Below the pieces are notes generated by a model. It was not told the origin of the DNA. It worked only from the letters and a program-made list of their open reading frames with translations, and did no database searches. Below, in pieces: positions 1 to 64,000 of a stretch of DNA of 64,000 nucleotides. The stretch covers positions 819,379 through 883,378 of the forward strand of contig NW_003314324.1 in NCBI RefSeq assembly GCF_000143415.4. Direction: 5' to 3'. The DNA is from Selaginella moellendorffii. Its lineage: Eukaryota > Plantae > Lycopodiophyta. The position numbers were made by a program, and so were the translations under genes. Within the stretch, counting starts at the first letter, position 1, and each line of letters starts with the position of its first letter.

Positions 1-128
1 ATTTCATAAGCCACGATCCCAAAGAGCCAGGCAAGATACTGTTGAGGCAAATACGCAGAGACGATCTCCAAAAGAAACCGAAGGCATACACATCCAGCAA
101 CTCAAAATAAACGCGAAGTGAAGCTACC

Positions 129-434
129 TTAGGCAAACATGGCCGAAAGCAACATGGAAGCACACAGCCAAATCGATAAACACACAAAGAATGACTTACC
201 ATTAGATTTGAGGAGGAGGAGTTTTTCCTCACGCAGCAGTTCTTTCTCCTTCCGCAGCAGTTCTTCCTCCTTCCGCCCTTTTATCTTCCGCAGCTGCTCT
301 TCCTCCTTCCGCCAATATTCCGCCAGAGATTGATTGCCACTCTGAAGGGCAGAGAGAAAAGATTCCCCAACCGTTTGGATCTGCGACTCAAGAAGCCCGA
401 TTTGAGCCTCCACCTTAGCCAATTCCACGTCCAT
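129..434 (-). CDS. 5' exon of an unknown protein with an N-terminal charged coiled coil; the gene probably continues past the left window edge
   Basis: ATG at 434 with a telobox-like AAACCCTA just upstream; EEEQLRK/KEEELLRKEKELLREEK repeats; minus-strand G|GTAAGT donor near 199. The ORF tail is probably intron read-through. Confidence 0.45.
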   Translation of the reverse strand: MDVELAKVEAQIGLLESQIQTVGESFLSALQSGNQSLAEYWRKEEEQLRKIKGRKEEELLRKEKELLREEKLLLLKSNGKSFFVCLSIWLCASMLLSAMFA

Positions 435-757
435 TCTGCTAGCTGAAAACCCTATATTGAAAATTAAGTTGGAATAATATCATGAGTTTTAGTGGTGCCC
501 TAGAATCGTCAGGAACCGCACGATCGTCATCCGACGGCACGACGACTAAATTAATCTATGGCTATAGCAACAAACAACTTTGCTTTAACGGCAAACCAAA
601 AATAAATTTTTATACAAGTTAGTTGTTGATGTTTCTCCTTTGAGATTTCACCAGAGACAAGAACGTCTCTTGTGGACAGCATGGAGACTTCGTGTTGTCA
701 CAAAATCTCTCCGCAGCCCCTGTTTTGTGTCGAGTGAAACCACATCACTCTGACATT

Positions 758-2866
758 TTAGGCCTTCTTTGGCTGCTTGGAACTGATTCGACAGCTGAAA
801 GCATCGAGCAAGCCAGGGTCTTCTTCGCACGTAAGATAAGTGGCTGCCTCGGGATTGGCCAGGAGCTGCTTGGCAACCAGATAGCCAGCAATGGACCATG
901 TCTGGAAGAGTCTCGATTGCTTGCCTATAAACTTCCCCGTGCGGCTGTCGTAGTACTCGGGCCAGCGGTCTCTGGAGATTCTCCTCTCCATGATTTCTAG
1001 AGCCTCGTACGCCACTTCTGATCTTCCCATCTTTATGCAGGCTAGTGTAAACTGTCAAAGAGTAACAAGGCAGCGTCAGAATTTTTTTTGCCATGGATCA
1101 TCTTTTCATGATTTCTTGCCTGCCAGATGAGTGTAGGCCAGGAACCTCCATTATGGTAAGACCATGCCCTGGAAAAACTCACAGAGTTATGACTTCCAAC
1201 ACAAAATTTACAAAAGCTTACGTGTTTTTGGGGTCACCGCCAGTGATGATTCGCCACTCCTCGTTTTCAAAAGCCGGGAAGCAGATCTTGAGAGGCATGC
1301 TTCCGACCAGGTGCTTCCATCTGTCTTGGATGAGATCGAGAATTCCGCTGGATTGCTGTGGTGTTGCCAGGGAAGATACTATCGCCCACAAGTTTCCCAG
1401 TGAGAAGAACCGAAAGTCCATGTGAGCCGGCTGTAGATTGCCGATAAAGTACCCTCCATGATCGGGCATCCAGTCCGCAAGCCAATCCGGGATTTGCTCG
1501 GGATAAATATTAAACTTGTTCACAGCATCATGCGAGTACTCTTCGGTTTTATAGCGATAGATCTCGTTGAGCTTAGCTATGTCGAGCCAATAGTATTCCC
1601 TTATGTGGAACGACAGTGCGCTAAGTCGCGAGTTAACCGCTGTAAGCAATTGATGAGACTTCTCGTCTGGGATAAGCATCTCTTTCGCACATTGAAGAGC
1701 CGAGTAGAAAAGCGCCTGTGTTCCGAGAGACGGTTAGTATTTTCTCTCGAAGCGAAATGACTATAAGCACCTGTATTTCAAGAGGATGGCCGTGGATGCC
1801 CATGCGACGATCGATCATACACGAGCCATCCGTGACCAGCAACGTCGGGAACATGTCAAACCCGTCAGAGAGACATAACTTAAGAATCATCCTTATGCCG
1901 GTTTGGACGTCCATTCTTTCCTGCAATGACAAGTCGCCCGTGGATTTACCGTAAGCTCGGAGGAGAATTATCCACCACAGACCTGGAGAATATCAAATGA
2001 AGATGAAACTGGAATCCAACAAAGAGAAACGTTAAGCACCTGAGTCTACTGGTGCAACCCTTCCGATAGCAGCTTCTCCAAAGTCTGGATCCAGGATCTC
2101 TTCGCAAGTGTCCTCTTCAGCGGCAACCGATTGAACCTTGAAACTTGCAGGCATTAGACCCTGCCCAGGACTGTAAAAATCAACGGTTTTTTCCCAGCTC
2201 TACCACCATTCATAGAGCAAACTTAGTATAATCACACACAAGGAATAACTTTACCTGTAACCTTAGCGTGCATAGTAGAAAGTTACGAACAATGGCTGGC
2301 TCTCCTTTCAGTAGAAACGCAATGCCCGACGGAACAAAATCGCGGATGAAAACTTGATCGTAGTTTAGAGCCGAAGCGTCAGTGGGGTCGTTCGCGGCAA
2401 TCGTTCCCACTGGACAGCCTTGGTACTGCACTATGGAGGCCCTGAGCAATCGCCACGCTTCTTGCTCGAAGGGACTCTCCTTCCTGGCTTCCTTGAAAGT
2501 TAAGTCGGACGAATTGCCTTTAAAATTCTCTACGTCGAGATTGAGAGGAAGGATTCCCGCGGCTGGAACGTAGACTTGGTGCTGGCGCTGCTGGTCTAGA
2601 TCCGGAACAGGATTAGCTCCATCCTGTGTGAAGACTCGATTCTCGGCCAAGATGTAGAGCCTCGATTTTAGTGGAGACCGTCTCCATTTTCCTCTGCGGA
2701 GGAATCGTATGGAGTCGGAGCGCCTGGGGTGAGACAATGCGAGGCCGCTGACGATAATCGACCCTCTACAAACCCTCCCGTGCGATTGGGAGCCCGGATT
2801 CCACGTCTTGAACCTCGATGGGGACGAAAGAGCCGCCTCTGCGCCTGGAAAGCTTCCTGGACTCAT
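758..2866 (-). CDS. Alkaline/neutral invertase (GH100), organelle-targeted type, multi-exon
   Basis: Exons encode [53 protein letters not shown] and QTWSIAGYL; Arg/Ser-rich transit-peptide-like N-terminus; ATG at 2866, stop at 758. Confidence 0.95.
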
Positions 2867-3159
2867 GATTCTTCGCAAATCCGGCCGCGCGACGGGGCAA
2901 GAAAGGCGCCGGAAACCCTACCTCGATCGACCGGCTCCTCTTCGCTGAAAATCGCAGAATGCCGCTTCGAGATCAATCGAAAAACACGAAAGTCTTGCAG
3001 ATTCTTGCTGGAAATCGCTCGCTGAGGGCTCCGATCGTAGGAAAAATGGAAGAAGAAACGCTTCACGCGCACAAAATGAAATAGGGCGCGCGATGGAACG
3101 AAGACCAAGTTAAACAAAGATCTATCCGACGTGGAAAGTGACCGTTCCTAGTCACTTGC

Positions 3160-3173
3160 TGACGTGACGTGGC
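3160..3173. promoter_or_regulatory. Overlapping ACGT cores (TGACGT / ABRE-like ACGTGGC) upstream of the invertase
   Basis: TGACGTGACGTGGC about 300 bp upstream of the invertase ATG, with another GACGTGG at ~3128. Confidence 0.4.
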
Positions 3174-3251
3174 GCATTTGGTGGCCACGAAGAAAACGTG
3201 AATTTTTATTTCACCCATTTATTTACTTTAACCACGATTGGTGGTTTACTT

Positions 3252-4044
3252 TTACTTGCAATTGTCCCCGTTGGTAAACTCAAACGCTGGTACCACGTAC
3301 GCGGTCTCCTTGCTCGAGGTGGAATGCAGTGTCGGTGTGAAAGAATTGGTGGCGGAGCCAACGGGAACGTTACACGTGGATGGCAGCGATGACGTAATGA
3401 CGGACACGGCGCAGCTACCCGGGAAGCCCAGTGGTTCCAAGTGGTGGAACCCCATCGAGAACTGGCCATGGTGCTGGGTTACCATCGTTAAGTTTGCTTG
3501 CGGGCATGATAGCTCCACGGAAACACCTGGAGAAAACGAGAGAAAACTTCTCGGAAGAACTTTGGAAGCTCTTACCAGAGAGACCATGGGTCTTGGTCTT
3601 GTGCTTGGTGGAGCAACGCTCGCAAGTGACTCGGCCCCTGATGGTAATTCTTGGAGTGTGCGAAGGTGGTGAGCCGTCAATGGTCCCTGGAGCCGGAGGT
3701 GTCGACTGAGCTGACGATTCCGGAGCTTGCGATGGCGCTAGAATGCTGGTGACTTGCAGAGAATCCATAGCCGAAAGCCTCTCGTCTTCCACGGCACGAA
3801 CACTTTCCAGGCGAAGTTGATCATTCGCAGCAACTTTTTCTCCACGAAGATGTGGAGGTAAAGGACCGCCCTTGAGAGGATCGGGAGGACCATTACCATT
3901 ACCACCGCTGCCGCTGGTAAGGGGAGAGAGCGGTGAAGCAGCCGGAGAGATGGAAACTTTTCTCGAGTGTCCTGCATTGTCAGCAGCAGAGACGATTAGC
4001 AAAACCAGGAAGATGGGGACAGAAAATGCTAAACGACCACCCAT
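3252..4044 (-). CDS. Secreted Pollen Ole e 1 / extensin-family protein, 2 exons (intron 3527-3575)
   Basis: Signal peptide MGGRLAFSVPIFLVLLIVSAA; Pro/Ser-rich linker; IRGRVTCERC...LSGVSVELSC...GQF...C...SS...C cysteine pattern of the Ole e 1 domain. Confidence 0.8.
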
Positions 4045-4289
4045 AGCTATAGCTCTACGGCTCCGAGATATCACTCAACTATATTATGGAAGAGAATTTA
4101 TGCGAACCTGGAGGCCGTGCATGCGGCTAGTGTGTGGGCGTCCGTCTTCTTGGCATGAGCCCCAGAAGCCCGGAAAAAGTTTTAATCACAAAAGAAACAG
4201 CGTCCTCTACCGTTCACATCGTCGCTGCACAGTCAAAAAGTGAGAAACAAAACATATGTTTGGGAATGTCTTACCGCCTTTTAAGTATT

Positions 4290-5904
4290 TCACGTTCGTA
4301 TTTCGTAGCTGGCGGCTCTTGTTACTGCACGAAATCCCTTGTAAGGTCGGTATTCCACGTTTCTAATGTCCATCTTGTCTACTTTCAGACCGGACACGGC
4401 CGTTCCCTGGATCTTAAAACCAACCAGGAAAGTTGGAAACTCTTCTAAGCGATTGATCCCTGGTTCCAGCTGCAAAGTGCCACTTAAGCAAGGAGACTTG
4501 TCCTTTGGAATACGTCCTATGATCCACGTTGATACCTGCAAGTATAAGACTTAGAAACATCATAAAGAAAGGTTAGCTCTAGTGTTACCTTTGTAGAAAA
4601 GCTGTACGTAACTGTTCCAACACTAGGACTCAGGTTTGTGGACACCACAGACGGAGGCCAAGGTAGTTGAACGATAATAGCATCCACGGGTTTCCCAGGA
4701 TCGCCTCGAAGCCCCACTAGAACATTTACACGACAAATTCCTTCGCCAGAGCTCAATTGAGGACGAACGAACAGGGGAGGATTTTTTAAGCCCTTCACTC
4801 TGCAAATACGATATCAGTTAGTGCTAGTAAGTGCGCAAAACAAGAACAAACCTGTAGCTCATGAGTTTAAATGCACCATCTGGAGGAATGAACGATAACA
4901 TTTGGTCCGCTTCCCATGCTCGGTATCGCACACAGGGGTGAAAGTTTACGTCGTGTAGAATGTCGGCATTTGCAAACGTCAGCGAGAGTTCAGGCATCCC
5001 GGACAATCTCGAGGTCGCTTGGATTTCTCCATAAGCCTCACATTTTACGACGAAACCATCCCTGCACTCACAACTTTGTAAACTTAGAGATAGCAATAGT
5101 GCTGCCTATATACCTGTTAAAAACTGCATCCATCTCCTCGACCAAGTCAAAGTAAATCTCGTTGTTCGAGTGCTTCACGTTACTAGCCCTCCAAGAAACT
5201 TGCGATGAAGTTGCCAGAGGAGAAGCAGCGTTCAAACTTGACGAAGTCCCGGTGACAACACTGAGAACTCTACTGACCAAATTCGGAGGAGCAATAATCT
5301 CTTTTAACACACTCGGCTCAGTCGTGGAAGGAAATCCGCTGTCCATCATTTCGTCGAGAATCTACGAGCAAGCGAAACATCAGAGGAAAGACACCACTGA
5401 TAAACTTTCAATCACCTCGTATACGATCACGAAATTGTCCTTGAGAATATCTTCATTCAATCCTCCTAGATAGTTTTCTAGAACACTTGCAACCTTGCAC
5501 AGAAACTTCAAAAAGAGAAACCAATCAACGCAAGAAAAAGCTCTCAAACACGAACCTCGATTCCCAGAAGAGGAGGCATCTCACTCGCTGTGCATGCCAG
5601 AAACGTCACGCCCTCCCGGACAATGTGTAGAAGGTAATGCGTCGGAGACGCGATAACGGAGGGAGGATCCTGGACGATCAGCCAGAAAGAATGTAGGTCT
5701 TGGCAAAAGAGAGCTTGATCTTACCTGATCTTCCATCTCTGATCGCTGCCGCCAGAACCAGCTGCAAATGGATCGCTCCACGCGCTTTCCCATCCATTGC
5801 TTCTCAAGAATCACGTCACTGCACAGGGAAATTTCCTGCTTAGACCACAGATAGCTCAGAGAGGCGTACCCGGCATCGGAGAGGAGGAACAAGCACTGAA
5901 TCAT
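4290..5904 (-). CDS. AP3M: AP-3 adaptor complex mu subunit, multi-exon
   Basis: MIQCLFLLSDAG..VILEKQW, NFVIVYE, MMDSGFP.TTEP, VSWR..NVKH.NNEIYFDLVEEMD, LSGMP, FHPCVR, SFIPPDG.FKLMSYR, GLKVDK..YKGFR. Confidence 0.95.
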
Positions 5905-6116
5905 CGCTGCTAGAACCCTAACTTTGCGAAATAAAATGGACGAGCTGTGATTGGAGGGAATCTAGGTCCGGAATGTCGTGCGTGTGGACCGTCCGATGTC
6001 GGTTTTCTTAAAACTATGAGAGACAATACAATGCAACCACAGACGAGGGCAAGCAGAAGGATTATGGCGATTTAGTAGCGTAGCGGGCTTGCAGCGTCCT
6101 GGATTTCTAGGTCACG

Positions 6117-9100
6117 ATGTTCTTCTCCGGCGATCCGGGGCTGCGGCGCAAGGTGGAGCTGCGAGGGCGCAGCTCTAAGGAGAGCGATCGGCAAGGGACT
6201 CTCAACAGGGTCAAGGACGAGCGCGAGCAGCGGCAGCGAGCGCGGCTGCGGCAGCAAGGCGCTCTTCGAATCCAGGTAGTGTCCTCCATTTCATTCCCGG
6301 ATTCCGAATTCTTGTTCCCAGAAATGCTTTCGGGGAAGGCGAGACGTAGCGGTCAATCAGGTCCTCATTCGAGAGAAATTCGTCGCAGCTTTCGGAGAAT
6401 TTAGCGATAGAGCGGACAGGTGATTCTTGCAGAGCTCATAGCTTTTGATAGATTTGGAGCTCATAGATTCTATTCTATTTTCAGGAACGTCTTCAAGCCC
6501 GAGTCTTTATATCTTCCTCAGATTTTCTTCATGATCTCTCCGAAAAATTCAGCGGATTTCTACCGGCTGGCTGGAGCTTGCCGCCATTTTCTTCGATGCA
6601 TGAGTGAAACGGGTAAGCTCCATTGAATGAAAATGCTGGAGCCTGACTTGATCCACAGAAGGTGGTGTCTTTTCGGTTTTTGTTAGCGGAGACTATACGA
6701 CTCAAAGATGTGCTATTAACTATAGAGTGAAGCATTTTGCGATTCTTTGTCTACAAGGTCTCTACCATCACCGGTATGTGAGAGTAACGCAGTCGTGATT
6801 GTTTTCTTGTTTACATTGGATTTACAGAGAATCACTTAAGGAAGAGTTAATGCTTCCAGAAGATGGATCCAGAGACGATGTCGCAGGGGTTCTCGTGCGC
6901 ACGATTCTCAGCCTTGCAACGGTCGAGTTGCCTTGGTCTGGAAGTCTTATTGAGCACCTTGCACTCAACAAGATGTTTTGTCTTCTTCGTGATCTCGTCT
7001 TGACATTGGTATGTTACTCACTTCCAGGCTACTTGTGTTACAACGCATTTCTTTTCCAGAAAAACACAGATGCTCGATCATTGGTGATGTTATCTTTGGA
7101 GCGGCTTGTACATCAGCTCTCTGTTTTGTATGTGGAAAAGTTTCAGTACTTGAAGCCGGTGCCATTTACCTGGAGTCTCCCGGCTCAGATATTTTCTGTT
7201 CCACTTCTCTGGCGACGACTTCCGCGTCTGAAAGAGGTCCGAAAGCTTTCGTTTTCTAAAAAGTTTTTTATATGAGACATTCACAGGTCAGCGTTACGGA
7301 CGGTGTTTGGGCTTTTGTTGTTCATCAAACAGCCATAAATAAACTTGACTTGAGGACCTCTCTTCCTTCTGATGTAAGCCCTGAGTTTCCGTCATTTGTT
7401 TGCTTGCTGGGAAACCTCTTGGAAAGCTCACGACTCGCCATGCAACAACCAAACGCTATGATTCAGCTGGTAAGTTTGATATGCCTCCTGTTGATAAATG
7501 TATGTTACGAGAGCATTGCAGGTCACAGATATAGCAAATGTAGCACGGACTCTGTTGAGCACTCCACCGATAACCTGTGCTCTTTGTCCGAAGGAAACGT
7601 TCAGTGATGGTAACACTCTCACGTTATTATTCTTCTAACAACATTCTTCTTGCAGCCAGCGAGGACGACGACATGAAAATTGACATTGAAGAGAGCTTTG
7701 CTTTAGAACCAGCATTGATATCCCAGCTAAAGCACGCGTCTGATGGGATGTTCCTGAAAGAAATGGTACATGAAATTTTTATCTTTCAAAACCCGTTTTC
7801 TCACTATCTTCCAGGTGAGGGTTGCCTTCTCACAAGCTCCACTCGATTTGAATACGGTTGCTACACCATTTGGTGGTGCTCCGGAAGCCAGTGCGGTTTC
7901 TGCCGTTTGCGGCTTTTTATATGCGGCATTTTCTGTACTGGATAGAACTACAATAGTCTCGCGCTTGGCATACGTTGCGAACCTGGTGCCTCCACTGTGG
8001 CAATATATTACTTCTTGTCGGCTGAATAACAACTGGCCAGCGATCGAGCTGCCTTCTCAGGATGCGCAGCTATCACCAGAGCTACTTGGTTGGATGCTGC
8101 CACTTGCGGTTTTCTGTCCCGTCTTCAGGTGCGTTCAAAATGATCGCGTGCTTCTCTAAAGACTTCTTTTGCAGTCATCTGCTTTTTAGCATGGACAACG
8201 ATGAGTTCTACAACATGAAACAACCGATAAGTATAGAAGATGTTAAGCAACTGGTGCTTATTTTGAAGGAGGTGCGCAACCAGATACTATTGATAAAAGC
8301 GATTGACATTGTCTGTTACTGTAGGGACTCTGGCAGCTTCTGTGGGTTATGCCTTTCAAGCCGTCAGCCTTCGTCGCTTCCGATATATTTGTGTTTCAAA
8401 ACATGCGTCAATTTTTTATAAATGTCTCTGCAAGTCTACTGGCGGAGGTACGTCACTTTCTACTATTCTTTCCTTATGATTCTATTCCTTGCAGCTGCAT
8501 GACCGCAATAGCAAGCGGCAGTTTGCACCATCACACACATTTCATGCAAGGGAAGCGATTGAAGAAAGCTTTTTCCACCAGGTATTTCCTACTATCATTT
8601 TCGCGTAACTCAAGGCACCGTGACGTACGCAGGCAGAAGGGGAGAATACCAAAGCCCGGGAGGTTCTCAACAGAGCTCCTTTTCTAATACCGTTCACACT
8701 CAGAGTTCGTGTATACACGGTAATTCCCCGTCTCCCTTTACTAGCTTCCTGTAATGCGTAACTGCAGGCTCAACGAACTGCTGCAAGGCAAAACACGTCC
8801 CGCCAATATGGACTTCAAATCAAAGTGCAACGAGATCGTATTATCGAGGACGCCTTTATGCAGTTCAATGTGCTCAGCGACGAGTCTCTGCGGGGAACGG
8901 TAATGGGTTCACAAATTTGAAGCTAGTTCTAGTTCTGACGTTCGTGCTTGTACAGATCAGAGTTTCTTACGTCAATGAACTCGGTGCTGAGGAAGCCGGA
9001 GTCGACGGAGGCGGCATTTTTAAAGATTTTATGGAAAACATAACCAGTGCAGGTTTTGACATACAATATGGCTTGTTCAAGGTAACTACCTGCATTCGCG

Positions 9101-10492
9101 CTCAGCCCTTACAACGTATTCCAGGAAACTGCGGACCATCTTTTGTATCCTAACCCAGCGTCCCATATGGTCAACGACGAGCATCTGCAATACTTCGAGT
9201 TTTTTGGCAAAATATTGGGAAAGGTGAGCTTGCATAGGAACTTTTATTTCCTCGTTAACATTCACCGAGCAGGCAATGTTTGAAGGGATTCTCGTGGACA
9301 TACCTTTTGCCATGTTTTTCCTGCGTAAGCTGAGGAAGAAGTAAGTTACAGCTGCTTTACGTGTTAGCTTACTAGTCTCTTCTTTCGCAGGCACAATTAC
9401 CTACACGATTTACCTTCGCTGGATCCAGAGCTTTATAAGAATCTACTTTTCTTGAAGGTATAACTGAGCTCTTTGATTTTGGCCTGACGAGCTTGTTTTA
9501 CAGAACAACCCAAATATGGTGCAGCAGCTGGGCCTCTATTTCGTAATTGAAGACAATGAATATGGAGAGCAATTAGAGGTAGAGCTTCTTCCAGGGGGAA
9601 AGGATATCCAAGTCACCAAAGACAACGTCTACCGATACATTCACTTGGTAGCAAATCACCGTCTGAATCACCAGGTTAGTGCTGCTTGGTTTTTCAGTCA
9701 GTCACTTGTTCCTGCAGATCCGGCAACAAAGTAACCATTTTTTGCGTGGCTTTCAACAACTTATAAGCCCGGAATGGTTAGATATGTTCAACGAGCACGA
9801 ACTCCAGGTTTAGTTTCACATGTCCGCTGGTTGGAAAAAGCACTTATGTTGTTGCTGTGGCAGATCCTTATCTCCGGATTTGAAGATGCCATGGACATAG
9901 ACGATCTCCATCACAACGTGAACTATGGTGGTGGCTATCATGAGGTAGAATACTTCTCTTTCATTGCGTGGCGAGCGAATACTTCTTTTCTTTTGGCAGA
10001 ACCATCCGGTGATTCAGATGTTCTGGGACACCGTGAAAGCCCTGGATGCAAATATGCAGCGGAAGTTCCTAAAGTTCGTGTCCGTTTGTTTTCATTTCGT
10101 GTTCGTGACCGTTTTCATTTGCAGGTTCGTTACAGGATGCTCGAGAGGGCCATTGCTCGGCTTCAAATACCTGGAGCCTCGATTTTGCATCCAGAAGTAA
10201 GCTCTTTCACCTTACCATTTTCTTCACTTGTTCTTCTTCTTCTCTCTTTTGTCCTTCGATTCCAGGACCGCTCCCGAAGGCGCAGCAGAGGAGGCTCTTG
10301 ACAGACTCCCCACGTCGGCGACTTGTTTGAACCTCCTGAAACTCCCTCCTTACAAAAGGTTCGTTGGTGTTTATTTTTCTTACTTGTAGCAGTTCATTGA
10401 TCTGTTCTTTCCTTGTTTCTTGTAGCAAGGATACGATTCGTGAGAAGCTACTCTATGCAATAGCTGCCGAAGCTGGATTCGATCTCAGCTGA
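6117..10492 (+). CDS. UPL6: HECT E3 ubiquitin ligase, UPL6/UBE3C type, many short exons
   Basis: N-terminus MFFSGDP..RRKVELRGRSSKE with an IQ motif; HECT motifs EEAGVDGGGIFKDF, FVTGCSRGPLLGFKYLEP, RLPTSATCLNLLKLPPY; ends AGFDLS* at 10492. Confidence 0.93.
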
Positions 10493-10812
10493 GTGACTAA
10501 GCTCTGTACAGAAAAAGCAAAAGTTTTGAGGAGATTTTGCGTTCCTCCTTTGTAAATTGGAAAATTTGGAACCCGGTTAACGAGCGTTTTGTAGGAAGCT
10601 TGAGAAGGTTCAAACAGGTTGAGCAAATCCTGACTGAGAGTTTTGTGTAGAAGTTGATCCTCCATGGCTGACGAGTTTGATATTTGACGAGGCTCTCGAG
10701 TGACGAACGAACTTAACGGTAGGGCAAACTGCAGCCGTTGGATGGGCGCGTTTTGAAAGGTCACGATGATTCAGCTGAATGGGAAGGGTTTTGCGGGCAT
10801 GGAGACGATGGC

Positions 10813-11328
10813 ATGGAGGGAAATGTGGCCTCGGCGGAGGCCAAGAAAGGAGGAGACAAGGACGGCAAGAAATCGACACCAAAGATCACGGTGCGTCCAT
10901 CGGATCAATTGCTTTGGATCGACTGATTTCCTTTTTTTTTGCTTTCCAGGCCAAAGATATAAAGACGTGCCCTCCCGACTCGCGCTTCCCAGTGACCAAC
11001 CAAACGAAGAATTGCTTCACGAAATACGTGGAGTATCACAAGTGAGTGGAAAGGATTTGGAGAGAAGAGATCAAATTTTCCTTCTTCTTGTGTTAGATGC
11101 ATCCAAGAAAATGGCGAGGGCGATTCGAGATGTGAGAAGTACAGGCGAGCTTACAAGTCATTGTGCCCCATCGAATGGGTAAAGAATCCTCTTTTTCCTC
11201 TCGAGCCGAGGCGATGAGACTGAAAAACCAAAAAAAAATAAAAAAAAACTCGAATGGTGGTGGTGTCAATGCAGGTTGAGGCCTGGGACGAGCGACGAGC
11301 AAACGATTGCTTTTGCGGTCCATACTGA
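10813..11328 (+). CDS. COX6B: Cytochrome c oxidase subunit 6b, 4 exons
   Basis: Spliced product contains DSRFPVTNQTKNCFTKYVEYHKC...[33 protein letters not shown], with the four-Cys COX6B pattern. Confidence 0.92.
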
Positions 11329-11407
11329 GTTCTCTCCAACGTTGTCAACGTTTTCTTGCTCAAAACCTTCTTCACATAATGGTACACCGGCACGGATTTC
11401 TCTTGGG

Positions 11408-14400
11408 TTAGAACCGGAATGTTGGTTCCGCTTCCAATGCCCAGGTGAATTTCTGGAGCAAAGATTTCGTGAAAATCTGTCAAGAGTTCCACAGGTCAGT
11501 CATTCGTGCGAGGTTTTTTTTTTTTTTCTTTTTTTTTTTGCTACTTGCCTTTTCGATGGGTACGTCGTTCCTCTTGCACCAAGCGACGGTGATTCGTGGG
11601 TCCAGATAGTTGATCTTGGAAGTTCCCAGAGCGACTGTCTTGAGATCGTCCTTAACTTTCATGTCCAGTTCCATCTTTTGGATCTTGTTATCGGTTTGCT
11701 CTAGCTTCTTCTCCAGCCTGTGTTGTTTCGATCCAACTTGAGCAAAGAGAGAAAGTATGAGCGTTACTTACTGTTCTGGACTTTGGTTCCTCTTTGTCTT
11801 GCCATCTTCATCCTTCCGAGGAGGCTTTCCCTTCCTAGCTCTCTCCAAGTCTATAACAATCTCTTCACGCAGAGCCTGAGGTGCAAAGCCTTAGAACAAT
11901 GCCACTAGTAAGAAAAGTAACTCAAAACCTTTAGCTCGGCCATTTTTCCTTCGAGTTTTTCCATCTGGGCGCCATGGCTCTTGGACACCGTCCGTTGATG
12001 ATTACAGAGAACAGCCACCTGCAAAGACATTCTGTAAAGGGACCAAACGTTTCCTTTGCAAGGCTATTCACCTCTTTGTTTGCTCGTTGGTAGTCTCCAA
12101 TTTTTTCCGGGACGATTGAGCCATCCGTATGCTCGAGCTGGCGATTTGCACTTAAAGAACTAGCATGAAAGAAAACACTTCAAGCCAAACCTGGTTATCG
12201 AGAGTGATGGAGGCATTATACGTTCTGAAAACCTTTGCAGTGAGCTCCGGCATGAACTCCTTCAAATGAGCATTCAATTTGTTTGTGTCTAGCCTGTCAA
12301 ACAAATCATCGCCGCTTTTCTTCCCTGCATTCATCAACCAGCAGCGTTTGAAGCAATGCTACCAGAATTACTACCTTTCTGAAAATCCCCTATAGCCTTG
12401 AAAACTTTCTCTTCGACAGCTACTTCGTTGAGATATCTGATGGAATCCTTTCCGAGAAAATCGAACTGCAAAAGAAACAAGGTTAGGAGACGGAATTAAA
12501 AAGCGAGAGGAGACCTTACCTCGATTTTTTTCGAATCCAAAAGTTTGACGTGCTCTACTTTCAAAGAACAGCAGCCTACGGTATCAGCTTCATCGTCATC
12601 CTTCTCATTTCCTGCTCTAAGGGCAAGCCTGTCTATGAGATAAGTTGCAACTGCAATCTGTCTTTTTGTGGGATCTGTAGAGCCGAAGTCTTTCGTATAT
12701 GTTTTCCGGATCTTGTCAATGTAATCCTGTAAAAATCGCATGAGTGAAGCGAGGCAAAGCTACAAAAAACACCGAACCTTCAGCTGTCTAGCCTTCTCGT
12801 ATTTCTTCATGTCACTCTGAGCCTTGAGGCTACTGCTTGGGTGCAAAAACACGTACTTAAACTCCTTCTCGTTAATCGGATCGTTCCAAAACGCGAGCCA
12901 AGTGACTGTATTGTCGTGCCGAATTTCTTTCCAGCTGAAAAGTAAAGTCCAAGTTAAACTCATAAAGAGCTCGCATAAAAAGCGTCGTACGTACTTGTGA
13001 CCGGGCATCGGACACTCCGGAACGGGAGCACCCTTTCCAATATTGATGACGATATTTTCGGGAAAAATTCGCCTTTTGAGCTTTCCCATCTTAGGATGCT
13101 GACCGCGCCCCCTGAAAAGGCCTGGAGGTTCCACTCGAAAGTTTCCAACCTGAAAATGCAGTGTAAGTAACCATTAGCTCAAAGAAAGAGATGCACGTAC
13201 TTTTTCCTTCACCCCGTCAACAAGCGCCCAGGTGTATTTTTCTTCCGCCTTGGCCTTCTCATCTCTTAGTTGCTTCTTCTCCTGATAAAAGAAAACAAAG
13301 CTTCAGTCTAAGCCGAGCATACTAGCAGAGAAAACTAACCGCAGAGCTCAGTTGCTTCTTCTTCTCCTTCTCGCTTTGGTACCAGTCGTAAATCGGAGTG
13401 AAGTCGCAAAGCTCCAGCTTCTTTATGACATGGTTTGAACCGAGAATCTTTTTCCAATCTTGCCAGAAGTTGCTGTTAAACTTGGCCTGCGTTGCGTAGT
13501 CCGTGTCTTTCATCACGGCATACATTGTGGCAACCTGTATCCACAAGAACAAACAATTCAGTCGCTTAAACTCGGAAACAACCAACAAAAGCCCGCAAAC
13601 CTCTTCCTGTGCCGGAGTAAGATCCACTGGCTCGCCATTGTAGAGCATCTTCACTCCATGAGGCTGATAAGCCGGAGGAAACATGACACCATTGTGCTCC
13701 AGCGTCGTCCACTTCTGTCCACCATTACCATCCTTTCCTCCCTTCTTCACAACCGTTTTCTTCGTGATCTTCGTCTCCACCACTTTCTTCTTGCCGGAAG
13801 ACGATGCCGACTTCCTCATGACAACCTTCTTTGAAACCTCCGAGCCTTCGAAATCATCCTCCTCCCCTTCCTCCTCCTCCTCCTCCTCCTCCTCCTCCTC
13901 CATCTCCTCGCTCTCTTCTTTCTCGACTTTGGCTTTCTTCACGACTGCCTTCTTCGTCTCCGCTTCGTCTAGAACTCGCTTCCTCGTCTTGGAACCGTCA
14001 ACTTTCCTGGAGGAGCTCGCGGCTTCCTTCTTCACGGCCACCTTTGCATTCTTCGACGCATCGATCTTCTTGGGAGCGTCAATCTTCCCAGGCTTCCTCG
14101 ACGCCTCAATGAGCCTCCTCACGGAAGAGCCACCATCGCCATCGTCTACCTCGGTCTTGGCCTTCTTCCTGGGAGCGCTCTCCGGGCTCTCCAGCGATTT
14201 AAGCGAGCGCTTTGCGAAAGTTTTCAAGGGAGCAGGCTTGGTCGCACTGCCAGGAGAAGGAACTTTGGAACTGCTGGGCTTGCTGGAAGCCTCCAATCTG
14301 GAGGACGATCCATTTGGCTGCTCCTCGTCCTTGACTTGGCGCTTAAGATCCATTGCTGGAGCTCCCTTATTCACGCCGAAGGATTGAGGCTTATCATCGT

Positions 14401-14550
14401 CCGAGTCGTCGTTCACACGATTCGCACTGCCATTGCAAGCGAGCGGGGCGGCGATCCCATCCTCCACTTCCCTATCTAGATTTCAATCACAATGAGCGCG
14501 ATCGCGCGGGCGCCGATTTGAATCGTCTCACCTGGACACATGGATGCCAT
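11408..14550 (-). CDS. TOP1: DNA topoisomerase I (type IB), multi-exon; an alternative in-frame ATG lies at 14595
   Basis: [65 protein letters not shown], catalytic SKINYLDPR; short first exon MASMCP splices in frame to DREVEDG; (TCC)n encodes poly-Glu at ~13860-13900; stop at 11408. Confidence 0.95.
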
Positions 14551-15273
14551 TTGAATGAATCTCACGCACCCAAAAACCCTAATCGATTCCCCCATATCTA
14601 GGGCTTCCAAGGAGATATGGGGCCAATGCTTGCATGCCACGTGTTCCCCTGCTTTTAGGGCAACATTAGGTCTAAAAGCTGGTAAACAAGTATTTTGCGT
14701 GAACCATGAGCCGTAACTTTTCTATGCCCTTTCGGACATGCTTGTCACTAATGGTACACGATTCCGTTTGCCTGTTAGCGCGGATCACATGTTTTCCATT
14801 GATACTTTAGGCAGCAAAACAACAAAATCTCTACGTAAGATTGCAAAGGTGGAGTGAAGTGGATCACTACATTTTTTATCAAAATATGGTTTGATTAAGT
14901 CCACATGGGAGTGTCCCCCAAGAAAAAAAAAAACAAAATCCACAGAGGCATGCGAGCGATTGAAACCATTCCACGGAAGAAATATGGGTAGAAAATCCGG
15001 AACGTACGACTTCTGTGGCACGCTTGCGGAGGAGCACACGAGGGTTTGACATTTTACATCAGTAAATCTGGAGTTTAACCATAGGCCAGATTAAAAATAT
15101 TTTCACCAAAGTAAGTAGACTTTGATATAAATGCCCTGGCCTGGGATCCCTGACAAACGCGCAAATTTTTCTCATTCTACTAAGAACACAACTTCTTAGA
15201 TCCAAGGAAAGTTTATGCCCAGATTATCACTGGCACTTCAAGTCTATCCAACAACAAGAGCAAGAGATCCTTC

Positions 15274-16480
15274 ATGGATGTTGTGAGGAGAAGTAGAAGC
15301 TCTTCTTCGCCATCTTTCACCAGCATCACCAATTCCAGCAGCTCTCGCAGATCAAGCTGCGATCCCGGTGACTTTTCTTTCCTCGATTACTCCCAGGTTT
15401 GCTGCCGCTCTCTCGATTTGCTCTCGCCGGACCTCCCACCGCCTCTGGTGGAGGATTCCTCGCCGGTAAACTCCCATGGCTACACGCAATGCAGCTCAAT
15501 TGCTCCCAAGAGCTTGTACCATCCTCTAGAGTTTAATCAGAGCTTCCAGGCGCAACTAGAGCTCCAGCAAACTTTGATGGGTGATCCCTCGTTTGGCAAT
15601 TCTTCTCTTCTAACTCCACTTGACGATCACTCACAAGATCAAAGAAATCCGGAAGATTTCCATGGACAAGAGCTTGCATACTACTGCCAAGTCGAGCCTC
15701 TGGACGAGAAGTATCTCAGCCTCATGGAACATCCGCCGCTCTACGTGAATTACTTGACTGATGCCAATCGGAGAATGCCGCCGCTCGGATCTTCCCAGGC
15801 GCTTGATCAACCTGGGGCTCCGAGGATCATCTCAAACTCATGCTCAAGCCCAACAAGGAAGAGAAGCGCGGACGATCAAAACACCACGAACGCTCTCTCC
15901 AAACGCGAAAAGGTACGCACGTCTGGACCGCGGAATCTCGATAAACAACTCATTTTCTTGCTCTATTGGGTGATCAGATCGATTCATCTCCGGCTTCTTC
16001 TTGTTGCACGACTGCTCTCAACACGAACTTAAAACCGAGATCGAGGCAAGGGACTGCCAATGATCCGCAAAGCATCGCCGCAAGGGTGAGAGAGGAGTCT
16101 GGAGATCTTAGACCAGATCAAACTCATGAGCTGGTTTTCTTTTTTTTGATTTTGCAGCAAAGGCGTGAACGAATAAGCCAGCGTTTGAAGATCTTGCAAG
16201 ACTTGGTTCCAAATGGCTCCAAGGTTTGTGTAAAGAAACTTCGATGATACGAGGAAAATCTTGATAGAAACTTTCTTTGACAAATGCAGGTAGACCTTGT
16301 AACCATGCTTGAGAAAGCTATAAATTATGTCAAATTCATGCAGCTCCAACTTCAGGCAAGTATAACCTTTTTTCTTTGTTTAACTTTCACTTTATTCAGT
16401 TAATTGAGATTAAATATCCGGATTTCTAGGTGTTGTCGACTGATGCATATTGGCCTTTACCTAAAGCACGACAATCGTAA
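15274..16480 (+). CDS. Class I RSL (RHD6-like) bHLH transcription factor
   Basis: [62 protein letters not shown]...VLSTDAYWP matches the class I RSL bHLH plus RSL domain; TATA-like TATAAAT at ~15126. Confidence 0.88.
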
Positions 16481-16739
16481 CGAGTAGTGTTAATTAAAAA
16501 TTAAGAACCAGAGACGTGGGCGAATTCCATAATCAAAAAGAAATTAAAAGAAAACTCGATTTGTTCTTCATTGTCTCCAACCAAACAAACAGTGCTGCAA
16601 ATTTAAGATAATCCAAAGAGAATCTCACATAATTGGAAAAATAAAAAGACAATGCAGGAAGTTTAAAATAATTCAAAGATAGTCAAATCTTTACCACGGA
16701 CTTTTTCTACACACCCTGGCATGACGAAGAGACGTCGCG

Positions 16740-19061
16740 ATGAGCACGTCGACGATTCAATCCCTGGCGACGCAAATCCAGGAATGCGGCAACTGCAGGG
16801 ACCTCGCGGCCGCCCGGCGCCTCCACGCCCGCGTCGTCGACAGCAGCGATCACGCCCGCAATCGCTACATCGCCAATCTCCTCATCCAGATGTATGGCAA
16901 ATGCGGCAGCCCTGGCGAGGCCCGCGGCGTCTTCGATCGCATCCCCCCACACGCCCGCAACGATTTCTCGTGGAACATCATCATTGCGGCGTATGCCCAG
17001 AATGGGCATCTGCGGGAAGCGCAGGATGTTTTCGATTTGATGCCCAGCCGCAATCTCGTCTCGTGCAACTCGATGATACAAGCGCTGGCTAAACACGGGC
17101 ATCTGGATCAGGCGAAAAGAGTGTTTGAAGGAACGCCGCAGCACGACGTTGTGTCGTGGACAACGTTACTCGCAGCATTCGCCCAAACCGGGCACCTGCT
17201 GTTAACTAGGAACATCTTCGACCAAATGCCGGAAAAAAACATCTTTTCGTGGACGACGCTTGTGCAGTGCTATGCGGCATCCGGAAACGTTGACGAAGCC
17301 AAAGCCGTGTTTGATCAAATGCCGATGTTGGATGTTATGACTTGGAACGCTTTGATCTACGCAAATGCCAAGAATGGGGATCTTTACTCCGTGAAGAACA
17401 TCTTTGCTTCTATGCCGGAGTGGAGCGTCGTGTCGTGGACGTCGATGATCACCGCTCTGGGCGAGTCGGGGCTGATCAGTGACGCTCTCTCGATCTTTCT
17501 CTCGATGGAGGAGAGGAATCTCGTCTCGTGGAACGCGATGCTCCATGCTTGCGCTAGGAACGGCGATCTCGCCACCGCGAAGGCGCTCTTCGATCGAATG
17601 CCCGAGCACGACATCGCGTGCTGGACCGCTCTCATCCAGGCCTACGTCCAGAGCGCTCGTCCCGAGGACGCTAAGATCGCGTTTGATTGTATGCCCGCCA
17701 GCGACATCGCGGCGTGGAACTTGATCCTCGCGGCGTACGCCCATCGCGGGCGAGTTGAGGAGGCCGAGAGGATCTTTGCTGCCATGCCCGAGAGGAGCGT
17801 GGTCTCGTGGAACAACGTCCTCCAGGCGTGCGTCGCGCGGGGAGATCTCGAGCGCGCGCGGGAGATCTTCGGCGCGATGCCCGAGAGGAATGTGGTGTCG
17901 TGGACCGCGATGATCCAGGCGAGAGCACAGGCCGGGGAGATGGATCGCGCGAGGGAGCTGTTTGATCGGATGCTGGAGTGGGATGCGGTGGTGTGGAATG
18001 TGATGATCGCGGGGTATACCGAGGCTGGCGAGATCGATCGCGCGAGGGAGATGTTTGAGGATCTTCCCGAGAAGAGCCAGGTCTCGTGGAACACGATGAT
18101 GGGCGCGTACGCGCGAGTGGGCGATCTGGAATCCGCGAGGGGCTTGTTCGAGCGATTGCCCTGCCGATCGATCGACGCGTGCAATGTGATGATCACGGCC
18201 TACGCCGAGAGGGGCGAGCTGGAGGAATCAAAAGCTCTGTTTGATTCCATGGAAGAGCTCAATGCCGTGAGCTGGACAGCGATGGTCACGGCCTACGCGC
18301 GCTTTGGGCACCAGGATCTAGCCAGGATCACGTTTGAGCGCATGGCGGCGCAAAGAACAGCGAGTGGGTCACGCCATTTCCTGGATGCGATCCCGGAGCA
18401 AGACGTGGTTTCATGCAATGCAATGATCAGCGCGTTTCTCCAGGGAATGGAGCTGATCCAAGCGAAGATGCTGTTCGATCGGATGAGCCGGAGAGACGTG
18501 ATCTCATGGAACGCCATCGTCGCTGGATTTGCCCGGAATGGGCATTTGCTCTACGCAAAGAGACTGTTCGATGCAATGCCGGAGAAGAACGTGGTTTCGT
18601 GGAGCTCTTTGCTTGCAGCGTACGCGCAACTCGGCAATCACAGCGATGGCGTCGCATTCTACTCGCAGCTGCTCGCGAGCGGAGTAGAGCCCAACGAAAT
18701 CTGCGTCGTGAGCCTCCTCGCCGTGTGCGCGCACGCCGGGAACTTGGAGAAAGGCTTGAAACTCTTCGTACGGATGACCCAGGATCATACGGAAGTGTCT
18801 GCCACCAAAGAACACTATGCGATCGCTGTGGACATTCTTGGACGAGCTGGGCAGCTGGAGGTCGCGGAAGAGATCGTGAATTCCATGCCTTTGGGGGGAC
18901 CCGACGACACCGTGTGGGGATCACTCCTCTCGGCCAGCCGGTTTCATGTGAAAAATCCCGGCTTTGGCGCACGCGCTGCGAAAGAAGTGATGAAGAGCTC
19001 TCCGCGAGATTCCTCGGCTTATATCCTGCTCGCTACTGCTCGCTCGATCGCGCAAACTTAG
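16740..19061 (+). CDS. PLS-class PPR protein with a truncated E extension and no DYW domain (organellar RNA-editing factor type)
   Basis: Intronless 773 aa with tandem ~31-aa AxxxFDxMPExxVVSWNAMI repeats, then HYAIAVDILGRAG..W.SLL...AYILL. Confidence 0.92.
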   Translation: MSTSTIQSLATQIQECGNCRDLAAARRLHARVVDSSDHARNRYIANLLIQMYGKCGSPGEARGVFDRIPPHARNDFSWNIIIAAYAQNGHLREAQDVFDLMPSRNLVSCNSMIQALAKHGHLDQAKRVFEGTPQHDVVSWTTLLAAFAQTGHLLLTRNIFDQMPEKNIFSWTTLVQCYAASGNVDEAKAVFDQMPMLDVMTWNALIYANAKNGDLYSVKNIFASMPEWSVVSWTSMITALGESGLISDALSIFLSMEERNLVSWNAMLHACARNGDLATAKALFDRMPEHDIACWTALIQAYVQSARPEDAKIAFDCMPASDIAAWNLILAAYAHRGRVEEAERIFAAMPERSVVSWNNVLQACVARGDLERAREIFGAMPERNVVSWTAMIQARAQAGEMDRARELFDRMLEWDAVVWNVMIAGYTEAGEIDRAREMFEDLPEKSQVSWNTMMGAYARVGDLESARGLFERLPCRSIDACNVMITAYAERGELEESKALFDSMEELNAVSWTAMVTAYARFGHQDLARITFERMAAQRTASGSRHFLDAIPEQDVVSCNAMISAFLQGMELIQAKMLFDRMSRRDVISWNAIVAGFARNGHLLYAKRLFDAMPEKNVVSWSSLLAAYAQLGNHSDGVAFYSQLLASGVEPNEICVVSLLAVCAHAGNLEKGLKLFVRMTQDHTEVSATKEHYAIAVDILGRAGQLEVAEEIVNSMPLGGPDDTVWGSLLSASRFHVKNPGFGARAAKEVMKSSPRDSSAYILLATARSIAQT

Positions 19062-19291
19062 ATCTTCTGGTCCGATGATCAATGACAAGCGTTGGACACT
19101 CCCGTCAAACACTCCAGGGGCCACTCCACTGCCAGGAATTGGATTGTTGAGTGTGACTTCCACTCACGCGCTCAAAGTGGACGCACCATGATGCATTGCT
19201 GTGCTGCTACCACTGCTTATATCTTTCGTGGTGACAATGCTGGAGTGGAGTGGAGTGGAGTGAGTGCTGGGCAATCATCGGTTTATCCGGC

Positions 19292-20472
<1,181 letters not shown>

Positions 20473-20701
20473 GATATATGAAAGTGTTCACTTGATAGCA
20501 AAGTTGTCTTTTTTATTCTCGTTTCTGGAGTTCTCCTTGTAGCACTGGATTTATCCAAACTTTCCAAATTTTTACAACTCTAGACTCGTTCCAAGTCGGA
20601 GAGTGAGTACCAAGTTGAGAAGGAAGCTTACTTTTATATAGAAGGTAGCGAAGCATTGCAAGAGAAAACCTCTTCTCTTCACCATGGTGATCTCCAATCT
20701 T

Positions 20702-21862
20702 CTACCAAGTAATCTCTTCGGGATCCAAAGTCACAGACGAGGAAGAAGAGGACGTACCACAACCGTGACCATGGCCATCATCTCTGGCGGTTCCCAAAAT
20801 CACGTCTTTTTTGCCACCGCCACCATTCCTGGACTCGAGCAGCTCCTTGAGCAAGAACTGCAAGAGCTTGTCCTGGAGTCCCTTGACATCCACCTTGTCC
20901 TGCAAACCTTTCAAGTTGAGCGTCTCGAGAAGATCTGTCACCACAACTCCGGGGCGGAGTGGCAGCTGGTTTTGGACAAAACTTTGCTGCGAAGGAGCTG
21001 CTACCACTGCTGCTGCTGCTGCTTTGGGCGATGATCTCCTCTTCTTCATGCCTTTGTTTACTGCGTAGAAGTCCTTGGGCTCCAGCAGGAGCTCCGGATC
21101 CTTGTCCACGAAATTGAGCTTGGCCTTTTTGCCTTTGATCCTCCGAGCGGCAGCATCGTAAGCTAGCGCAGCCTTCTCCGCCGTCGCGAAGGATCCCAGC
21201 CAGAGTCGGACTCCCTGGTGAGGATCACGAATCTCCGCGGCCCATTTTCCAGAAGGCCGCTGACGAACACCTCGGTAGTGCTTCTTCTTGCAACTCTCGG
21301 GCGTTTCCATCGTCGTGTCTGGACCGGAGACCACAGTAGCAGCGTTCTTAGAGCCTGCGAAAGAAGAATAAGACCAGCTTTTACCGAAGACAAAACACTA
21401 CTTACCTCGCGTTTTCGATTCCTCTTCCAGCTTGAACTCGCCACGAGTGGAACTTTTCTCGACCACCATCTCGTTCTCGTTCTGCTGGAGCTCCGCCACC
21501 ACGTCGCTCGTCTCCATGAGCTTCATCTCCGAGATCTGGATGGCATTGTCTCCAACCTCGGAGCTCTCCGAGAGCGGCGGCGAGTCGAGCTTGTCATACT
21601 CGGAGGATTCGCTCTGGAGAGCCGGAGAAGCATCCTCCTTTTCCTGGACCGAGGCCTCCCAAGCCGACCACGACTTAAAGATCTCATCTGCGGCACTGTC
21701 GTTCTTTAGAACAGCGTCCAAGTCGGGCACTGGAACTTCGTCAATCTCGTAAGCCGGGCCATTGTCAAACTCCCACTCCTCGGGGAGCTTACTCTGTCCT
21801 CCATAGTCGGAAGTTGGATATGGAGTGTAGATGTAAGCGTCGGAGGTGATACCACGGCACAT
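20702..21862 (-). CDS. AP2/ERF transcription factor, group VII-like, starting Met-Cys; 2 coding exons (intron ~21355-21405)
   Basis: Exon 1 starts MCRGITSD and splices in frame (G|GTAAG...CAG|GC) to the exon containing [57 protein letters not shown]. Confidence 0.85.
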
Positions 21863-23257
21863 CCTTGCGTTGCTCCTCCTCAGCAAGCGTTCTTTCTAGA
21901 AACGTTTTAAAGATAGCTCTAACCTCGGTGTTCGCTGCCAGATCGAAACGCGTCACTCCTAATTCTGACACAGATAAACCAGATCTTTGAGAAGCTTGCC
22001 CCTTGTGGATAAGTTCAAAAGCCACGCAAACAAAGAGGTGATAGCTAATCTTAAGGATGATGCAGTGCGAGCACAAACTTTGTGATGAATGTTGCAAGTC
22101 TCGGAAGATCTTTTGCACATGAAAAGGAAGCAAACAATCTCGCCTTTCTCGAGAGATCTTAACAATAGAGAGAACAAAGAGAAGCTGTGACTGACAATAA
22201 AGAAATTCATGCAGCAGAGGAAAGTGTAGATGAAAGAGGGCACATTACCGAGGAACAGTGTAGCTCCAAGAAGCTACAAGAGCAAGAGAAAGAAAGAGAG
22301 GTGATGATGCCAAGCCAATATCAAATACCAGGAGGAATCAAAGTGTTCTCGAAAGAGGACAAGGCCTGGGAAAACTTTGGTTGCTTCAGTACAAGCAAGA
22401 TAGTATAAACAAAGCACAGAAGAGAGGAGTGACGTAAAACCACCCACGAAGAGCAGGCATGAATCGCTCACCTACAAACCTCACAAAGGAAGGGGCCAGC
22501 CATCGAAGTTCTATGGTAAAAAACCTCTTTTTTTTTCTTCTTCCAGAGAAATCTTCCAGATTTCCTTTGGACTGGTTTGCTGCGGGAGTGTGGAAGGAAC
22601 GCTCCGGGCGGGACTGGATTCAAAGCACGGAGATTTGGCAAAACTCTCACGGCTCTTCTGTGCAAAGGACCGACTGATGCGATCGATCGGTGAGACGAAT
22701 GAATGAATGGATGAATCGAGGAAAGAATGGAATAACACAAACACACAAACACACCTGGAAAGAAGCGTGGAAGCTACAAAGTGTCCATGCATCCCGCGTG
22801 TTTAAATCCTCTCTTCTCGCGACTCTGCTACAGCGAAAAACAAGCTTGAGTGAGATCTTTCTGACCGGCGATGAACCAAAGACCGACCATCCAAAGCAAA
22901 ATTCAATCTTGGAGGGACCCAACACAGCCCAGATGCGCAGCACCAAAAACCCACGAAGAACTTTCAACGAAGTAGCAAAAACAAGGAAATATTGCTCACC
23001 GATCTGGCCGTGCTCGCAAATCTCCAACTTGCCCCCTTTTCCAGAACCTCCCGTTCAATGCATCCTTGTCACTCTCATTCTTTAGTTCTTAGCAGGGAGA
23101 TTAGGGCAAAATGACAAAAGGTATATTCCCTTTGTCATGCACTCAATCCCCGCCGTCGGTTTCGCGGTGGTTCTTAAAGGTAGGTTCAAATTTAATCTTC
23201 ATTTAGGGCTCCTGGAGATATACCTTAGGGTTCCTTGCGGGATTTAGGGTTTTAGCA

Positions 23258-25286
23258 ATGCCGCGGACGTCGACGCTGGAGCCTCCGGGATGCCCCGCGC
23301 AGCTCCGCGCCATCTGCTGCGATGCGCTCGGGTTCGTGAAAGGTCAGCTGCCGATTAGCTAGCTCGCGATTCTCGAGATTTTGATGTTGGAATCACTTGG
23401 CTCCAGTTGTCGAAGCGCGCGGCGAGAATGGGGCAGAGAATGGGCCGCTTGATGTTGTCGCGCGATGGGGCCAGCCTGGCGCTGGAATCTCAGCGATTTC
23501 CTACTCGAATTCCAGTAATGTATGGCTCTTCTTCGCTCTTATTGTGGCACTTGCTTATTATTTTTTGCTTTGCAGAGGTTAGCAGTGGCGAGGAAATCCG
23601 GAGATGTAAGTCGTGCGTTTCCTTTCGTTGTTTTTGTTCCAAGTGGCTTTGTCGCAGATAGAAATCCTCGAGTCCACGGATGGAAGTATCTGCGCACAAC
23701 TAGCCTCTTTAAACTTAGACGCCAAAGAAAGAGAGAGTGATGCCATATCCGGTCTCCATCTCTTCAGGGAAGATGGTCCGTGGTAAGCTTGAACCTTTGC
23801 TAGCTTTGTAGCTATGTAACGAGCTAGAATTCTCTTACTTTTTCAGCGGACAATCTGTGTTGAGCTGCAGTAGAAATGGTGACGCAGCGTTGCGAGCTTT
23901 TGGCGACGAGGGTCCTCCGTCTCCAGTATCGAGATGGAACGTATGCAAATCTGGAGACGTTCTATCCATGAGAGTGCACAACAGCGAAAACGTTGCGTCG
24001 TTCGGAGGGTATGTTTGCTTTGTCTTTTGCTAGTTTTCCATGCCTCAACTTCGTTTGGTTGTCCAGCAACCGGGTGGAATTGAGTCTCTGGGATCTCGAA
24101 AGCAGCTCGAAAGTCTGGGAAGCGAAGAAGGTTGTTGAAAGCTTTTTCCTTTTCGATCCGATTTCTTACAAGCTCGTTTTCGTTGCGATCAGCCCAGACC
24201 AAACAATATCGGATTGGTATCGCTACCTTATGTCACGGCCTCTACGTTTCTTCTCAGGGATGACCATCGCAAGCTGGTAATCGGGACAGGAGACTATCAG
24301 GTTCGCTGCAAAACCAAAACCAATTTTGTTCCTGACATTAACGCGCATGCACAGGTTCGTTTGTATGACGTCCACGCTCAGAAAAGGCCGGTTGTAGCGG
24401 TAACGTTCAAAGAATCTCCTATCAAAGCTGTAGCTGAAGATCCAGATGGTTTTACGGTCTATGTGGGAAACTCGACCGGTAGTATGGCCTCGTTTGACAT
24501 GCGAACTGGTATGTTTGTTCTTGCAAAGATTTACAGAAGGAAAACTCGTTTTCCCATTTGCAGGAAAGCTCCTGTCAGGATTCAAGGGAAAGCTCGCTGG
24601 AAGTGTTCGATGCATTGCAAGGCATCCTTCACTGCCTTTGATCGCGTCTTGCGGTAAGCTTGTTTTACTGGCTAAAGAAGGTGCTGAGTTTCAAAGTTTG
24701 GACAGGCCTGGATCGGTTTCTGAGAATTCATGACATTCGGAGCAGGCAATTACTCGGAAGGGTGAGGCACTCTTTTTTTCCGAAATCATTGTTTTTTGCT
24801 TAACTTGGTTGTGTAGATTTTTCTGAAACAACCGCTGGTGGCTGTGGTTTTCGATGATCAAGCAAAGACATGTAAGTTCGTCAAAGTTTCTATGGTTCTT
24901 TTGTGTACTGAAGTTCGGAGTTCTCAGCCGAGGAGCCCCTCCTAACAGCGAGCCAGGAGCAATCGCAAGGCAAGAGGAAGCAGATCGAGAACGAGGTAGA
25001 CTACATGGACAAAGAAGACGACGAGGACGAAGAAGAAAAGCCCAGAAAGAAGAAACCAAAGAAGCACAAGAAACCCAAGAGGAAACAAGCTGGCAAAGAT
25101 GATGAAGCCACAGATCTCGCCGAAGACGAGTCTCCAGCGAAGAAGCTCAAAGAGCTCAAGAAGCTAAAGCGGAAGCAAAACGGCGAGACAAGCGAACCAA
25201 AGAAAAAGAAGATCAAAGACACGACCAGCGAGAAACCCAACGACAAATCTACAAACAAGAAGAAGCGAACAAGAGGACAAGAGTAG
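23258..25286 (+). CDS. WDR74: WD40 ribosome-biogenesis factor WDR74/Nsa1, multi-exon, with a Lys-rich C-terminal tail
   Basis: MPRTSTLEPPGCP..RAICCDALGFVK, QVRLYD..AQKRPV, GSVRCIARHP, CGLDRFLRI; telobox TAGGGTTT at ~23246. Confidence 0.85.
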
Positions 25287-25396
25287 GAGCAACGAGAAAT
25301 ACACCCTTGTGTTCTAGAAAATTTTCCAGTAGCTACAGAGAAGCTAGCAATCCAACCGACTGACCCTTAACGATCGATTGGATTGTAGCACCGAGG

Positions 25397-25729
25397 CTAC
25401 CGCTTCTTGAATCCATATTTCTTGCGCTCGTAGAAGAGATCGGTCTTGGCGCTGCCCAGGTTGACGATCTTGGGACACCCATCTCGATCCTTCTCCTGCT
25501 GCGTGCACTCCTTGCAGTAGTAAGCGTCGGAGATCCCCAATCCTCCACAGATGACGCAGCGCCCCTGGTAGGATCCATAGTTACACTCGTCGCACACGCG
25601 GACTAGGGTACACGGCCGGACGTAGGAATCGCAGATCACACACTTGCCATCGCACTTCTCGCACAGGCGACCGATCGCAATGCCCGGCTGCTTGCGGCAC
25701 ATGATCAAATCTGGATGATGCTTCGCCAT
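25397..25729 (-). CDS. PHF5A: PHF5A / Rds3 / SF3b14b splicing factor, intronless
   Basis: 110 aa matching the near-invariant sequence [30 protein letters not shown]...[14 protein letters not shown]. Confidence 0.98.
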
Positions 25730-25863
25730 GGCGCGCGCTTCCTTTTTCTCTCTCGCGAAGAACCCTACAAATGATAAACCCTAATCGCATCCGACGGCTT
25801 TTATTTAAGACACGTCGAATGCCACGTCAGCGACAAGGGTTAGGGCTTGCGAGAAAGAGAACG
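25730..25863. promoter_or_regulatory. Compact bidirectional promoter between PHF5A and the wound-induced basic protein gene
   Basis: 134 bp between divergent ATGs; telobox AAACCCTAA at 25776-25784, GCCACGTCA at 25821-25829, TTAGGG at ~25840. Confidence 0.6.
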
Positions 25864-26069
25864 ATGATCTACGACGTGAACTCGGCGCTCTTCCGGTCCT
25901 TCCTCAGCCAGAAGGGGGGCGCGGCGGATAAGAGGTATTTCTAGGTTTCTAGCGAGCAGCGCGGTGATTCTTGGCTTGGATTTTCGGTATTTCCAGGAAG
26001 AATGAGGATCAGAAGCCAAAGGAGCAGCGGCCCAAGGCCAGCGAGAACAAGCCGGTGATGAATGAGTGA
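25864..26069 (+). CDS. Wound-induced basic protein (47 aa, 2 exons: 25864-25934 and 25997-26069); absent from the ORF track
   Basis: Hand translation gives MIYDVNSALFRSFLSQKGGAADKR|KNEDQKPKEQRPKASENKPVMNE*, matching the conserved plant wound-inducible basic protein family; canonical GT-AG intron. Confidence 0.92.
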
Positions 26070-26978
26070 GAGAATAAGAGTAGCAGTGCAGCATCCTCCG
26101 CAAGGCAAGTGAGAGAGGATTTTGCTTGCATTGTGGCGATGTGCTGTGCTGTGATAACTCTCTTTAATTTCTTTTCTTCTTTCTTCTCTTCCTTTGTGGC
26201 GTTCGATCCACTCCTTCTAAGAAAAAACCAGTGCTTTTGAGTAAAGTCTCCTGCGTCCTCGATGATGATCTTGCAAGGCTAGAAAGTTGGATTTTCTCAT
26301 AGTTTTCTTTCACATCTTTGTTTTTTCCTTGTTGGTTTTGTTCTTCATCCTGACACCAGGTACAGACCCACTACGAGTTAACTTATCATAAGTTCACGAT
26401 GCACGAACTGGACAACGAAAATCTCTCGGTGTCAAGTTACCGCCCTCGGTGGAATCAACGGGTAAACTCCTCTCGTTAGTTTTCTCGGAACTAGTTACTT
26501 ATGTGGAGTACATGCAAGCAGGGTGAGAGCAGCGGTGGAAAAAGAATGCAATCACGCTCACAAGCTGAGCGTCAGAGAAAACAACTTGTCAGGCTCCCGG
26601 GACAGAGACTGGGGACAGGGACAGCGGACACACAGGTTTCTCGGCTGTGCATTCAATTCGCAACAAGCACCAAGGCATCAGATCAGAGGTTACTCCCCTC
26701 TTAAGTGCAGTCAGAAGGAGGAAAAAACAGGGGTGCCTCAAGTGATGGTGTAAGCAGATCTCTAGACTCGTGAACACACAGGTTTCATGGGAACTTGCGA
26801 AGGATCAGTTGCAGACGGGAGTAATGACCACAGACGAAATTTTCTTGTAGCGAAGGATGATTTTGGGATGCGGGTGTAGAGGTAGAGGGCGGAGAAATAC
26901 TTTTGGAACTTTGAGGAAGGAGAACTTGGGCGGTATTCTTTCTTCGTCTTCGTATGGTATGGTAGCTTGAGCTGAGCT

Positions 26979-28345
26979 ATGCCAGGTATCAATTGCCGCT
27001 CCGCAGCCACGGGGTCTTCAGGTACCAAGGCGGATGCTCCAGCAATCCAGCAGGGAAACTGGAAGTTTTACGACAACCCTTTCTTTGTGGCTGCGGTAGC
27101 ATCCGCTGTGGTGGAGGCCACGCTCGGAAAGCAAGAGCTTGTCAAGGATTGCAAGCAGGAGGTGGAGGAGGAGAAAAAACCCGAGCGGAATCATAACGGG
27201 AGAAGGCCGAGGAATTTCGTCTCCGGCCTTAGTCCGTCCCGTGCTGCTACTCCACGAACAGCGAGAGTTCAACAGCAGCAATCTCCTGAGGTGAGTGTTC
27301 TTGTCCTTCGTTTTTTTTCTGGGTTCTTTTGCGTTTGCAAAGTTTTCTCAGCATGTGAATGGTAATCTGTCAGATATATCTTGCCAACATTTTTTCATTT
27401 AGATTCAGGATTTGACTGACCTCTGCCATTTTTCACGAGCCAGTTTTGTATACTCCGACTGAAAGCGGCATGCCTTGTCTGCAGGTGAAAAAGAAACAGC
27501 AGACTGTTCCTGTCGAGGATACAAGCCAGAAACTCCGTTTGGAGCTTCTCAAAACGTGGACAACAGTCGAGAGGCTCGAGAAGGCTCACACAGCTGCCAA
27601 GTCGAAGCTGGAGCGGCTGTCCAGCAGGTACGAGGATGGCAGATCCTTATGGGAGTCTCAAGTCCAGGACAAGATCACGTCTTCGCTGCAGGCGATGAGG
27701 CACAAGCTCAAGGAGGAGAAGAACGCAAACAAGAGCCTCGAGCTTGCCAACCAGAAGCTGGAGGCCGAGCTTCTGGAGATCCGCAAGGCCATAGCGCAGG
27801 CAAAGAAGGACATCGTCGCCGAGAGAAACTCCAAGCGGATGGTAGAAGACGTGTGTGACGAGCTAGCGAAGGAGGTGGGGGACGACAAGGCCTTGGCTAT
27901 AGAGCTTAGAAGGCAGGCATCGGCAGCTAGGCGAGAAGCCGAGGAGACGAGGAAGGCCTTGCAAATGGGAGAGGTTTGGAAGGAGGAGAAGGTCCAAGGG
28001 AGGCTGGCAGAGGCGAGGTTTGGGATAGAACACCGGAACTCGGAACTCGATGGCGCCATTGCTAGAGTGGAAGGATTTCTAGACAACAGGAAGAAGCTGG
28101 TGGAGAAGGCTATGGATTCTTCCTCCACGGTGGTGGCCGAGAACAGCTCAACTGGATCTAGTCCTCGAAGTTCCAGCCAAAGTTTCGATAAGAGGATCTA
28201 CAAAGAACAGACGCGATTGCTCCTGAATGGCAGTGGATTCCACATGAGGAACAAGGCGTACGGTAGTGGTGGTGTTAAGAATGGAGTGAGAACACCAGCG
28301 ATTCCAAAGATCTGGCCAACGTCGAAGTCTCCAAATTTTGATTGA
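26979..28345 (+). CDS. Plant coiled-coil protein (BRANCHLESS TRICHOME / At5g41620-like family), probably 2 exons
   Basis: Long heptad region with ERNSKRMVEDVCDELAKEV and LQMGEVWKEEKVQGRLAEAR; donor at ~27291. The start codon is uncertain. Confidence 0.7.
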
Positions 28346-28649
28346 AACATACCTGTATGGTTGTAAGTCATCACATTATTTAAAAGCAATCACAAAAATT
28401 CATTGGTTGTCGCCAAACCCATGTAATCTATCAAACTTTATTGGTCTCTTCATTATCATCAAATTAGTTCTTCCTCTACTACAATCAGAAGGAAAAAAGG
28501 AGCGCGGGTGTTATTTGTGTGCACTAAAGTCTTGTTTTATAAGCCGGTTTGCTTTGCCTCCCCACAACCAAGAGAAGAAAATTTTGTCAGTGGAAGCATG
28601 CGGCAGAGAAAAGGAAAAAACTCCAACCATGGAAAAAAGAAGCCCGAGC

Positions 28650-29432
28650 TTAGTGATGAGAGCCATGGTGTCCTCCTGGAGGTCCACCAGGTCCAATGCA
28701 TTTGAGCTGCAAGAATTTGGGTAAGTTTTGAAAGAGAGAGCGATTCGAGTAAGAGAAACAAAAAAAAAACCGGCTTTTTACCTCGAAGATCTGTCCACAA
28801 ATGGAGCATTCGTGGCGCTCGTTCTTCTTCAGCTTGAACCAGATGACATCGTGTTCGTCATCTACAAAAAGAAGAAGAATGTGTCAAGTTCTCCAGAACT
28901 TGAAGCTTTGATTAAGTTGTTTGATCACAACTTACCTCCCGGGCCCCCTGGACATCCAACGATTCGCTCATCGTACCAAGACTCGATGATTGCTGGTTTT
29001 TCCTGTGAGGAGGAGCAAAGAAAAGGAGAAAAAGATAAAAAAGAGACCAAAAGGTAAAAGAAGATCACGCAAAGAGAGATCTTTAAGAAGAACACACCGC
29101 AGTTCCAAAAGGTCCAACCGGAGGTTCGTCCCATCTCTTCTTTCCCTGGAAATCGCCCACCAAGAAAGAATGTAAGCACACAAGAAAAGGAAAGAGAGAA
29201 AAAAGAAGCCGCTTTTCTCACTCACAGCTTTGGCGAATTCCAGCTCCTCGCGCTCCAGACCCGTGGCGATGCCGAGATCATCGATATCCTTGTCGTCGGC
29301 GCCACGCAAAACCCTCGACGGCGACGCAAAACCCAGACCTGCTATGCCTCTTCCCTGCGCCGCCATTGCGCATTCCAGCTGCCATGCTACCCCACGACAC
29401 GCCCTCACTCGCGCGAGCGCCACACGCAGCAT
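28650..29432 (-). CDS. COX5B: Cytochrome c oxidase subunit 5b, multi-exon
   Basis: Mitochondrial presequence; IATGLEREELE, PAIIESWYDERIVGCPGG, DEHDVIWFKL....HECSICGQIFE Zn-binding motif; ends GPGGPPGGHHGSHH*. Confidence 0.9.
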
Positions 29433-29536
29433 CTGGAATCGCCCAAAATTTAGGGCTCTTAGCCTCTCTTTCTCCCTCTCTACCTTAGCATAAACCCTAG
29501 TGAACGCTTTGCGTTTTAAATTCGATTCCACGATGA

Positions 29537-32434
29537 ATGCGGGCACTAGCGAGCGCCACATCGATTGGGCGCCGATCCATCTCCGCGGAGGAGCCAGCCA
29601 CCGCCGCTGGCTATGTCGCTCTCATCCGCCAGGGCTGCCGCTCCAAATCCCTGGCGGACGCGCGGGAGCTCCAAGCGCAGATCCTCCGCGCCGGCCATGG
29701 ATCCGACTCCAATCTCCAGCGCCTCCTCATCAAGCTCTATGGCGATTGCCGCAGCCCTAGCGAGGCAATCGCGGTGTTCTTCGCCATGCCCGCCCGCGAT
29801 CCATACGCGTGGAACATGGTTCTCACGGCAAATGCCCAGAACGGGCATCTTGTGGAATCGATCGAGTTCTTCGAGAAGATTCCGGAGAGAGGAATTGTTT
29901 GCTGGACTGCACTGCTCCAGGGATTCGCGAGAGCGAAAGATTTGCAGCAGAGCACCGCGATATTCGCTGCAATGCCCGAGAGAAACGATGTGACTTGGAA
30001 CAGTCTCATTGTAGCAAATACCCAAGCCGGGGATTTGCAAGGAGCGAGGGATTCGTTCTCCAGGATGCCGTGCTGGGGGATCGTGACATGGAACTGTATG
30101 ATCAGCGCGCTCTCGCAGTATGGCGAGGTGGATCTCGCGAAAGAGATCTTCGACGCTATGCCGGAGCAAAGCATCGTCTCCTGGAACGCGATGATGAATG
30201 GGTTCGTCCAGAATGGATTCGTGGAGGAGGCGCGCGGGCTGTTTGGCCAGATCCCGGAGCGCGGGATCGTCTCGTGCACGAACGCGATCCAGGCGTTCGC
30301 CAGCTGCGCGGATTCCAGCGGCCGGATCTTCGCGACGATGCGGCAGCGCAACGAGATCTCGTGGAACGCGATGATCCAGGCGTGTGGAACCGCGGGGCGA
30401 GTGGACGACGCCACCAGGGTCTTCGATCTGATGCCGGCGAGGGATGTGATCTCCTGGACGGCGCTCTCCACCGCGCTGGTCAACAGTGGCGATCTGGAGG
30501 GGGCGCGGTGCTGCTTCGATCGAATGCCCAGTAGGGACGTGGTCACCTGGAACTCGCTCCTCACGGGATTCGCGAACAAGGCCATGGCTGGCGACGCCAC
30601 CGATCTCTTCCAGAAGATGCCCTTCTGGGACTCCTTGTCATGGAACTCGATCGCGCAGGCTTTCGCCGAGAGTGGCGATCTCGCCACTGCCAAGGAGATC
30701 TTCGCCTGGATGCCCTCCACGAACATCTTCTCGTGGACGATCCTCCTAGCGGCGTGTGCGCAGGCTGGGAGCTTCGAGGATTCGAGGGCGCTCTTCGATG
30801 AGATGGAGCAGCGCAACGCTGTCGCGTGGAACGCGCTCATCACGTCCTATGCGCTGGGGCGCCAGTCCGAGCTCGCGGAGCAGTGCTTCGCGAAGATCCC
30901 CTACTGGACGATCGTTTCCTGGAATGCGATTCTACAGGCTTACGGGGAAACAGGGCGCACGGCCTCCGCGAGAGATCTCTTCGCCAAAATGCCCAAAAGA
31001 GATCTTATCTCGTGGAACATCCTCCTCACAGCAACTGCCCAAGGTGGGGATTTTCTGTACGGTAGATCTGTTCTTGCGAAGATCCCGGAAGCAAGCGTCG
31101 TGTCGTACACTATTTTGATCACCGCATGCGCAGAGAAGGGTATGATTCTTCTAGCAGAAGATTTGTTCCTCCATACTCCTGAGAATGACGTGGCGTCTTG
31201 GAACGCTTTGATATCAGCAAATGCCCGGCATGGGCAAATGCGTAATGCCATCGATCTCTTCAAGCGCATGGATCTCGAGGGCGCGAGGCCGGACGGGATC
31301 ACATTCGTGGGGATCCTTAGCGCCTGCGCTGCCAGCGGCGATCTTGCTACTGGTAAGCTGATCCATCACAGCGCTCTCGAGGGATCATCGCTAGACGATC
31401 CCGTGCTGGCCACCGCGCTCCTCGACATGTACAGCAAGGCCGGCGATCTGGGCGCGGCGATGGCGATCTTCGCGGCGATGGCGCAGAGGGACGTGACGGC
31501 CTGGAACGCGATCGTGGCGGCGTGCGCGCGCAACGGGCGATTCGACCGCGCGGAGCGCTTCTTCTGGGTAATGGCGGCCAGGGACGTGATCTCATGGACG
31601 TCGATGATCGCGGCGTTGGCGCAGAGCGGGCAGATCGATCGCGCGCGCTTCGTCTTCGATGAGATGCCGGACAAGGATCTCGCGGCGTGGAACGCGATGG
31701 TCTCGGCCCACGCCCAGCACGGCGATCCAAGGTCCGCGCTCAAGCTCTTCCGGCTCATGGACCTCGAGGGCGTCCACCCGGACGAGATCACATACGTTTG
31801 CGCGCTTGATTCGTGCTCCACCCTCGCGTCGCCCAGCACGGGAAAGATCATCCATGAGGATCTCTCCGCCGATGGGCTGGAATCCGCGAGCGTCGTCGTG
31901 ACTACCGCGCTGCTCAGCATGTATGCCAAGTGCGGCCAGCTCCATCGCTCGCGATCTCTCTTCGATCGGATCGCCAATCCCAGTGGCGTCTCGTGGAACG
32001 CGATGATCTCAGCATATGCCCAGAATGGGCATCCAGTCGAGGCATTCGATCTGTTTGCTCTCATGATCCAAGATGGCGCGCGCGTGGATCATATCACGTT
32101 CCAGTGCGTGCTGTTTGGATCCAGCCACGCTGGGTCGCTGGAGATGGCGATCAAATACCTCTCGTGGATGATGGGCGATTTTGATTGTGCTCCATTGCTG
32201 CCACACTTCATATGCGTGATTGATCTTCTCGGGCGATCTGGGCGGCTCCGGGATGCTGAGGAGCTGATCTACGCCATGCCCGTGGAGCCTGACGATGTGG
32301 CATGGATGACGCTGTTATCGGCGTGTAGCAGCCACAAGGATAGATCACGAGGAGGACGAGCTGGAACGTCGGTTCTCAAGCTAGATCCTTGTAACTCATC
32401 GCCATACGTTCTCCTCTCTAACAATTCAGTGTAG
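29537..32434 (+). CDS. PLS-class PPR protein with an E extension and no DYW domain
   Basis: Intronless 965 aa; short Arg/Ser N-terminus; many S repeats, then P-L-S triplets and HFICVIDLLGRSG..W.TLL...PYVLLSN*. Confidence 0.92.
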   Translation: MRALASATSIGRRSISAEEPATAAGYVALIRQGCRSKSLADARELQAQILRAGHGSDSNLQRLLIKLYGDCRSPSEAIAVFFAMPARDPYAWNMVLTANAQNGHLVESIEFFEKIPERGIVCWTALLQGFARAKDLQQSTAIFAAMPERNDVTWNSLIVANTQAGDLQGARDSFSRMPCWGIVTWNCMISALSQYGEVDLAKEIFDAMPEQSIVSWNAMMNGFVQNGFVEEARGLFGQIPERGIVSCTNAIQAFASCADSSGRIFATMRQRNEISWNAMIQACGTAGRVDDATRVFDLMPARDVISWTALSTALVNSGDLEGARCCFDRMPSRDVVTWNSLLTGFANKAMAGDATDLFQKMPFWDSLSWNSIAQAFAESGDLATAKEIFAWMPSTNIFSWTILLAACAQAGSFEDSRALFDEMEQRNAVAWNALITSYALGRQSELAEQCFAKIPYWTIVSWNAILQAYGETGRTASARDLFAKMPKRDLISWNILLTATAQGGDFLYGRSVLAKIPEASVVSYTILITACAEKGMILLAEDLFLHTPENDVASWNALISANARHGQMRNAIDLFKRMDLEGARPDGITFVGILSACAASGDLATGKLIHHSALEGSSLDDPVLATALLDMYSKAGDLGAAMAIFAAMAQRDVTAWNAIVAACARNGRFDRAERFFWVMAARDVISWTSMIAALAQSGQIDRARFVFDEMPDKDLAAWNAMVSAHAQHGDPRSALKLFRLMDLEGVHPDEITYVCALDSCSTLASPSTGKIIHEDLSADGLESASVVVTTALLSMYAKCGQLHRSRSLFDRIANPSGVSWNAMISAYAQNGHPVEAFDLFALMIQDGARVDHITFQCVLFGSSHAGSLEMAIKYLSWMMGDFDCAPLLPHFICVIDLLGRSGRLRDAEELIYAMPVEPDDVAWMTLLSACSSHKDRSRGGRAGTSVLKLDPCNSSPYVLLSNNSV

Positions 32435-32619
32435 AGTAAAGGAAATGCCAAGATAAATTCACATTGAGCTGATCAAACACTCATATGAAAGATCCTAAGG
32501 ATAGTGAGAAACCAATTTGAGATATGTTTTACCTCCTCATTGGGCATGTTTATCTTTGTTCTTTGTTTGACTTGGGTTTGAGACCAAACTTTATACCATG
32601 TAGACTTATATCCCAAGTT

Positions 32620-32750
32620 TATGTCCAGAAGAAGAAGTGTCATTAATTCAAAGGTCGAACCTTCAATTTTCTTGGGATATTTAGAAGGTATGAAAGAATA
32701 TCGTTATTCTCTCAAGAGTTGGAAAGATGGGATGTGCTCTTTGATAAGAG
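32620..32750 (+). mobile_element. Degenerate Ty1/Copia fragment (post-integrase SH3-like region)
   Basis: Translates to FLGYLEGMKEYRY...DVLFDK, matching the Copia FLGYSxxxKGYR...RDVxFDE motif; no intact ORF. Confidence 0.6.
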
Positions 32751-35700
32751 TAGTTGTACTAGGATTGCACTGAAGTTCCTACTCCTACTTTTGTGGAACT
32801 CCAAAGGGTAGACACACTTAACTCCTCAAAGTTCTATTGTTGCCTCTTGCTCCTGGTGGTGATAATGTGGTTCTTACTTTCTCTCCTACTGGTGATTCAG
32901 CCCCTTCAGGTGGTCTCATATCGATAACAGGTATTGGCCCCGAGTAGGCTCTATTCACAGTTTAGGGTTTACATTCAAACAAAGAAAAGATTAGATCAAA
33001 TGAAATGGGAAACTTGCCAAATGCATGATATACAGATGCACTATTTGTTACCTAGAGAATGAAGGAGGCTTTTATTTAGGATAAAGCTGAGACAATAACA
33101 ATCTTGACTCAAAACATTAGCAAATCCAGAGAGCTAAAGGCTCAAAGCCTTTGTAATCTAACACTTCTATTCAGCATTGTAATTAACAAAATATTTAGCA
33201 ACTTTGATAAAGAAAACTCTAATATACCTTCAATTTATCTGCTCTTAAAGCTGAAATTCTGTTGGACAATCAAGTTTGACAGAGTATGACACTCAATAAT
33301 CACACAGCTCCAATTCTCCAACAAGACCTACAACACATACCTTTTGGCCTTCAAAAGAATTCTCGTTAACAATAAGAACTCCAAATAAAGTTCTTTACAC
33401 CCACAAAAGATATAAGAACTTCTTTACCTCTTTGAGAAGTGAAAGTAAAGACATGAGTAAAAAGGCATCACTTACATAACAAATTGCAAGAATAAACATG
33501 AGAAAGCTTTCTTAAAGATTTCGCTTTGTAAAAGCAAACACAAACATACTATGATTGCTCTGAATTTTATGTTACACAAATCTATAAGAAACTTAGCAAG
33601 AGCTTTTAGCTTTACTCTTCCTTTCACCTCTAGCTACTTGGGCCACACATCAAACTTTGTCATGATGTTCACTATCAAATCCAAATGAAATCACACTATC
33701 AATAACCTTGATGGTGATTAGGAAACTTCAAAACTTTCACTCACAGCTTTGTCATTAGCACCACTCTTATCTAGAATTTTGTTATGAATCAATTCATTTG
33801 CCTAGCAAACTCCATCACCACCAACAAGATCTCTGACCTACCCACATTCCTACAGCAACGCCATAGTAGTGGTTGGCAAAGCCTTCCACCACTAACACAA
33901 AGACTTCTTTTTTTAAGATTGTACACCTTATAAAAGGTAAAACTAAAGTAATTGTTTTTTCAATTTTCTTAAATGGTCAAGAGAATACCAATATCCGTTC
34001 ATAGGAAATCAAGAAAGCATATTTAGATAGTGCTAAAGTTAAAGTGATAATTTTAATCACAATAATAATCTTAAAACTAATCAATATGAACTTAATCAAT
34101 ATACTAAAACATCACCATCAAAATTGTTATGCCATCAATCCTTCTTTATTGAGCTTCCTCTAGTCTTTTATCTAGTGCAATATAACACATCATAAGTGCT
34201 CCCATCCTAGAGTATGGGTAATTGCTCTTGATTAGATGATGATTTGAGCCAGTGGAACTCTAGTAAAACACACATTGCTAAAGCTCATTCTCCAATCTCT
34301 GAAAATACTTAAAGTTTAAGTTGAAAGGACTAATCTTTATTTAGAAAGCTAGAAGAAGACATATCATCTTCTTCCTCCATGAGAAACTATCTAGGAAAAT
34401 AAATAGTTTGCCCAAAATTAACAAGGAAGCAATCATCTTGTGGTGGAATTTCATTGAGAACTCCAAGTTTAAATTGCAATGCACAAATACCTGCAGGAAT
34501 CAAGTTTCTTGCATCATCCAATAATAACGCAAGTTGTGTCTATCTCCCATTAGCGGCTAATATATCAATCCAACTTTTACTAAAACCAAGTAATTGAGAC
34601 AATCCTAGGCCTCAAATCTCATAACCAGTAGAGGTTTACCTTAGTGTTTTACTAGAAATTATGTAGCATATACTGGCCAATTAGCAAAATTGTCATAAAA
34701 TTAGAATAGTATCAAAATAACAATTGTTGTTAATATGATCTAAAGAAAAATTAAGGAAGTAACTATAAATATGTATTTCTTTATAGAAAATTATCAAATC
34801 CTAGAAGCCAGAGTCTATATAGTTACAAAATCCAATTACAAACATATGATTAAAATATTATAAAACCAATTACTTCCTACAATACTACAATACACTTGTC
34901 TAGCATATTTTATCTCTCTCTTCTTAAGCTAATTGAAAAATGGGCAATTGCTAAATGAGAGAGTCCTTAGTGGCTACTTTACCCCTATACATCCTTCTTC
35001 AAATGTCCTTATTAACCATTAACTAACAACCCTTATTGAACCAAAAGGAACCACCTTTTAAAGATGTTAATGTCCTCATTAATTATTAACTAATTGAAGA
35101 CCCCTTTAAAGATGTCCTTATTTCTTTATGACCTAATCAGCATTTTAATCTTGATCAAGATCTAGGAGTTTAGGAGGCTCCCCCAACCCTCAAATCACAT
35201 GTCCTTGGTTTCCATGGTTTTTGGAAAAATCAAGATGATCTTTTGCTTGCTAATAGGTGCACAACTGTTTTCAGGTTGCTTTAGAACACACACACATAAA
35301 CCCATCATCCACGGGGAGGATCACAACATCTTTGTTTGTTATTGGACAAAGCATGGTAAGACACAAATATGACAAGTGCCTACTCTTGTATATGGGTCTG
35401 TGTTTGTGTAGTGAGAGTGGCAGCCAGAGATCTTGCAATTTCAAAACGTCAATCCAGATGGAGTGTGTTAGGTAAACGAATTGGTTTGTGAGGTAAGATC
35501 TCCCCATTCTTGATGTGATGAAAGAGTTCGCATAGATTGGGTTATGTTAGCAACTCCTTCAGCTGCAAAGGTTCTGAGATATTCTTTTTTACTGCAAGTG
35601 GGTTGCAATAGCTGTTCATCCATCTAGGGTATGATCAATTAGTAGTGGTGCTACCTCTCAGGCTTTTATCCTAAAACATATGAATCCTTGGAATGGGGAG

Positions 35701-38700
35701 CTGAGGTAGGGTGTGATTTGCTGAAACCCCAAAATTACATATGGAGCAGGATGATAAATGTGAAAATGGATCTAGGGCAGCTAATAATGAAGAGCTTCGA
35801 AAAAGCTCCTTGTAATTCTTTTTCTTAGTCTAAGCCTTGGGAAGCTGGGAAAGAAGATTATGTACAACCTTTCACAACTAGACTCTAAACTCTTATGTAA
35901 GTCTTAAGCTCTCTTTTTTCAAGTGTTTAAAGAATGTACACTATCATTATTAAACTATGTCCCAAAGAACTTTTGTTCTCTAGCTTGAAAGCCTCTTAAC
36001 AGTTATTATCTAGAGTGAGCTATGAACCTAGAGAAATCATATAGAGTACTATATTTTATTATGTGTTTGCTCTGAATACATATCTAGTTGTGTAATTAGT
36101 AAAGTGGTGTAAACAGTAAATAAGTAAACACTGAACTTTGCTATTATCCTAGCTAGAATTGGTCATAAACCAAGTTCTTTCTTCTTTCGGACATAATTTG
36201 GCTGAGTTAAGTAAGAATTTCTTTAATTTTAAATTAAATTTAATTTATGATAATACACATTTATAGCACACCTTCCCTTAAGCCAATTGGAAAAGGCTTA
36301 AGGGCTTGATGAGAGAGCCCTTAGTGGCTATTTTATCCCTATTTATCCCCCAAGGTTCCAAGGATCTATGGTGACAGTATATCCAAATCTCATCTCATGA
36401 TCAAATGTGCTACAACATTTGATTAATAATTTTACTAAGTGTTGGTATAATTGATTGTTAAACAATTTCATCATATTGTCCTAGAATTTTTTGGTAGCCT
36501 AACAATCTATAATCATAAGAAGGAGTTGCCAAACTTTTTGGACCATCAAATCTAGTCAATGGCATTTGTCTTATGGGGGTAACTATCAAAGGGTTATTTT
36601 TTAACCATGTCTTAATGAATAATACTGTAGAGGGAGGTTGTCAATTGCTTGGGCAAGAGAAGGTGTTATGACATATGTTATAAGCATGTATTGATTGCCA
36701 TTGACACTTAACTTTTTGGATTGTTCAATCTAGCCAATAAGGGTTATTACAATTGCAATCAAGTAATTACCTCTTTTTTAGTTGAAAGTGTGCTTCAAGA
36801 AAATGGCATGGGTTCAATTCTTATTAATTAGTGGCTAATTAAAATATAATATACTCTTGAGTAAGGTATATTAAAAATTAAAATCATATATATTAGGCAT
36901 CCATGAGTGTCTTATATAGAAGAAGGTATCTATTGTGGGACTATAAGATTAGTTGATTTAATACAAAAATAAAGGTGCTAATTCCCCTTTGCAAATAGGG
37001 GTTGTGAGTAAGGCTTTTTCTACTTGTACTTGCATTCTCACCTTTGCTTGCAAAACAGTGACAAATAAATAGAGACAAGAACGTAAAAAAAAAAGAGAAG
37101 AGAAAATAGAAAAGAATAAAATGTAACTCAACCTCAAACCCCAAAGGCATAAGTAAGGATAAGTATATGTCACTCTCTCAACTCTACTTTGCACTAACAG
37201 TCATAGGTAGGAGAAAAAATGATTAATTCAATGTAAATGTATATAATAGTGAGTGGGGGTTATTTTTCAACACATATAAGTGTTACTTAAATACTATATG
37301 ATTTTATAACCGTTCCTAATTGATTTTTGCCTAGGTTGGGTCTTTCTTCTTTGGATACTTAAATTTATATATAACTCCATTTCACCTAAGTTTCCTTCTT
37401 CTACTTTACCTGGGAAGATATACAAGATAAAACATTTACATCTTCATCACTCCTTCACAACAAAGTTACTACCTATTTTCAAGTAGTCAAATTCTCCAAA
37501 TCCTATTCTAGGTTGTTGAGCTTGGTCTTCATACTGACAAACTCAACATTTTTGCGTAGGTCGTCGAGTTCTTGACACATGATCTAGTTCTCTTGGTCGA
37601 GCATAGTGATATGCTAGTCTTGGCAGCTGATGTGCTTTGCATTGGTGGTTATGGAAGTAGGGATTGTGCTCTTGAGCTCTTAGATTATGTGGTGCTGATG
37701 ATTTTGCTTGCCTATAACTCCATCCATTTTCTTGGTGATTGTTTTGAGGTAGCTCAAGACTTACGCGTGGTACTTCATAGTTTCCTCATCTTCTACCGGT
37801 TATATCAGCTTGTCAACTAGCTGCTTACTTCCCTTTATGTGTTAAGTGAGCTCCTCCATAAAGTTTTGGACTATTGGCTCGCTAGGCTGACTTGCAAATT
37901 TGTGCACGAAGGCATGGCTAACCCTCACTTTATAATGCTGCTATGACGTCTGCTACTGCTGTGGCTACCTCATCTTGCTAGACTTATCAGCCGAGGGAGT
38001 GTTACTATCAGATGCATAGGTGGACTAAAGAAAATTTAACCCATACTCCTTTGATTCACCTAAACTGTCACGAATGTGACTTCGGGTATCAAAAGTTACT
38101 TGTCGGCTAGTCCTTTTGGATATTTTTTCCTTACTGCCACGACGGTAGGAGGTCGGTATTGCTGGACCCGTTATCAGTTCCCACTTGAGCTAGTTGAGAA
38201 ACTAGTCATTGACTGTGCACTTAAATCGGATAAACATAAGGTAGGAACTCCTATGTGTTTCTTGTTGAGCATACTCGGCCTGGCTTAAGAAACTCCTGTC
38301 ATTTGCTTGCACTTATTAGTATTAAGAACCCCCGCGATATTGAGCTTGGTCCCTCAATATCGCTAGATGATAGCTTACCATGTCTGCCAAACACTCTCGC
38401 TATCATGCCCTTTGTGTTAGTCTCATTTCGGTCCCAAATGCTATTTATGGAAAGTGTCCAGATTTGCTCATTTGGCATACCTATGGAATGTAAAGATTGC
38501 CCTGAACACAATGGTGTTCATCCCATGTCCAAATTTGCAATCTAGCACCATTCTATATTTAGTAAGTTTCAAGTTTGTCCCAGAGACTAACTCTTGGTAC
38601 TAAGGGAGGCTTGGGGTGAAAGCCCAAAGCGTGTGAGGCATAGTCTAGCTCCCGCTTGCGTGTCTGTTTTTGTTTTACGTCCAGCTTGGGTCTAAGCCCA

Positions 38701-38972
38701 AGTTCCATTCCATGCTAGCTAGTGGAGTACCCATGTGTGAGACATAAAATCCCTAGGCCCCAAAGTGGAGCCGGAAAGGGTGCCACGTGGTAGTGGCCGA
38801 AGTGAAAACCAAACGAGCGTAACACGTTTGGACTAAAAGCTCCGACTTGGAAGGTCGAGAGCGGGAGTGGAACTCCCAACAAAGTGCTCGAGGAGTGAGC
38901 ATGAGGCAACCAATAAGAAAGGCTCCAAAAAAGGACCCAAAAAGGACCAACACATGACACGTGGAAGTGTCC

Positions 38973-39313
38973 AAGATGGACCTGAGATGGAGTCCGAGAT
39001 GGAGTCTGAGATGGACCCAAGTTGGAGTCCGAGATGGACCCGAAGTGGAGTCCAAGATGGAGTCTGAGATGGAGCCCGAGATGGAGTCCGAGATGGAGTC
39101 CGAGATGGACCCGAGTTAGAGTCCGAGATGGACCCAAAGTGGAGTCCGAGATGGACCCGAGATGGAGTCTAAGATGGACTCGAGATGGAGTCTGAGATGG
39201 AGTCCAAGATGGACCCGAGATGGAGTTTGAGACCTAGACCGAGACCGAGACCAAGTCCGAGTCTGAAACCGGGACCGAGACCGAGTCTGAGACCGAGTCC
39301 GAGTCCGAGTCCG
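38973..39313. repeat. Minisatellite of ~11-12 bp GAGATGGAGTCC/GAGATGGACCC units followed by 6-bp GAGACC/GAGTCC units
   Basis: Tandem array visible directly in the sequence. Confidence 0.9.
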
Positions 39314-39422
39314 AATACTAATACAGGCAGTTGGGTGAAAGCCCAAAGCGATTGTCCCCCGGGGGGGCTGCGGGGGGTTCCAAAAGTATAGTAGGGAGAG
39401 TGTGGGGGTTGGAGCCCAGTGG

Positions 39423-39523
39423 AGCCAGTTTGGCCAGGAAAGGCCAGTTTGGCCCAGGAAAGGCCAGTTTGGCCAGGAAAGGCCAGTTTGGCCCAGGAAA
39501 GGCCAGTTTGGCCCAGGAAGGCC
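39423..39523. repeat. Tandem repeat, ~5 copies of 19-20 bp GGCCAGTTTGG(C)CCAGGAAA
   Basis: Visible directly in the sequence. Confidence 0.9.
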
Positions 39524-42374
39524 ATACCCAGTGTTGGGTGATGAACTGACCACTGGGAAATCCAAGACTAGAGTGAATACGGACCGACAAGTGGGGTAGT
39601 TTCGTGAAGTGTTCAAGAGTCGGCTCTAGTTCCCCCAGGAGGTTGACTGGCCGATGCTCCCAGTCCAAATGTGGGTGGCATTACCTACTTGGATACCAGG
39701 CATGGCTCAACAAAACCTCGCTCTAAGCCCATGGCTAGAGCACCCAAAGGCGGAAGGCGGGGAGAGTACCCAGGAGGCCTGCATAAGGTCACGGTGTTCC
39801 AAAATGCTGTCCTAAAGTCCCAGGCTATGGAAAGGAAGAGCAGTGATCCTTGGGTGTGGTGACCAATGACACGGTCATATGGTGAGGAAGTCCCAGAGGA
39901 CAGTGGGACTTGGTGGTCGGGCCTGTGGGCCTTGATCCAGTGGCAGTGTTGGTGAACATGGCGATGGACAGAAAAGGATCTTGGTGGGGACTGTTAAAGG
40001 GATATTGGGGAAGGCTGTTCCCCATACTTGCAGGCATCTTAAGGATGCTAAGGAGTGGACCTAGGATGGTCATTCATGGACAGATGGCCCAGTCTTTGAG
40101 AGATGGGACGGTGATGCAGGTGGTGTTGGACCACCTGTGTGACCAAGGGTAATGGGCATGGCCTTAGCGTAACGGGCCAGTATGTTGGTGGTACCTTGGG
40201 GTGTCGGTCATGAGATCGGACACATGGAGCACTTGGACCAAGTGCAAAAGTTGAGTGGCGGGGATGCCATTCTCAGGGCTAACAAGCCTGAGTCTGAAAT
40301 AGGACTTATGGAGGTTGTGAGTGAGACTCCTCCAAGTGGTCGGAGGTGTGGTTAAGTGACTAAAGTAGAATGGAAAAATTAGTTGCTTACACCATTTCCT
40401 TGCGTTAGGCCACCGGTATGCTGAAATAGCACCAAACTCCGTTTGGCTCTGTTTTGCATGCTGGTCCTGGCATTAGGATGCTGATTGCTCTAGGACTGTT
40501 CCAAGTCGCTCCGAGCTCCTGTCCCTTCGCTCCTTGGGCTGTATACTCGGGAGTTGCTCTGTGGTCTAGTTCCATCACTCCTTGGCTCCAAGCTTGGGGG
40601 TTTGGCACCGTTCCTTTGTTCAGTGGCCCAAGGCCCTAAACTTCGGGTTCCACACCACTGTCCTTTGGACACGTGGCACAAAGAGGGTTTAGGTTCCGCT
40701 TTGTGGTATTATCCTATAGTAAATCACCATAGGATAAAGGGTAAAAACCATGTGCGCTACATAGACTCTCTTTGTAGCCTCGTCCTCTTTGTGCTATTGA
40801 ATTTTTTGGTTGTGATCTTCTTAGCCTAAACTCACCTCATTGGCTGTATTGATAGCCAATGGTTTTGCAATATCTATGCTGCATTGTGTGTTGGACCTTG
40901 TGGCCTAAGTTTTGGAATTTTTTTCAGGTCTTTAGCATCCATCATTCACCTAGTGTTGTCCATTTGTGTACTTGTCACTTCTTCGATGCTCGGAGAGATT
41001 TGTATAAGTATCGAATTTGTTTCTATAGACATAGATGAGTCGCGACTTTGTTCCTGATCTGGGTGTGGTGCTTTATCACCATACTTGTTGCATCCAGCTT
41101 TTCCGTGGCATACTCGACCATCCTCCCCATGGATGATGGGTTTATGTGTGTGTATTTTGAAGCAACCATAACAACTTGAAAACAATTATGCACCTATTAG
41201 CAAGCAAAAGATCATCCTGATTTTTCCAAAAACCATGGAAACCAAGGCTGGTCCAAACATGTGATTCCTACCTAGATCTTGAACAACAACTCTTACAAGA
41301 TTGAAATGTTGATTAGGTCATAAAGAAACAAACTACACTTATAGTGTTTCTGTCTATTGTTGCCCACTAAGCTGTGTTGGTATTTCCAAACCATCATAAC
41401 AATTTTTCTCAAAACCATAGCTACCAACACTCTTCTAAACCTAGCCCAAACTGAAAATGGACGCCAAATGGAGGTTGGGAAATCCTTATATATTGTGGAC
41501 CCACCAAAGGGTGGGTAAATACAAATGTATAAAAATTCAAAATATTCTCAATACATAACTTAAATGAGTTAATACCTTTTTGGTATTAAAGTAAGATTAT
41601 TTATATAAAAAGGGATAAAGGTATAACAATCCAAAACACCTTTTTTCTCAGGAAAATCAAAAAAAGATGAACCAAACACTTTGTAAAAAATTTTGCAAAA
41701 TGGAAAGCTGGGAGTGCATTGTGTAGTGTGACATAATGGACATGTCCAAGACATGCACATTATCATGGGCAACCTAGTTGCCACAGCTCAGAGAAAAGCC
41801 ACCCTCGTACCACAATTTAACACAAAGATAAAAAATAATAATAATTACCTTACCAGTACACACATTTTGTAAATTCTGTGGGAGGCAAGTTCTTCGTCCA
41901 GTTCATGCTGAATAGTATGAGTTATTGGTAGTACCCAAGAATTCATCTCATAAGGGTTTCATGTGGCAACCATAAAGGACAATTGGCGCTGATCTAAAGA
42001 AGTCTCCAAGGCAAAAACTTGGGCATGAGAAAGACTGCAAAAAGATATTGAGATTCGCAAACATAAAAAATCGTGCCAATTGTGCCTTTGGCCAATATAA
42101 TTCACAGCCAATTGCCCTTCAGCTGCGTGACAGCTGTTGCTCCCCCAGCTCATCGCCCAAGATACATGTTGCACTTTGTTCTTCTCTGGCAAAATGGTCT
42201 GCAGGCCTCCTATTGGTCAGAACAAAAGCAGCCCCGGTCCAAAGATCTGACAGTTGAAGTAAGATTTGATTGGTTCATTGCATAGAAAATCTCTAAAAGA
42301 AAACAAATAATATATAAAGAGTAAAATAAGGTTACAAATAAATAAATTACCAACACCAATAGATATGATCATTC

Positions 42375-43790
42375 CTACGATCCCAGAGTAGTATACTTGC
42401 GGAAGAATTCATGGTTCACGAGCTTCTTCATATGGATTGCAGGTAGCGAGATGAGCAGCCGCCGGTGCCTTCCCCCTCTCGGGCTGGGGAGAATCACCGT
42501 GACACCGTTCCCATACCACGGCGGCTGCATTACCAGAGAGTAGTGTACAGTCTTTCCCCATCCAAAATCAACGCTGTACACAGGGAAACTGTGCAAGCTC
42601 GTGCTGTAGATCCCAGTCCCCGACACAAAATCACCATTTAGATTGATCTTCCTTCCTCTGCCCAGCTCCATCTCCATCCAATCGATGGCGGATTGCATGT
42701 GTTCTTGAGTGGTGCTTAGGATATCCTCGTGGAAGAGCCTCGCAGCGTAGGAGAGATGGCGGGATTTGATGTCCCCGGCCTTGGCAGTGAGGCATGGCGA
42801 GTGGATGCTATTGCCAATGTACGAGGCTGGGACTGGGGGGTTCCAGCGGTTCTTGCCCTTGAGAGAGATCGCATAGACGTAGCTTGTGATGATCGAGTCT
42901 TGGAGATCTCTGGCCTCGGTGATGGCTTTCCAGATCATGGCGCTCGTTGCCTCGAACGAGGTTGGAGGGCGGCCATAGCTGTACGGACCACTGTGAACGT
43001 CTCGGATAAGATCGTCGACTTGGTCAGGATCCATCTCAAACATCTTCACGACGTACTCGCACGTTACGTCGGTTGCTTTGTCCGAGTGAGTGTTATAGAT
43101 CGGAGAGGAGTAGTAGTCGCGGACTGGCAGAATGATCGCTGGGGGCTGCCTGGCCTGGAAAATGTTAGAGGCAAAAACCGGAGGGCTCAAAAGCGGCAGG
43201 CCTCGGTGGATTTCGGACCAAGCATTCACAAACGCAAAGTTTGAGGATCCATCTAGCACCACTTCGGCCACTAAGATCCCCAATGCAATCCCACCACACT
43301 TGAACTTCGTCACCTAGATTCAGGAATTCCATGAATATTTAGGAATTAACTGCGATATCAAGAAACCTGCCTGAACTTTGAAGATCGGAGCAGTGTCTGG
43401 ATCCGTGATGGCCACTTCCGAAGGATTGAGATGCTGCTCGATGGAGCAAAACGCCATATTTTTCCAATCGCTGAAGCTGGCGTCGGGGGCACTCGCCTCC
43501 ACAAACGAGACACCAGCGTCGTTGCAATCCACCTCCAGCTTGTGACCATCTTCCGCCCTGCGCACCCGCCCTGCCAAGACATAAAACGGGACAAGCACTC
43601 TGGACAGCGAAGCTCTCAAGCTCTCGACAAGATCATCCCTGCTAGATGGTGGGAAATAGTAGACTTGCTTGGTATAATTCTCAAAGGAGATGTGGAAGTC
43701 GAGATTGGAGAGCTTGTGAATCCGGGGCTGTGGAGTTGGAGTTTCGGGCTTGACAGTCCAAGACCCCAACACCGTCACAACACTAGCCAT
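42375..43790 (-). CDS. BAHD acyltransferase-family protein, copy 1 (intact; EXXXD in place of HXXXD)
   Basis: LSNLD, LSRVLVPFYVLAGR, VDCNDAGV.FVEA, Q|VTKFKCGG, AEVVLDG, YIGN, DFGWG; intron 43314-43370. Confidence 0.92.
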
Positions 43791-44536
43791 GGTTGATCAT
43801 AGGAACACACACAAACGTAATATATATATATATATAGCAAAGTTTGTACAGTTATAAAATCTTAAAGGTAAGGGTATTTATATTTATTGTTTTATCTTGA
43901 ATTTAGTTTTACATTTTTATTAGTTATAACAATCATTTAAATAATGGGTTTAAAGTAAAAAATGATACGGGATAGAGCTAAAGAGCCAATCCAGCTTTTC
44001 CTACATGCATTCTTCCAGAACAAAGAAGAGCATTCCCTTTCGTAGTCCAAGGCCCACGCGAAAGAAACCAATGGCCTAATGAAGAGGTTAAGGGCAAGCC
44101 CGTACTGAACTAGTACAATCTGAAGGACTTTTTTGTCCCACGTATACAGGTTTCTTCAGAACTGTACAGACCACGTTAGCCACGTGGGTTTATCAATAAG
44201 ATTCTTACCAAGAACTAAACACAGTTGCCAATGGTGCGATCACGTGAAGACCAGGGAATATAAAGTTTAAACAATAGAAATTAGATGCGAACTCACAAAG
44301 CTATGAGAGCTGTAGCTCTGGAAAAGCATCAGATGGAAGAACTGAAAGCTGTTTCCCGTGTACCACAACCATCACCTCTAATAACTCCTCGCAGCATCGC
44401 ACTAGGGCAGATTACTTACAACTTGCAATATCGTACTCGTCCTCCCTGCCTGCAAGTGGGCAGCCAGTTGAGATTATTCTGCCCTTGTGAAAAGTGTGCA
44501 CATCCTTTCCTGTGACGTGGAGAGGATCAAATACAA

Positions 44537-44610
44537 TTCCGTTGCCGGGATTTGAACCAGGGTCGCCTGGATGAAAGCCAGGCATCCTGACCGGAATAGA
44601 CGACGACGGA
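44537..44610 (-). tRNA. tRNA-Glu(UUC)-like gene, probably degenerate
   Basis: TCCGTCGTCGTCTATTCCGGTCAGGATGCCTGGCTTTCATCCAGGCGACCCTGGTTCAAATCCCGGCAACGGAA: perfect anticodon stem CCTGG/CCAGG around TTC and a B-box GGTTCAAATCC. One mismatch each in the acceptor and T stems; no T4 terminator. Confidence 0.8.
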
Positions 44611-44656
44611 TTAGAGGCCTCAGCTAAAATAATAGTACTTGTATTATCAGATTGCT

Positions 44657-46154
44657 TCACCAGAAGACGTAAGATTGATCGAAGTGTCCCTTCCTACAAG
44701 CACAGTACAAAGAGGCTCTGAGCGATTTTAGATTTTGATGGGAGTAAGTACCCGTCTCGTCCGGAATAGATTGGCGAATAGTTGTAGATCAATAGCTGCT
44801 CTTCTTCTTCCCAAGAAGCTGTGTGGCTTGACTTCAGAGCCTCGCTACTCAGACAAACAGTCGACAGTTTATCCTGTCTAATGAGAAGGTGAAGAGAATT
44901 ACCTGACGAAGAAGCTCGCAGCGCTCTGTGTAATTCGAACGGCATCCGGAGAGTGAGGTATTCCTTCGTATCCCCATTCGAAAGCATTCTTCTGCAAAAT
45001 CGAGAGAATATCTAAACAAAGAGGTGAAAAACGAGAAAAGCTCTACCTCGGGATGCCATTGCACACTAGTTACTGGATACTTGCGTCCTTCAATCGTCGA
45101 AATATATATCTGAAAATCCAAAGGAACTGATGGCTCAAGAGATTTGGCACCGAAAATGTTACCTTTCCATTCAGGTCAGGAGTTGTAGTTAGCACGTCAA
45201 AGAAATCTCGAAGGCTCTGTGTGTCTCTCCAAGTCTGTGGAGATAGACCTTTCTGCAATCCAAGCCAAAGAAATGAGAAGTAGAAAACACAAAGTGCTGA
45301 GAACCTTACAACGTGATTCTGCATTGCAAGCTTCTCGTGCTCCACCTTATCCAGAATGTCCTTAGGAAACCTGGACAAAGAACACTTCACAAGCACATAC
45401 AAAGAACTGACTCGTTACCAGGTAAACATGCTGCGCCCTTTGGCCCAGTCGCCCACGAAGTTTAGCTCTCCAGCAGCTTTGTGTGCGTTGTAATCGTCCA
45501 GGATGGAATGGTTGCCACTGACGATCACGGCTAGAAGTTCCAGACCCAAGCACGTCCCAAACACGGGAAAATAATCTCCCTTATCATTTGCTTCCAGTGC
45601 CCTCTACAAGATCAAACTAAACAATCAAGACTCTAGTTGCAAAGTCACTAGCATGAATACTCCTGGAAAAAACAATGGACGAAGAACGAACAAGAAGCAT
45701 TCCAAAGCTAAAGCAAGAGGGAAGAACACAAACCTTGAAGAGGAACTCGCTGGCGCGGTAGTAGGGACCATCTTGCAAGCTTGCACTCCCACCAGCGAAC
45801 AAAATGCCATTGATCAGCGAGAATTTCTGAGCAAACAAATAAGGGCAAAGAAATTTAGCTCATGGAAGTTACCTTCGCTAGCGTCTCCCAAGGCTCGTTG
45901 TAAAGCAAAGGAACGGCGCGAGCGCCCCCGGCCTCGACGAATTTCACATACGAGGCAGCGATGTAAGATATGTTGGAGCGCCTGGGATCGCCGGGCTCCA
46001 GCCTGTTGATGTAGCTCCTGTCATCGCCATCGCCGGGCTGAGTGAGAATCCCTATCAGCGGCCGCTTCTCTCGGGATTCTTCGGGTAGCTGGATGATCCT
46101 AGCGGCGGCGATCGCAGCGAGCGCGAGGAAGATCGCTACAATGGCTCCTGCCAT
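44657..46154 (-). CDS. GGH: Gamma-glutamyl hydrolase (peptidase C26), intact, 9 exons
   Basis: Signal peptide; RPLIGILTQPGDG, SYIAASYVKFVEAGGARAVP, catalytic GTCLG and QWHPE|KNAFEW; last exon GKGHFDQSYVFW* ends at 44657. Confidence 0.92.
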
Positions 46155-46199
46155 GGCGACCCTAGCGTAAGAGCCCTAATTCGCGGGAAATTCTCGTCC

Positions 46200-46600
46200 G
46201 CGTCAATTGCTAGAGCAGCGGACACACACAAGAAACAAGCAAAGATCGAGCGCCGCCAAGAGCCAGAAGAAGTAGTTCATATGGTGATCGATCCGCCACC
46301 CTTGCTCGTGATCTTCTCCACCGCAAGAACAAGAACACTACTCCCTAAATCCTTGCGTGCGTTTCCAACCCCGCCACAACCATGGCCCTTTGCAAGCAGG
46401 TCAACTCGCTCTGTTGACCGATCAACATGCGAAGAACTTGGACGAGAAGCCTCTCGTCAAGCGGCACTGTGAGAATGACGGCGATGGTGTCACATGCCGC
46501 GAGCGATGCCGGGGGCACTTTGAAGCCGGAGATGCGGTTGCGCATTTCTTGCCCCTACTGCACGAACAGCGTCGAGGTCTGGATGAAAACGGTGGAGAAG
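46200..46600 (-). pseudogene. 3' fragment of an NPF/PTR transporter
   Basis: Homologous to 62110-62710 (RNRISGFKVPPASLAA..TIAVILTVPL.ERLLV) with internal deletions and no 5' part. Confidence 0.85.
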
Positions 46601-46619
46601 CATTCTGCTGCGAGCGGCG

Positions 46620-47880
46620 CTGCTAAGATCGCACTGGCGGCGGCATTGTGCTGCAAGCAGCAGTGCTAGATCGCAGCAGCAGCGGCCGCGATCGCAGCTC
46701 GAGGAGATCTAGCCGGTAAGAGACTGATATTGCTGGCGTGACTCGATGCAGTGAGATTTTGGCTTCTGATCTTCAAACCAGGACGGAATGAAGCCTAGGG
46801 TGTCTGCTGTCCCGTGGAAGACACCCCAGCATCCATTGCCCCTGATATCCTCACAGCACTCAAACTTGCCAACAAACTGATACACGAGTCTAGCTGCCTG
46901 GAGTAGAACTTCGGATAATCCAAAGTTTCTGGGAAAGGTGTTTATAGTCGTCACTTCAGTCTAGATTTAAGAAACTTCCGGACTTTCTAGCAGAGCAGAG
47001 CCATTGCCTCACAGATAAATCCGAGGTACAACTTGTAACCATGGTATGTGCGACTTCTCTGTCCCCCTTTCCATTTGTGATGTTGTTAATCCCCCTACAA
47101 CAACCTCTACGTAGGCCAAATAGCAATGTACGTGACCTATCAAGTAAGACCGGCTTCTCAAGCCAGCTCTTGAATGTATGTTTTTCTGCTTGTTTAAACA
47201 AAATGCAACCTCTATGTGCATGTGCACTTGCAAAAATGAAACAATCAAAACATAGCTATTTATAAATGTTCTTGGCTGTGTATGGTTCCACAGAGTAGAG
47301 TCAGACAATCCAAGAGCCATAATTCTTTCTGGAAAGGGCATGATTGCTTTGGCTCGCCAACATGGCGCGAGAGAAACCCTGGTGATTCTCCAACGATATC
47401 CTTGTGATTAGAGCGCTGTATGTCACTACATATAAGAATGCCCACTTGAGGCTGGCCAAAACGCTGGGAAAGAAGAAATGTTCCTTGCGCGTAATCTTGT
47501 CTCACAATCGAATAGATGCCACGATTCAATGGATATGAAATGCAGCCACGTGTTGCAAGTTGGTTTCCCCCATAGCACCAATGAGCTTCTTCCATTCCAG
47601 CCAGTGTGCCCATTTTTAATTGGCCATCCAAACATCAACGTAATTTTAACCCCAACCATAGGAGCACCAAATTCTTCCATATAATCTTTTATAGAGAGTT
47701 GCTATACATTTGGTCCAGATGCAATGAACCAAGCTGGTAGGCATCAAGTAAAACACAATGTCCTCGAGGTATGTATCGGAAATATAGACTTTTACATTTT
47801 TAAGGATTAAATCCTTGTATTTAAAATAAGATTATTCTATTAAAAATCCTTCGTTCAAGAAAAAATTACCAACACCAACT
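46620..47880. repeat. Unidentified spacer X, duplicated at ~57868-58915; may contain a decayed gene fragment
   Basis: Both copies start CTGCTAAGATCGCACTGGCGGCGG and share broken ORF pieces such as YSIVRQDYAQGTFLLSQRFGQPQVG. Confidence 0.75.
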
Positions 47881-47904
47881 CTCAAACCCCATATGAACCA
47901 GTGA

Positions 47905-49318
47905 TCATTCCAGAGTAGTATACTTGCGGAAGAATTCATGGTTCACAAGCTTCTTCATATGGATTGCAGGCAGCGAGATGAGCAGCCGCCGGTGCCTTCC
48001 TCCTCTCGGGCTGGGGAGAATCACCGTGACACCGTTCCCATACCACGGCGGCTGCATTACCAGAGAGTAGTGTACAGTCTTTCCCCATCCAAAATCAACG
48101 CTGTACACAGGGAAACTGTGCAAGCTCGTGCTGTAGATCCCAGTCCCCGACACAAAATCACCATTTAGATTGATCTTCCTTCCTCTGCCCAGCTCCATCT
48201 CCATCCAATCGATGGCGGATTGCATGTGTTCTTGAGTGGTGCTTAGGATATCCTCGTGGAAGAGCCTCGCAGCGTAGGAGAGATGGCGGGATTTGATGTC
48301 CCCGGCCTTGGCAGTGAGGCATGGCGAGTGGATGCTGTTGCCAATGTACGAGGCTGGGACTGGGGGGTTCCAGCGGTTCTTGCCCTTGAGAGAGATCGCA
48401 TAGACGTAGCTTGTGATGATCGAGTCTTGGAGATCTCTGGCCTCGGTGATGGCTTTCCAGATCATGGCGCTCGTTGCCTCGAACGAGGTTGGAGGGCGGC
48501 CATAGCTGTACGGACCACTGTGAACGTCTCGGATAAGATCGTCGACTTGGTCAGGATCCATCTCAAAAATCTTCACTACGTACTCGCACGTTACGTCGGT
48601 TGCTTTGGCCGAGTGAGTGTTATAGATCGGAGAGGAGTAGTAGTCGCGGACTGGCAGAATGATCGCTGGGGGCTGTCTGGCCTGGAAAATGTTAGAGGCA
48701 AAAACCGGAGGCCTCGAAAGCGGCAGGCCTCGGTGGATTTCGGACCAAGCATTCACAAACGCAAAGAATGAGGATCCATCCAGCACCACTTCGGCAGTTA
48801 AGATCCCTAATGCGATCCCACCACACTTGAACTTCGTCACCTAGATTCAGGAATTCCATGAAATATTGAAGAATTAAATGCGATATCAAGAAACCTGCCT
48901 GAACTTTGAAGATCGGAGCGGTGTCTGGATCCGTGATGGCCACTTCCGAAGGATTGAGATGCTGCTCGATGGAGCAAAGCGCCATGTTTTTCCAATCGCT
49001 GAAGCTGGCATCGGGGGCACTCGCCTCCACAAACGAGACGCCAGCGTCGTTGCAATCCACCTCCAGCTTGTGACCATCTTCCGCCTTGCGCACTCGTCCT
49101 GCCAAGACATAAAACGGGACAAGCACTCTGGACAGCGAAGCTTTCAAGCTCGCGACAAGATCATCCCTGCTAGATGGCGGGAAATAGTAGACTTGCTTGG
49201 TGTAATTCTCAAAGGAGATGTGGAAGTCGAGATTGGAGAGCTTGTGAATCCGGGGTTGTGGAGTCGGAGTTTCTGGCTTGACAGTCCAAGACCCCAACAC
49301 GGTCACAACACTGGCCAT
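47905..49318 (-). CDS. BAHD acyltransferase-family protein, copy 2 (intact; TAEVVLDG)
   Basis: Near-identical to copy 1 with the same two-exon structure; DFGWG present. Confidence 0.92.
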
Positions 49319-49730
49319 TATTGACGAGAGAACATACGTACAACCTAAAATATATATAACACCAAATCTTTCGTGGGTTCCAGGAAATGCAAAGCCTTGA
49401 AAAAATGCGTGCGAACTATGCGTGGCGACGCACGTGGTCCATAGCCACGAACACAGATCACGACAAGGACAAAGTCAGCTTTTTGTGTACACTGTGTACA
49501 CGTTTTGCGCGTTCACTGTGCCTCCTCCGTGCGGGCCTAACCATGTAGAAGCAGCTGCGGTCTGCCCCTCTCTGCCGTGTCTAAGTCGACATCTCCCCTC
49601 TGGCCGGGCAAGGGTTCAATAGTATCGTATTTGATCATGAAATTTTTTCAGTGGAGAAACATGACGTCGACGGATGCATGATCTATTGTGGCGCAGTCGG
49701 GTAGTCTGGGTTAGACGACAACGGATTCTT

Positions 49731-51066
49731 CCCAAGTGGCTTGACTTCAGAGCCTCACTACTCAGAGTCGACTGTTTCCATGAAGATGAAGGGACTAACC
49801 TGACGAAGTGCTCTGTGTAATTCGAATGGCATCCGGAGAGTGGGGTATTCCTTCGTTTCAAATGCATTCTTCTGCAAAATCGAGAGAATATAAAAACAAA
49901 GAGATGAAAAGCGAGAAAAGCTTTTGTCATTGCACACCAGTTATTGGATAAAGCACATCAAACTGAGGTTCCATTCCATCCGGGAACTCATCGACAAAGG
50001 CAAAATTCTTCTGGAATTTTGTCCTACCAACACGCTGGCGGATGTCCTGACCAAGGCTCTACCTTGTGTAAAGCATCAAGTCTTCCTAAAGACACTCAAG
50101 CTAGGTAATGGAAACCTTGAGGAGTGTGGGAAGCACAAGGTCCACATCACTAGCCACATCACATATCCTCACTAACCGTCAAGAGTTGCCACATCCTCTT
50201 AAAATTCCTAAATGCAGCTGCTTCCTACATTTCCATGGATCATCACTATAAACCCATACAATTAACCATGTATTAACCGTCATAACAATAACACAACACT
50301 GTTTCATAATACAACAAGACCTTTCTGCAATCCAAGCCAAAGAAGAAAACACAAACTAAACCTTAGAATGTGATTCCGCAAGCTTCTCGTGCTCCACCTT
50401 ATCCGGAATGCCCTTAGGAAACCTGGACAAAGAACATTTCACAAACACATACAAAGAACCGACTCGTTACCAGAACATGCTGAGCTCTTTGGCCCAGTCG
50501 CCCACGAAGTTTAGCTCTCCAGCAGCTTCGTGGTATGCGTTGTAATCGTTCAGGATGGAATGGTTGCCACTGACGATCACAGCTAGAAGTTCCAGACCCA
50601 AGCACGTCCTATCATTTGCTTCCAGTGCCCTCTACAAGATCAAAATAAACAATCAAATACTCTAGTTCCAAAGTGAATACTCCTGGACGAAGAACGAACA
50701 AGAAGCATTCCAAAGCTAAAGCAAGAGGGAAGAACAAAGAGAAACTCGCTGGCGCGGTACTTAGGACCATCTTGCAAGCTTGCGCTCCCACCAGCAAACA
50801 AGATGCCACTGATCAGCGAGAATTTCTGTGCAAAAAAATAAGCGCAAAGAAACTGGAAGTTACCTTTGCTAGCGTCTCCCAAGGCGGAACGGCGCGAGCA
50901 CCCCGGCCTCTACGAATTTCACATACCAGGCAGCGATGTAAGATATGTTGGAGCGCCTAGGACCGCCCGTCGATGTAGCTCCTCCCATCGCCATTGTCAG
51001 GCTGAGTGAGAATCCCAATCAGCGGCGCTTCTCCCGGGATTCTTCGGGCAGCTGGATGATCCCGGC
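49731..51066 (-). pseudogene. GGH pseudogene, copy 2 (no start or signal peptide, deletions, interrupted by Copia)
   Basis: Collinear with 44810-46100 but frameshifted, missing the HPE codons and the last exon. Confidence 0.88.
49951..50316 (+). mobile_element. 5'-truncated Ty1/Copia end: RNase H C-terminus, short polypurine tract and a ~190-bp 3' LTR (50125-50316)
   Basis: KHIKLRFHSIRELIDKGKILLEFCPTNTLADVLTKAL matches Copia RNase H; GAGGAG is followed by TG...CA; GGH sequence resumes at 50317; the insertion is absent from paralogue copy 4. Confidence 0.85.
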
Positions 51067-51109
51067 AATTTCCCGCGAATTAGGGTTCTTATGCTATGGT
51101 TTTTTCATT

Positions 51110-52792
51110 TCGCCATAGCCCCGTGTCAATTGCTAGAGCAGCGGACGCACACAAGAAACAAGCCAAGATCAGTGGCGACGAGCGCTGCCAAGAGCCAGAA
51201 GAAGTAGTCCATATGGTGATCGATCCAGCTCCCGCGTCTGCCACCCTTGCTCGTGATCTTCTCCACCGCACCAACAAGAACAACTCCCTAAAGCATTTGT
51301 AGCAAGCGACAGTGCACCGATCAAACTCCGCATTGCCTCGGGGGACTCCTTGTTGAAGAACTCGGTCCTCCCAGCAAACGCGAACACTCCAGCGGCGCCC
51401 ACTTGAAAATGCTGTGGCACCTGCCAGAGTATACTCACCTGGTGAACCATTGCGTGCGTTTCCACCACCCCCGCCACAACCATGGCCAAAAGCCCCAGGC
51501 CCATCCTTTGCAAGCCGGTCAACCCACTCTGTTGACCGGTCAACATGTGAAGAACTGGGACGAGAAGCCTCTCGTAGAGCGGCACTGTGAGAATGACGGC
51601 GATGGTGTCAAATGCCGCGAGCGATGCCAGGGGGACTTTGAAGCCGGATATGCGGTTGCGCATTTCTTGCCCCTGCTGCACGAACAGCGTCGAGGTCTGG
51701 ATGAAAACGGTGGAGAAGATGATGCTCGTCCCCCACACTGGCATCAAGTGCAGGATGATCTTCACCTCCTCGATCTGCGTTACCGTGCATAACCTCCATC
51801 CCGTCGGTGGTGAGTTCCCAAACGCTGTTTGCTCATCGCGAGCGATGGCTGCCGCCTTGTCGAGAAATCCAAATCCAGCAGTGTGCTGAATCTGCTGACT
51901 TCCTGGAATGCTGGAACTCTCCCCTTGTAGCTCATAGAGGGTTGCATTTGCATGCTCGACTTCTATCCTTGCACTTCTGTTTCTGGCAGCGGCAACGAAA
52001 ACTTGTGCCACCCTGGTTAGCGGGCTCCCACCCGGTTGCTTGTGCTTGTACCGCGGCCAGCCCATGAGAAAGATCATGGCGGACGCCGTGACCGCCACTG
52101 TGGGGATGGCGAACCCGAGCGGCCAGCTTACTTCCTGCTGGACATATACCAGAGCTGTTCCCGCAATCAGACCTCCGATGTTGGTGAAGTAGCTCCAGTT
52201 GAAGAAGCTGGCCTTGTTGCTTGCTGGATCATCAGACTCTTCCAGTTGAAAAGCACCGAATGATGAAATGCAAGACCTTGGTCCACCGGATCCCACGGCT
52301 ATGACGTATAACGCTGTGTAAAGCAAGGCCGGGTTTACTGTTTTGCTGCAAGTATGTGATCCAGTGCTATGGCATGTAGGGTGTAGCAAAGTTGACAAGG
52401 TTAGCAAGATCATACCCTGTGAGTGTAACGTTGGGCAAAGGTGAGTCTAGAGTGTCTCTTTTTCTTACCAGCAAGTAGATGCCGAAAAAGGCGTTGATCG
52501 TCCGAAACTGGCCGAGGTAAGAGTCTGCAAGGAATCCACCCAGTAGAGGGCTAAGATTACAGGTTCCCATCCAGTTTGAGACTGCGTTTGCCGCACTGGC
52601 TTTGGATACGTGAAGCTTGCTAGACATGTAGATCACCATGTTTGCTACAATGGCGTAGTATGCGAGCCGTTCCATGGAGAGAGAAACTAGAAACGCAGAG
52701 AAATTAAGAAAGCCATTCAATCCTTATGGGAACCGAAGTGTACCAATAATGAATTTGCAAGCCCACCATCCAGCAGCTCCATTGTCGGCCAT
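51110..52792 (-). pseudogene. NPF/PTR (POT) transporter copy with a C-terminal frameshift, probable pseudogene
   Basis: Three exons as in the 62081-63791 copy, but an 11-bp deletion at ~51281 shifts the frame in the last transmembrane region; also in-frame deletions and PQYFL changed to PQHFQ. Confidence 0.8.
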
Positions 52793-53761
52793 TTAGGATA
52801 AACAAAGCTGAACCCTAAGAACATCTGCTCAGCTCCGGTGGTTTTCACCCAAATCAACTTGCTGTGAATGGAAGTTCTTCATTGTGGATTGCATCTCAAG
52901 TTCAACCTTTTGAAAATTTCTGATCATTGGCTTCCACGGTGTTAGGTTCTTCAGGAAGGAAGACGAGGCGGCAGTCCTGTGGTTCAAAATCTATTGCGCA
53001 AAATTGAATTTTTCTACTTCGTTGAAACTCGTTTTGCCCCTATTTTTCTCAAATACTTTGTAATTTCTAATATTACGTTTGTAGAACTTATATGCAAATG
53101 AAACAAAATGCAAAAAAAATTGCAAAATGGAAAGCTGAGAGTGCATTGTGTAATGCAACATAATAGACATGTTCAAGACATGCACATTGTCATCCTTGTT
53201 GCCACAGCTCAGAGAAGAGCAACCCTCATAGCACAATTTAACACAAAGATAAACTTACCAATGCACATATATTGTAAATTCTGTGAGAGGTAAGAAGAGA
53301 GTAATAATTGGTAGTACCTAAGAATTCATCTCATAAGGGTTTCATCTGGCAACCATAAATAACAATTGGTGCTGATATAATCTTCTAAGTAGTCTCCAAG
53401 GCAAAAACTTGAGCATGAGAAAAACTGCAAAAGTTATTGAGATTCGCAAACATAAAAAAATGTGTCAATTACATTTTTGGCCAATATAACTCAAGCCCAA
53501 TTGCCCTTGAGCTGCATGTTCCCCCCCAACTCATCAGAGTAAAAAACATATTTACCCAGTTACCCCCAAGATCCATGTTGCAATTTGTTCTTCTCTAGCA
53601 AAATGGTCTGCAGGCCTTCTATTGGCCAAGAGCAAAAGACTTCACTCTGGGCCTGAGATCTGACAGTTGATTGGTTCATTGCTGAAAATGTATAGAAATC
53701 TCTAAAAGTTACAAATAAATAAATACAAATTCTCAAACTATGTATGAACCAGTGAATATTC

Positions 53762-55143
53762 CTACGATCCCAGAGTAGTATAGTTGCGGAAGAATTCATG
53801 GTTCACGAGCTTCTTCATATGGATTGCAGGTAGCGAGATGAGCAGCCGCCGGTGCCTTCCTCCTCTCGGGCTGGGGAGAATCACCGTGACACCGTTCCCA
53901 TACCACGACTGCATTACCAGAGAGTAGTGTACAGTCTTTCCCCATCCAAAATCAACGCTGTACACAGGGAAACTGTGCAAGCTCGTGCTGTAGATCCCAG
54001 TCACCGACACAAAATCACCATTTAGATTGATCTTCCGTCCTCTGCCCAGCTCCATCTCCATCCAATCGATGGCGGATTGCATGTGTTCTTGAATGGTGCT
54101 TAGGATATCCTCCTGGAACAACCTCGCAGCATAGGAGAGATGGCGGGATTTGGCCTTGGCAGTGAGGCATGGCGAGTGGATGCTGTTGCCAATGTACGAG
54201 GCTGGGACTGGGGGGTTCCAGCGGTTCTTGCCCTTGAGAGAGATCGCATAGACGTAGCTTGTGATGATCGAGTCTTGGAGATCTCTGGCCTCGGTGATGG
54301 CTTTCCACATCATGGCGCTCGTTGCCTCGAACGAGGTTGGAGGGCGGCCATAGCTGTACGGACCACTGTGAACGTCTCGGATAAGATCGTCGACTTGGTC
54401 AGGATCCATCTCAAACATCTTCACTACGTACTCGCACGTTACGTCGGTTGCTTTGGCCGAGTGAGTGTTATAGATCGGAGAGGAGTAGTAGTCGCGGACT
54501 GGCAGAATGGGGGCTGCCTGGCCTGGAAAATGTTAGAGGCAAAAACCGGAGGCCTCGAAAGCGGCAGGCCTCGGTGGATTTCGGACCAAGAATTCACAAA
54601 CGCAAAGAATGAGGATCCATCCAGCACCACTTCGGCCGTTAAGATCCCTAATGCGATCCCACCACACTTGAACTTCGTCACCTAGATTCAGGAATTCCAT
54701 GAAATATTGAAGAATTAAATGCGATATCAAGAAACCTGCCTGAACTTTGAAGATCGGAGCAGTGTCTGGATCCGTGATGGCCACTTCCGAAGGATTGAGA
54801 TGCTGCTCGATGGAGCAAAACGCCATGTTTTTCCAATCGCTGAAGCTGGCATCGGGGGCCTCCACAAACGAGATGCCACCGTCGTTGCAATCCACCTCCA
54901 GCTTGTGACCATCTTCCGCCCTGCGCACCCGCCCTGCCAAGACATAAAACGGGACAAGCACTCTGGACAGCGAAGCTCTCAAGCTCGCGACAAGATCATC
55001 CCTGCTAGATGGCGGGAAATAGTAGACTTGCTTGGTGTAATTCTCAAAGGAGATGTGGAAGTCGAGATTGGAGAGCTTGTGAATCCAGGGCTGTGGAGTC
55101 AGAGTTTCGGGCTTGACAGTCCAAGACCCAACACCCTAGCCAT
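53762..55143 (-). pseudogene. BAHD copy 3, frameshifted pseudogene
   Basis: 7-bp deletion at ~54508 in exon 2 plus several small in-frame deletions relative to copies 1, 2 and 4. Confidence 0.88.
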
Positions 55144-55892
55144 ATAGGAACATACACAAACTTAATATATATATTACCTATAAGATTTCATGTTTGTTTA
55201 TATATATATAACGAGTAAAGGTATTTATATTTATGGTTGCATTTTCATTAGTTATATTAATCATTTAAAATAGGGGTTTAAAGTAAAAAATGATACGGGA
55301 TTATACTGACAGAGCTAAAGAGCCAATCCAGCTTTTCCTACATGCATTCTTCCAAAACAAAGAAGAGCATTCTCTTTCGTAGTCCAAGGCCCACGCGAAA
55401 GAAACAAATGGCCTAATGAAGAGGTTAAGGGCAAGCCCGTACTGAACTAGTACAATCTGGAGGACTCTTTTGTCCGATGTAAGTAGTATACAGGTTTCTT
55501 CAGAACTGTACAGACCACGTTAGCCACGTGGGTTTATCAATAAGATTGTTACCAAGAACTAAACTCGATCGGACAGTTGCCAATGGTGCGATGACCAGCG
55601 AATATAGAGTTTAAACAATAGAAATTAGATGCGAACTCACAAAGCTATGGGTTCCACAGCGAGAGCTGTAGCTCTGGAAAAGCATCAGATGGAAGAACTG
55701 AAAGCTGTTTCCCGTGTACCACAACCATCACCTCTAATAACTCCTCTCAGCATCGTACCAGGGCAGATTACTTACAACTTGCAATATCGTTCTCGTCCTC
55801 CCTGCCTGCAAGTGGGCAGCCAGTTGAGATTATTCTGCCCTTGTGAAAAGTGTGCACATCCTTTCCTGTGACGTGGGGAGGATCAAATACAA

Positions 55893-55966
55893 TTCCGTTG
55901 GCGGCATTTGAACCAGGGTCGCCTGGATGAAAGCCAGGCATCCTGACCGGAATAGACGACGACGGA
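55893..55966 (-). pseudogene. Second, more decayed tRNA-Glu(UUC)-like copy
   Basis: Same as 44537-44610, but the 3' strand of the T stem has changed from CCCGG to GCCGC. Confidence 0.78.
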
Positions 55967-56012
55967 TTAGAGACCTCAGCTAAAATAACAGTAGTTTTAT
56001 TATCAGATTGCT

Positions 56013-56884
56013 TCACCAGAAGACGTAAGATTGATCGAAGTGTCCCTTCCTACAAGCACAGTACAAAGAGGCTCTGAGCGATTTTAGATTTTGATGGGAG
56101 TAAGTACCCGTCTCGGCCGGAATAGATTGGCGAATAGTTGTAGATCAATAGCTGCTCTTCTTCTTCCCAAGAAGCTGTGTGGCTTGACTTCAGAGCCTCG
56201 CTACTCAGACAAACAGTCCAGAGTTTATCCTGTTTAATGAGAAGGTGAAGAGAATTGCCCGACGAAGAAGCTGGCAGCGCTCTGTGTAATATGAACGGCA
56301 TCCGGAGAGTGAGCTATTCCTTCATATCCCCATTCGAAAGCATTCTTCTGTAAAATCGAGAGAATATCAAAACAAAGAGGTGAAAAACGAGAAAAGCTCT
56401 ACCTCGGGATGCCATTGCACACCAGTTACTGGATACTTGGGTCCTTCAATCGTCGAAATATATATCTGAAAATCCAAAGGAACTGATGGCTCAAGAGATT
56501 TGGCACCGAGAATTACCTTCCCATTCAGGTCAGGAGTCGTAGTTAGCACGTCGAAGAAATCTCTAAGGCTCTGTGTGTCTCTCCAAGTCTGTGGAGATAG
56601 ACCTTTCTGCAATCCAAGCCAAAGAAATGAGAAGAAGAAAACACAAAGTAAGTGCTGAGAACCTTACAATGTGATTCTGCATTGCAAGCTTATCGTGCTC
56701 CACCTTATCCAGAATGTCCTTAGGAAACCTGGACAAAGAACATTTCACAAGCACATACAAAGAACTGACTTGTTACCAGGTAAACATGCTGCACTCTTTG
56801 GCCCAGTCGCCCACGAAGTTTAGCTCTCCAGCAGCTTTGTGTGCGTTGTAATACTCGAGGATGGAATGGTTGCCACTGACGATC
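56013..56884 (-). pseudogene. GGH copy 3, 5'-truncated (lacks the first exons and the catalytic Cys)
   Basis: 3' exons are near-identical to copy 1; similarity breaks at ~56884, next to a 15-bp tandem duplication (CTAGTGGGATTAAAA x2). Confidence 0.88.
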
Positions 56885-56959
56885 CTAGTGGGATTAAAAC
56901 TAGTGGGATTAAAAATTATTAGTTAAGAATAATAATAGAAATAAAACTTACCTAGTTCA

Positions 56960-57800
56960 ACATATGTATATAATATATCAGTTAAAGTTTGTGTAGTACG
57001 ATTGGCTACCGGAACCATAAACATTCGATCTGAATCACGTTCAATTCCTCCAAAGACTCATTAACCTTCTACTCTTCTACCACAATTATATTTCTGCTTA
57101 CCAAACTTACTTTCATCAATTTCCACAATACTTCCTGGACCACCAATCTTTTGATTACCTCATTGTAATGTGATAATGCAAATATCACGACAAAAGTTGT
57201 ACCAATTTGTTATCGTGTGCTCACTTTTAATACTACACTCAATATGAGTTTAATCTTGTGGCATTTTAATGCACCAACAATACATCACTCTAAGCATTTG
57301 AGTAAATATGAGATTACTATTTGCAAACCATGTATTAGTTCTAAGAAATTTTGTGATATTGCAATTTTTACAATTCCACTTTAAACCATCTTTACAACCT
57401 TGATTATCATATCGATATCTCATTGGTCAATGACATCTTTCACATTCTCTCTCTTGTGGGAGAAGACCAACCGTAATACAAAAACTAAAAGAATTTACCT
57501 TACTATTAGTTCTCTCAATAATATTAGAAAAAGAAAGAATACTATCTTAAGCATGATTTACATATTCCAATCTAGCCATAATACTAAAGAGAATGAATAA
57601 AATAAGAAAGAAAATATAAGGAGCACAAACATAAAACACAATGAGGAAAGACCTAAACCAATCGTAGGTTATATACTTATAAATTATAGCCGTTCATTCA
57701 CTGGCTAATTATAAAATTATATAATTAAAATTTAACGTTACTAATTTAGAGTTAGTCGTTAAACATTTAGGGTGTAGAGCTGGGAATGACTAAGCGCGCC
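56960..57800 (-). mobile_element. Merlin / IS1595 (ISXO2-like) DNA transposon remnant
   Basis: Hand translation of ~57410-56975 gives DGLKWNCKNC..LRTNTWF..YCW..HTITNWYNFCRDIC..KIGGPGSIVEIDESKFGKQKYNCGRRVEG**VFGGIERDS..FMVPVANRT..TL, with in-frame stops. AT-rich; absent from the paralogous half. Confidence 0.85.
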
Positions 57801-58928
57801 ACGGAGGAAGCGAGGAGGCAACCACGTAAGAGTGAGGGGTGCTGTATTGTGCATTTCTTCCGCAGCACTGCTAAGATCGCACTGGCGGCGGCATTGTGCT
57901 GCAAGCAGCAGTGCTAGATCGCAGCAGCAGTGGCCGCGATCGCAGCTCGAGGAGATCTAGCCGGTAAGAGACTGATATTGCTGCCTGTGACTCGATGCAG
58001 TGAGATTTTCTTCAAACCAGAACGGAATGAAGCCTAGGGTGTCTGCTGTCCCATGGAAGACACCCGAGATCCTCTTCTCACAACACTCAAACTTGCCAAC
58101 AAACTGATACACGACTCTAACTGCCTGAGGTAGAACTTAGGATAATCCAAAGGTTCTGGGAAAGGTGTTTATAGGCCAAATAGCAATGTACGTGACATAT
58201 CAAGTAAGACCGGCTTCTCAAGCCAGCTCTTGAATGTTAAGAATGAAACAATCAAAGCATAGCTTTTTATAAATGTTCTTGGCTGTGTATGGTTCCAGAG
58301 AGTAGAGGTCAGACAGTCCAAGAGCCATAATTCTTTCTGGAAAGGGCATGATTGCTTTGGCTCGTCAACATGGCGCGAGAGAAACCCTGGTGATTCTCCA
58401 ACGATATCCTTGTGATTAGAGCGCTGTATGTCACTACATATAAGAATGCCCACTTGAGGCTGGCCAAAACGCTGGGAAAGAAGAAATGTTCCTTGCGCGT
58501 AATCTTGTCTCACAATCGAATAGATGCCACCATTCGATGGATATGAACTGCAGCCACGTGTCAATTTGCAATTTGCCATTTCGTTTTCTCCCATAGCACC
58601 AATGAGCTTCTTCCCTTCCAGCCAGTGTGCCCGCCATCAAACATCAAACATCAACGTCATTTTAACCCCAACCATAGTTAGATGATGATGACACCAAATT
58701 CTTCCATATAAATATTTGTTGTCTTTTATAGAGATTTGCTATACATTTGGTCCAGATGCAATGAACCAAAGCTGGTGGGCAATGTCCTCGTGGACGGTGA
58801 ATCAGAAATATAGACTTTTACATTTTTAAGGATTTAATCCTTGTGTTTAAAATAAGATTACTTATCAAAACAAATCCTTAGTTCAAGAAAAAAATTACCA
58901 ACACCCCATAGATATGAATAGATCATTC

Positions 58929-60345
58929 TTACGATCCGAGAGTAGTATACTTGCGGAAGAATTCATGGTTCACGAGCTTCTTCATATGGATTGCAGGTAG
59001 CGAGATGAGCAGCCGCCGGTGCCTTCCTCCTCTCGGGCTGGGGAGAATCACCGTGACACCGTTCCCATACCACGGCGGCTGCATTACCAGAGAGTAGTGT
59101 ACAGTCTTTCCCCATCCAAAATCAACGCTGTACACAGGGAAACTGTGCAAGCTCGTGCTGTAGATCCCAGTCCCCGACACAAAATCACCATTTAGATTGA
59201 TCTTCCTTCCTCTGCCCAGCTCCATCTCCATCCAATCGATGGCGGATTGCATGTGTTCTTGAGTGGTGCTTAGGATATCCTCGTGGAAGAGCCTCGCAGC
59301 GTAGGAGAGATGGCGGGATTTGATGTCCCCGGCCTTGGCAGTGAGGCATGGCGAGTGGATGCTGTTGCCAATGTACGAGGCTGGGACTGGGGGGTTCCAG
59401 CGGTTCTTGCCCTTGAGAGAGATTGCATAGACGTAGCTTGTGATGATCGAGTCTTGGAGATCTCTGGCCTCGGTGGTGGCTTTCCAGATCATGGCGCTCG
59501 TTGCCTCGAACGAGGTTGGAGGGCGGCCATAGCTGTACGGACCACTGTGAACGTCTCGGATAAGATCGTCGACTTGGTCAGGATCCATCTCAAACATCTT
59601 CACGACGTACTCGCACGTTACGTCGGTTGCTTTGGCCGAGTGAGTGTTATAGATCGGAGAGGAGTAGTAGTCGCGGACTGGCAGAATGATCGCTGGGGGC
59701 TGTCTGGCCTGGAAAATGTTAGAGGCAAAAACCGGAGGCCTCGAAAGCGGCAGGCCTCGGTGGATTTCGGACCAAGAATTCACAAACGCAAAGAATGACG
59801 ATCCATCCAGGATCACTTCGGCCGTTAAGATCCCCAATGCGATCCCACCACACTTGAACTTCGTCACCTAGATTCAGGAATTCCATGAAATATTGAAGAA
59901 TTAACTGCGATATCAAGAAACCTGCCTGAACTTTGAAGATCGGAGCAGTGTCTGGATCCGTGATGGCCACATCCGAAGGATTGAGATGCTGCTCGATGGA
60001 GCAAAACGCCATGTTTTTCCAATCGCTGAAGCTGGCGTCGGGGGCACTCGCCTCCACAAACGAGACGCCAGCGTCGTTGCAATCCACCTCCAGCTTGTGA
60101 CCATCTTCCGCCTTGCGCACTCGTCCTGCCAAGACATAAAACGGGACAAGCACTCTGGACAGCGAAGCTTTCAAGCTCGCGACAAGATCATCCCTGCTAG
60201 ATGGCGGGAAATAGTAGACTTGCTTGGTGTAATTCTCAAAGGAGATGTGGAAGTCGAGATTGGAGAGCTTGTGAATCCGGGGTTGTGGAGTCGGAGTTTC
60301 GGGCTTGACAGTCCAAGACCCCAACACGGTCACAACACTGGCCAT
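58929..60345 (-). CDS. BAHD acyltransferase-family protein, copy 4 (intact; TAEVILDG)
   Basis: Near-identical to copies 1 and 2; both exons are open; DFGWG present. Confidence 0.92.
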
Positions 60346-60974
60346 TGTTGATGAGAGAAACGTACATACAACCTAATATATATCTATATATATAATTTGT
60401 GGAAATGCAAAGCTTTGCGTGCCAGCTGTGCGCGGCGACGCGTTTGGTTGTGGTCCATAGCCACCAGGGCTCCACACAGATCACGACAAGGATTAATTCG
60501 GCCTTTTTGAAAAGTTGTTTACACGTTTTTCGCGTTCACTCTGAGGCTCCAAGATCAAACTGGAGTTGGTAAGGCTGAAAATTTTATCAACTCCACTCTG
60601 TCGCTATTTTCACATCGCCACCATGCAATTGCCAACAATCTGGTCAATGAAATGTGTATGTACATTCCTTTAGAGGCTAATACAAAAACTAAACATGTTA
60701 CTTTCTCATGAAATTAGCTAACGAAATTCTTCCACGTGCGGGCCTAGCCCTGTTGTATAAGTAGCTGGTCTCCTCCGTGCGGGCCTAACTCTGTAGTAAA
60801 CGCAGCTGCGGTCTCCTCCTCCGTGCCGTGTCTCCCCTCTGCGTCCGGCAACGGTATCATATTTGACCATGAAATTTCTTTTTTTCACGGCCAGTGGAGA
60901 AACATGAAGTCGACGGGTGCATGGTCTATTGTGGCGCAGTCGGGTCGTCTGGGTTAGACGACAACGGATTCTTC

Positions 60975-62042
60975 CCAAGTGGCTTGACTTCAGAGCCTCG
61001 CTACTCAGACAAACAGTCGACTGTTTCCATGAAGATGAAGGGACTAACCTGACGAAGAAGCTGGGTGCTCTGTGTAATTCGAATGGCATCCAGAGAGTGG
61101 TATTCCGTCGTATTCCCATTCGAATGCATTCTTCTGCAAAATCGAGAGACTATAAAAACAAAGAGATGAAAAGCGAGAAAAGCTTTTGCCATTGCACACC
61201 AGTTATTGGTTACTTGCGTCCTTCAATGGCCGAAATATATATCTGAAATTCCAAAGAAACTGATGGCTCAAGAGATTTGGGAGAAGTACCTTCCCATGAG
61301 TCGTAGTTAGCACGTCGAAGAAATCTCTAAGGCTCTATCTGTCCAAGTCTGTGGAGATAGACCTTTCTGCAATCCAAGTCAAAGAAGAAAACACAAACTA
61401 AACCTTACAATGTGATTCTGCAAGCTTCTCGTGCTCCACCTTATCCAGAATGCCCTTAGGAAACCTCTTTCACAAACACATACAAAGAACTGACTCGTTA
61501 CCAGAACATGCTGCGCTCTTTGGCCCTGTCGCCCACGAAGTTTAGCTCTCCAGCAGCTTCCAGTGCGTTGTAATAGTCCGAGGATGGAATGGTTGCCCCT
61601 GACGATCACAGAAGTTCCAGACCCAAGCACGTCCCAAGCATATCATTTGCTTTCAGTGCCCTCTACAAGATCAAAATAAACAATCAAAGACTAAAAACAA
61701 TGGACGAAACGAAGAACGAACAAGAAGCATTCCAACACTAAAGCAAGAGGGAAGAACATAGAGAAACTCGCCGGTACTTAGGACCATCTTGCAAGCTTGC
61801 GCTCCCACCAGCGAACAAGATGCCACTGATCAGCGAGAATTTCTGTGCAAACAAATAAGCGCAAAGAAACTGGTAAAGCAAAAGAACGGCGCGAGCACCC
61901 CGGCCTCTACGAGTTTCACATACGAGGCAGCGATGTAAGATATGTTGGAGCGCCTAGGACCGCCGTCGATGTAGCTCCTCTCATCGCCATCGTCGGACTG
62001 AGTGAGAACGCCGCTTCTCCCGGGATTTTGGATGATCCCGGC
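60975..62042 (-). pseudogene. GGH pseudogene, copy 4
   Basis: Shares lesions with copy 2 (lost start, lost HPE codons, lost last exon) but lacks the Copia insertion. Confidence 0.88.
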
Positions 62043-62080
62043 AATTTCCCGCGAATTAGGGTTCTTATGCTATGGTTTAT

Positions 62081-63791
62081 TCATTTCGCCATAGCCCGGA
62101 ATCTGTAGCAGCGGACACACACAAGAAACAAGCCAAGATCAGTGGCGACGAGCGCCGCCAAGAGCCAGAAGAAGTAGTCCATATGGTGATCGATCCAGCT
62201 CCCGCGTCCGCCACCCTTGCTCGTGATCTTCTCCACCGCAGCAACAAGAACACTACTGAGATAACTCCCTAAAGCATTTGTAGCGAGCGACAGCGCACCG
62301 ATCAAACTCCGCATTGCCTCGGGGGACTCCTCGTTGAAGAACTCGGTCCTCCCGGCAAACGCAAACACTCCAGCGGTGCCCACTAGAAAATACTGTGGCA
62401 CCTGCCAGAGTATACTCACCTGGTGAACCATTGCGTGCGTTTCCACCACCCCCGCCACAACCATGGCCACCATCGCCAGTAAAAGCCCCAGGCCCATCCT
62501 TTGCAAGCCGGTCAACCCACTCTGTTGACCGGCCAACCTGCGAAGAACTGGGACGAGAAGCCTCTCGTAGAGCGGCACTGTGAGAATGACGGCGATGGTG
62601 TCAAATGCTGCGAGCGATGCCGGGGGGACTTTGAAGCCGGATATGCGGTTGCGCATTTCTTGCCCCTGCTGCACGAACAGCGTCGAGGTCTGAATGAAAA
62701 CGGTGGAGAAGATGATGCTCGTCGCCCACACTGGCATCAAGCGCAGGATGATCTTCACCTCCTCGATCTGCGTTACCGTGCATAACCTCCATCCCGTCGG
62801 TGGTGAGTTCCCAAACGCTGTTTGCTCATCGCGAGCGATGGCTGCCGCCTTGTCGAGAAATCCAAATCCAGCAGTGTGCTGAATCTGCTGACTTCCTGGA
62901 ATGCTGGAACTCTCCCCTTGTAGCTCATAGAGGGTTGCATTTGCATGCTCGACTTCTATCCTTGCACTTCTGTTTCTGGCAGCGGCAACGAAAACTTGTG
63001 CCACCCTGGTTAGCGGGCTCCCACCCGGTTGCTTGTGCTTGTACCGCGGCCAGCCCATGAGAAAGATCATGGCGGACGCCGTGACCGCCACTGTGGGGAT
63101 GGCGAACCCGAGCGGCCAGCTTACTTCCTGCTGGACATATACCAGAGCTGTTCCCGCAATCAGACCTCCGATGTTGGTGAAGAAGTAGCTCCAGTTGAAG
63201 AAGCTGGCCTTGTTGCTTGCTGGATCATCAGACTCTTCCAGTTGAAAAGCACCGAATGATGAAATGCAAGACCTTGGTCCACCGGATCCCACGGCTATGA
63301 CGTATAACGCTGTGTAAAGCAAGGCCGGGTTTACTGTTTTGCTGCAAGTATGTGATCCAGTGCTATGGCATGTAGGGTGTAGCAAAGTTGACAAGGTTAG
63401 CAAGATCATACCCTGTGAGTGTAAGGTTGGGCAAAGGTGAGTCTAGAGTGTCTGTGTTTCTTACCGGCAAGTAGATACCGAAAAAGGCGTTGATCGTCCG
63501 AAACTGGCCGAGGTAAGAGTCTGCAAGGAATCCACCCAGTAGAGGGGTAAGATTACAGGTTCCCATCCAGTTTGAGACTGCGTTTGCCGCACTGGCTCTG
63601 GATACGTGAAGCTTGCTAGACATGTAAATCACCATGTTTGCTACAATGCCGTAGTATGCGAGCCGTTCCATGGAGAGAGAAACTAGAAACGCAGAGAAAT
63701 TAAGAAAGCCATTCAATCCTTATGGGAAACGAAGCGTACCAAGGATGAATTTGCAAGCCCACCATCCAGCAGCTCCATGGTGGATGATCAT
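62081..63791 (-). CDS. NPF/PTR (POT) transporter, NPF8/PTR-like, intact, 3 exons
   Basis: GWWACKFILVSLSMERLAYYG, W.GT...PLLGGFLADSYLG, SFFNW, PGGSPLTRVAQV, WRLCTVTQIEEVK, LQRMGLG, PQYFLVG, EFF..ESP.AMRS, DYFFWLLA; GT-AG introns in frame. Confidence 0.9.
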
Positions 63792-64000
63792 TTAGGATAA
63801 ACAAAGCTATCGTAAGAACCCTAAGAACATAAAATCTTCTGCTCAGCTATTCTAAGTCTAGTCCGGTGGTTTTCGGATTCAACGAAGTAGCAAAATTCAA
63901 TTTTGCGCAATAGATTGTCCTCTTAGAGGCTTGAACCACAGGACTGCCGCCTCGTCTTCCTTCCTGAAGAGCCTAACACCGTGGAAGCCAACGTTCAGAA

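What the first reader, a model, noticed from the sequence alone, without database searches (positions are those of the whole stretch)
42375..63791. Candidate metabolic gene cluster: amplified NPF transporter - gamma-glutamyl hydrolase - atypical BAHD module
Seen: three unrelated gene families lie co-oriented on the minus strand in the order NPF, GGH, (tRNA-Glu), BAHD, and the unit was duplicated twice. Known: BAHDs and NPFs are recurrent parts of plant specialised metabolism (e.g. NPF-family GTR glucosinolate transporters). Class I glutamine-amidotransferase-fold gamma-glutamyl peptidases (GGP1) were recruited to remove gamma-Glu in glucosinolate synthesis, and GGH has the same fold. Inference: this could be a lycophyte pathway in which a gamma-glutamylated intermediate is hydrolysed, modified by the BAHD and transported. 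Both the BAHD and the NPF have altered key motifs, which fits functional divergence. The GGH may instead be the ordinary folate-polyglutamate enzyme carried along as a passenger.
Basis: partly seen in the sequence, partly recalled or inferred. Interest (0 to 1): 0.85.

Follow-up and report, generated by a model that had tools for sequence, protein, structure and literature searches.

The report
Duplicated transporter–hydrolase–acyltransferase array, mostly decayed
This spikemoss region is one three-gene block (a transporter, a folate-tail hydrolase and an unusual acyltransferase) copied twice and then partly decayed; the neat repeated gene order comes from the copying, and nothing found here shows that the three genes work in one pathway.

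Summary
Window 42375-63791 (Selaginella moellendorffii scaffold GL377628.1) holds four co-oriented units in the order NPF8-like transporter, gamma-glutamyl hydrolase (GGH), tRNA-Glu-like, BAHD. They arose by two rounds of segmental duplication.

- **Intact genes:** one NPF (62081-63791), one GGH (44657-46154) and three BAHDs (B1, B2, B4). The other six copies are pseudogenes.
- **Other haplotype:** it lacks about 11.9 kb of the array and holds one NPF, one GGH and three BAHD genes, all annotated at full length.
- **GGH:** orthodox. It differs at 4 of 91 near-invariant columns, the allelic dN/dS is 0.11, and it is the only S. moellendorffii GGH among the hits listed.
- **BAHDs:** they carry E-x-x-x-D in place of HxxxD, yet are under purifying selection (dN/dS 0.12-0.26). 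Spliced RNA contigs were present in 4 of 4 runs.
- **NPF:** very divergent. It differs at 63 of 231 near-invariant columns (LSMER for ExxER, TM4 Lys to Arg, TM10 Glu to Gly). Its allelic dN/dS is 0.52, and it was barely detected in RNA contigs.
- **Linkage elsewhere:** none at a moss GGH locus or a clubmoss NPF locus.

The most likely reading is a tandem array formed by descent, with GGH as a housekeeping passenger. A shared pathway is neither shown nor excluded. The scan separately noted the BAHD His-to-Glu change on this same window (s1-421649).

The parts
62081..63791 (-). N3: intact NPF8-like (POT/PTR) transporter gene, 533 aa. Exons 63791-63740, 63682-63465 and 63412-62081; introns of 57 and 52 nt.
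   Evidence: PF00854. tblastn against lycophyte NPF8 proteins and the sequence read. The model has the same structure as the other haplotype's 533-aa protein P0411. It differs at 63 of 231 near-invariant NPF8 columns.
60979..62012 (-). G3psi: GGH pseudogene. No start of exon 1, frameshifts in exons 1, 3, 5 and 7, in-frame stops in exons 3 and 6, exon 8 cut after 22 nt, exon 9 absent.
   Evidence: Exon-by-exon blastn and translation, tblastn. No RNA contig in any of 4 runs.
58929..60345 (-). B4: intact BAHD gene, 452 aa. E-V-I-L-D in place of HxxxD, DFGWG kept. One 58-nt GC-AG intron at 59867-59924.
   Evidence: Translates exactly to P0407. Spliced contigs with the joint 59866/59925 in 4 of 4 runs, one of them 1508 nt with no mismatch.
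56013..56884 (-). G2psi: 5'-truncated GGH copy. It runs from exon 3 nt 78 to exon 9 and lacks exons 1-2 and the nucleophile Cys. The remaining exons have no stop.
   Evidence: GenBank calls only a 57-aa product here.
55893..55966 (-). Second tRNA-Glu(UUC)-like copy, more degraded.
   Evidence: ARAGORN, Rfam 31.8 bits against a gathering score of 29, alignment.
53762..55134 (-). B3psi: BAHD pseudogene. 10-nt and 7-nt frameshifting deletions plus in-frame deletions of 6, 9 and 3 nt.
   Evidence: DNA alignment of the four copies. The longest ORF is 220 aa. The annotated 482-aa model P0002 carries the same deletions and an unrelated N-terminus.
51147..52777 (-). N2psi: NPF copy with 1-aa and 4-aa deletions and a frameshift near 51283 that replaces the last transmembrane part.
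   Evidence: tblastn frame change. Alignment of the annotated models P0410 and P0412.
49736..51062 (-). G4psi: GGH pseudogene. No start, 13 nt of deletions and a stop in exon 1, part of exon 3 missing, exons 5, 6 and 9 absent. It shares lesions with G3psi.
47905..49318 (-). B2: intact BAHD gene, 451 aa, E-V-V-L-D.
   Evidence: Translates exactly to P0403. Alignment.
46230..46599 (-). N1psi: NPF remnant. Two fragments with an in-frame stop.
   Evidence: tblastn.
44657..46154 (-). G1: the only intact GGH gene. Nine exons, 330 aa, hydrophobic N-terminus like a signal peptide, Cys in G-T-C-L-G, His in Q-W-H-P-E.
   Evidence: Splice model. Translates exactly to P0285, which UniRef names folate gamma-glutamyl hydrolase. 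PF07722 on the allelic 330-aa product. It differs at 4 of 91 near-invariant columns.
44537..44610 (-). tRNA-Glu(UUC)-like gene 47 nt downstream of the GGH stop codon, on the same strand. One non-standard pair each in the acceptor and T stems.
   Evidence: Also present after the GGH of the other haplotype.
42375..43790 (-). B1: intact BAHD gene, 452 aa, E-V-V-L-D. Its intron is 57 nt.
   Evidence: Translates exactly to P0408. Alignment.

Best explanation
This is a young, structurally polymorphic tandem array, not a demonstrated metabolic gene cluster.

**History (shown).** One ancestral block on the minus strand read: NPF8-like transporter, GGH, tRNA-Glu-like gene, HCT-like BAHD.
1. The block was duplicated once. 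One copy then lost its GGH and the other lost its NPF.
2. The resulting double unit of about 11 kb was duplicated again. One NPF, one GGH and one BAHD then decayed.
3. Each haplotype now holds one intact or full-length NPF, one GGH and three BAHD genes.
4. The four-fold order and co-orientation follow from this history and add no independent evidence of co-function.

**Function (inferred).**
- The GGH is the species' ordinary secretory/vacuolar folylpolyglutamate hydrolase and was carried along as a passenger.
- The BAHD copies are the part kept in several copies. They are strongly expressed, homogenised within the gene body and under purifying selection. They encode a working protein, even though Glu replaces the catalytic His.
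- The NPF is a fast-evolving, weakly expressed NPF8 offshoot with a remodelled proton-coupling motif and peptide pocket. It is either acquiring a new substrate or drifting towards loss.
For: **Duplication history**
- Repeat pairs are 91-94% identical, about 11 kb apart.
- GGH-derived DNA differs by 17-20% between the two unit types but only 6-9% within a type.
- G3psi and G4psi share lesions, so they were already broken before the second duplication.
- The other haplotype (GL377603.1) joins N3 directly to the B2 unit. It lacks window 62031-50169 and is annotated with NPF 533 aa, BAHD 451, GGH 330 and BAHD 452, plus an inverted BAHD.
- Single-copy flanks of the two haplotypes are 97.1% identical.

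**GGH is ordinary**
- It is identical to P0285.
- It is 58-63% identical to moss, fern and other GGHs.
- It differs at 4 of 91 near-invariant columns, against 5 of 92 for a moss control.
- Allelic dN/dS is 0.11.
- P0285 and its allele form the only S. moellendorffii cluster among the 120 best of 653 GGH hits.

**BAHD**
- dN/dS is 0.12-0.26 among six copies, and about 0.10 against the 63%-identical paralogue P0003, which also has Glu at the His position.
- Spliced contigs were found in 4 of 4 runs.

**NPF**
- It differs at 63 of 231 near-invariant columns, against 12 of 235 for the canonical SmNPF8.2.
- Allelic dN/dS is 0.52.
- Only three short contig pieces were listed, in one run, and none in the other three.

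**Linkage**
- No BAHD or NPF lies within 10 kb of the Physcomitrium GGH. No GGH or BAHD lies within 10 kb of a Diphasiastrum NPF8 relative.
Against: - The three families remain adjacent, with one working copy of each, in both haplotypes. A functional module would also look like this.
- The NPF's changes sit in coupling and substrate-pocket residues, which could reflect a new substrate rather than decay.
- The expression test used assembled contigs only. These show presence, not level or absence.
- The allelic dN/dS for the NPF rests on few substitutions (14 amino-acid differences).
- The synteny test covered only 10-kb flanks at two loci in distant species with larger genomes. No other Selaginella genome could be queried.
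- A second GGH scoring below the 120 listed hits cannot be excluded.
Confidence: 0.7

Rival explanations
1. True three-part metabolic cluster. A gamma-glutamylated specialised intermediate is deglutamylated by the GGH, acylated or otherwise handled by the His-less BAHD, and moved by the remodelled NPF.
For: - The three non-homologous families are adjacent, and one working copy of each is kept in both haplotypes.
- The BAHD and the NPF are lineage-specific and altered in key residues.
- GGH shares the class-I glutamine-amidotransferase / peptidase C26 fold with GGP1 (Pfam PF07722 and PF00117 on the product).
Against: - The GGH shows no sign of functional divergence and is the only one listed for the species.
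- The NPF is barely detected where BAHD contigs are abundant, and its constraint is relaxed.
- There is no scaffold-forming enzyme in the array.
- The extra NPF and GGH copies were lost after both duplications, while most BAHD copies were kept.
- No linkage was seen elsewhere.
Confidence: 0.08
2. Two-gene specialised pair. The amplified BAHD and the divergent NPF work together (product made, then transported), and the GGH is a passenger.
For: - Both genes are fast-evolving and restricted to S. moellendorffii among the hits obtained. The nearest relatives outside the species are 29% or less identical for the BAHD and 49% for the NPF.
- The NPF changes cluster in the pocket and coupling residues.
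- From general knowledge, NPF members have been recruited as transporters of specialised metabolites.
Against: - NPF transcripts are nearly absent from the four runs that hold BAHD transcripts.
- The NPF's allelic dN/dS of 0.52 is several times that of the BAHDs.
- The second NPF copy was allowed to decay.
Confidence: 0.1
3. Folate-salvage pair. The NPF8-like carrier moves dipeptide-like folate breakdown products or gamma-glutamyl peptides (for example p-aminobenzoyl-glutamate or gamma-Glu-Glu) across the tonoplast for or from the vacuolar GGH. The BAHD is an unrelated neighbour.
For: - NPF8/PTR proteins are di- and tripeptide carriers, as the named hits show.
- Plant GGHs carry secretory signals and are described as vacuolar (PMC6451014).
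- A second S. moellendorffii NPF8 gene (P0089) lies 6-10 kb from three tandem genes of the 5-formyl-THF cyclo-ligase family. This is a post-hoc coincidence with n=2.
Against: - This reading is speculative. The peptide N-terminus-binding Glu and the first Glu of ExxER are lost in N3.
- N3 shows low expression and relaxed constraint.
- No such linkage was seen at the moss GGH locus.
Confidence: 0.05

Closest known systems
Plant biosynthetic (metabolic) gene clusters
   Same: Three or more non-homologous genes lie side by side, including a BAHD-type tailoring enzyme family and a transporter family. Tandem duplication occurs inside the cluster, and the content is lineage-specific.
   Different: There is no scaffold-forming or signature enzyme, no shown co-expression (the NPF is nearly absent where the BAHD is abundant), and no product. 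One member is an orthodox primary-metabolism enzyme. The repeated order is due to duplication.
Folate gamma-glutamyl hydrolase (GGH, peptidase C26), often multi-copy in plants
   Same: G1 is a full-length GGH with the Cys and His motifs and a signal-like N-terminus. It is 48-63% identical to other plant GGHs and conserved at 87 of 91 near-invariant columns. [quoted passage not shown]
   Different: Here three of the four local copies are pseudogenes, so the working copy number is one per haplotype.
GGP1-type gamma-glutamyl peptidases of glucosinolate and camalexin synthesis
   Same: They share the class-I glutamine-amidotransferase / C26 fold and the chemistry of removing a gamma-glutamyl group. 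The role of GGP1 is from general knowledge and PMC9804317 (listed).
   Different: G1 groups with bona fide GGHs by sequence along its full length. Nothing here suggests recruitment to a glutathione-conjugate pathway.
HCT-like (clade V) BAHD acyltransferases, and BAHDs that lack the catalytic His (Taxus BAPT, His to Gly)
   Same: PF02458 fold. The best solved relatives are HCTs (5KJS, 183.7 bits). DFGWG and the conserved intron after the Gln codon are kept. BAPT shows that a BAHD without the His can still be active, through a substrate-assisted, Mg2+-dependent route (PMC11600153).
   Different: Glu replaces His, which I did not find described in the papers searched. In the AtHCT alignment an Arg of W-V-R-L-P aligns to Ser. 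From memory this is the shikimate-binding Arg, so the RefSeq name 'shikimate O-hydroxycinnamoyltransferase' is doubtful. Large BAHD surveys may discard such sequences: one removed all that lacked HxxxD (10.1101/2023.03.15.532435).
NPF8 / PTR di- and tripeptide transporters
   Same: PF00854. The best hits are NPF8.1, 8.2 and 8.3 proteins at 44-49% identity over the large exon.
   Different: Short N-terminus. LSMER for ExxER, TM4 Lys to Arg, A-F-Q-L-E for A-D-Q-F-D, TM10 Glu to Gly, and loop deletions. It differs at 27% of near-invariant columns, against 5% in the canonical Selaginella NPF8.2.

Membership tests
Plant metabolic gene cluster | Three or more non-homologous genes physically adjacent | tested here: met
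   The NPF, GGH and BAHD families lie within 21.4 kb in both haplotypes.
Plant metabolic gene cluster | Members are co-expressed | tested here: inconclusive
   BAHD contigs were present in 4 of 4 runs. The NPF gave only three short listed contig pieces, in 1 of 4 runs. Contigs cannot measure level.
Plant metabolic gene cluster | Members catalyse steps of one pathway; a scaffold-forming enzyme is present | tested here: not met
   No scaffold-forming enzyme family was found in 42-64 kb or in the flanks (PAP2_C and PPR genes). A shared pathway is not testable with these tools.
Plant metabolic gene cluster | The linkage recurs in related species | tested here: inconclusive
   Linkage was absent within 10 kb at a Physcomitrium GGH locus and a Diphasiastrum NPF locus. 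No other Selaginella genome was available.
Gamma-glutamyl hydrolase (peptidase C26) | PF07722 domain over the full length | tested here: met
   PF07722 and PF00117 are recorded on the 330-aa product. G1 aligns end to end with plant GGHs.
Gamma-glutamyl hydrolase (peptidase C26) | Nucleophile Cys and catalytic His motifs | tested here: met
   G-T-C-L-G-L-E and Q-W-H-P-E align with the family motifs.
Gamma-glutamyl hydrolase (peptidase C26) | Activity on folylpolyglutamates | not testable with these tools
   This needs an enzyme assay.
BAHD acyltransferase | PF02458 fold | tested here: met
   E = 1e-26 to 5e-46 on the two exons of each copy. HCT structures are the best PDB relatives.
BAHD acyltransferase | HxxxD with a catalytic His | tested here: not met
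   Glu aligns with the first His of H-H-A-A-D of AtHCT. The same holds in all four window copies and in P0001 and P0003.
BAHD acyltransferase | DFGWG motif | tested here: met
   V-D-F-G-W-G-K is present in all copies.
NPF / POT proton-coupled transporter | PF00854 (PTR2) domain | tested here: met
   E = 2e-95 on the large exon.
NPF / POT proton-coupled transporter | ExxER/K motif on TM1 | tested here: not met
   The spliced model reads L-S-M-E-R, so the first Glu is Leu. The other haplotype's protein P0411 has the same.
NPF / POT proton-coupled transporter | Conserved TM4 Lys and TM10 Glu of the peptide site | tested here: not met
   Lys to Arg at residue 137 and Glu to Gly at residue 438, both in columns at least 95% conserved across 111 homologues. 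Assigning these residues to TM4 and TM10 rests on general knowledge of POT structures.

The most novel reading that the evidence does not exclude
The NPF8-like carrier, the GGH and the His-less (ExxxD) BAHD form a lineage-specific functional module. It would act on gamma-glutamyl or dipeptide-like conjugates: either a specialised metabolite, or folate and p-aminobenzoyl-glutamate salvage across the tonoplast. The BAHD would use Glu as its catalytic base or act non-catalytically.
Probability: 0.08. Interest if true: 0.7.

Novelty: new member of a known kind. Interest (0 to 1): 0.25.

Why it matters
- **For genome mining.** This is a worked example of how segmental duplication can imitate a metabolic gene cluster. 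A motif of gene families repeated four times is a single adjacency that was copied, and each round of copying was followed by loss of the redundant transporter and hydrolase.
- **What deserves follow-up.** The acyltransferase itself is the real oddity. It is an expressed, multi-copy BAHD lineage under purifying selection, with Glu in place of the catalytic His. The scan holds this as a separate note (s1-421649).
- **If the pathway idea were right after all.** It would be an early-diverging plant cluster that recruits a folate-type hydrolase. That would be unusual.

Tried and rejected
- **Automatic beam-search gene model for the GGH.** It kept an intron and skipped exon 6. It was replaced by junction-by-junction modelling, which reproduced the annotated protein exactly.
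- **Pfam on single GGH exons.** The exons are too short, so it gave almost nothing. GGH reference proteins were obtained through the search of protein representatives instead.
- **GGH copy number from the folate-evolution paper.** The figure is an image, and its supplement text carries no identifiers.
- **Scan notes for another GGH in this genome.** None was found, which proves nothing.
- **Gene-cluster or BAHD statements in the Selaginella expression atlas preprint.** None of the five terms searched occurs in it.
- **Locus look-ups that were not on record.** These were the Sphagnum GGH, the BAHD paralogue P0004 and the Marchantia NPF.
- **The tRNA-Glu beside a gamma-Glu hydrolase as a functional hint.** Rejected: it is a slightly degraded tRNA-like gene copied along with the unit.
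- **Share of words in the run search as evidence of GGH expression.** Rejected as too indirect, because run X1 also holds low-depth contigs outside the genes.

Full report
**Identity of the region.** The window is Selaginella moellendorffii. The 442-aa NPF exon is 100% identical to SELMODRAFT_234606 on scaffold GL377628.1 (1,151,164 bp). The gene models built here translate exactly to annotated proteins of that scaffold: BAHDs P0408, P0403 and P0407, and GGH P0285. The rest of the window carries unrelated genes: invertase, topoisomerase I, PPR proteins and AP2. Beyond the window's high end lie a PAP2_C gene and two PPR genes.

**Anatomy.** Self-alignment shows a two-level repeat. Reading the minus strand from high to low coordinates there are four units.
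- **Unit A:** N3, an intact 3-exon, 533-aa NPF (63791-62081). Then G3psi (62012-60979). Then B4, an intact BAHD (60345-58929).
- **Unit B:** G2psi (56884-56013), the tRNA-Glu-like gene (55966-55893), then B3psi (55134-53762).
- **Unit C:** N2psi (52777-51147), G4psi (51062-49736), then B2, intact (49318-47905).
- **Unit D:** N1psi (46599-46230). Then G1, the intact 9-exon, 330-aa GGH (46154-44657). Then the tRNA-Glu-like gene (44610-44537). Then B1, intact (43790-42375).

**Lesions in the broken copies.**
- B3psi has 10-nt and 7-nt frameshifting deletions.
- N2psi has two in-frame deletions and a frameshift near 51283.
- N1psi is two fragments with a stop.
- G2psi lacks exons 1-2 and the Cys-bearing part of exon 3.
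- G3psi and G4psi lack a start and carry stops, frameshifts and missing exons. They share several lesions.

**History.**
- Units A and C are 92-94% identical, and units B and D are 91% identical. GGH-derived DNA is only 80-83% identical between the A/C type and the B/D type.
- So an ancestral NPF-GGH-(tRNA)-BAHD block duplicated first. The A/C-type unit lost its GGH, and the D unit, of the B/D type, keeps only NPF remnants. The double unit of about 11 kb then duplicated again, and one NPF, one GGH and one BAHD decayed.
- The BAHD genes are about 96% identical whatever their unit type, and the high identity stops about 40 bp outside the gene. Synonymous divergence between BAHDs of different unit types is 0.06-0.08. 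This is far less than the neighbouring pseudogene DNA suggests, and it points to gene conversion.
- The second scaffold, GL377603.1, is the other haplotype. Its single-copy flank is 97.1% identical. It joins the N3 allele (98.6% identical) directly to the B2-type unit, skipping window 62031-50169. It is annotated with NPF 533 aa, BAHD 451, GGH 330 and BAHD 452, plus an inverted BAHD.
- Both haplotypes therefore hold one NPF, one GGH and three BAHD genes that are intact or annotated at full length. The repeated order and co-orientation are a consequence of copying, so the independent observation is a single three-gene adjacency.

**The GGH.**
- G1 aligns end to end with plant GGHs. It has a hydrophobic, signal-like N-terminus, the nucleophile Cys motif and the Q-W-H-P-E His motif.
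- It is 58-63% identical to moss, fern and related sequences, and 47-50% identical to the seed-plant hits listed.
- At columns at least 95% conserved in 114 homologues it differs at 4 of 91 positions. A moss GGH control differs at 5 of 92.
- Allelic dN/dS is 0.11.
- In a profile search, P0285 and its allele P0398 form the only S. moellendorffii cluster among the best 120 of 653 hits. A weaker second copy below the listing cannot be excluded.
- PMC6451014 states that all plant GGHs it analysed, with S. moellendorffii among the sampled species, have predicted secretory signals. It describes GGHs as vacuolar regulators of folate tail length.
- Nothing marks this GGH as recruited to another role.

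**The BAHD.**
- All four window copies, the other haplotype's copies and the 63%-identical paralogue P0003 have Glu where HCT has the catalytic His. P0003 lies beyond the PAP2_C and PPR genes on the other haplotype. The window copies read E-V-V/I-L-D against H-H-A-A-D in AtHCT. DFGWG is kept.
- A more distant paralogue, P0004, keeps the His.
- The single intron sits after the conserved Gln codon. In the window copies it is GC-AG. RNA contigs from four runs show the 58-nt joint at 59866/59925, and the stated 3-nt ambiguity allows the GC-AG cut. One 1508-nt contig matches B4 without a mismatch.
- dN/dS is 0.12-0.26 among six copies and about 0.10 against P0003. The Glu-bearing protein is therefore maintained by selection.
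- The closest solved structures are HCTs. However, an Arg in W-V-R-L-P of AtHCT aligns to Ser. From memory this is the shikimate-binding Arg, so the RefSeq name is probably wrong.
- Taxus BAPT (His to Gly) shows that a BAHD can work without the His (PMC11600153).
- One large BAHD survey removed sequences lacking HxxxD, which may explain why this group is little discussed. PMC11449225 lists a six-gene Selaginella-specific BAHD orthogroup. Whether it is this group was not checked.

**The NPF.**
- N3 belongs with NPF8/PTR di- and tripeptide carriers (44-49% identity).
- Its first exon starts just before TM1. After a 57-nt intron the motif reads L-S-M-E-R instead of E-x-x-E-R.
- At near-invariant columns it differs at 63 of 231 positions, against 12 of 235 for the canonical SmNPF8.2. 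The changes include Lys to Arg at residue 137, A-F-Q-L-E for A-D-Q-F-D, and Glu to Gly at residue 438.
- Allelic dN/dS is 0.52, based on 14 amino-acid differences.
- In the four runs, N3 is covered only by three short listed contig pieces in run X1 and by nothing in the other three. G3psi is uncovered in all four.
- Contigs show presence rather than absence, so this is weak evidence. It does not suggest co-expression with the BAHD.

**Linkage elsewhere.**
- The Physcomitrium GGH locus (22 kb) holds no BAHD or NPF.
- A Diphasiastrum NPF8 relative (24 kb) has no GGH or BAHD beside it.
- No paper found in the searches made here describes this array as a cluster.

**Verdict.** The pathway interpretation is not supported by the tests that could be run. 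I put about 0.7 on a tandem array formed by descent with no shared pathway. About 0.1 goes to a BAHD-NPF pair, 0.08 to the full three-part module and 0.05 to an NPF-GGH folate-salvage pair.

Noticed in passing
window 44537-44657; L004 15395-15515: The tRNA-Glu(UUC)-like gene lies 47 nt after the GGH stop codon on the same strand in both haplotypes. It may therefore sit in the GGH 3'UTR. A preprint reports dicistronic tRNA-mRNA transcripts in S. moellendorffii (10.1101/2020.04.13.039131). Whether this is one of them was not tested.
   Followed up: partly
L008 1-12140 (GL377584.1): The canonical SmNPF8.2 gene (P0089) has three tandem genes of the 5-formyl-THF cyclo-ligase family (PF01812) 6-10 kb upstream, with an SSF symporter gene in between. 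So two different NPF8-type genes in this species each sit near a folate-family enzyme gene. This is post hoc (n=2) and may be coincidence.
   Followed up: no
window 42337-43836, 47907-49358, 53767-55134, 58885-60392: The BAHD genes are about 96% identical across unit types, while adjacent GGH-derived DNA is only 80-83% identical. The identity drops within about 40 bp of the gene ends. This suggests gene conversion confined to the BAHD gene body.
   Followed up: partly
window 50169-62031 compared with L004 10089-10099: There is an 11.9-kb structural difference between the two haplotypes: a whole double unit is present here and absent from GL377603.1. That haplotype also has an extra inverted BAHD copy (P0001) between the array and the PPR gene.
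   Followed up: partly
window 59867-59924; L003 10442-10485: The BAHD intron is GC-AG in all four window copies and is confirmed by RNA contigs. In the 63% paralogue P0003 the intron at the same site is a 44-nt GT-AG.
   Followed up: yes
window 53762-55941; 62081-63671; 51169-52675: Several public gene models here look wrong. P0002 (482 aa) stitches the broken B3psi to an unrelated N-terminus. P0010 (512 aa) starts at M-E-R-L and misses exon 1 of N3. P0410 and P0412 model the frameshifted N2psi as a protein.
   Followed up: partly
L003 10001-11439 (GL377603.1): A 63%-identical BAHD paralogue (P0003), also with Glu for the catalytic His, lies beyond the PAP2_C gene and two PPR genes on the other haplotype. 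The His-less lineage therefore predates the array.
   Followed up: partly
window 32000-38000 and 38969-39309: An AT-rich stretch (GC 0.34-0.39) and a short tandem repeat lie between the PPR gene and the array. Their nature was not examined.
   Followed up: no

What the first reader, a model, noticed from the sequence alone, without database searches (positions are those of the whole stretch)
43245..43280. All four BAHD copies replace the catalytic His of HXXXD with Glu (A-E-V-V/I-L-D-G)
Seen: after VTKFKCGGIALGIL, the HXXXDG position reads EVVLDG or EVILDG in every copy (codon GAA at 43263-43265 in copy 1), while DFGWG and the other motifs are intact. His to GAA needs two base changes and cannot be reversed by C-to-U editing. 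Known: this His is the general base for acyl transfer in BAHDs, and some BAHD-fold proteins do non-canonical jobs (CER2-like proteins, coumarin synthase COSY). Inference: either new chemistry using Glu, or a non-catalytic binding/scaffold role that was still amplified to three intact copies.
Basis: partly seen in the sequence, partly recalled or inferred. Interest (0 to 1): 0.8.

Follow-up and report, generated by a model that had tools for sequence, protein, structure and literature searches.

The report
Glu-for-His BAHD acyltransferase family, Selaginella
A tandem family of Selaginella BAHD acyltransferase genes carries glutamate where nearly all relatives have the catalytic histidine, yet the genes are transcribed, correctly spliced and kept by selection, so they are working proteins with an untested chemistry or role, not dead genes.

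Summary
The window is Selaginella moellendorffii nuclear DNA with four tandem BAHD genes on the minus strand: three intact and one pseudogene (copy 3). Each has codon GAA (Glu157) where AtHCT has catalytic His153. Asp161, DFGWG and 27 of 29 near-invariant BAHD residues are kept.

The genes are not decaying:
- Pairwise dN/dS among intact copies is 0.15-0.23.
- RNA contigs from four studies show copy 4 with its 58-nt GC-AG intron removed in frame and GAA unchanged.
- Copy 3 shows what decay looks like: two frameshifts and 3 synonymous against 11 nonsynonymous private changes.

The swap is older and wider than this array. Glu also occurs in a 62%-identical paralogue (codon GAG, synonymous sites saturated, omega about 0.11), in three more Selaginella lineages and in one Adiantum (fern) protein. 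All fall in one 99/99-supported clade. A His-bearing Selaginella subclade is nested inside it, implying one gain plus a reversal, or about five parallel gains.

The function is untested. My preferred reading is that Glu acts as the base or acceptor anchor in an otherwise canonical active site (about 45%). A CER2-like non-catalytic role is the main rival (about 30%).

I found no description of a plant EXXXD BAHD clade. Two other first-stage notes report the same swap elsewhere in this genome.

The parts
42375..43790 (-). BAHD copy 1, intact (452 aa, = XP_024545617). Exon 1 is 43790-43371, a 57-nt GC-AG intron is 43370-43314, exon 2 is 43313-42375.
   Evidence: (PF02458 on both exons).
43263..43265 (-). 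Codon GAA = Glu157 at the catalytic-His position in copy 1. Asp161 is at 43251-43253 and DFGWG at 42555-42569.
47905..49318 (-). BAHD copy 2, intact (451 aa, = XP_024545542). Exon 1 is 49318-48899, a 58-nt GC-AG intron is 48898-48841, exon 2 is 48840-47905. Glu157 codon GAA is at 48790-48792.
   Evidence: A transcript contig in run X6 ends in this copy's private 3' end (47882-47911).
53762..55143 (-). BAHD copy 3, a pseudogene. It has deletions of 10 nt (after 55133), 6 nt (54860), 7 nt (54510), 9 nt (54153) and 3 nt (53910). The GAA codon is still present at 54631-54633.
   Evidence: Private changes are 3 synonymous against 11 nonsynonymous. NCBI model P0002 reads through the intron.
58929..60345 (-). 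BAHD copy 4, intact (452 aa, = XP_024545541). Exon 1 is 60345-59926, a 58-nt GC-AG intron is 59925-59868, exon 2 is 59867-58929. Glu157 codon GAA is at 59817-59819.
   Evidence: RNA contigs of runs X1, X2, X6 and X10 span about 58846-60351, skip exactly 58 nt, and have 0 mismatches in three of the runs.
42367..60345 (.). Tandem array. The BAHD units start 5.2-5.9 kb apart and are embedded in a repeat of about 11 kb that also duplicates an NPF/PTR2 transporter gene.
   Evidence: repeat families D1-D9; PF00854 on 62081-63409.

Best explanation
These are functional, selectively maintained members of an old lycophyte/fern branch of the BAHD acyltransferase family, in which the general-base histidine of HXXXD is replaced by glutamate.

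Shown here:
- The fold is a complete, confidently modelled BAHD fold.
- All other hallmark residues are kept: Asp161, Asn308, Thr378 (= AtHCT Thr369) and DFGWG.
- The genes are transcribed and spliced in frame.
- Both recent and ancient paralogues evolve under purifying selection.
- Glu itself is preserved with both of its codons.

Inferred: the carboxylate of Glu157 takes over the job of the imidazole in an acyl-CoA-dependent transfer. It would either abstract the acceptor's proton or hold a protonated amine acceptor in place. The proteins would then remain enzymes, probably with a shifted acceptor class (cationic or amine acceptors are my guess) or a shifted pH optimum.

The name 'shikimate O-hydroxycinnamoyltransferase' given by automatic annotation is very unlikely to be right. 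The Arg356 'handle' of HCT is Asn364 here, and Trp371 is Leu380.
For: 1. Position. The alignment to AtHCT is gap-free and puts Glu157 on His153. The AF2 model with a 92-row alignment has pLDDT 94.7 and pTM 0.93. Residue 157 sits at the end of strand 149-156, just before helix 162-176, as in canonical BAHDs. The best structural matches are HCT structures, TM 0.83-0.87.

2. The rest of the site is intact. The window family keeps 27 of 29 near-invariant BAHD columns; the exceptions are H157E and the conservative R292K. P0007 keeps 28 of 29. The median for 92 BAHDs is 28.

3. Column 157 is the only column that separates all Glu rows from all His rows, so there is no sign of a general remodelling.

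4. Selection. dN/dS is 0.15, 0.23 and 0.18 among copies 1, 2 and 4, with Fisher p 5e-8 to 7e-4. Against the P0003 gene, pS is 0.72 (saturated), dN is 0.27-0.29 and omega about 0.11. That gene uses GAG where the array uses GAA.

5. All 12 proteins of the 90% cluster, from both haplotype scaffolds, keep Glu. So do both alleles of the P0003 family and the listed members of the P0007 cluster that cover the motif.

6. Expression. Contigs from four runs of four studies lack the 58-nt intron and do not extend into the flanks.

7. In this clade the column reads only His or Glu, never a random residue, and the two alternate on the tree. That is what one expects if either residue can do the job.

8. Precedent from a related fold. 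Lewendon et al. [quoted passage not shown] The title was verified in a reference list; the content I know only from memory.
Against: - No enzyme assay exists for any member.
- In characterised BAHDs the catalytic His has been shown by mutagenesis to matter for activity (as summarised in PMC5489795). To my memory the CAT His195Glu mutant kept only a tiny fraction of activity.
- The oxyanion-hole Trp371 of AtHCT is Leu here, although this is true of the His-bearing relatives too.
- Positions +8 and +9 after the Glu are Phe-Phe. In EPS1, bulky residues near these positions fill the acyl-donor site. This hint was read from sequence only.
- The family may belong to the Selaginella clade said to be sister to the non-catalytic CER2-LIKE proteins.
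- One Glu lineage (P0010) looks frameshifted.
Confidence: 0.45

Rival explanations
1. Non-catalytic BAHD-fold protein. It would be a structural cofactor or ligand-binding partner, as CER2-LIKE proteins are for the condensing enzyme KCS6, or a companion to a catalytic paralogue. Glu157 would be kept for structural or binding reasons.
For: - CER2-LIKE1 and CER2-LIKE4 lack the His, and CER2 function does not need it (PMC5489795). CER2 proteins act as structural cofactors of KCS6 independently of HXXXD (PMC12716393).
- In my trees the family sits in a 100/100 clade with fern proteins P0029 and P0040. These lack DFGWG, and P0029 scores as well against CsCER2 as against HCT.
- Purifying selection and expression fit this reading equally well.
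Against: - DFGWG and 27 of 29 hallmark residues are kept, whereas Arabidopsis CER2-LIKEs lack DFGWG.
- If the site were idle, varied residues would be expected. Instead it reads strictly Glu across saturated synonymous divergence, with a switch back to His in one subclade.
- P0001 scores 184 bits against AtHCT but only 72 against CsCER2.
- Whether this family is the Selaginella clade of Haslam et al. could not be tested.
Confidence: 0.3
2. Neofunctionalised enzyme with non-acyltransferase chemistry on the BAHD fold, for example a lyase, isomerase/lactonase or thioesterase. This would parallel EPS1 (His to Ser) or COSY.
For: - EPS1 shows that loss of the His can mark a new reaction. It also lost Trp371 (PMC11605079), and Trp371 is Leu here.
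- Phe-Phe at +8/+9 resembles the bulky residues that fill the acyl-donor site in EPS1.
- Atf1p keeps thioesterase activity when its His is mutated.
Against: - Trp371 to Leu/Phe and Phe at +9 also occur in the His-bearing relatives (P0004, P0008), so they are not tied to the Glu swap.
- No other column co-varies with residue 157.
- The His/Glu alternation argues for equivalent roles rather than new chemistry.
Confidence: 0.15
3. Young pseudo-enzymes on the way to decay, amplified by unequal crossing-over without function.
For: - Copy 3 is a pseudogene.
- The P0010 gene has a frame change and P0021 is a fragment.
- Tandem arrays do generate dead copies.
Against: - dN/dS is 0.15-0.23 among the intact copies, and omega is about 0.11 against a paralogue with saturated dS.
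- Reading frames are intact on both haplotypes.
- Spliced transcripts occur in four studies.
- Copy 3 provides an internal contrast, with 3 synonymous against 11 nonsynonymous private changes.
Confidence: 0.05

Closest known systems
HCT-type BAHD acyltransferases (AtHCT 5kjs/5kjt, SmHCT 6dd2)
   Same: - Closest solved relatives by sequence (E 5.6e-53, about 30% identity) and by fold (TM 0.83-0.87).
- Same two-domain fold.
- The same conserved motifs (QVTxFKCGG, xxxxDG, YxGN, DFGWG) and the Thr369 equivalent are kept.
   Different: - Catalytic His153 is Glu.
- The shikimate-binding Arg356 is Asn364.
- The oxyanion-hole Trp371 is Leu380.
The automatic name 'shikimate O-hydroxycinnamoyltransferase' is therefore not justified.
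EPS1 (isochorismoyl-glutamate A pyruvoyl-glutamate lyase, Brassicaceae)
   Same: A clade of BAHD-fold proteins with strict conservation of a non-His residue at the HXXXD histidine. It arose by tandem duplication next to a canonical paralogue, and Trp371 is also replaced (PMC11605079).
   Different: - EPS1 has Ser, not Glu.
- EPS1 is young and restricted to Brassicaceae.
- It belongs to a different BAHD clade.
- Here no other active-site change tracks the swap.
CER2-LIKE proteins (KCS6 cofactors in wax VLCFA elongation)
   Same: BAHD-fold proteins whose role does not need the His, and CER2-LIKE1/4 lack it. A large Selaginella clade is reported as their sister group.
   Different: - Arabidopsis CER2-LIKEs lack DFGWG and are very divergent.
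- This family keeps DFGWG and scores far better against HCT than against CsCER2 (184 against 72 bits).
Chloramphenicol acetyltransferase His195Glu mutant, and yeast HgAat1 (EXXXDA)
   Same: Same catalytic logic in a related acyltransferase fold. The Lewendon 1994 title reports a general-base role for Glu at the His position. A natural EXXXDA motif is noted in a Hanseniaspora Atf-type protein (PMC10070066).
   Different: The CAT case is an engineered mutant. The yeast case is a single uncharacterised protein noted in silico. Neither is a conserved plant clade.
Lycopodiaceae BAHDs (Phlegmariurus tetrastichus 'acetyl transferase 1' WOJ51791; Diphasiastrum complanatum paralogues)
   Same: Nearest His-bearing outgroups, 36-45% identical, in the same 100/100 clade.
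   Different: They keep the canonical HXXXDG.

Membership tests
BAHD acyltransferase superfamily (Pfam PF02458 Transferase) | Sequence match to the family profile over both domains. | tested here: met
   PF02458 hits: E 1e-26 on exon 1 (profile positions 3-140) and E 3e-45 to 5e-46 on exon 2 (profile positions 139-430).
BAHD acyltransferase superfamily (Pfam PF02458 Transferase) | Two-domain BAHD/CAT-like fold. | tested here: met
   AF2 model has pLDDT 94.7. Foldseek TM is 0.83/0.87 to AtHCT 5kjt, and all top hits are BAHDs.
BAHD acyltransferase superfamily (Pfam PF02458 Transferase) | HXXXD motif with catalytic His. | tested here: not met
   The motif reads E-V-V/I-L-D. Glu157 is on His153 of AtHCT and Asp is kept.
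BAHD acyltransferase superfamily (Pfam PF02458 Transferase) | DFGWG motif. | tested here: met
   DFGWG is at residues 389-393 in all intact copies.
BAHD acyltransferase superfamily (Pfam PF02458 Transferase) | Acyl-CoA-dependent acyl transfer activity. | not testable with these tools
   This needs an enzyme assay.
HCT (shikimate/quinate hydroxycinnamoyltransferase), the name carried in RefSeq | Arg356 'handle', Thr369 and Trp371 (AtHCT numbering) together with the catalytic His. | tested here: not met
   Arg356 is Asn364, Trp371 is Leu380 and His153 is Glu157. Only Thr369 (= Thr378) is kept.
CER2-LIKE clade (BAHD clade II) | Phylogenetic placement with Arabidopsis CER2/CER2-LIKE1-4, or as their Selaginella sister clade. 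| tested here: inconclusive
   No CER2 sequence could be loaded into a tree. Indirect evidence: the family shares a 100/100 clade with fern proteins that lack DFGWG and score equally against CsCER2 and HCT. P0001 itself scores 72 bits against CsCER2 and 184 against AtHCT.
CER2-LIKE clade (BAHD clade II) | Absence of DFGWG (Arabidopsis members) and ER association with KCS6. | tested here: not met
   DFGWG is present. Localisation and KCS binding are not testable here.
EPS1-type lyases | Ser at the His position, and Brassicaceae-restricted clade Ib. | tested here: not met
   The residue here is Glu, not Ser. The clade is lycophyte/fern.

The most novel reading that the evidence does not exclude
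A naturally evolved BAHD lineage, at least as old as the split between the Selaginella and fern lineages, that runs its chemistry with a carboxylate (Glu) instead of the imidazole general base, and that has switched between His and Glu more than once. It would be the first natural 'EXXXD' catalytic variant of the BAHD/CAT-type acyltransferase mechanism. It would probably be tied to a new acceptor class or a new reaction in lycophyte specialised metabolism.
Probability: 0.4. Interest if true: 0.75.

Novelty: new variant of a known kind. Interest (0 to 1): 0.6.

Why it matters
The HXXXD histidine is treated as the defining catalytic residue of BAHD enzymes. Large surveys delete sequences that lack it: a survey that began with 27 land-plant proteomes and was later extended to 218 species removed them by hand. 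The two well-studied groups of exceptions turned out to have unexpected roles: EPS1 is a lyase in salicylic acid synthesis, and CER2-LIKEs are chain-length cofactors of KCS6.

This is a third His-less group. It is expressed, under selection, amplified in tandem, and otherwise canonical. That makes a clean test possible: can Glu serve as the base in this fold, and what does it buy the plant?

It also warns that the RefSeq names 'shikimate O-hydroxycinnamoyltransferase' and 'rosmarinate synthase' given to these Selaginella genes are not supported, and that motif-based filtering hides real biology in non-seed plants.

Tried and rejected
- **Single-sequence AF2 of P0001 failed** (pLDDT 31). I repeated it with a 92-row alignment.
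- **Model coordinates are not exposed**. I could not measure which side chains surround Glu157 or whether the CoA tunnel is open. His311 and His381 are candidates from alignment only. His311 is also present in His-type Lycopodiaceae relatives, and His381 should point away from the site by strand alternation (an inference).
- **Word-index searches were of limited use.**
  - The exon 2 query gave 6 hits.
  - The profile query was capped at 8000 candidates and mostly returned angiosperm HCT-likes.
  - The Adiantum query found only itself and P0007.
  - I therefore could not show whether other ferns or other Selaginella species carry Glu.
- **Some genomic DNA was not retrievable.** Codons are known only for the window copies, P0003, P0010, P0163 and P0030.
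- **E-monophyly is rejected.** The AU test gave p = 0.0002. I named the group after seeing the first tree, so this p is optimistic.
- **I looked for residues co-varying with the swap and found none**.
- **Joined spliced models were not built or searched, per the operators' rule.** Exons were searched and analysed separately by reference. Full-length work used database proteins: P0001, plus P0196, P0191 and P0195, which a string comparison showed equal the two exon translations of copies 1, 2 and 4.
- **The 'decaying gene' reading was considered and rejected** for copies 1, 2 and 4.
- **C-to-U editing was set aside.** These are nuclear genes and the RNA shows GAA.

Full report
**What is there**

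The window is nuclear DNA of Selaginella moellendorffii. The exon translations match RefSeq and GenBank proteins of that species at 98-100%. The scaffold is the 1,151,164-bp one, whose haplotype partner is GL377603.1.

Four BAHD genes lie head to tail on the minus strand, starting 5.2-5.9 kb apart. Each has two exons that both hit Pfam PF02458. A single 57/58-nt intron separates them, placed after '...PIFKVQ' and before 'VTKFKCGG'.

The intron has GC-AG borders. A GT donor six bases upstream would remove 'VQ', but it is not used. RNA contigs skip exactly 58 nt. Of the four equivalent placements of that joint, only GC..AG is a recognised splice-site type.

Copies 1, 2 and 4 are open (452, 451 and 452 aa). 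They equal XP_024545617, XP_024545542 and XP_024545541.

Copy 3 is a pseudogene. It has deletions of 10, 6, 7, 9 and 3 nt, and 3 synonymous against 11 nonsynonymous private substitutions.

**The observation**

On the minus strand the codon GAA sits at these positions:

| Copy | GAA codon |
|---|---|
| 1 | 43263-43265 |
| 2 | 48790-48792 |
| 3 | 54631-54633 |
| 4 | 59817-59819 |

phmmer aligns the region to Arabidopsis HCT (5kjs) without gaps. 'qvtkfkcggialgiltaEvvlDgssffafvnaws' lies over 'qvtffkcggaslgvgmqHhaaDgfsglhfintws'. Glu157 is therefore on catalytic His153 and Asp161 on Asp157.

The same alignment maps other AtHCT active-site residues:
- Arg356 corresponds to Asn364.
- Thr369 corresponds to Thr378.
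- Trp371 corresponds to Leu380.

DFGWG is intact.

**Is it a dying gene? No.**

Nei-Gojobori counts were computed exon by exon and summed, without joining the exons. They give dN/dS of 0.15 (copies 1-2), 0.23 (1-4) and 0.18 (2-4), with dS of 0.035-0.078. The deficit of nonsynonymous change is significant, with Fisher p between 5e-8 and 7e-4. Copy 3 is the internal control for what decay looks like in this array.

Contigs of four public runs from four different studies were laid on 58500-60800. They cover only 58846-60351 and skip the 58-nt intron. In three of the runs they match copy 4 with no mismatch over 1.4 kb, including the GAA codon.

The runs are labelled 'RNA?' only by guess. The missing intron and the absence of flanking sequence are what identify the contigs as transcripts.

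A second family member is also transcribed. One X6 contig carries five differences that fit a copy-2-like gene. Another ends in the private 3' end of copy 2 at 47882-47911.

**The swap is older and wider than the array**

I ran a full HMMER scan of 1.84 billion representatives with P0001 and read the His column in 155 proteins, the best hits plus earlier word-search hits. The counts were His 144, Glu 7, Arg 1, Ser 1 and 2 unaligned.

The Glu proteins are:
- the window family;
- P0003 (S. moellendorffii, 62% identical to P0001, same scaffold as the haplotype partner);
- P0007/P0158 (S. moellendorffii);
- P0010 (S. moellendorffii);
- P0021 (S. moellendorffii fragment);
- P0011 (Adiantum capillus-veneris KAI5074138, a fern);
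- P0030 (a transcript contig of an unidentified organism, in a separate HCT-like clade).

For the P0003 gene (L001:10001-11439, a 44-nt GT-AG intron), synonymous sites are saturated against the window copies (pS 0.72). dN is 0.27-0.29, giving omega of about 0.11. Its Glu codon is GAG rather than GAA.

All 12 proteins of the family's 90% cluster, from both haplotype scaffolds, have Glu. So do both alleles of P0003 and the P0007-cluster members that cover the motif.

**Phylogeny**

Trees were built with the motif columns removed.

- All Glu rows except P0030 fall in one clade with 99/99 support. That clade sits within a 100/100 clade whose other members are His-type proteins of Lycopodiaceae (Phlegmariurus 'acetyl transferase 1', Diphasiastrum) and two fern-type proteins lacking DFGWG.
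- Inside the Glu clade there is one His-bearing S. moellendorffii subclade (P0004, P0009, P0018, P0163, P0056) with 100/100 support.
- That subclade is sister to Glu-bearing P0010 with 98/99 support.
- Holding the Glu rows together costs 47.8 log-likelihood units (AU p = 0.0002). I defined the group after seeing a first tree, so this p is optimistic.

P0010 (GAG) and P0163 (CAC) are neighbours about 3 kb apart on GL377714.1.

The fewest changes are one His-to-Glu gain and one reversal. The alternative is about five parallel gains. Each switch needs two nucleotide changes.

The flanks of the motif in the His subclade are of the clade's own type (LVTTHTLLDGSS against ILTAEVVLDGSS). This is not a patch converted from a distant His gene.

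The P0010 gene itself has a frame change before DFGWG and keeps only 22 of 29 hallmark residues. It is probably decaying.

**State of the rest of the active site**

Of 29 columns that are at least 90% conserved in a 92-protein BAHD alignment, the window family keeps 27. The exceptions are H157E and the conservative R292K. P0007 keeps 28, and the median over all 92 rows is 28.

Column 157 is the only column that separates every Glu row from every His row. It is the nested His subclade, not the Glu lineages, that has lost Asn308 and the Thr369 equivalent.

The AF2 model built with the alignment is confident (pLDDT 94.7, pTM 0.93). Residue 157 lies between strand 149-156 and helix 162-176, as in canonical BAHDs. 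Foldseek returns HCT structures first, with TM 0.83-0.87.

**How it most likely works**

Shown: these are expressed, constrained, otherwise canonical BAHD-fold proteins in which Glu is itself the selected residue.

Inferred: Glu157 replaces the imidazole. It would act as general base, or as an anchor for a protonated amine acceptor, in an acyl-CoA-dependent transfer. Three arguments support this:
- the intact remainder of the site;
- the fact that the column toggles only between His and Glu;
- the chloramphenicol acetyltransferase His195Glu study, whose title reports a general-base role for Glu. The title was verified; the details are from memory and the activity was, I recall, very low.

I put this reading at about 45%.

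The main rival, at about 30%, is a non-catalytic role like that of CER2-LIKE proteins.
- CER2-LIKE1 and CER2-LIKE4 lack the His, and CER2 works as a structural cofactor of KCS6.
- I could not test whether this family is that clade. It keeps DFGWG and is far closer to HCT (184 bits) than to CsCER2 (72 bits).

New chemistry of the EPS1 kind (His to Ser, Trp371 to Ser, a lyase) gets about 15%. Decay gets about 5%.

**What is known and what is new**

The genes are annotated in GenBank and RefSeq, but under names that the sequence does not support.

I found no paper in the searchable library that mentions their accessions or an EXXXD variant of plant BAHDs. The only 'EXXXD' mention is an in-silico note on a yeast Atf-type protein, HgAat1, with EXXXDA. 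A large BAHD survey removed HxxxD-less sequences by hand.

Two other first-stage notes of this scan report the same swap on other pieces of this genome. One of them, the ENILD motif, is the P0010 gene that I examined.

I class the finding as a new variant of a known kind. It is a third His-less BAHD group, distinguished by Glu, by an otherwise intact site and by His/Glu switching.

**Limits**

- There is no biochemical evidence.
- Taxon sampling outside S. moellendorffii is thin: one fern protein and no other Selaginella species.
- The single Adiantum protein has not been checked for expression or intactness at the DNA level.
- RNA evidence comes from assembled contigs, which show presence and splicing but not expression level.

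Noticed in passing
window 43314-43370, 48841-48898, 54xxx, 59868-59925: The single intron of all four copies is only 57/58 nt and has GC-AG borders (CAG|GCAGGT...TCTAG|GTG). RNA contigs confirm that it is used. The paralogue P0003 has a 44-nt GT-AG intron at the same phase-0 position after the conserved Gln.
   Followed up: yes
L003:5604-7038 and L003:10001-11546 (GL377714.1): A His-type BAHD (P0163, codon CAC) and a Glu-type BAHD (P0010, codon GAG) are tandem neighbours about 3 kb apart. In the tree, P0010 is sister to the His subclade that contains P0163. The P0010 gene changes frame between '...MELHLRAGD' and '...FPIYELDFGWG', so the old 457-aa model is patched and the gene may be a pseudogene.
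   Followed up: partly
L002:294-1655 (Logan contig of SRR25391575): There is an independent Glu at the catalytic His position (LNEILADG, codon GAG). It occurs in an otherwise canonical (28 of 29 hallmark residues) HCT-like transcript from an unidentified organism, in a different BAHD clade.
   Followed up: partly
window 51169-52720 and 62081-63716, minus strand: Two copies of an NPF/PTR2 (POT family, PF00854) transporter gene are duplicated with the BAHD array at a period of about 11 kb. The first copy's large exon ORF is shorter (414 against 442 aa) and differs near its C-terminus, so it may be damaged.
   Followed up: partly
window 16740-19061 (+) and 29537-32434 (+): Two long intronless pentatricopeptide-repeat (PPR) genes of 773 and 965 aa. 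PPR genes also flank the P0003 gene on the partner scaffold (L001).
   Followed up: no
window 32000-38000: A low-GC stretch (0.34-0.39, against 0.45-0.55 elsewhere) with no long ORFs. It lies directly after a GC-rich (0.61) PPR gene.
   Followed up: no
window 2210-2878, 13322-14467, 19873-20472, 20702-21334: ORF fragments with Pfam hits to neutral invertase (GH100), the topoisomerase I N-terminal DNA-binding region, class III peroxidase and an AP2 domain. These are ordinary neighbouring genes, seen here as exon pieces.
   Followed up: no
P0004/P0199-P0205 cluster (S. moellendorffii, other scaffolds): The nested His-bearing subclade has lost other hallmark residues that the Glu lineages keep. 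The changes are D31Q, N308T, the Thr369 equivalent to Val, and DFGWG to EFGWG. Isoform X3 (P0004) lacks the DFGWG region altogether.
   Followed up: partly
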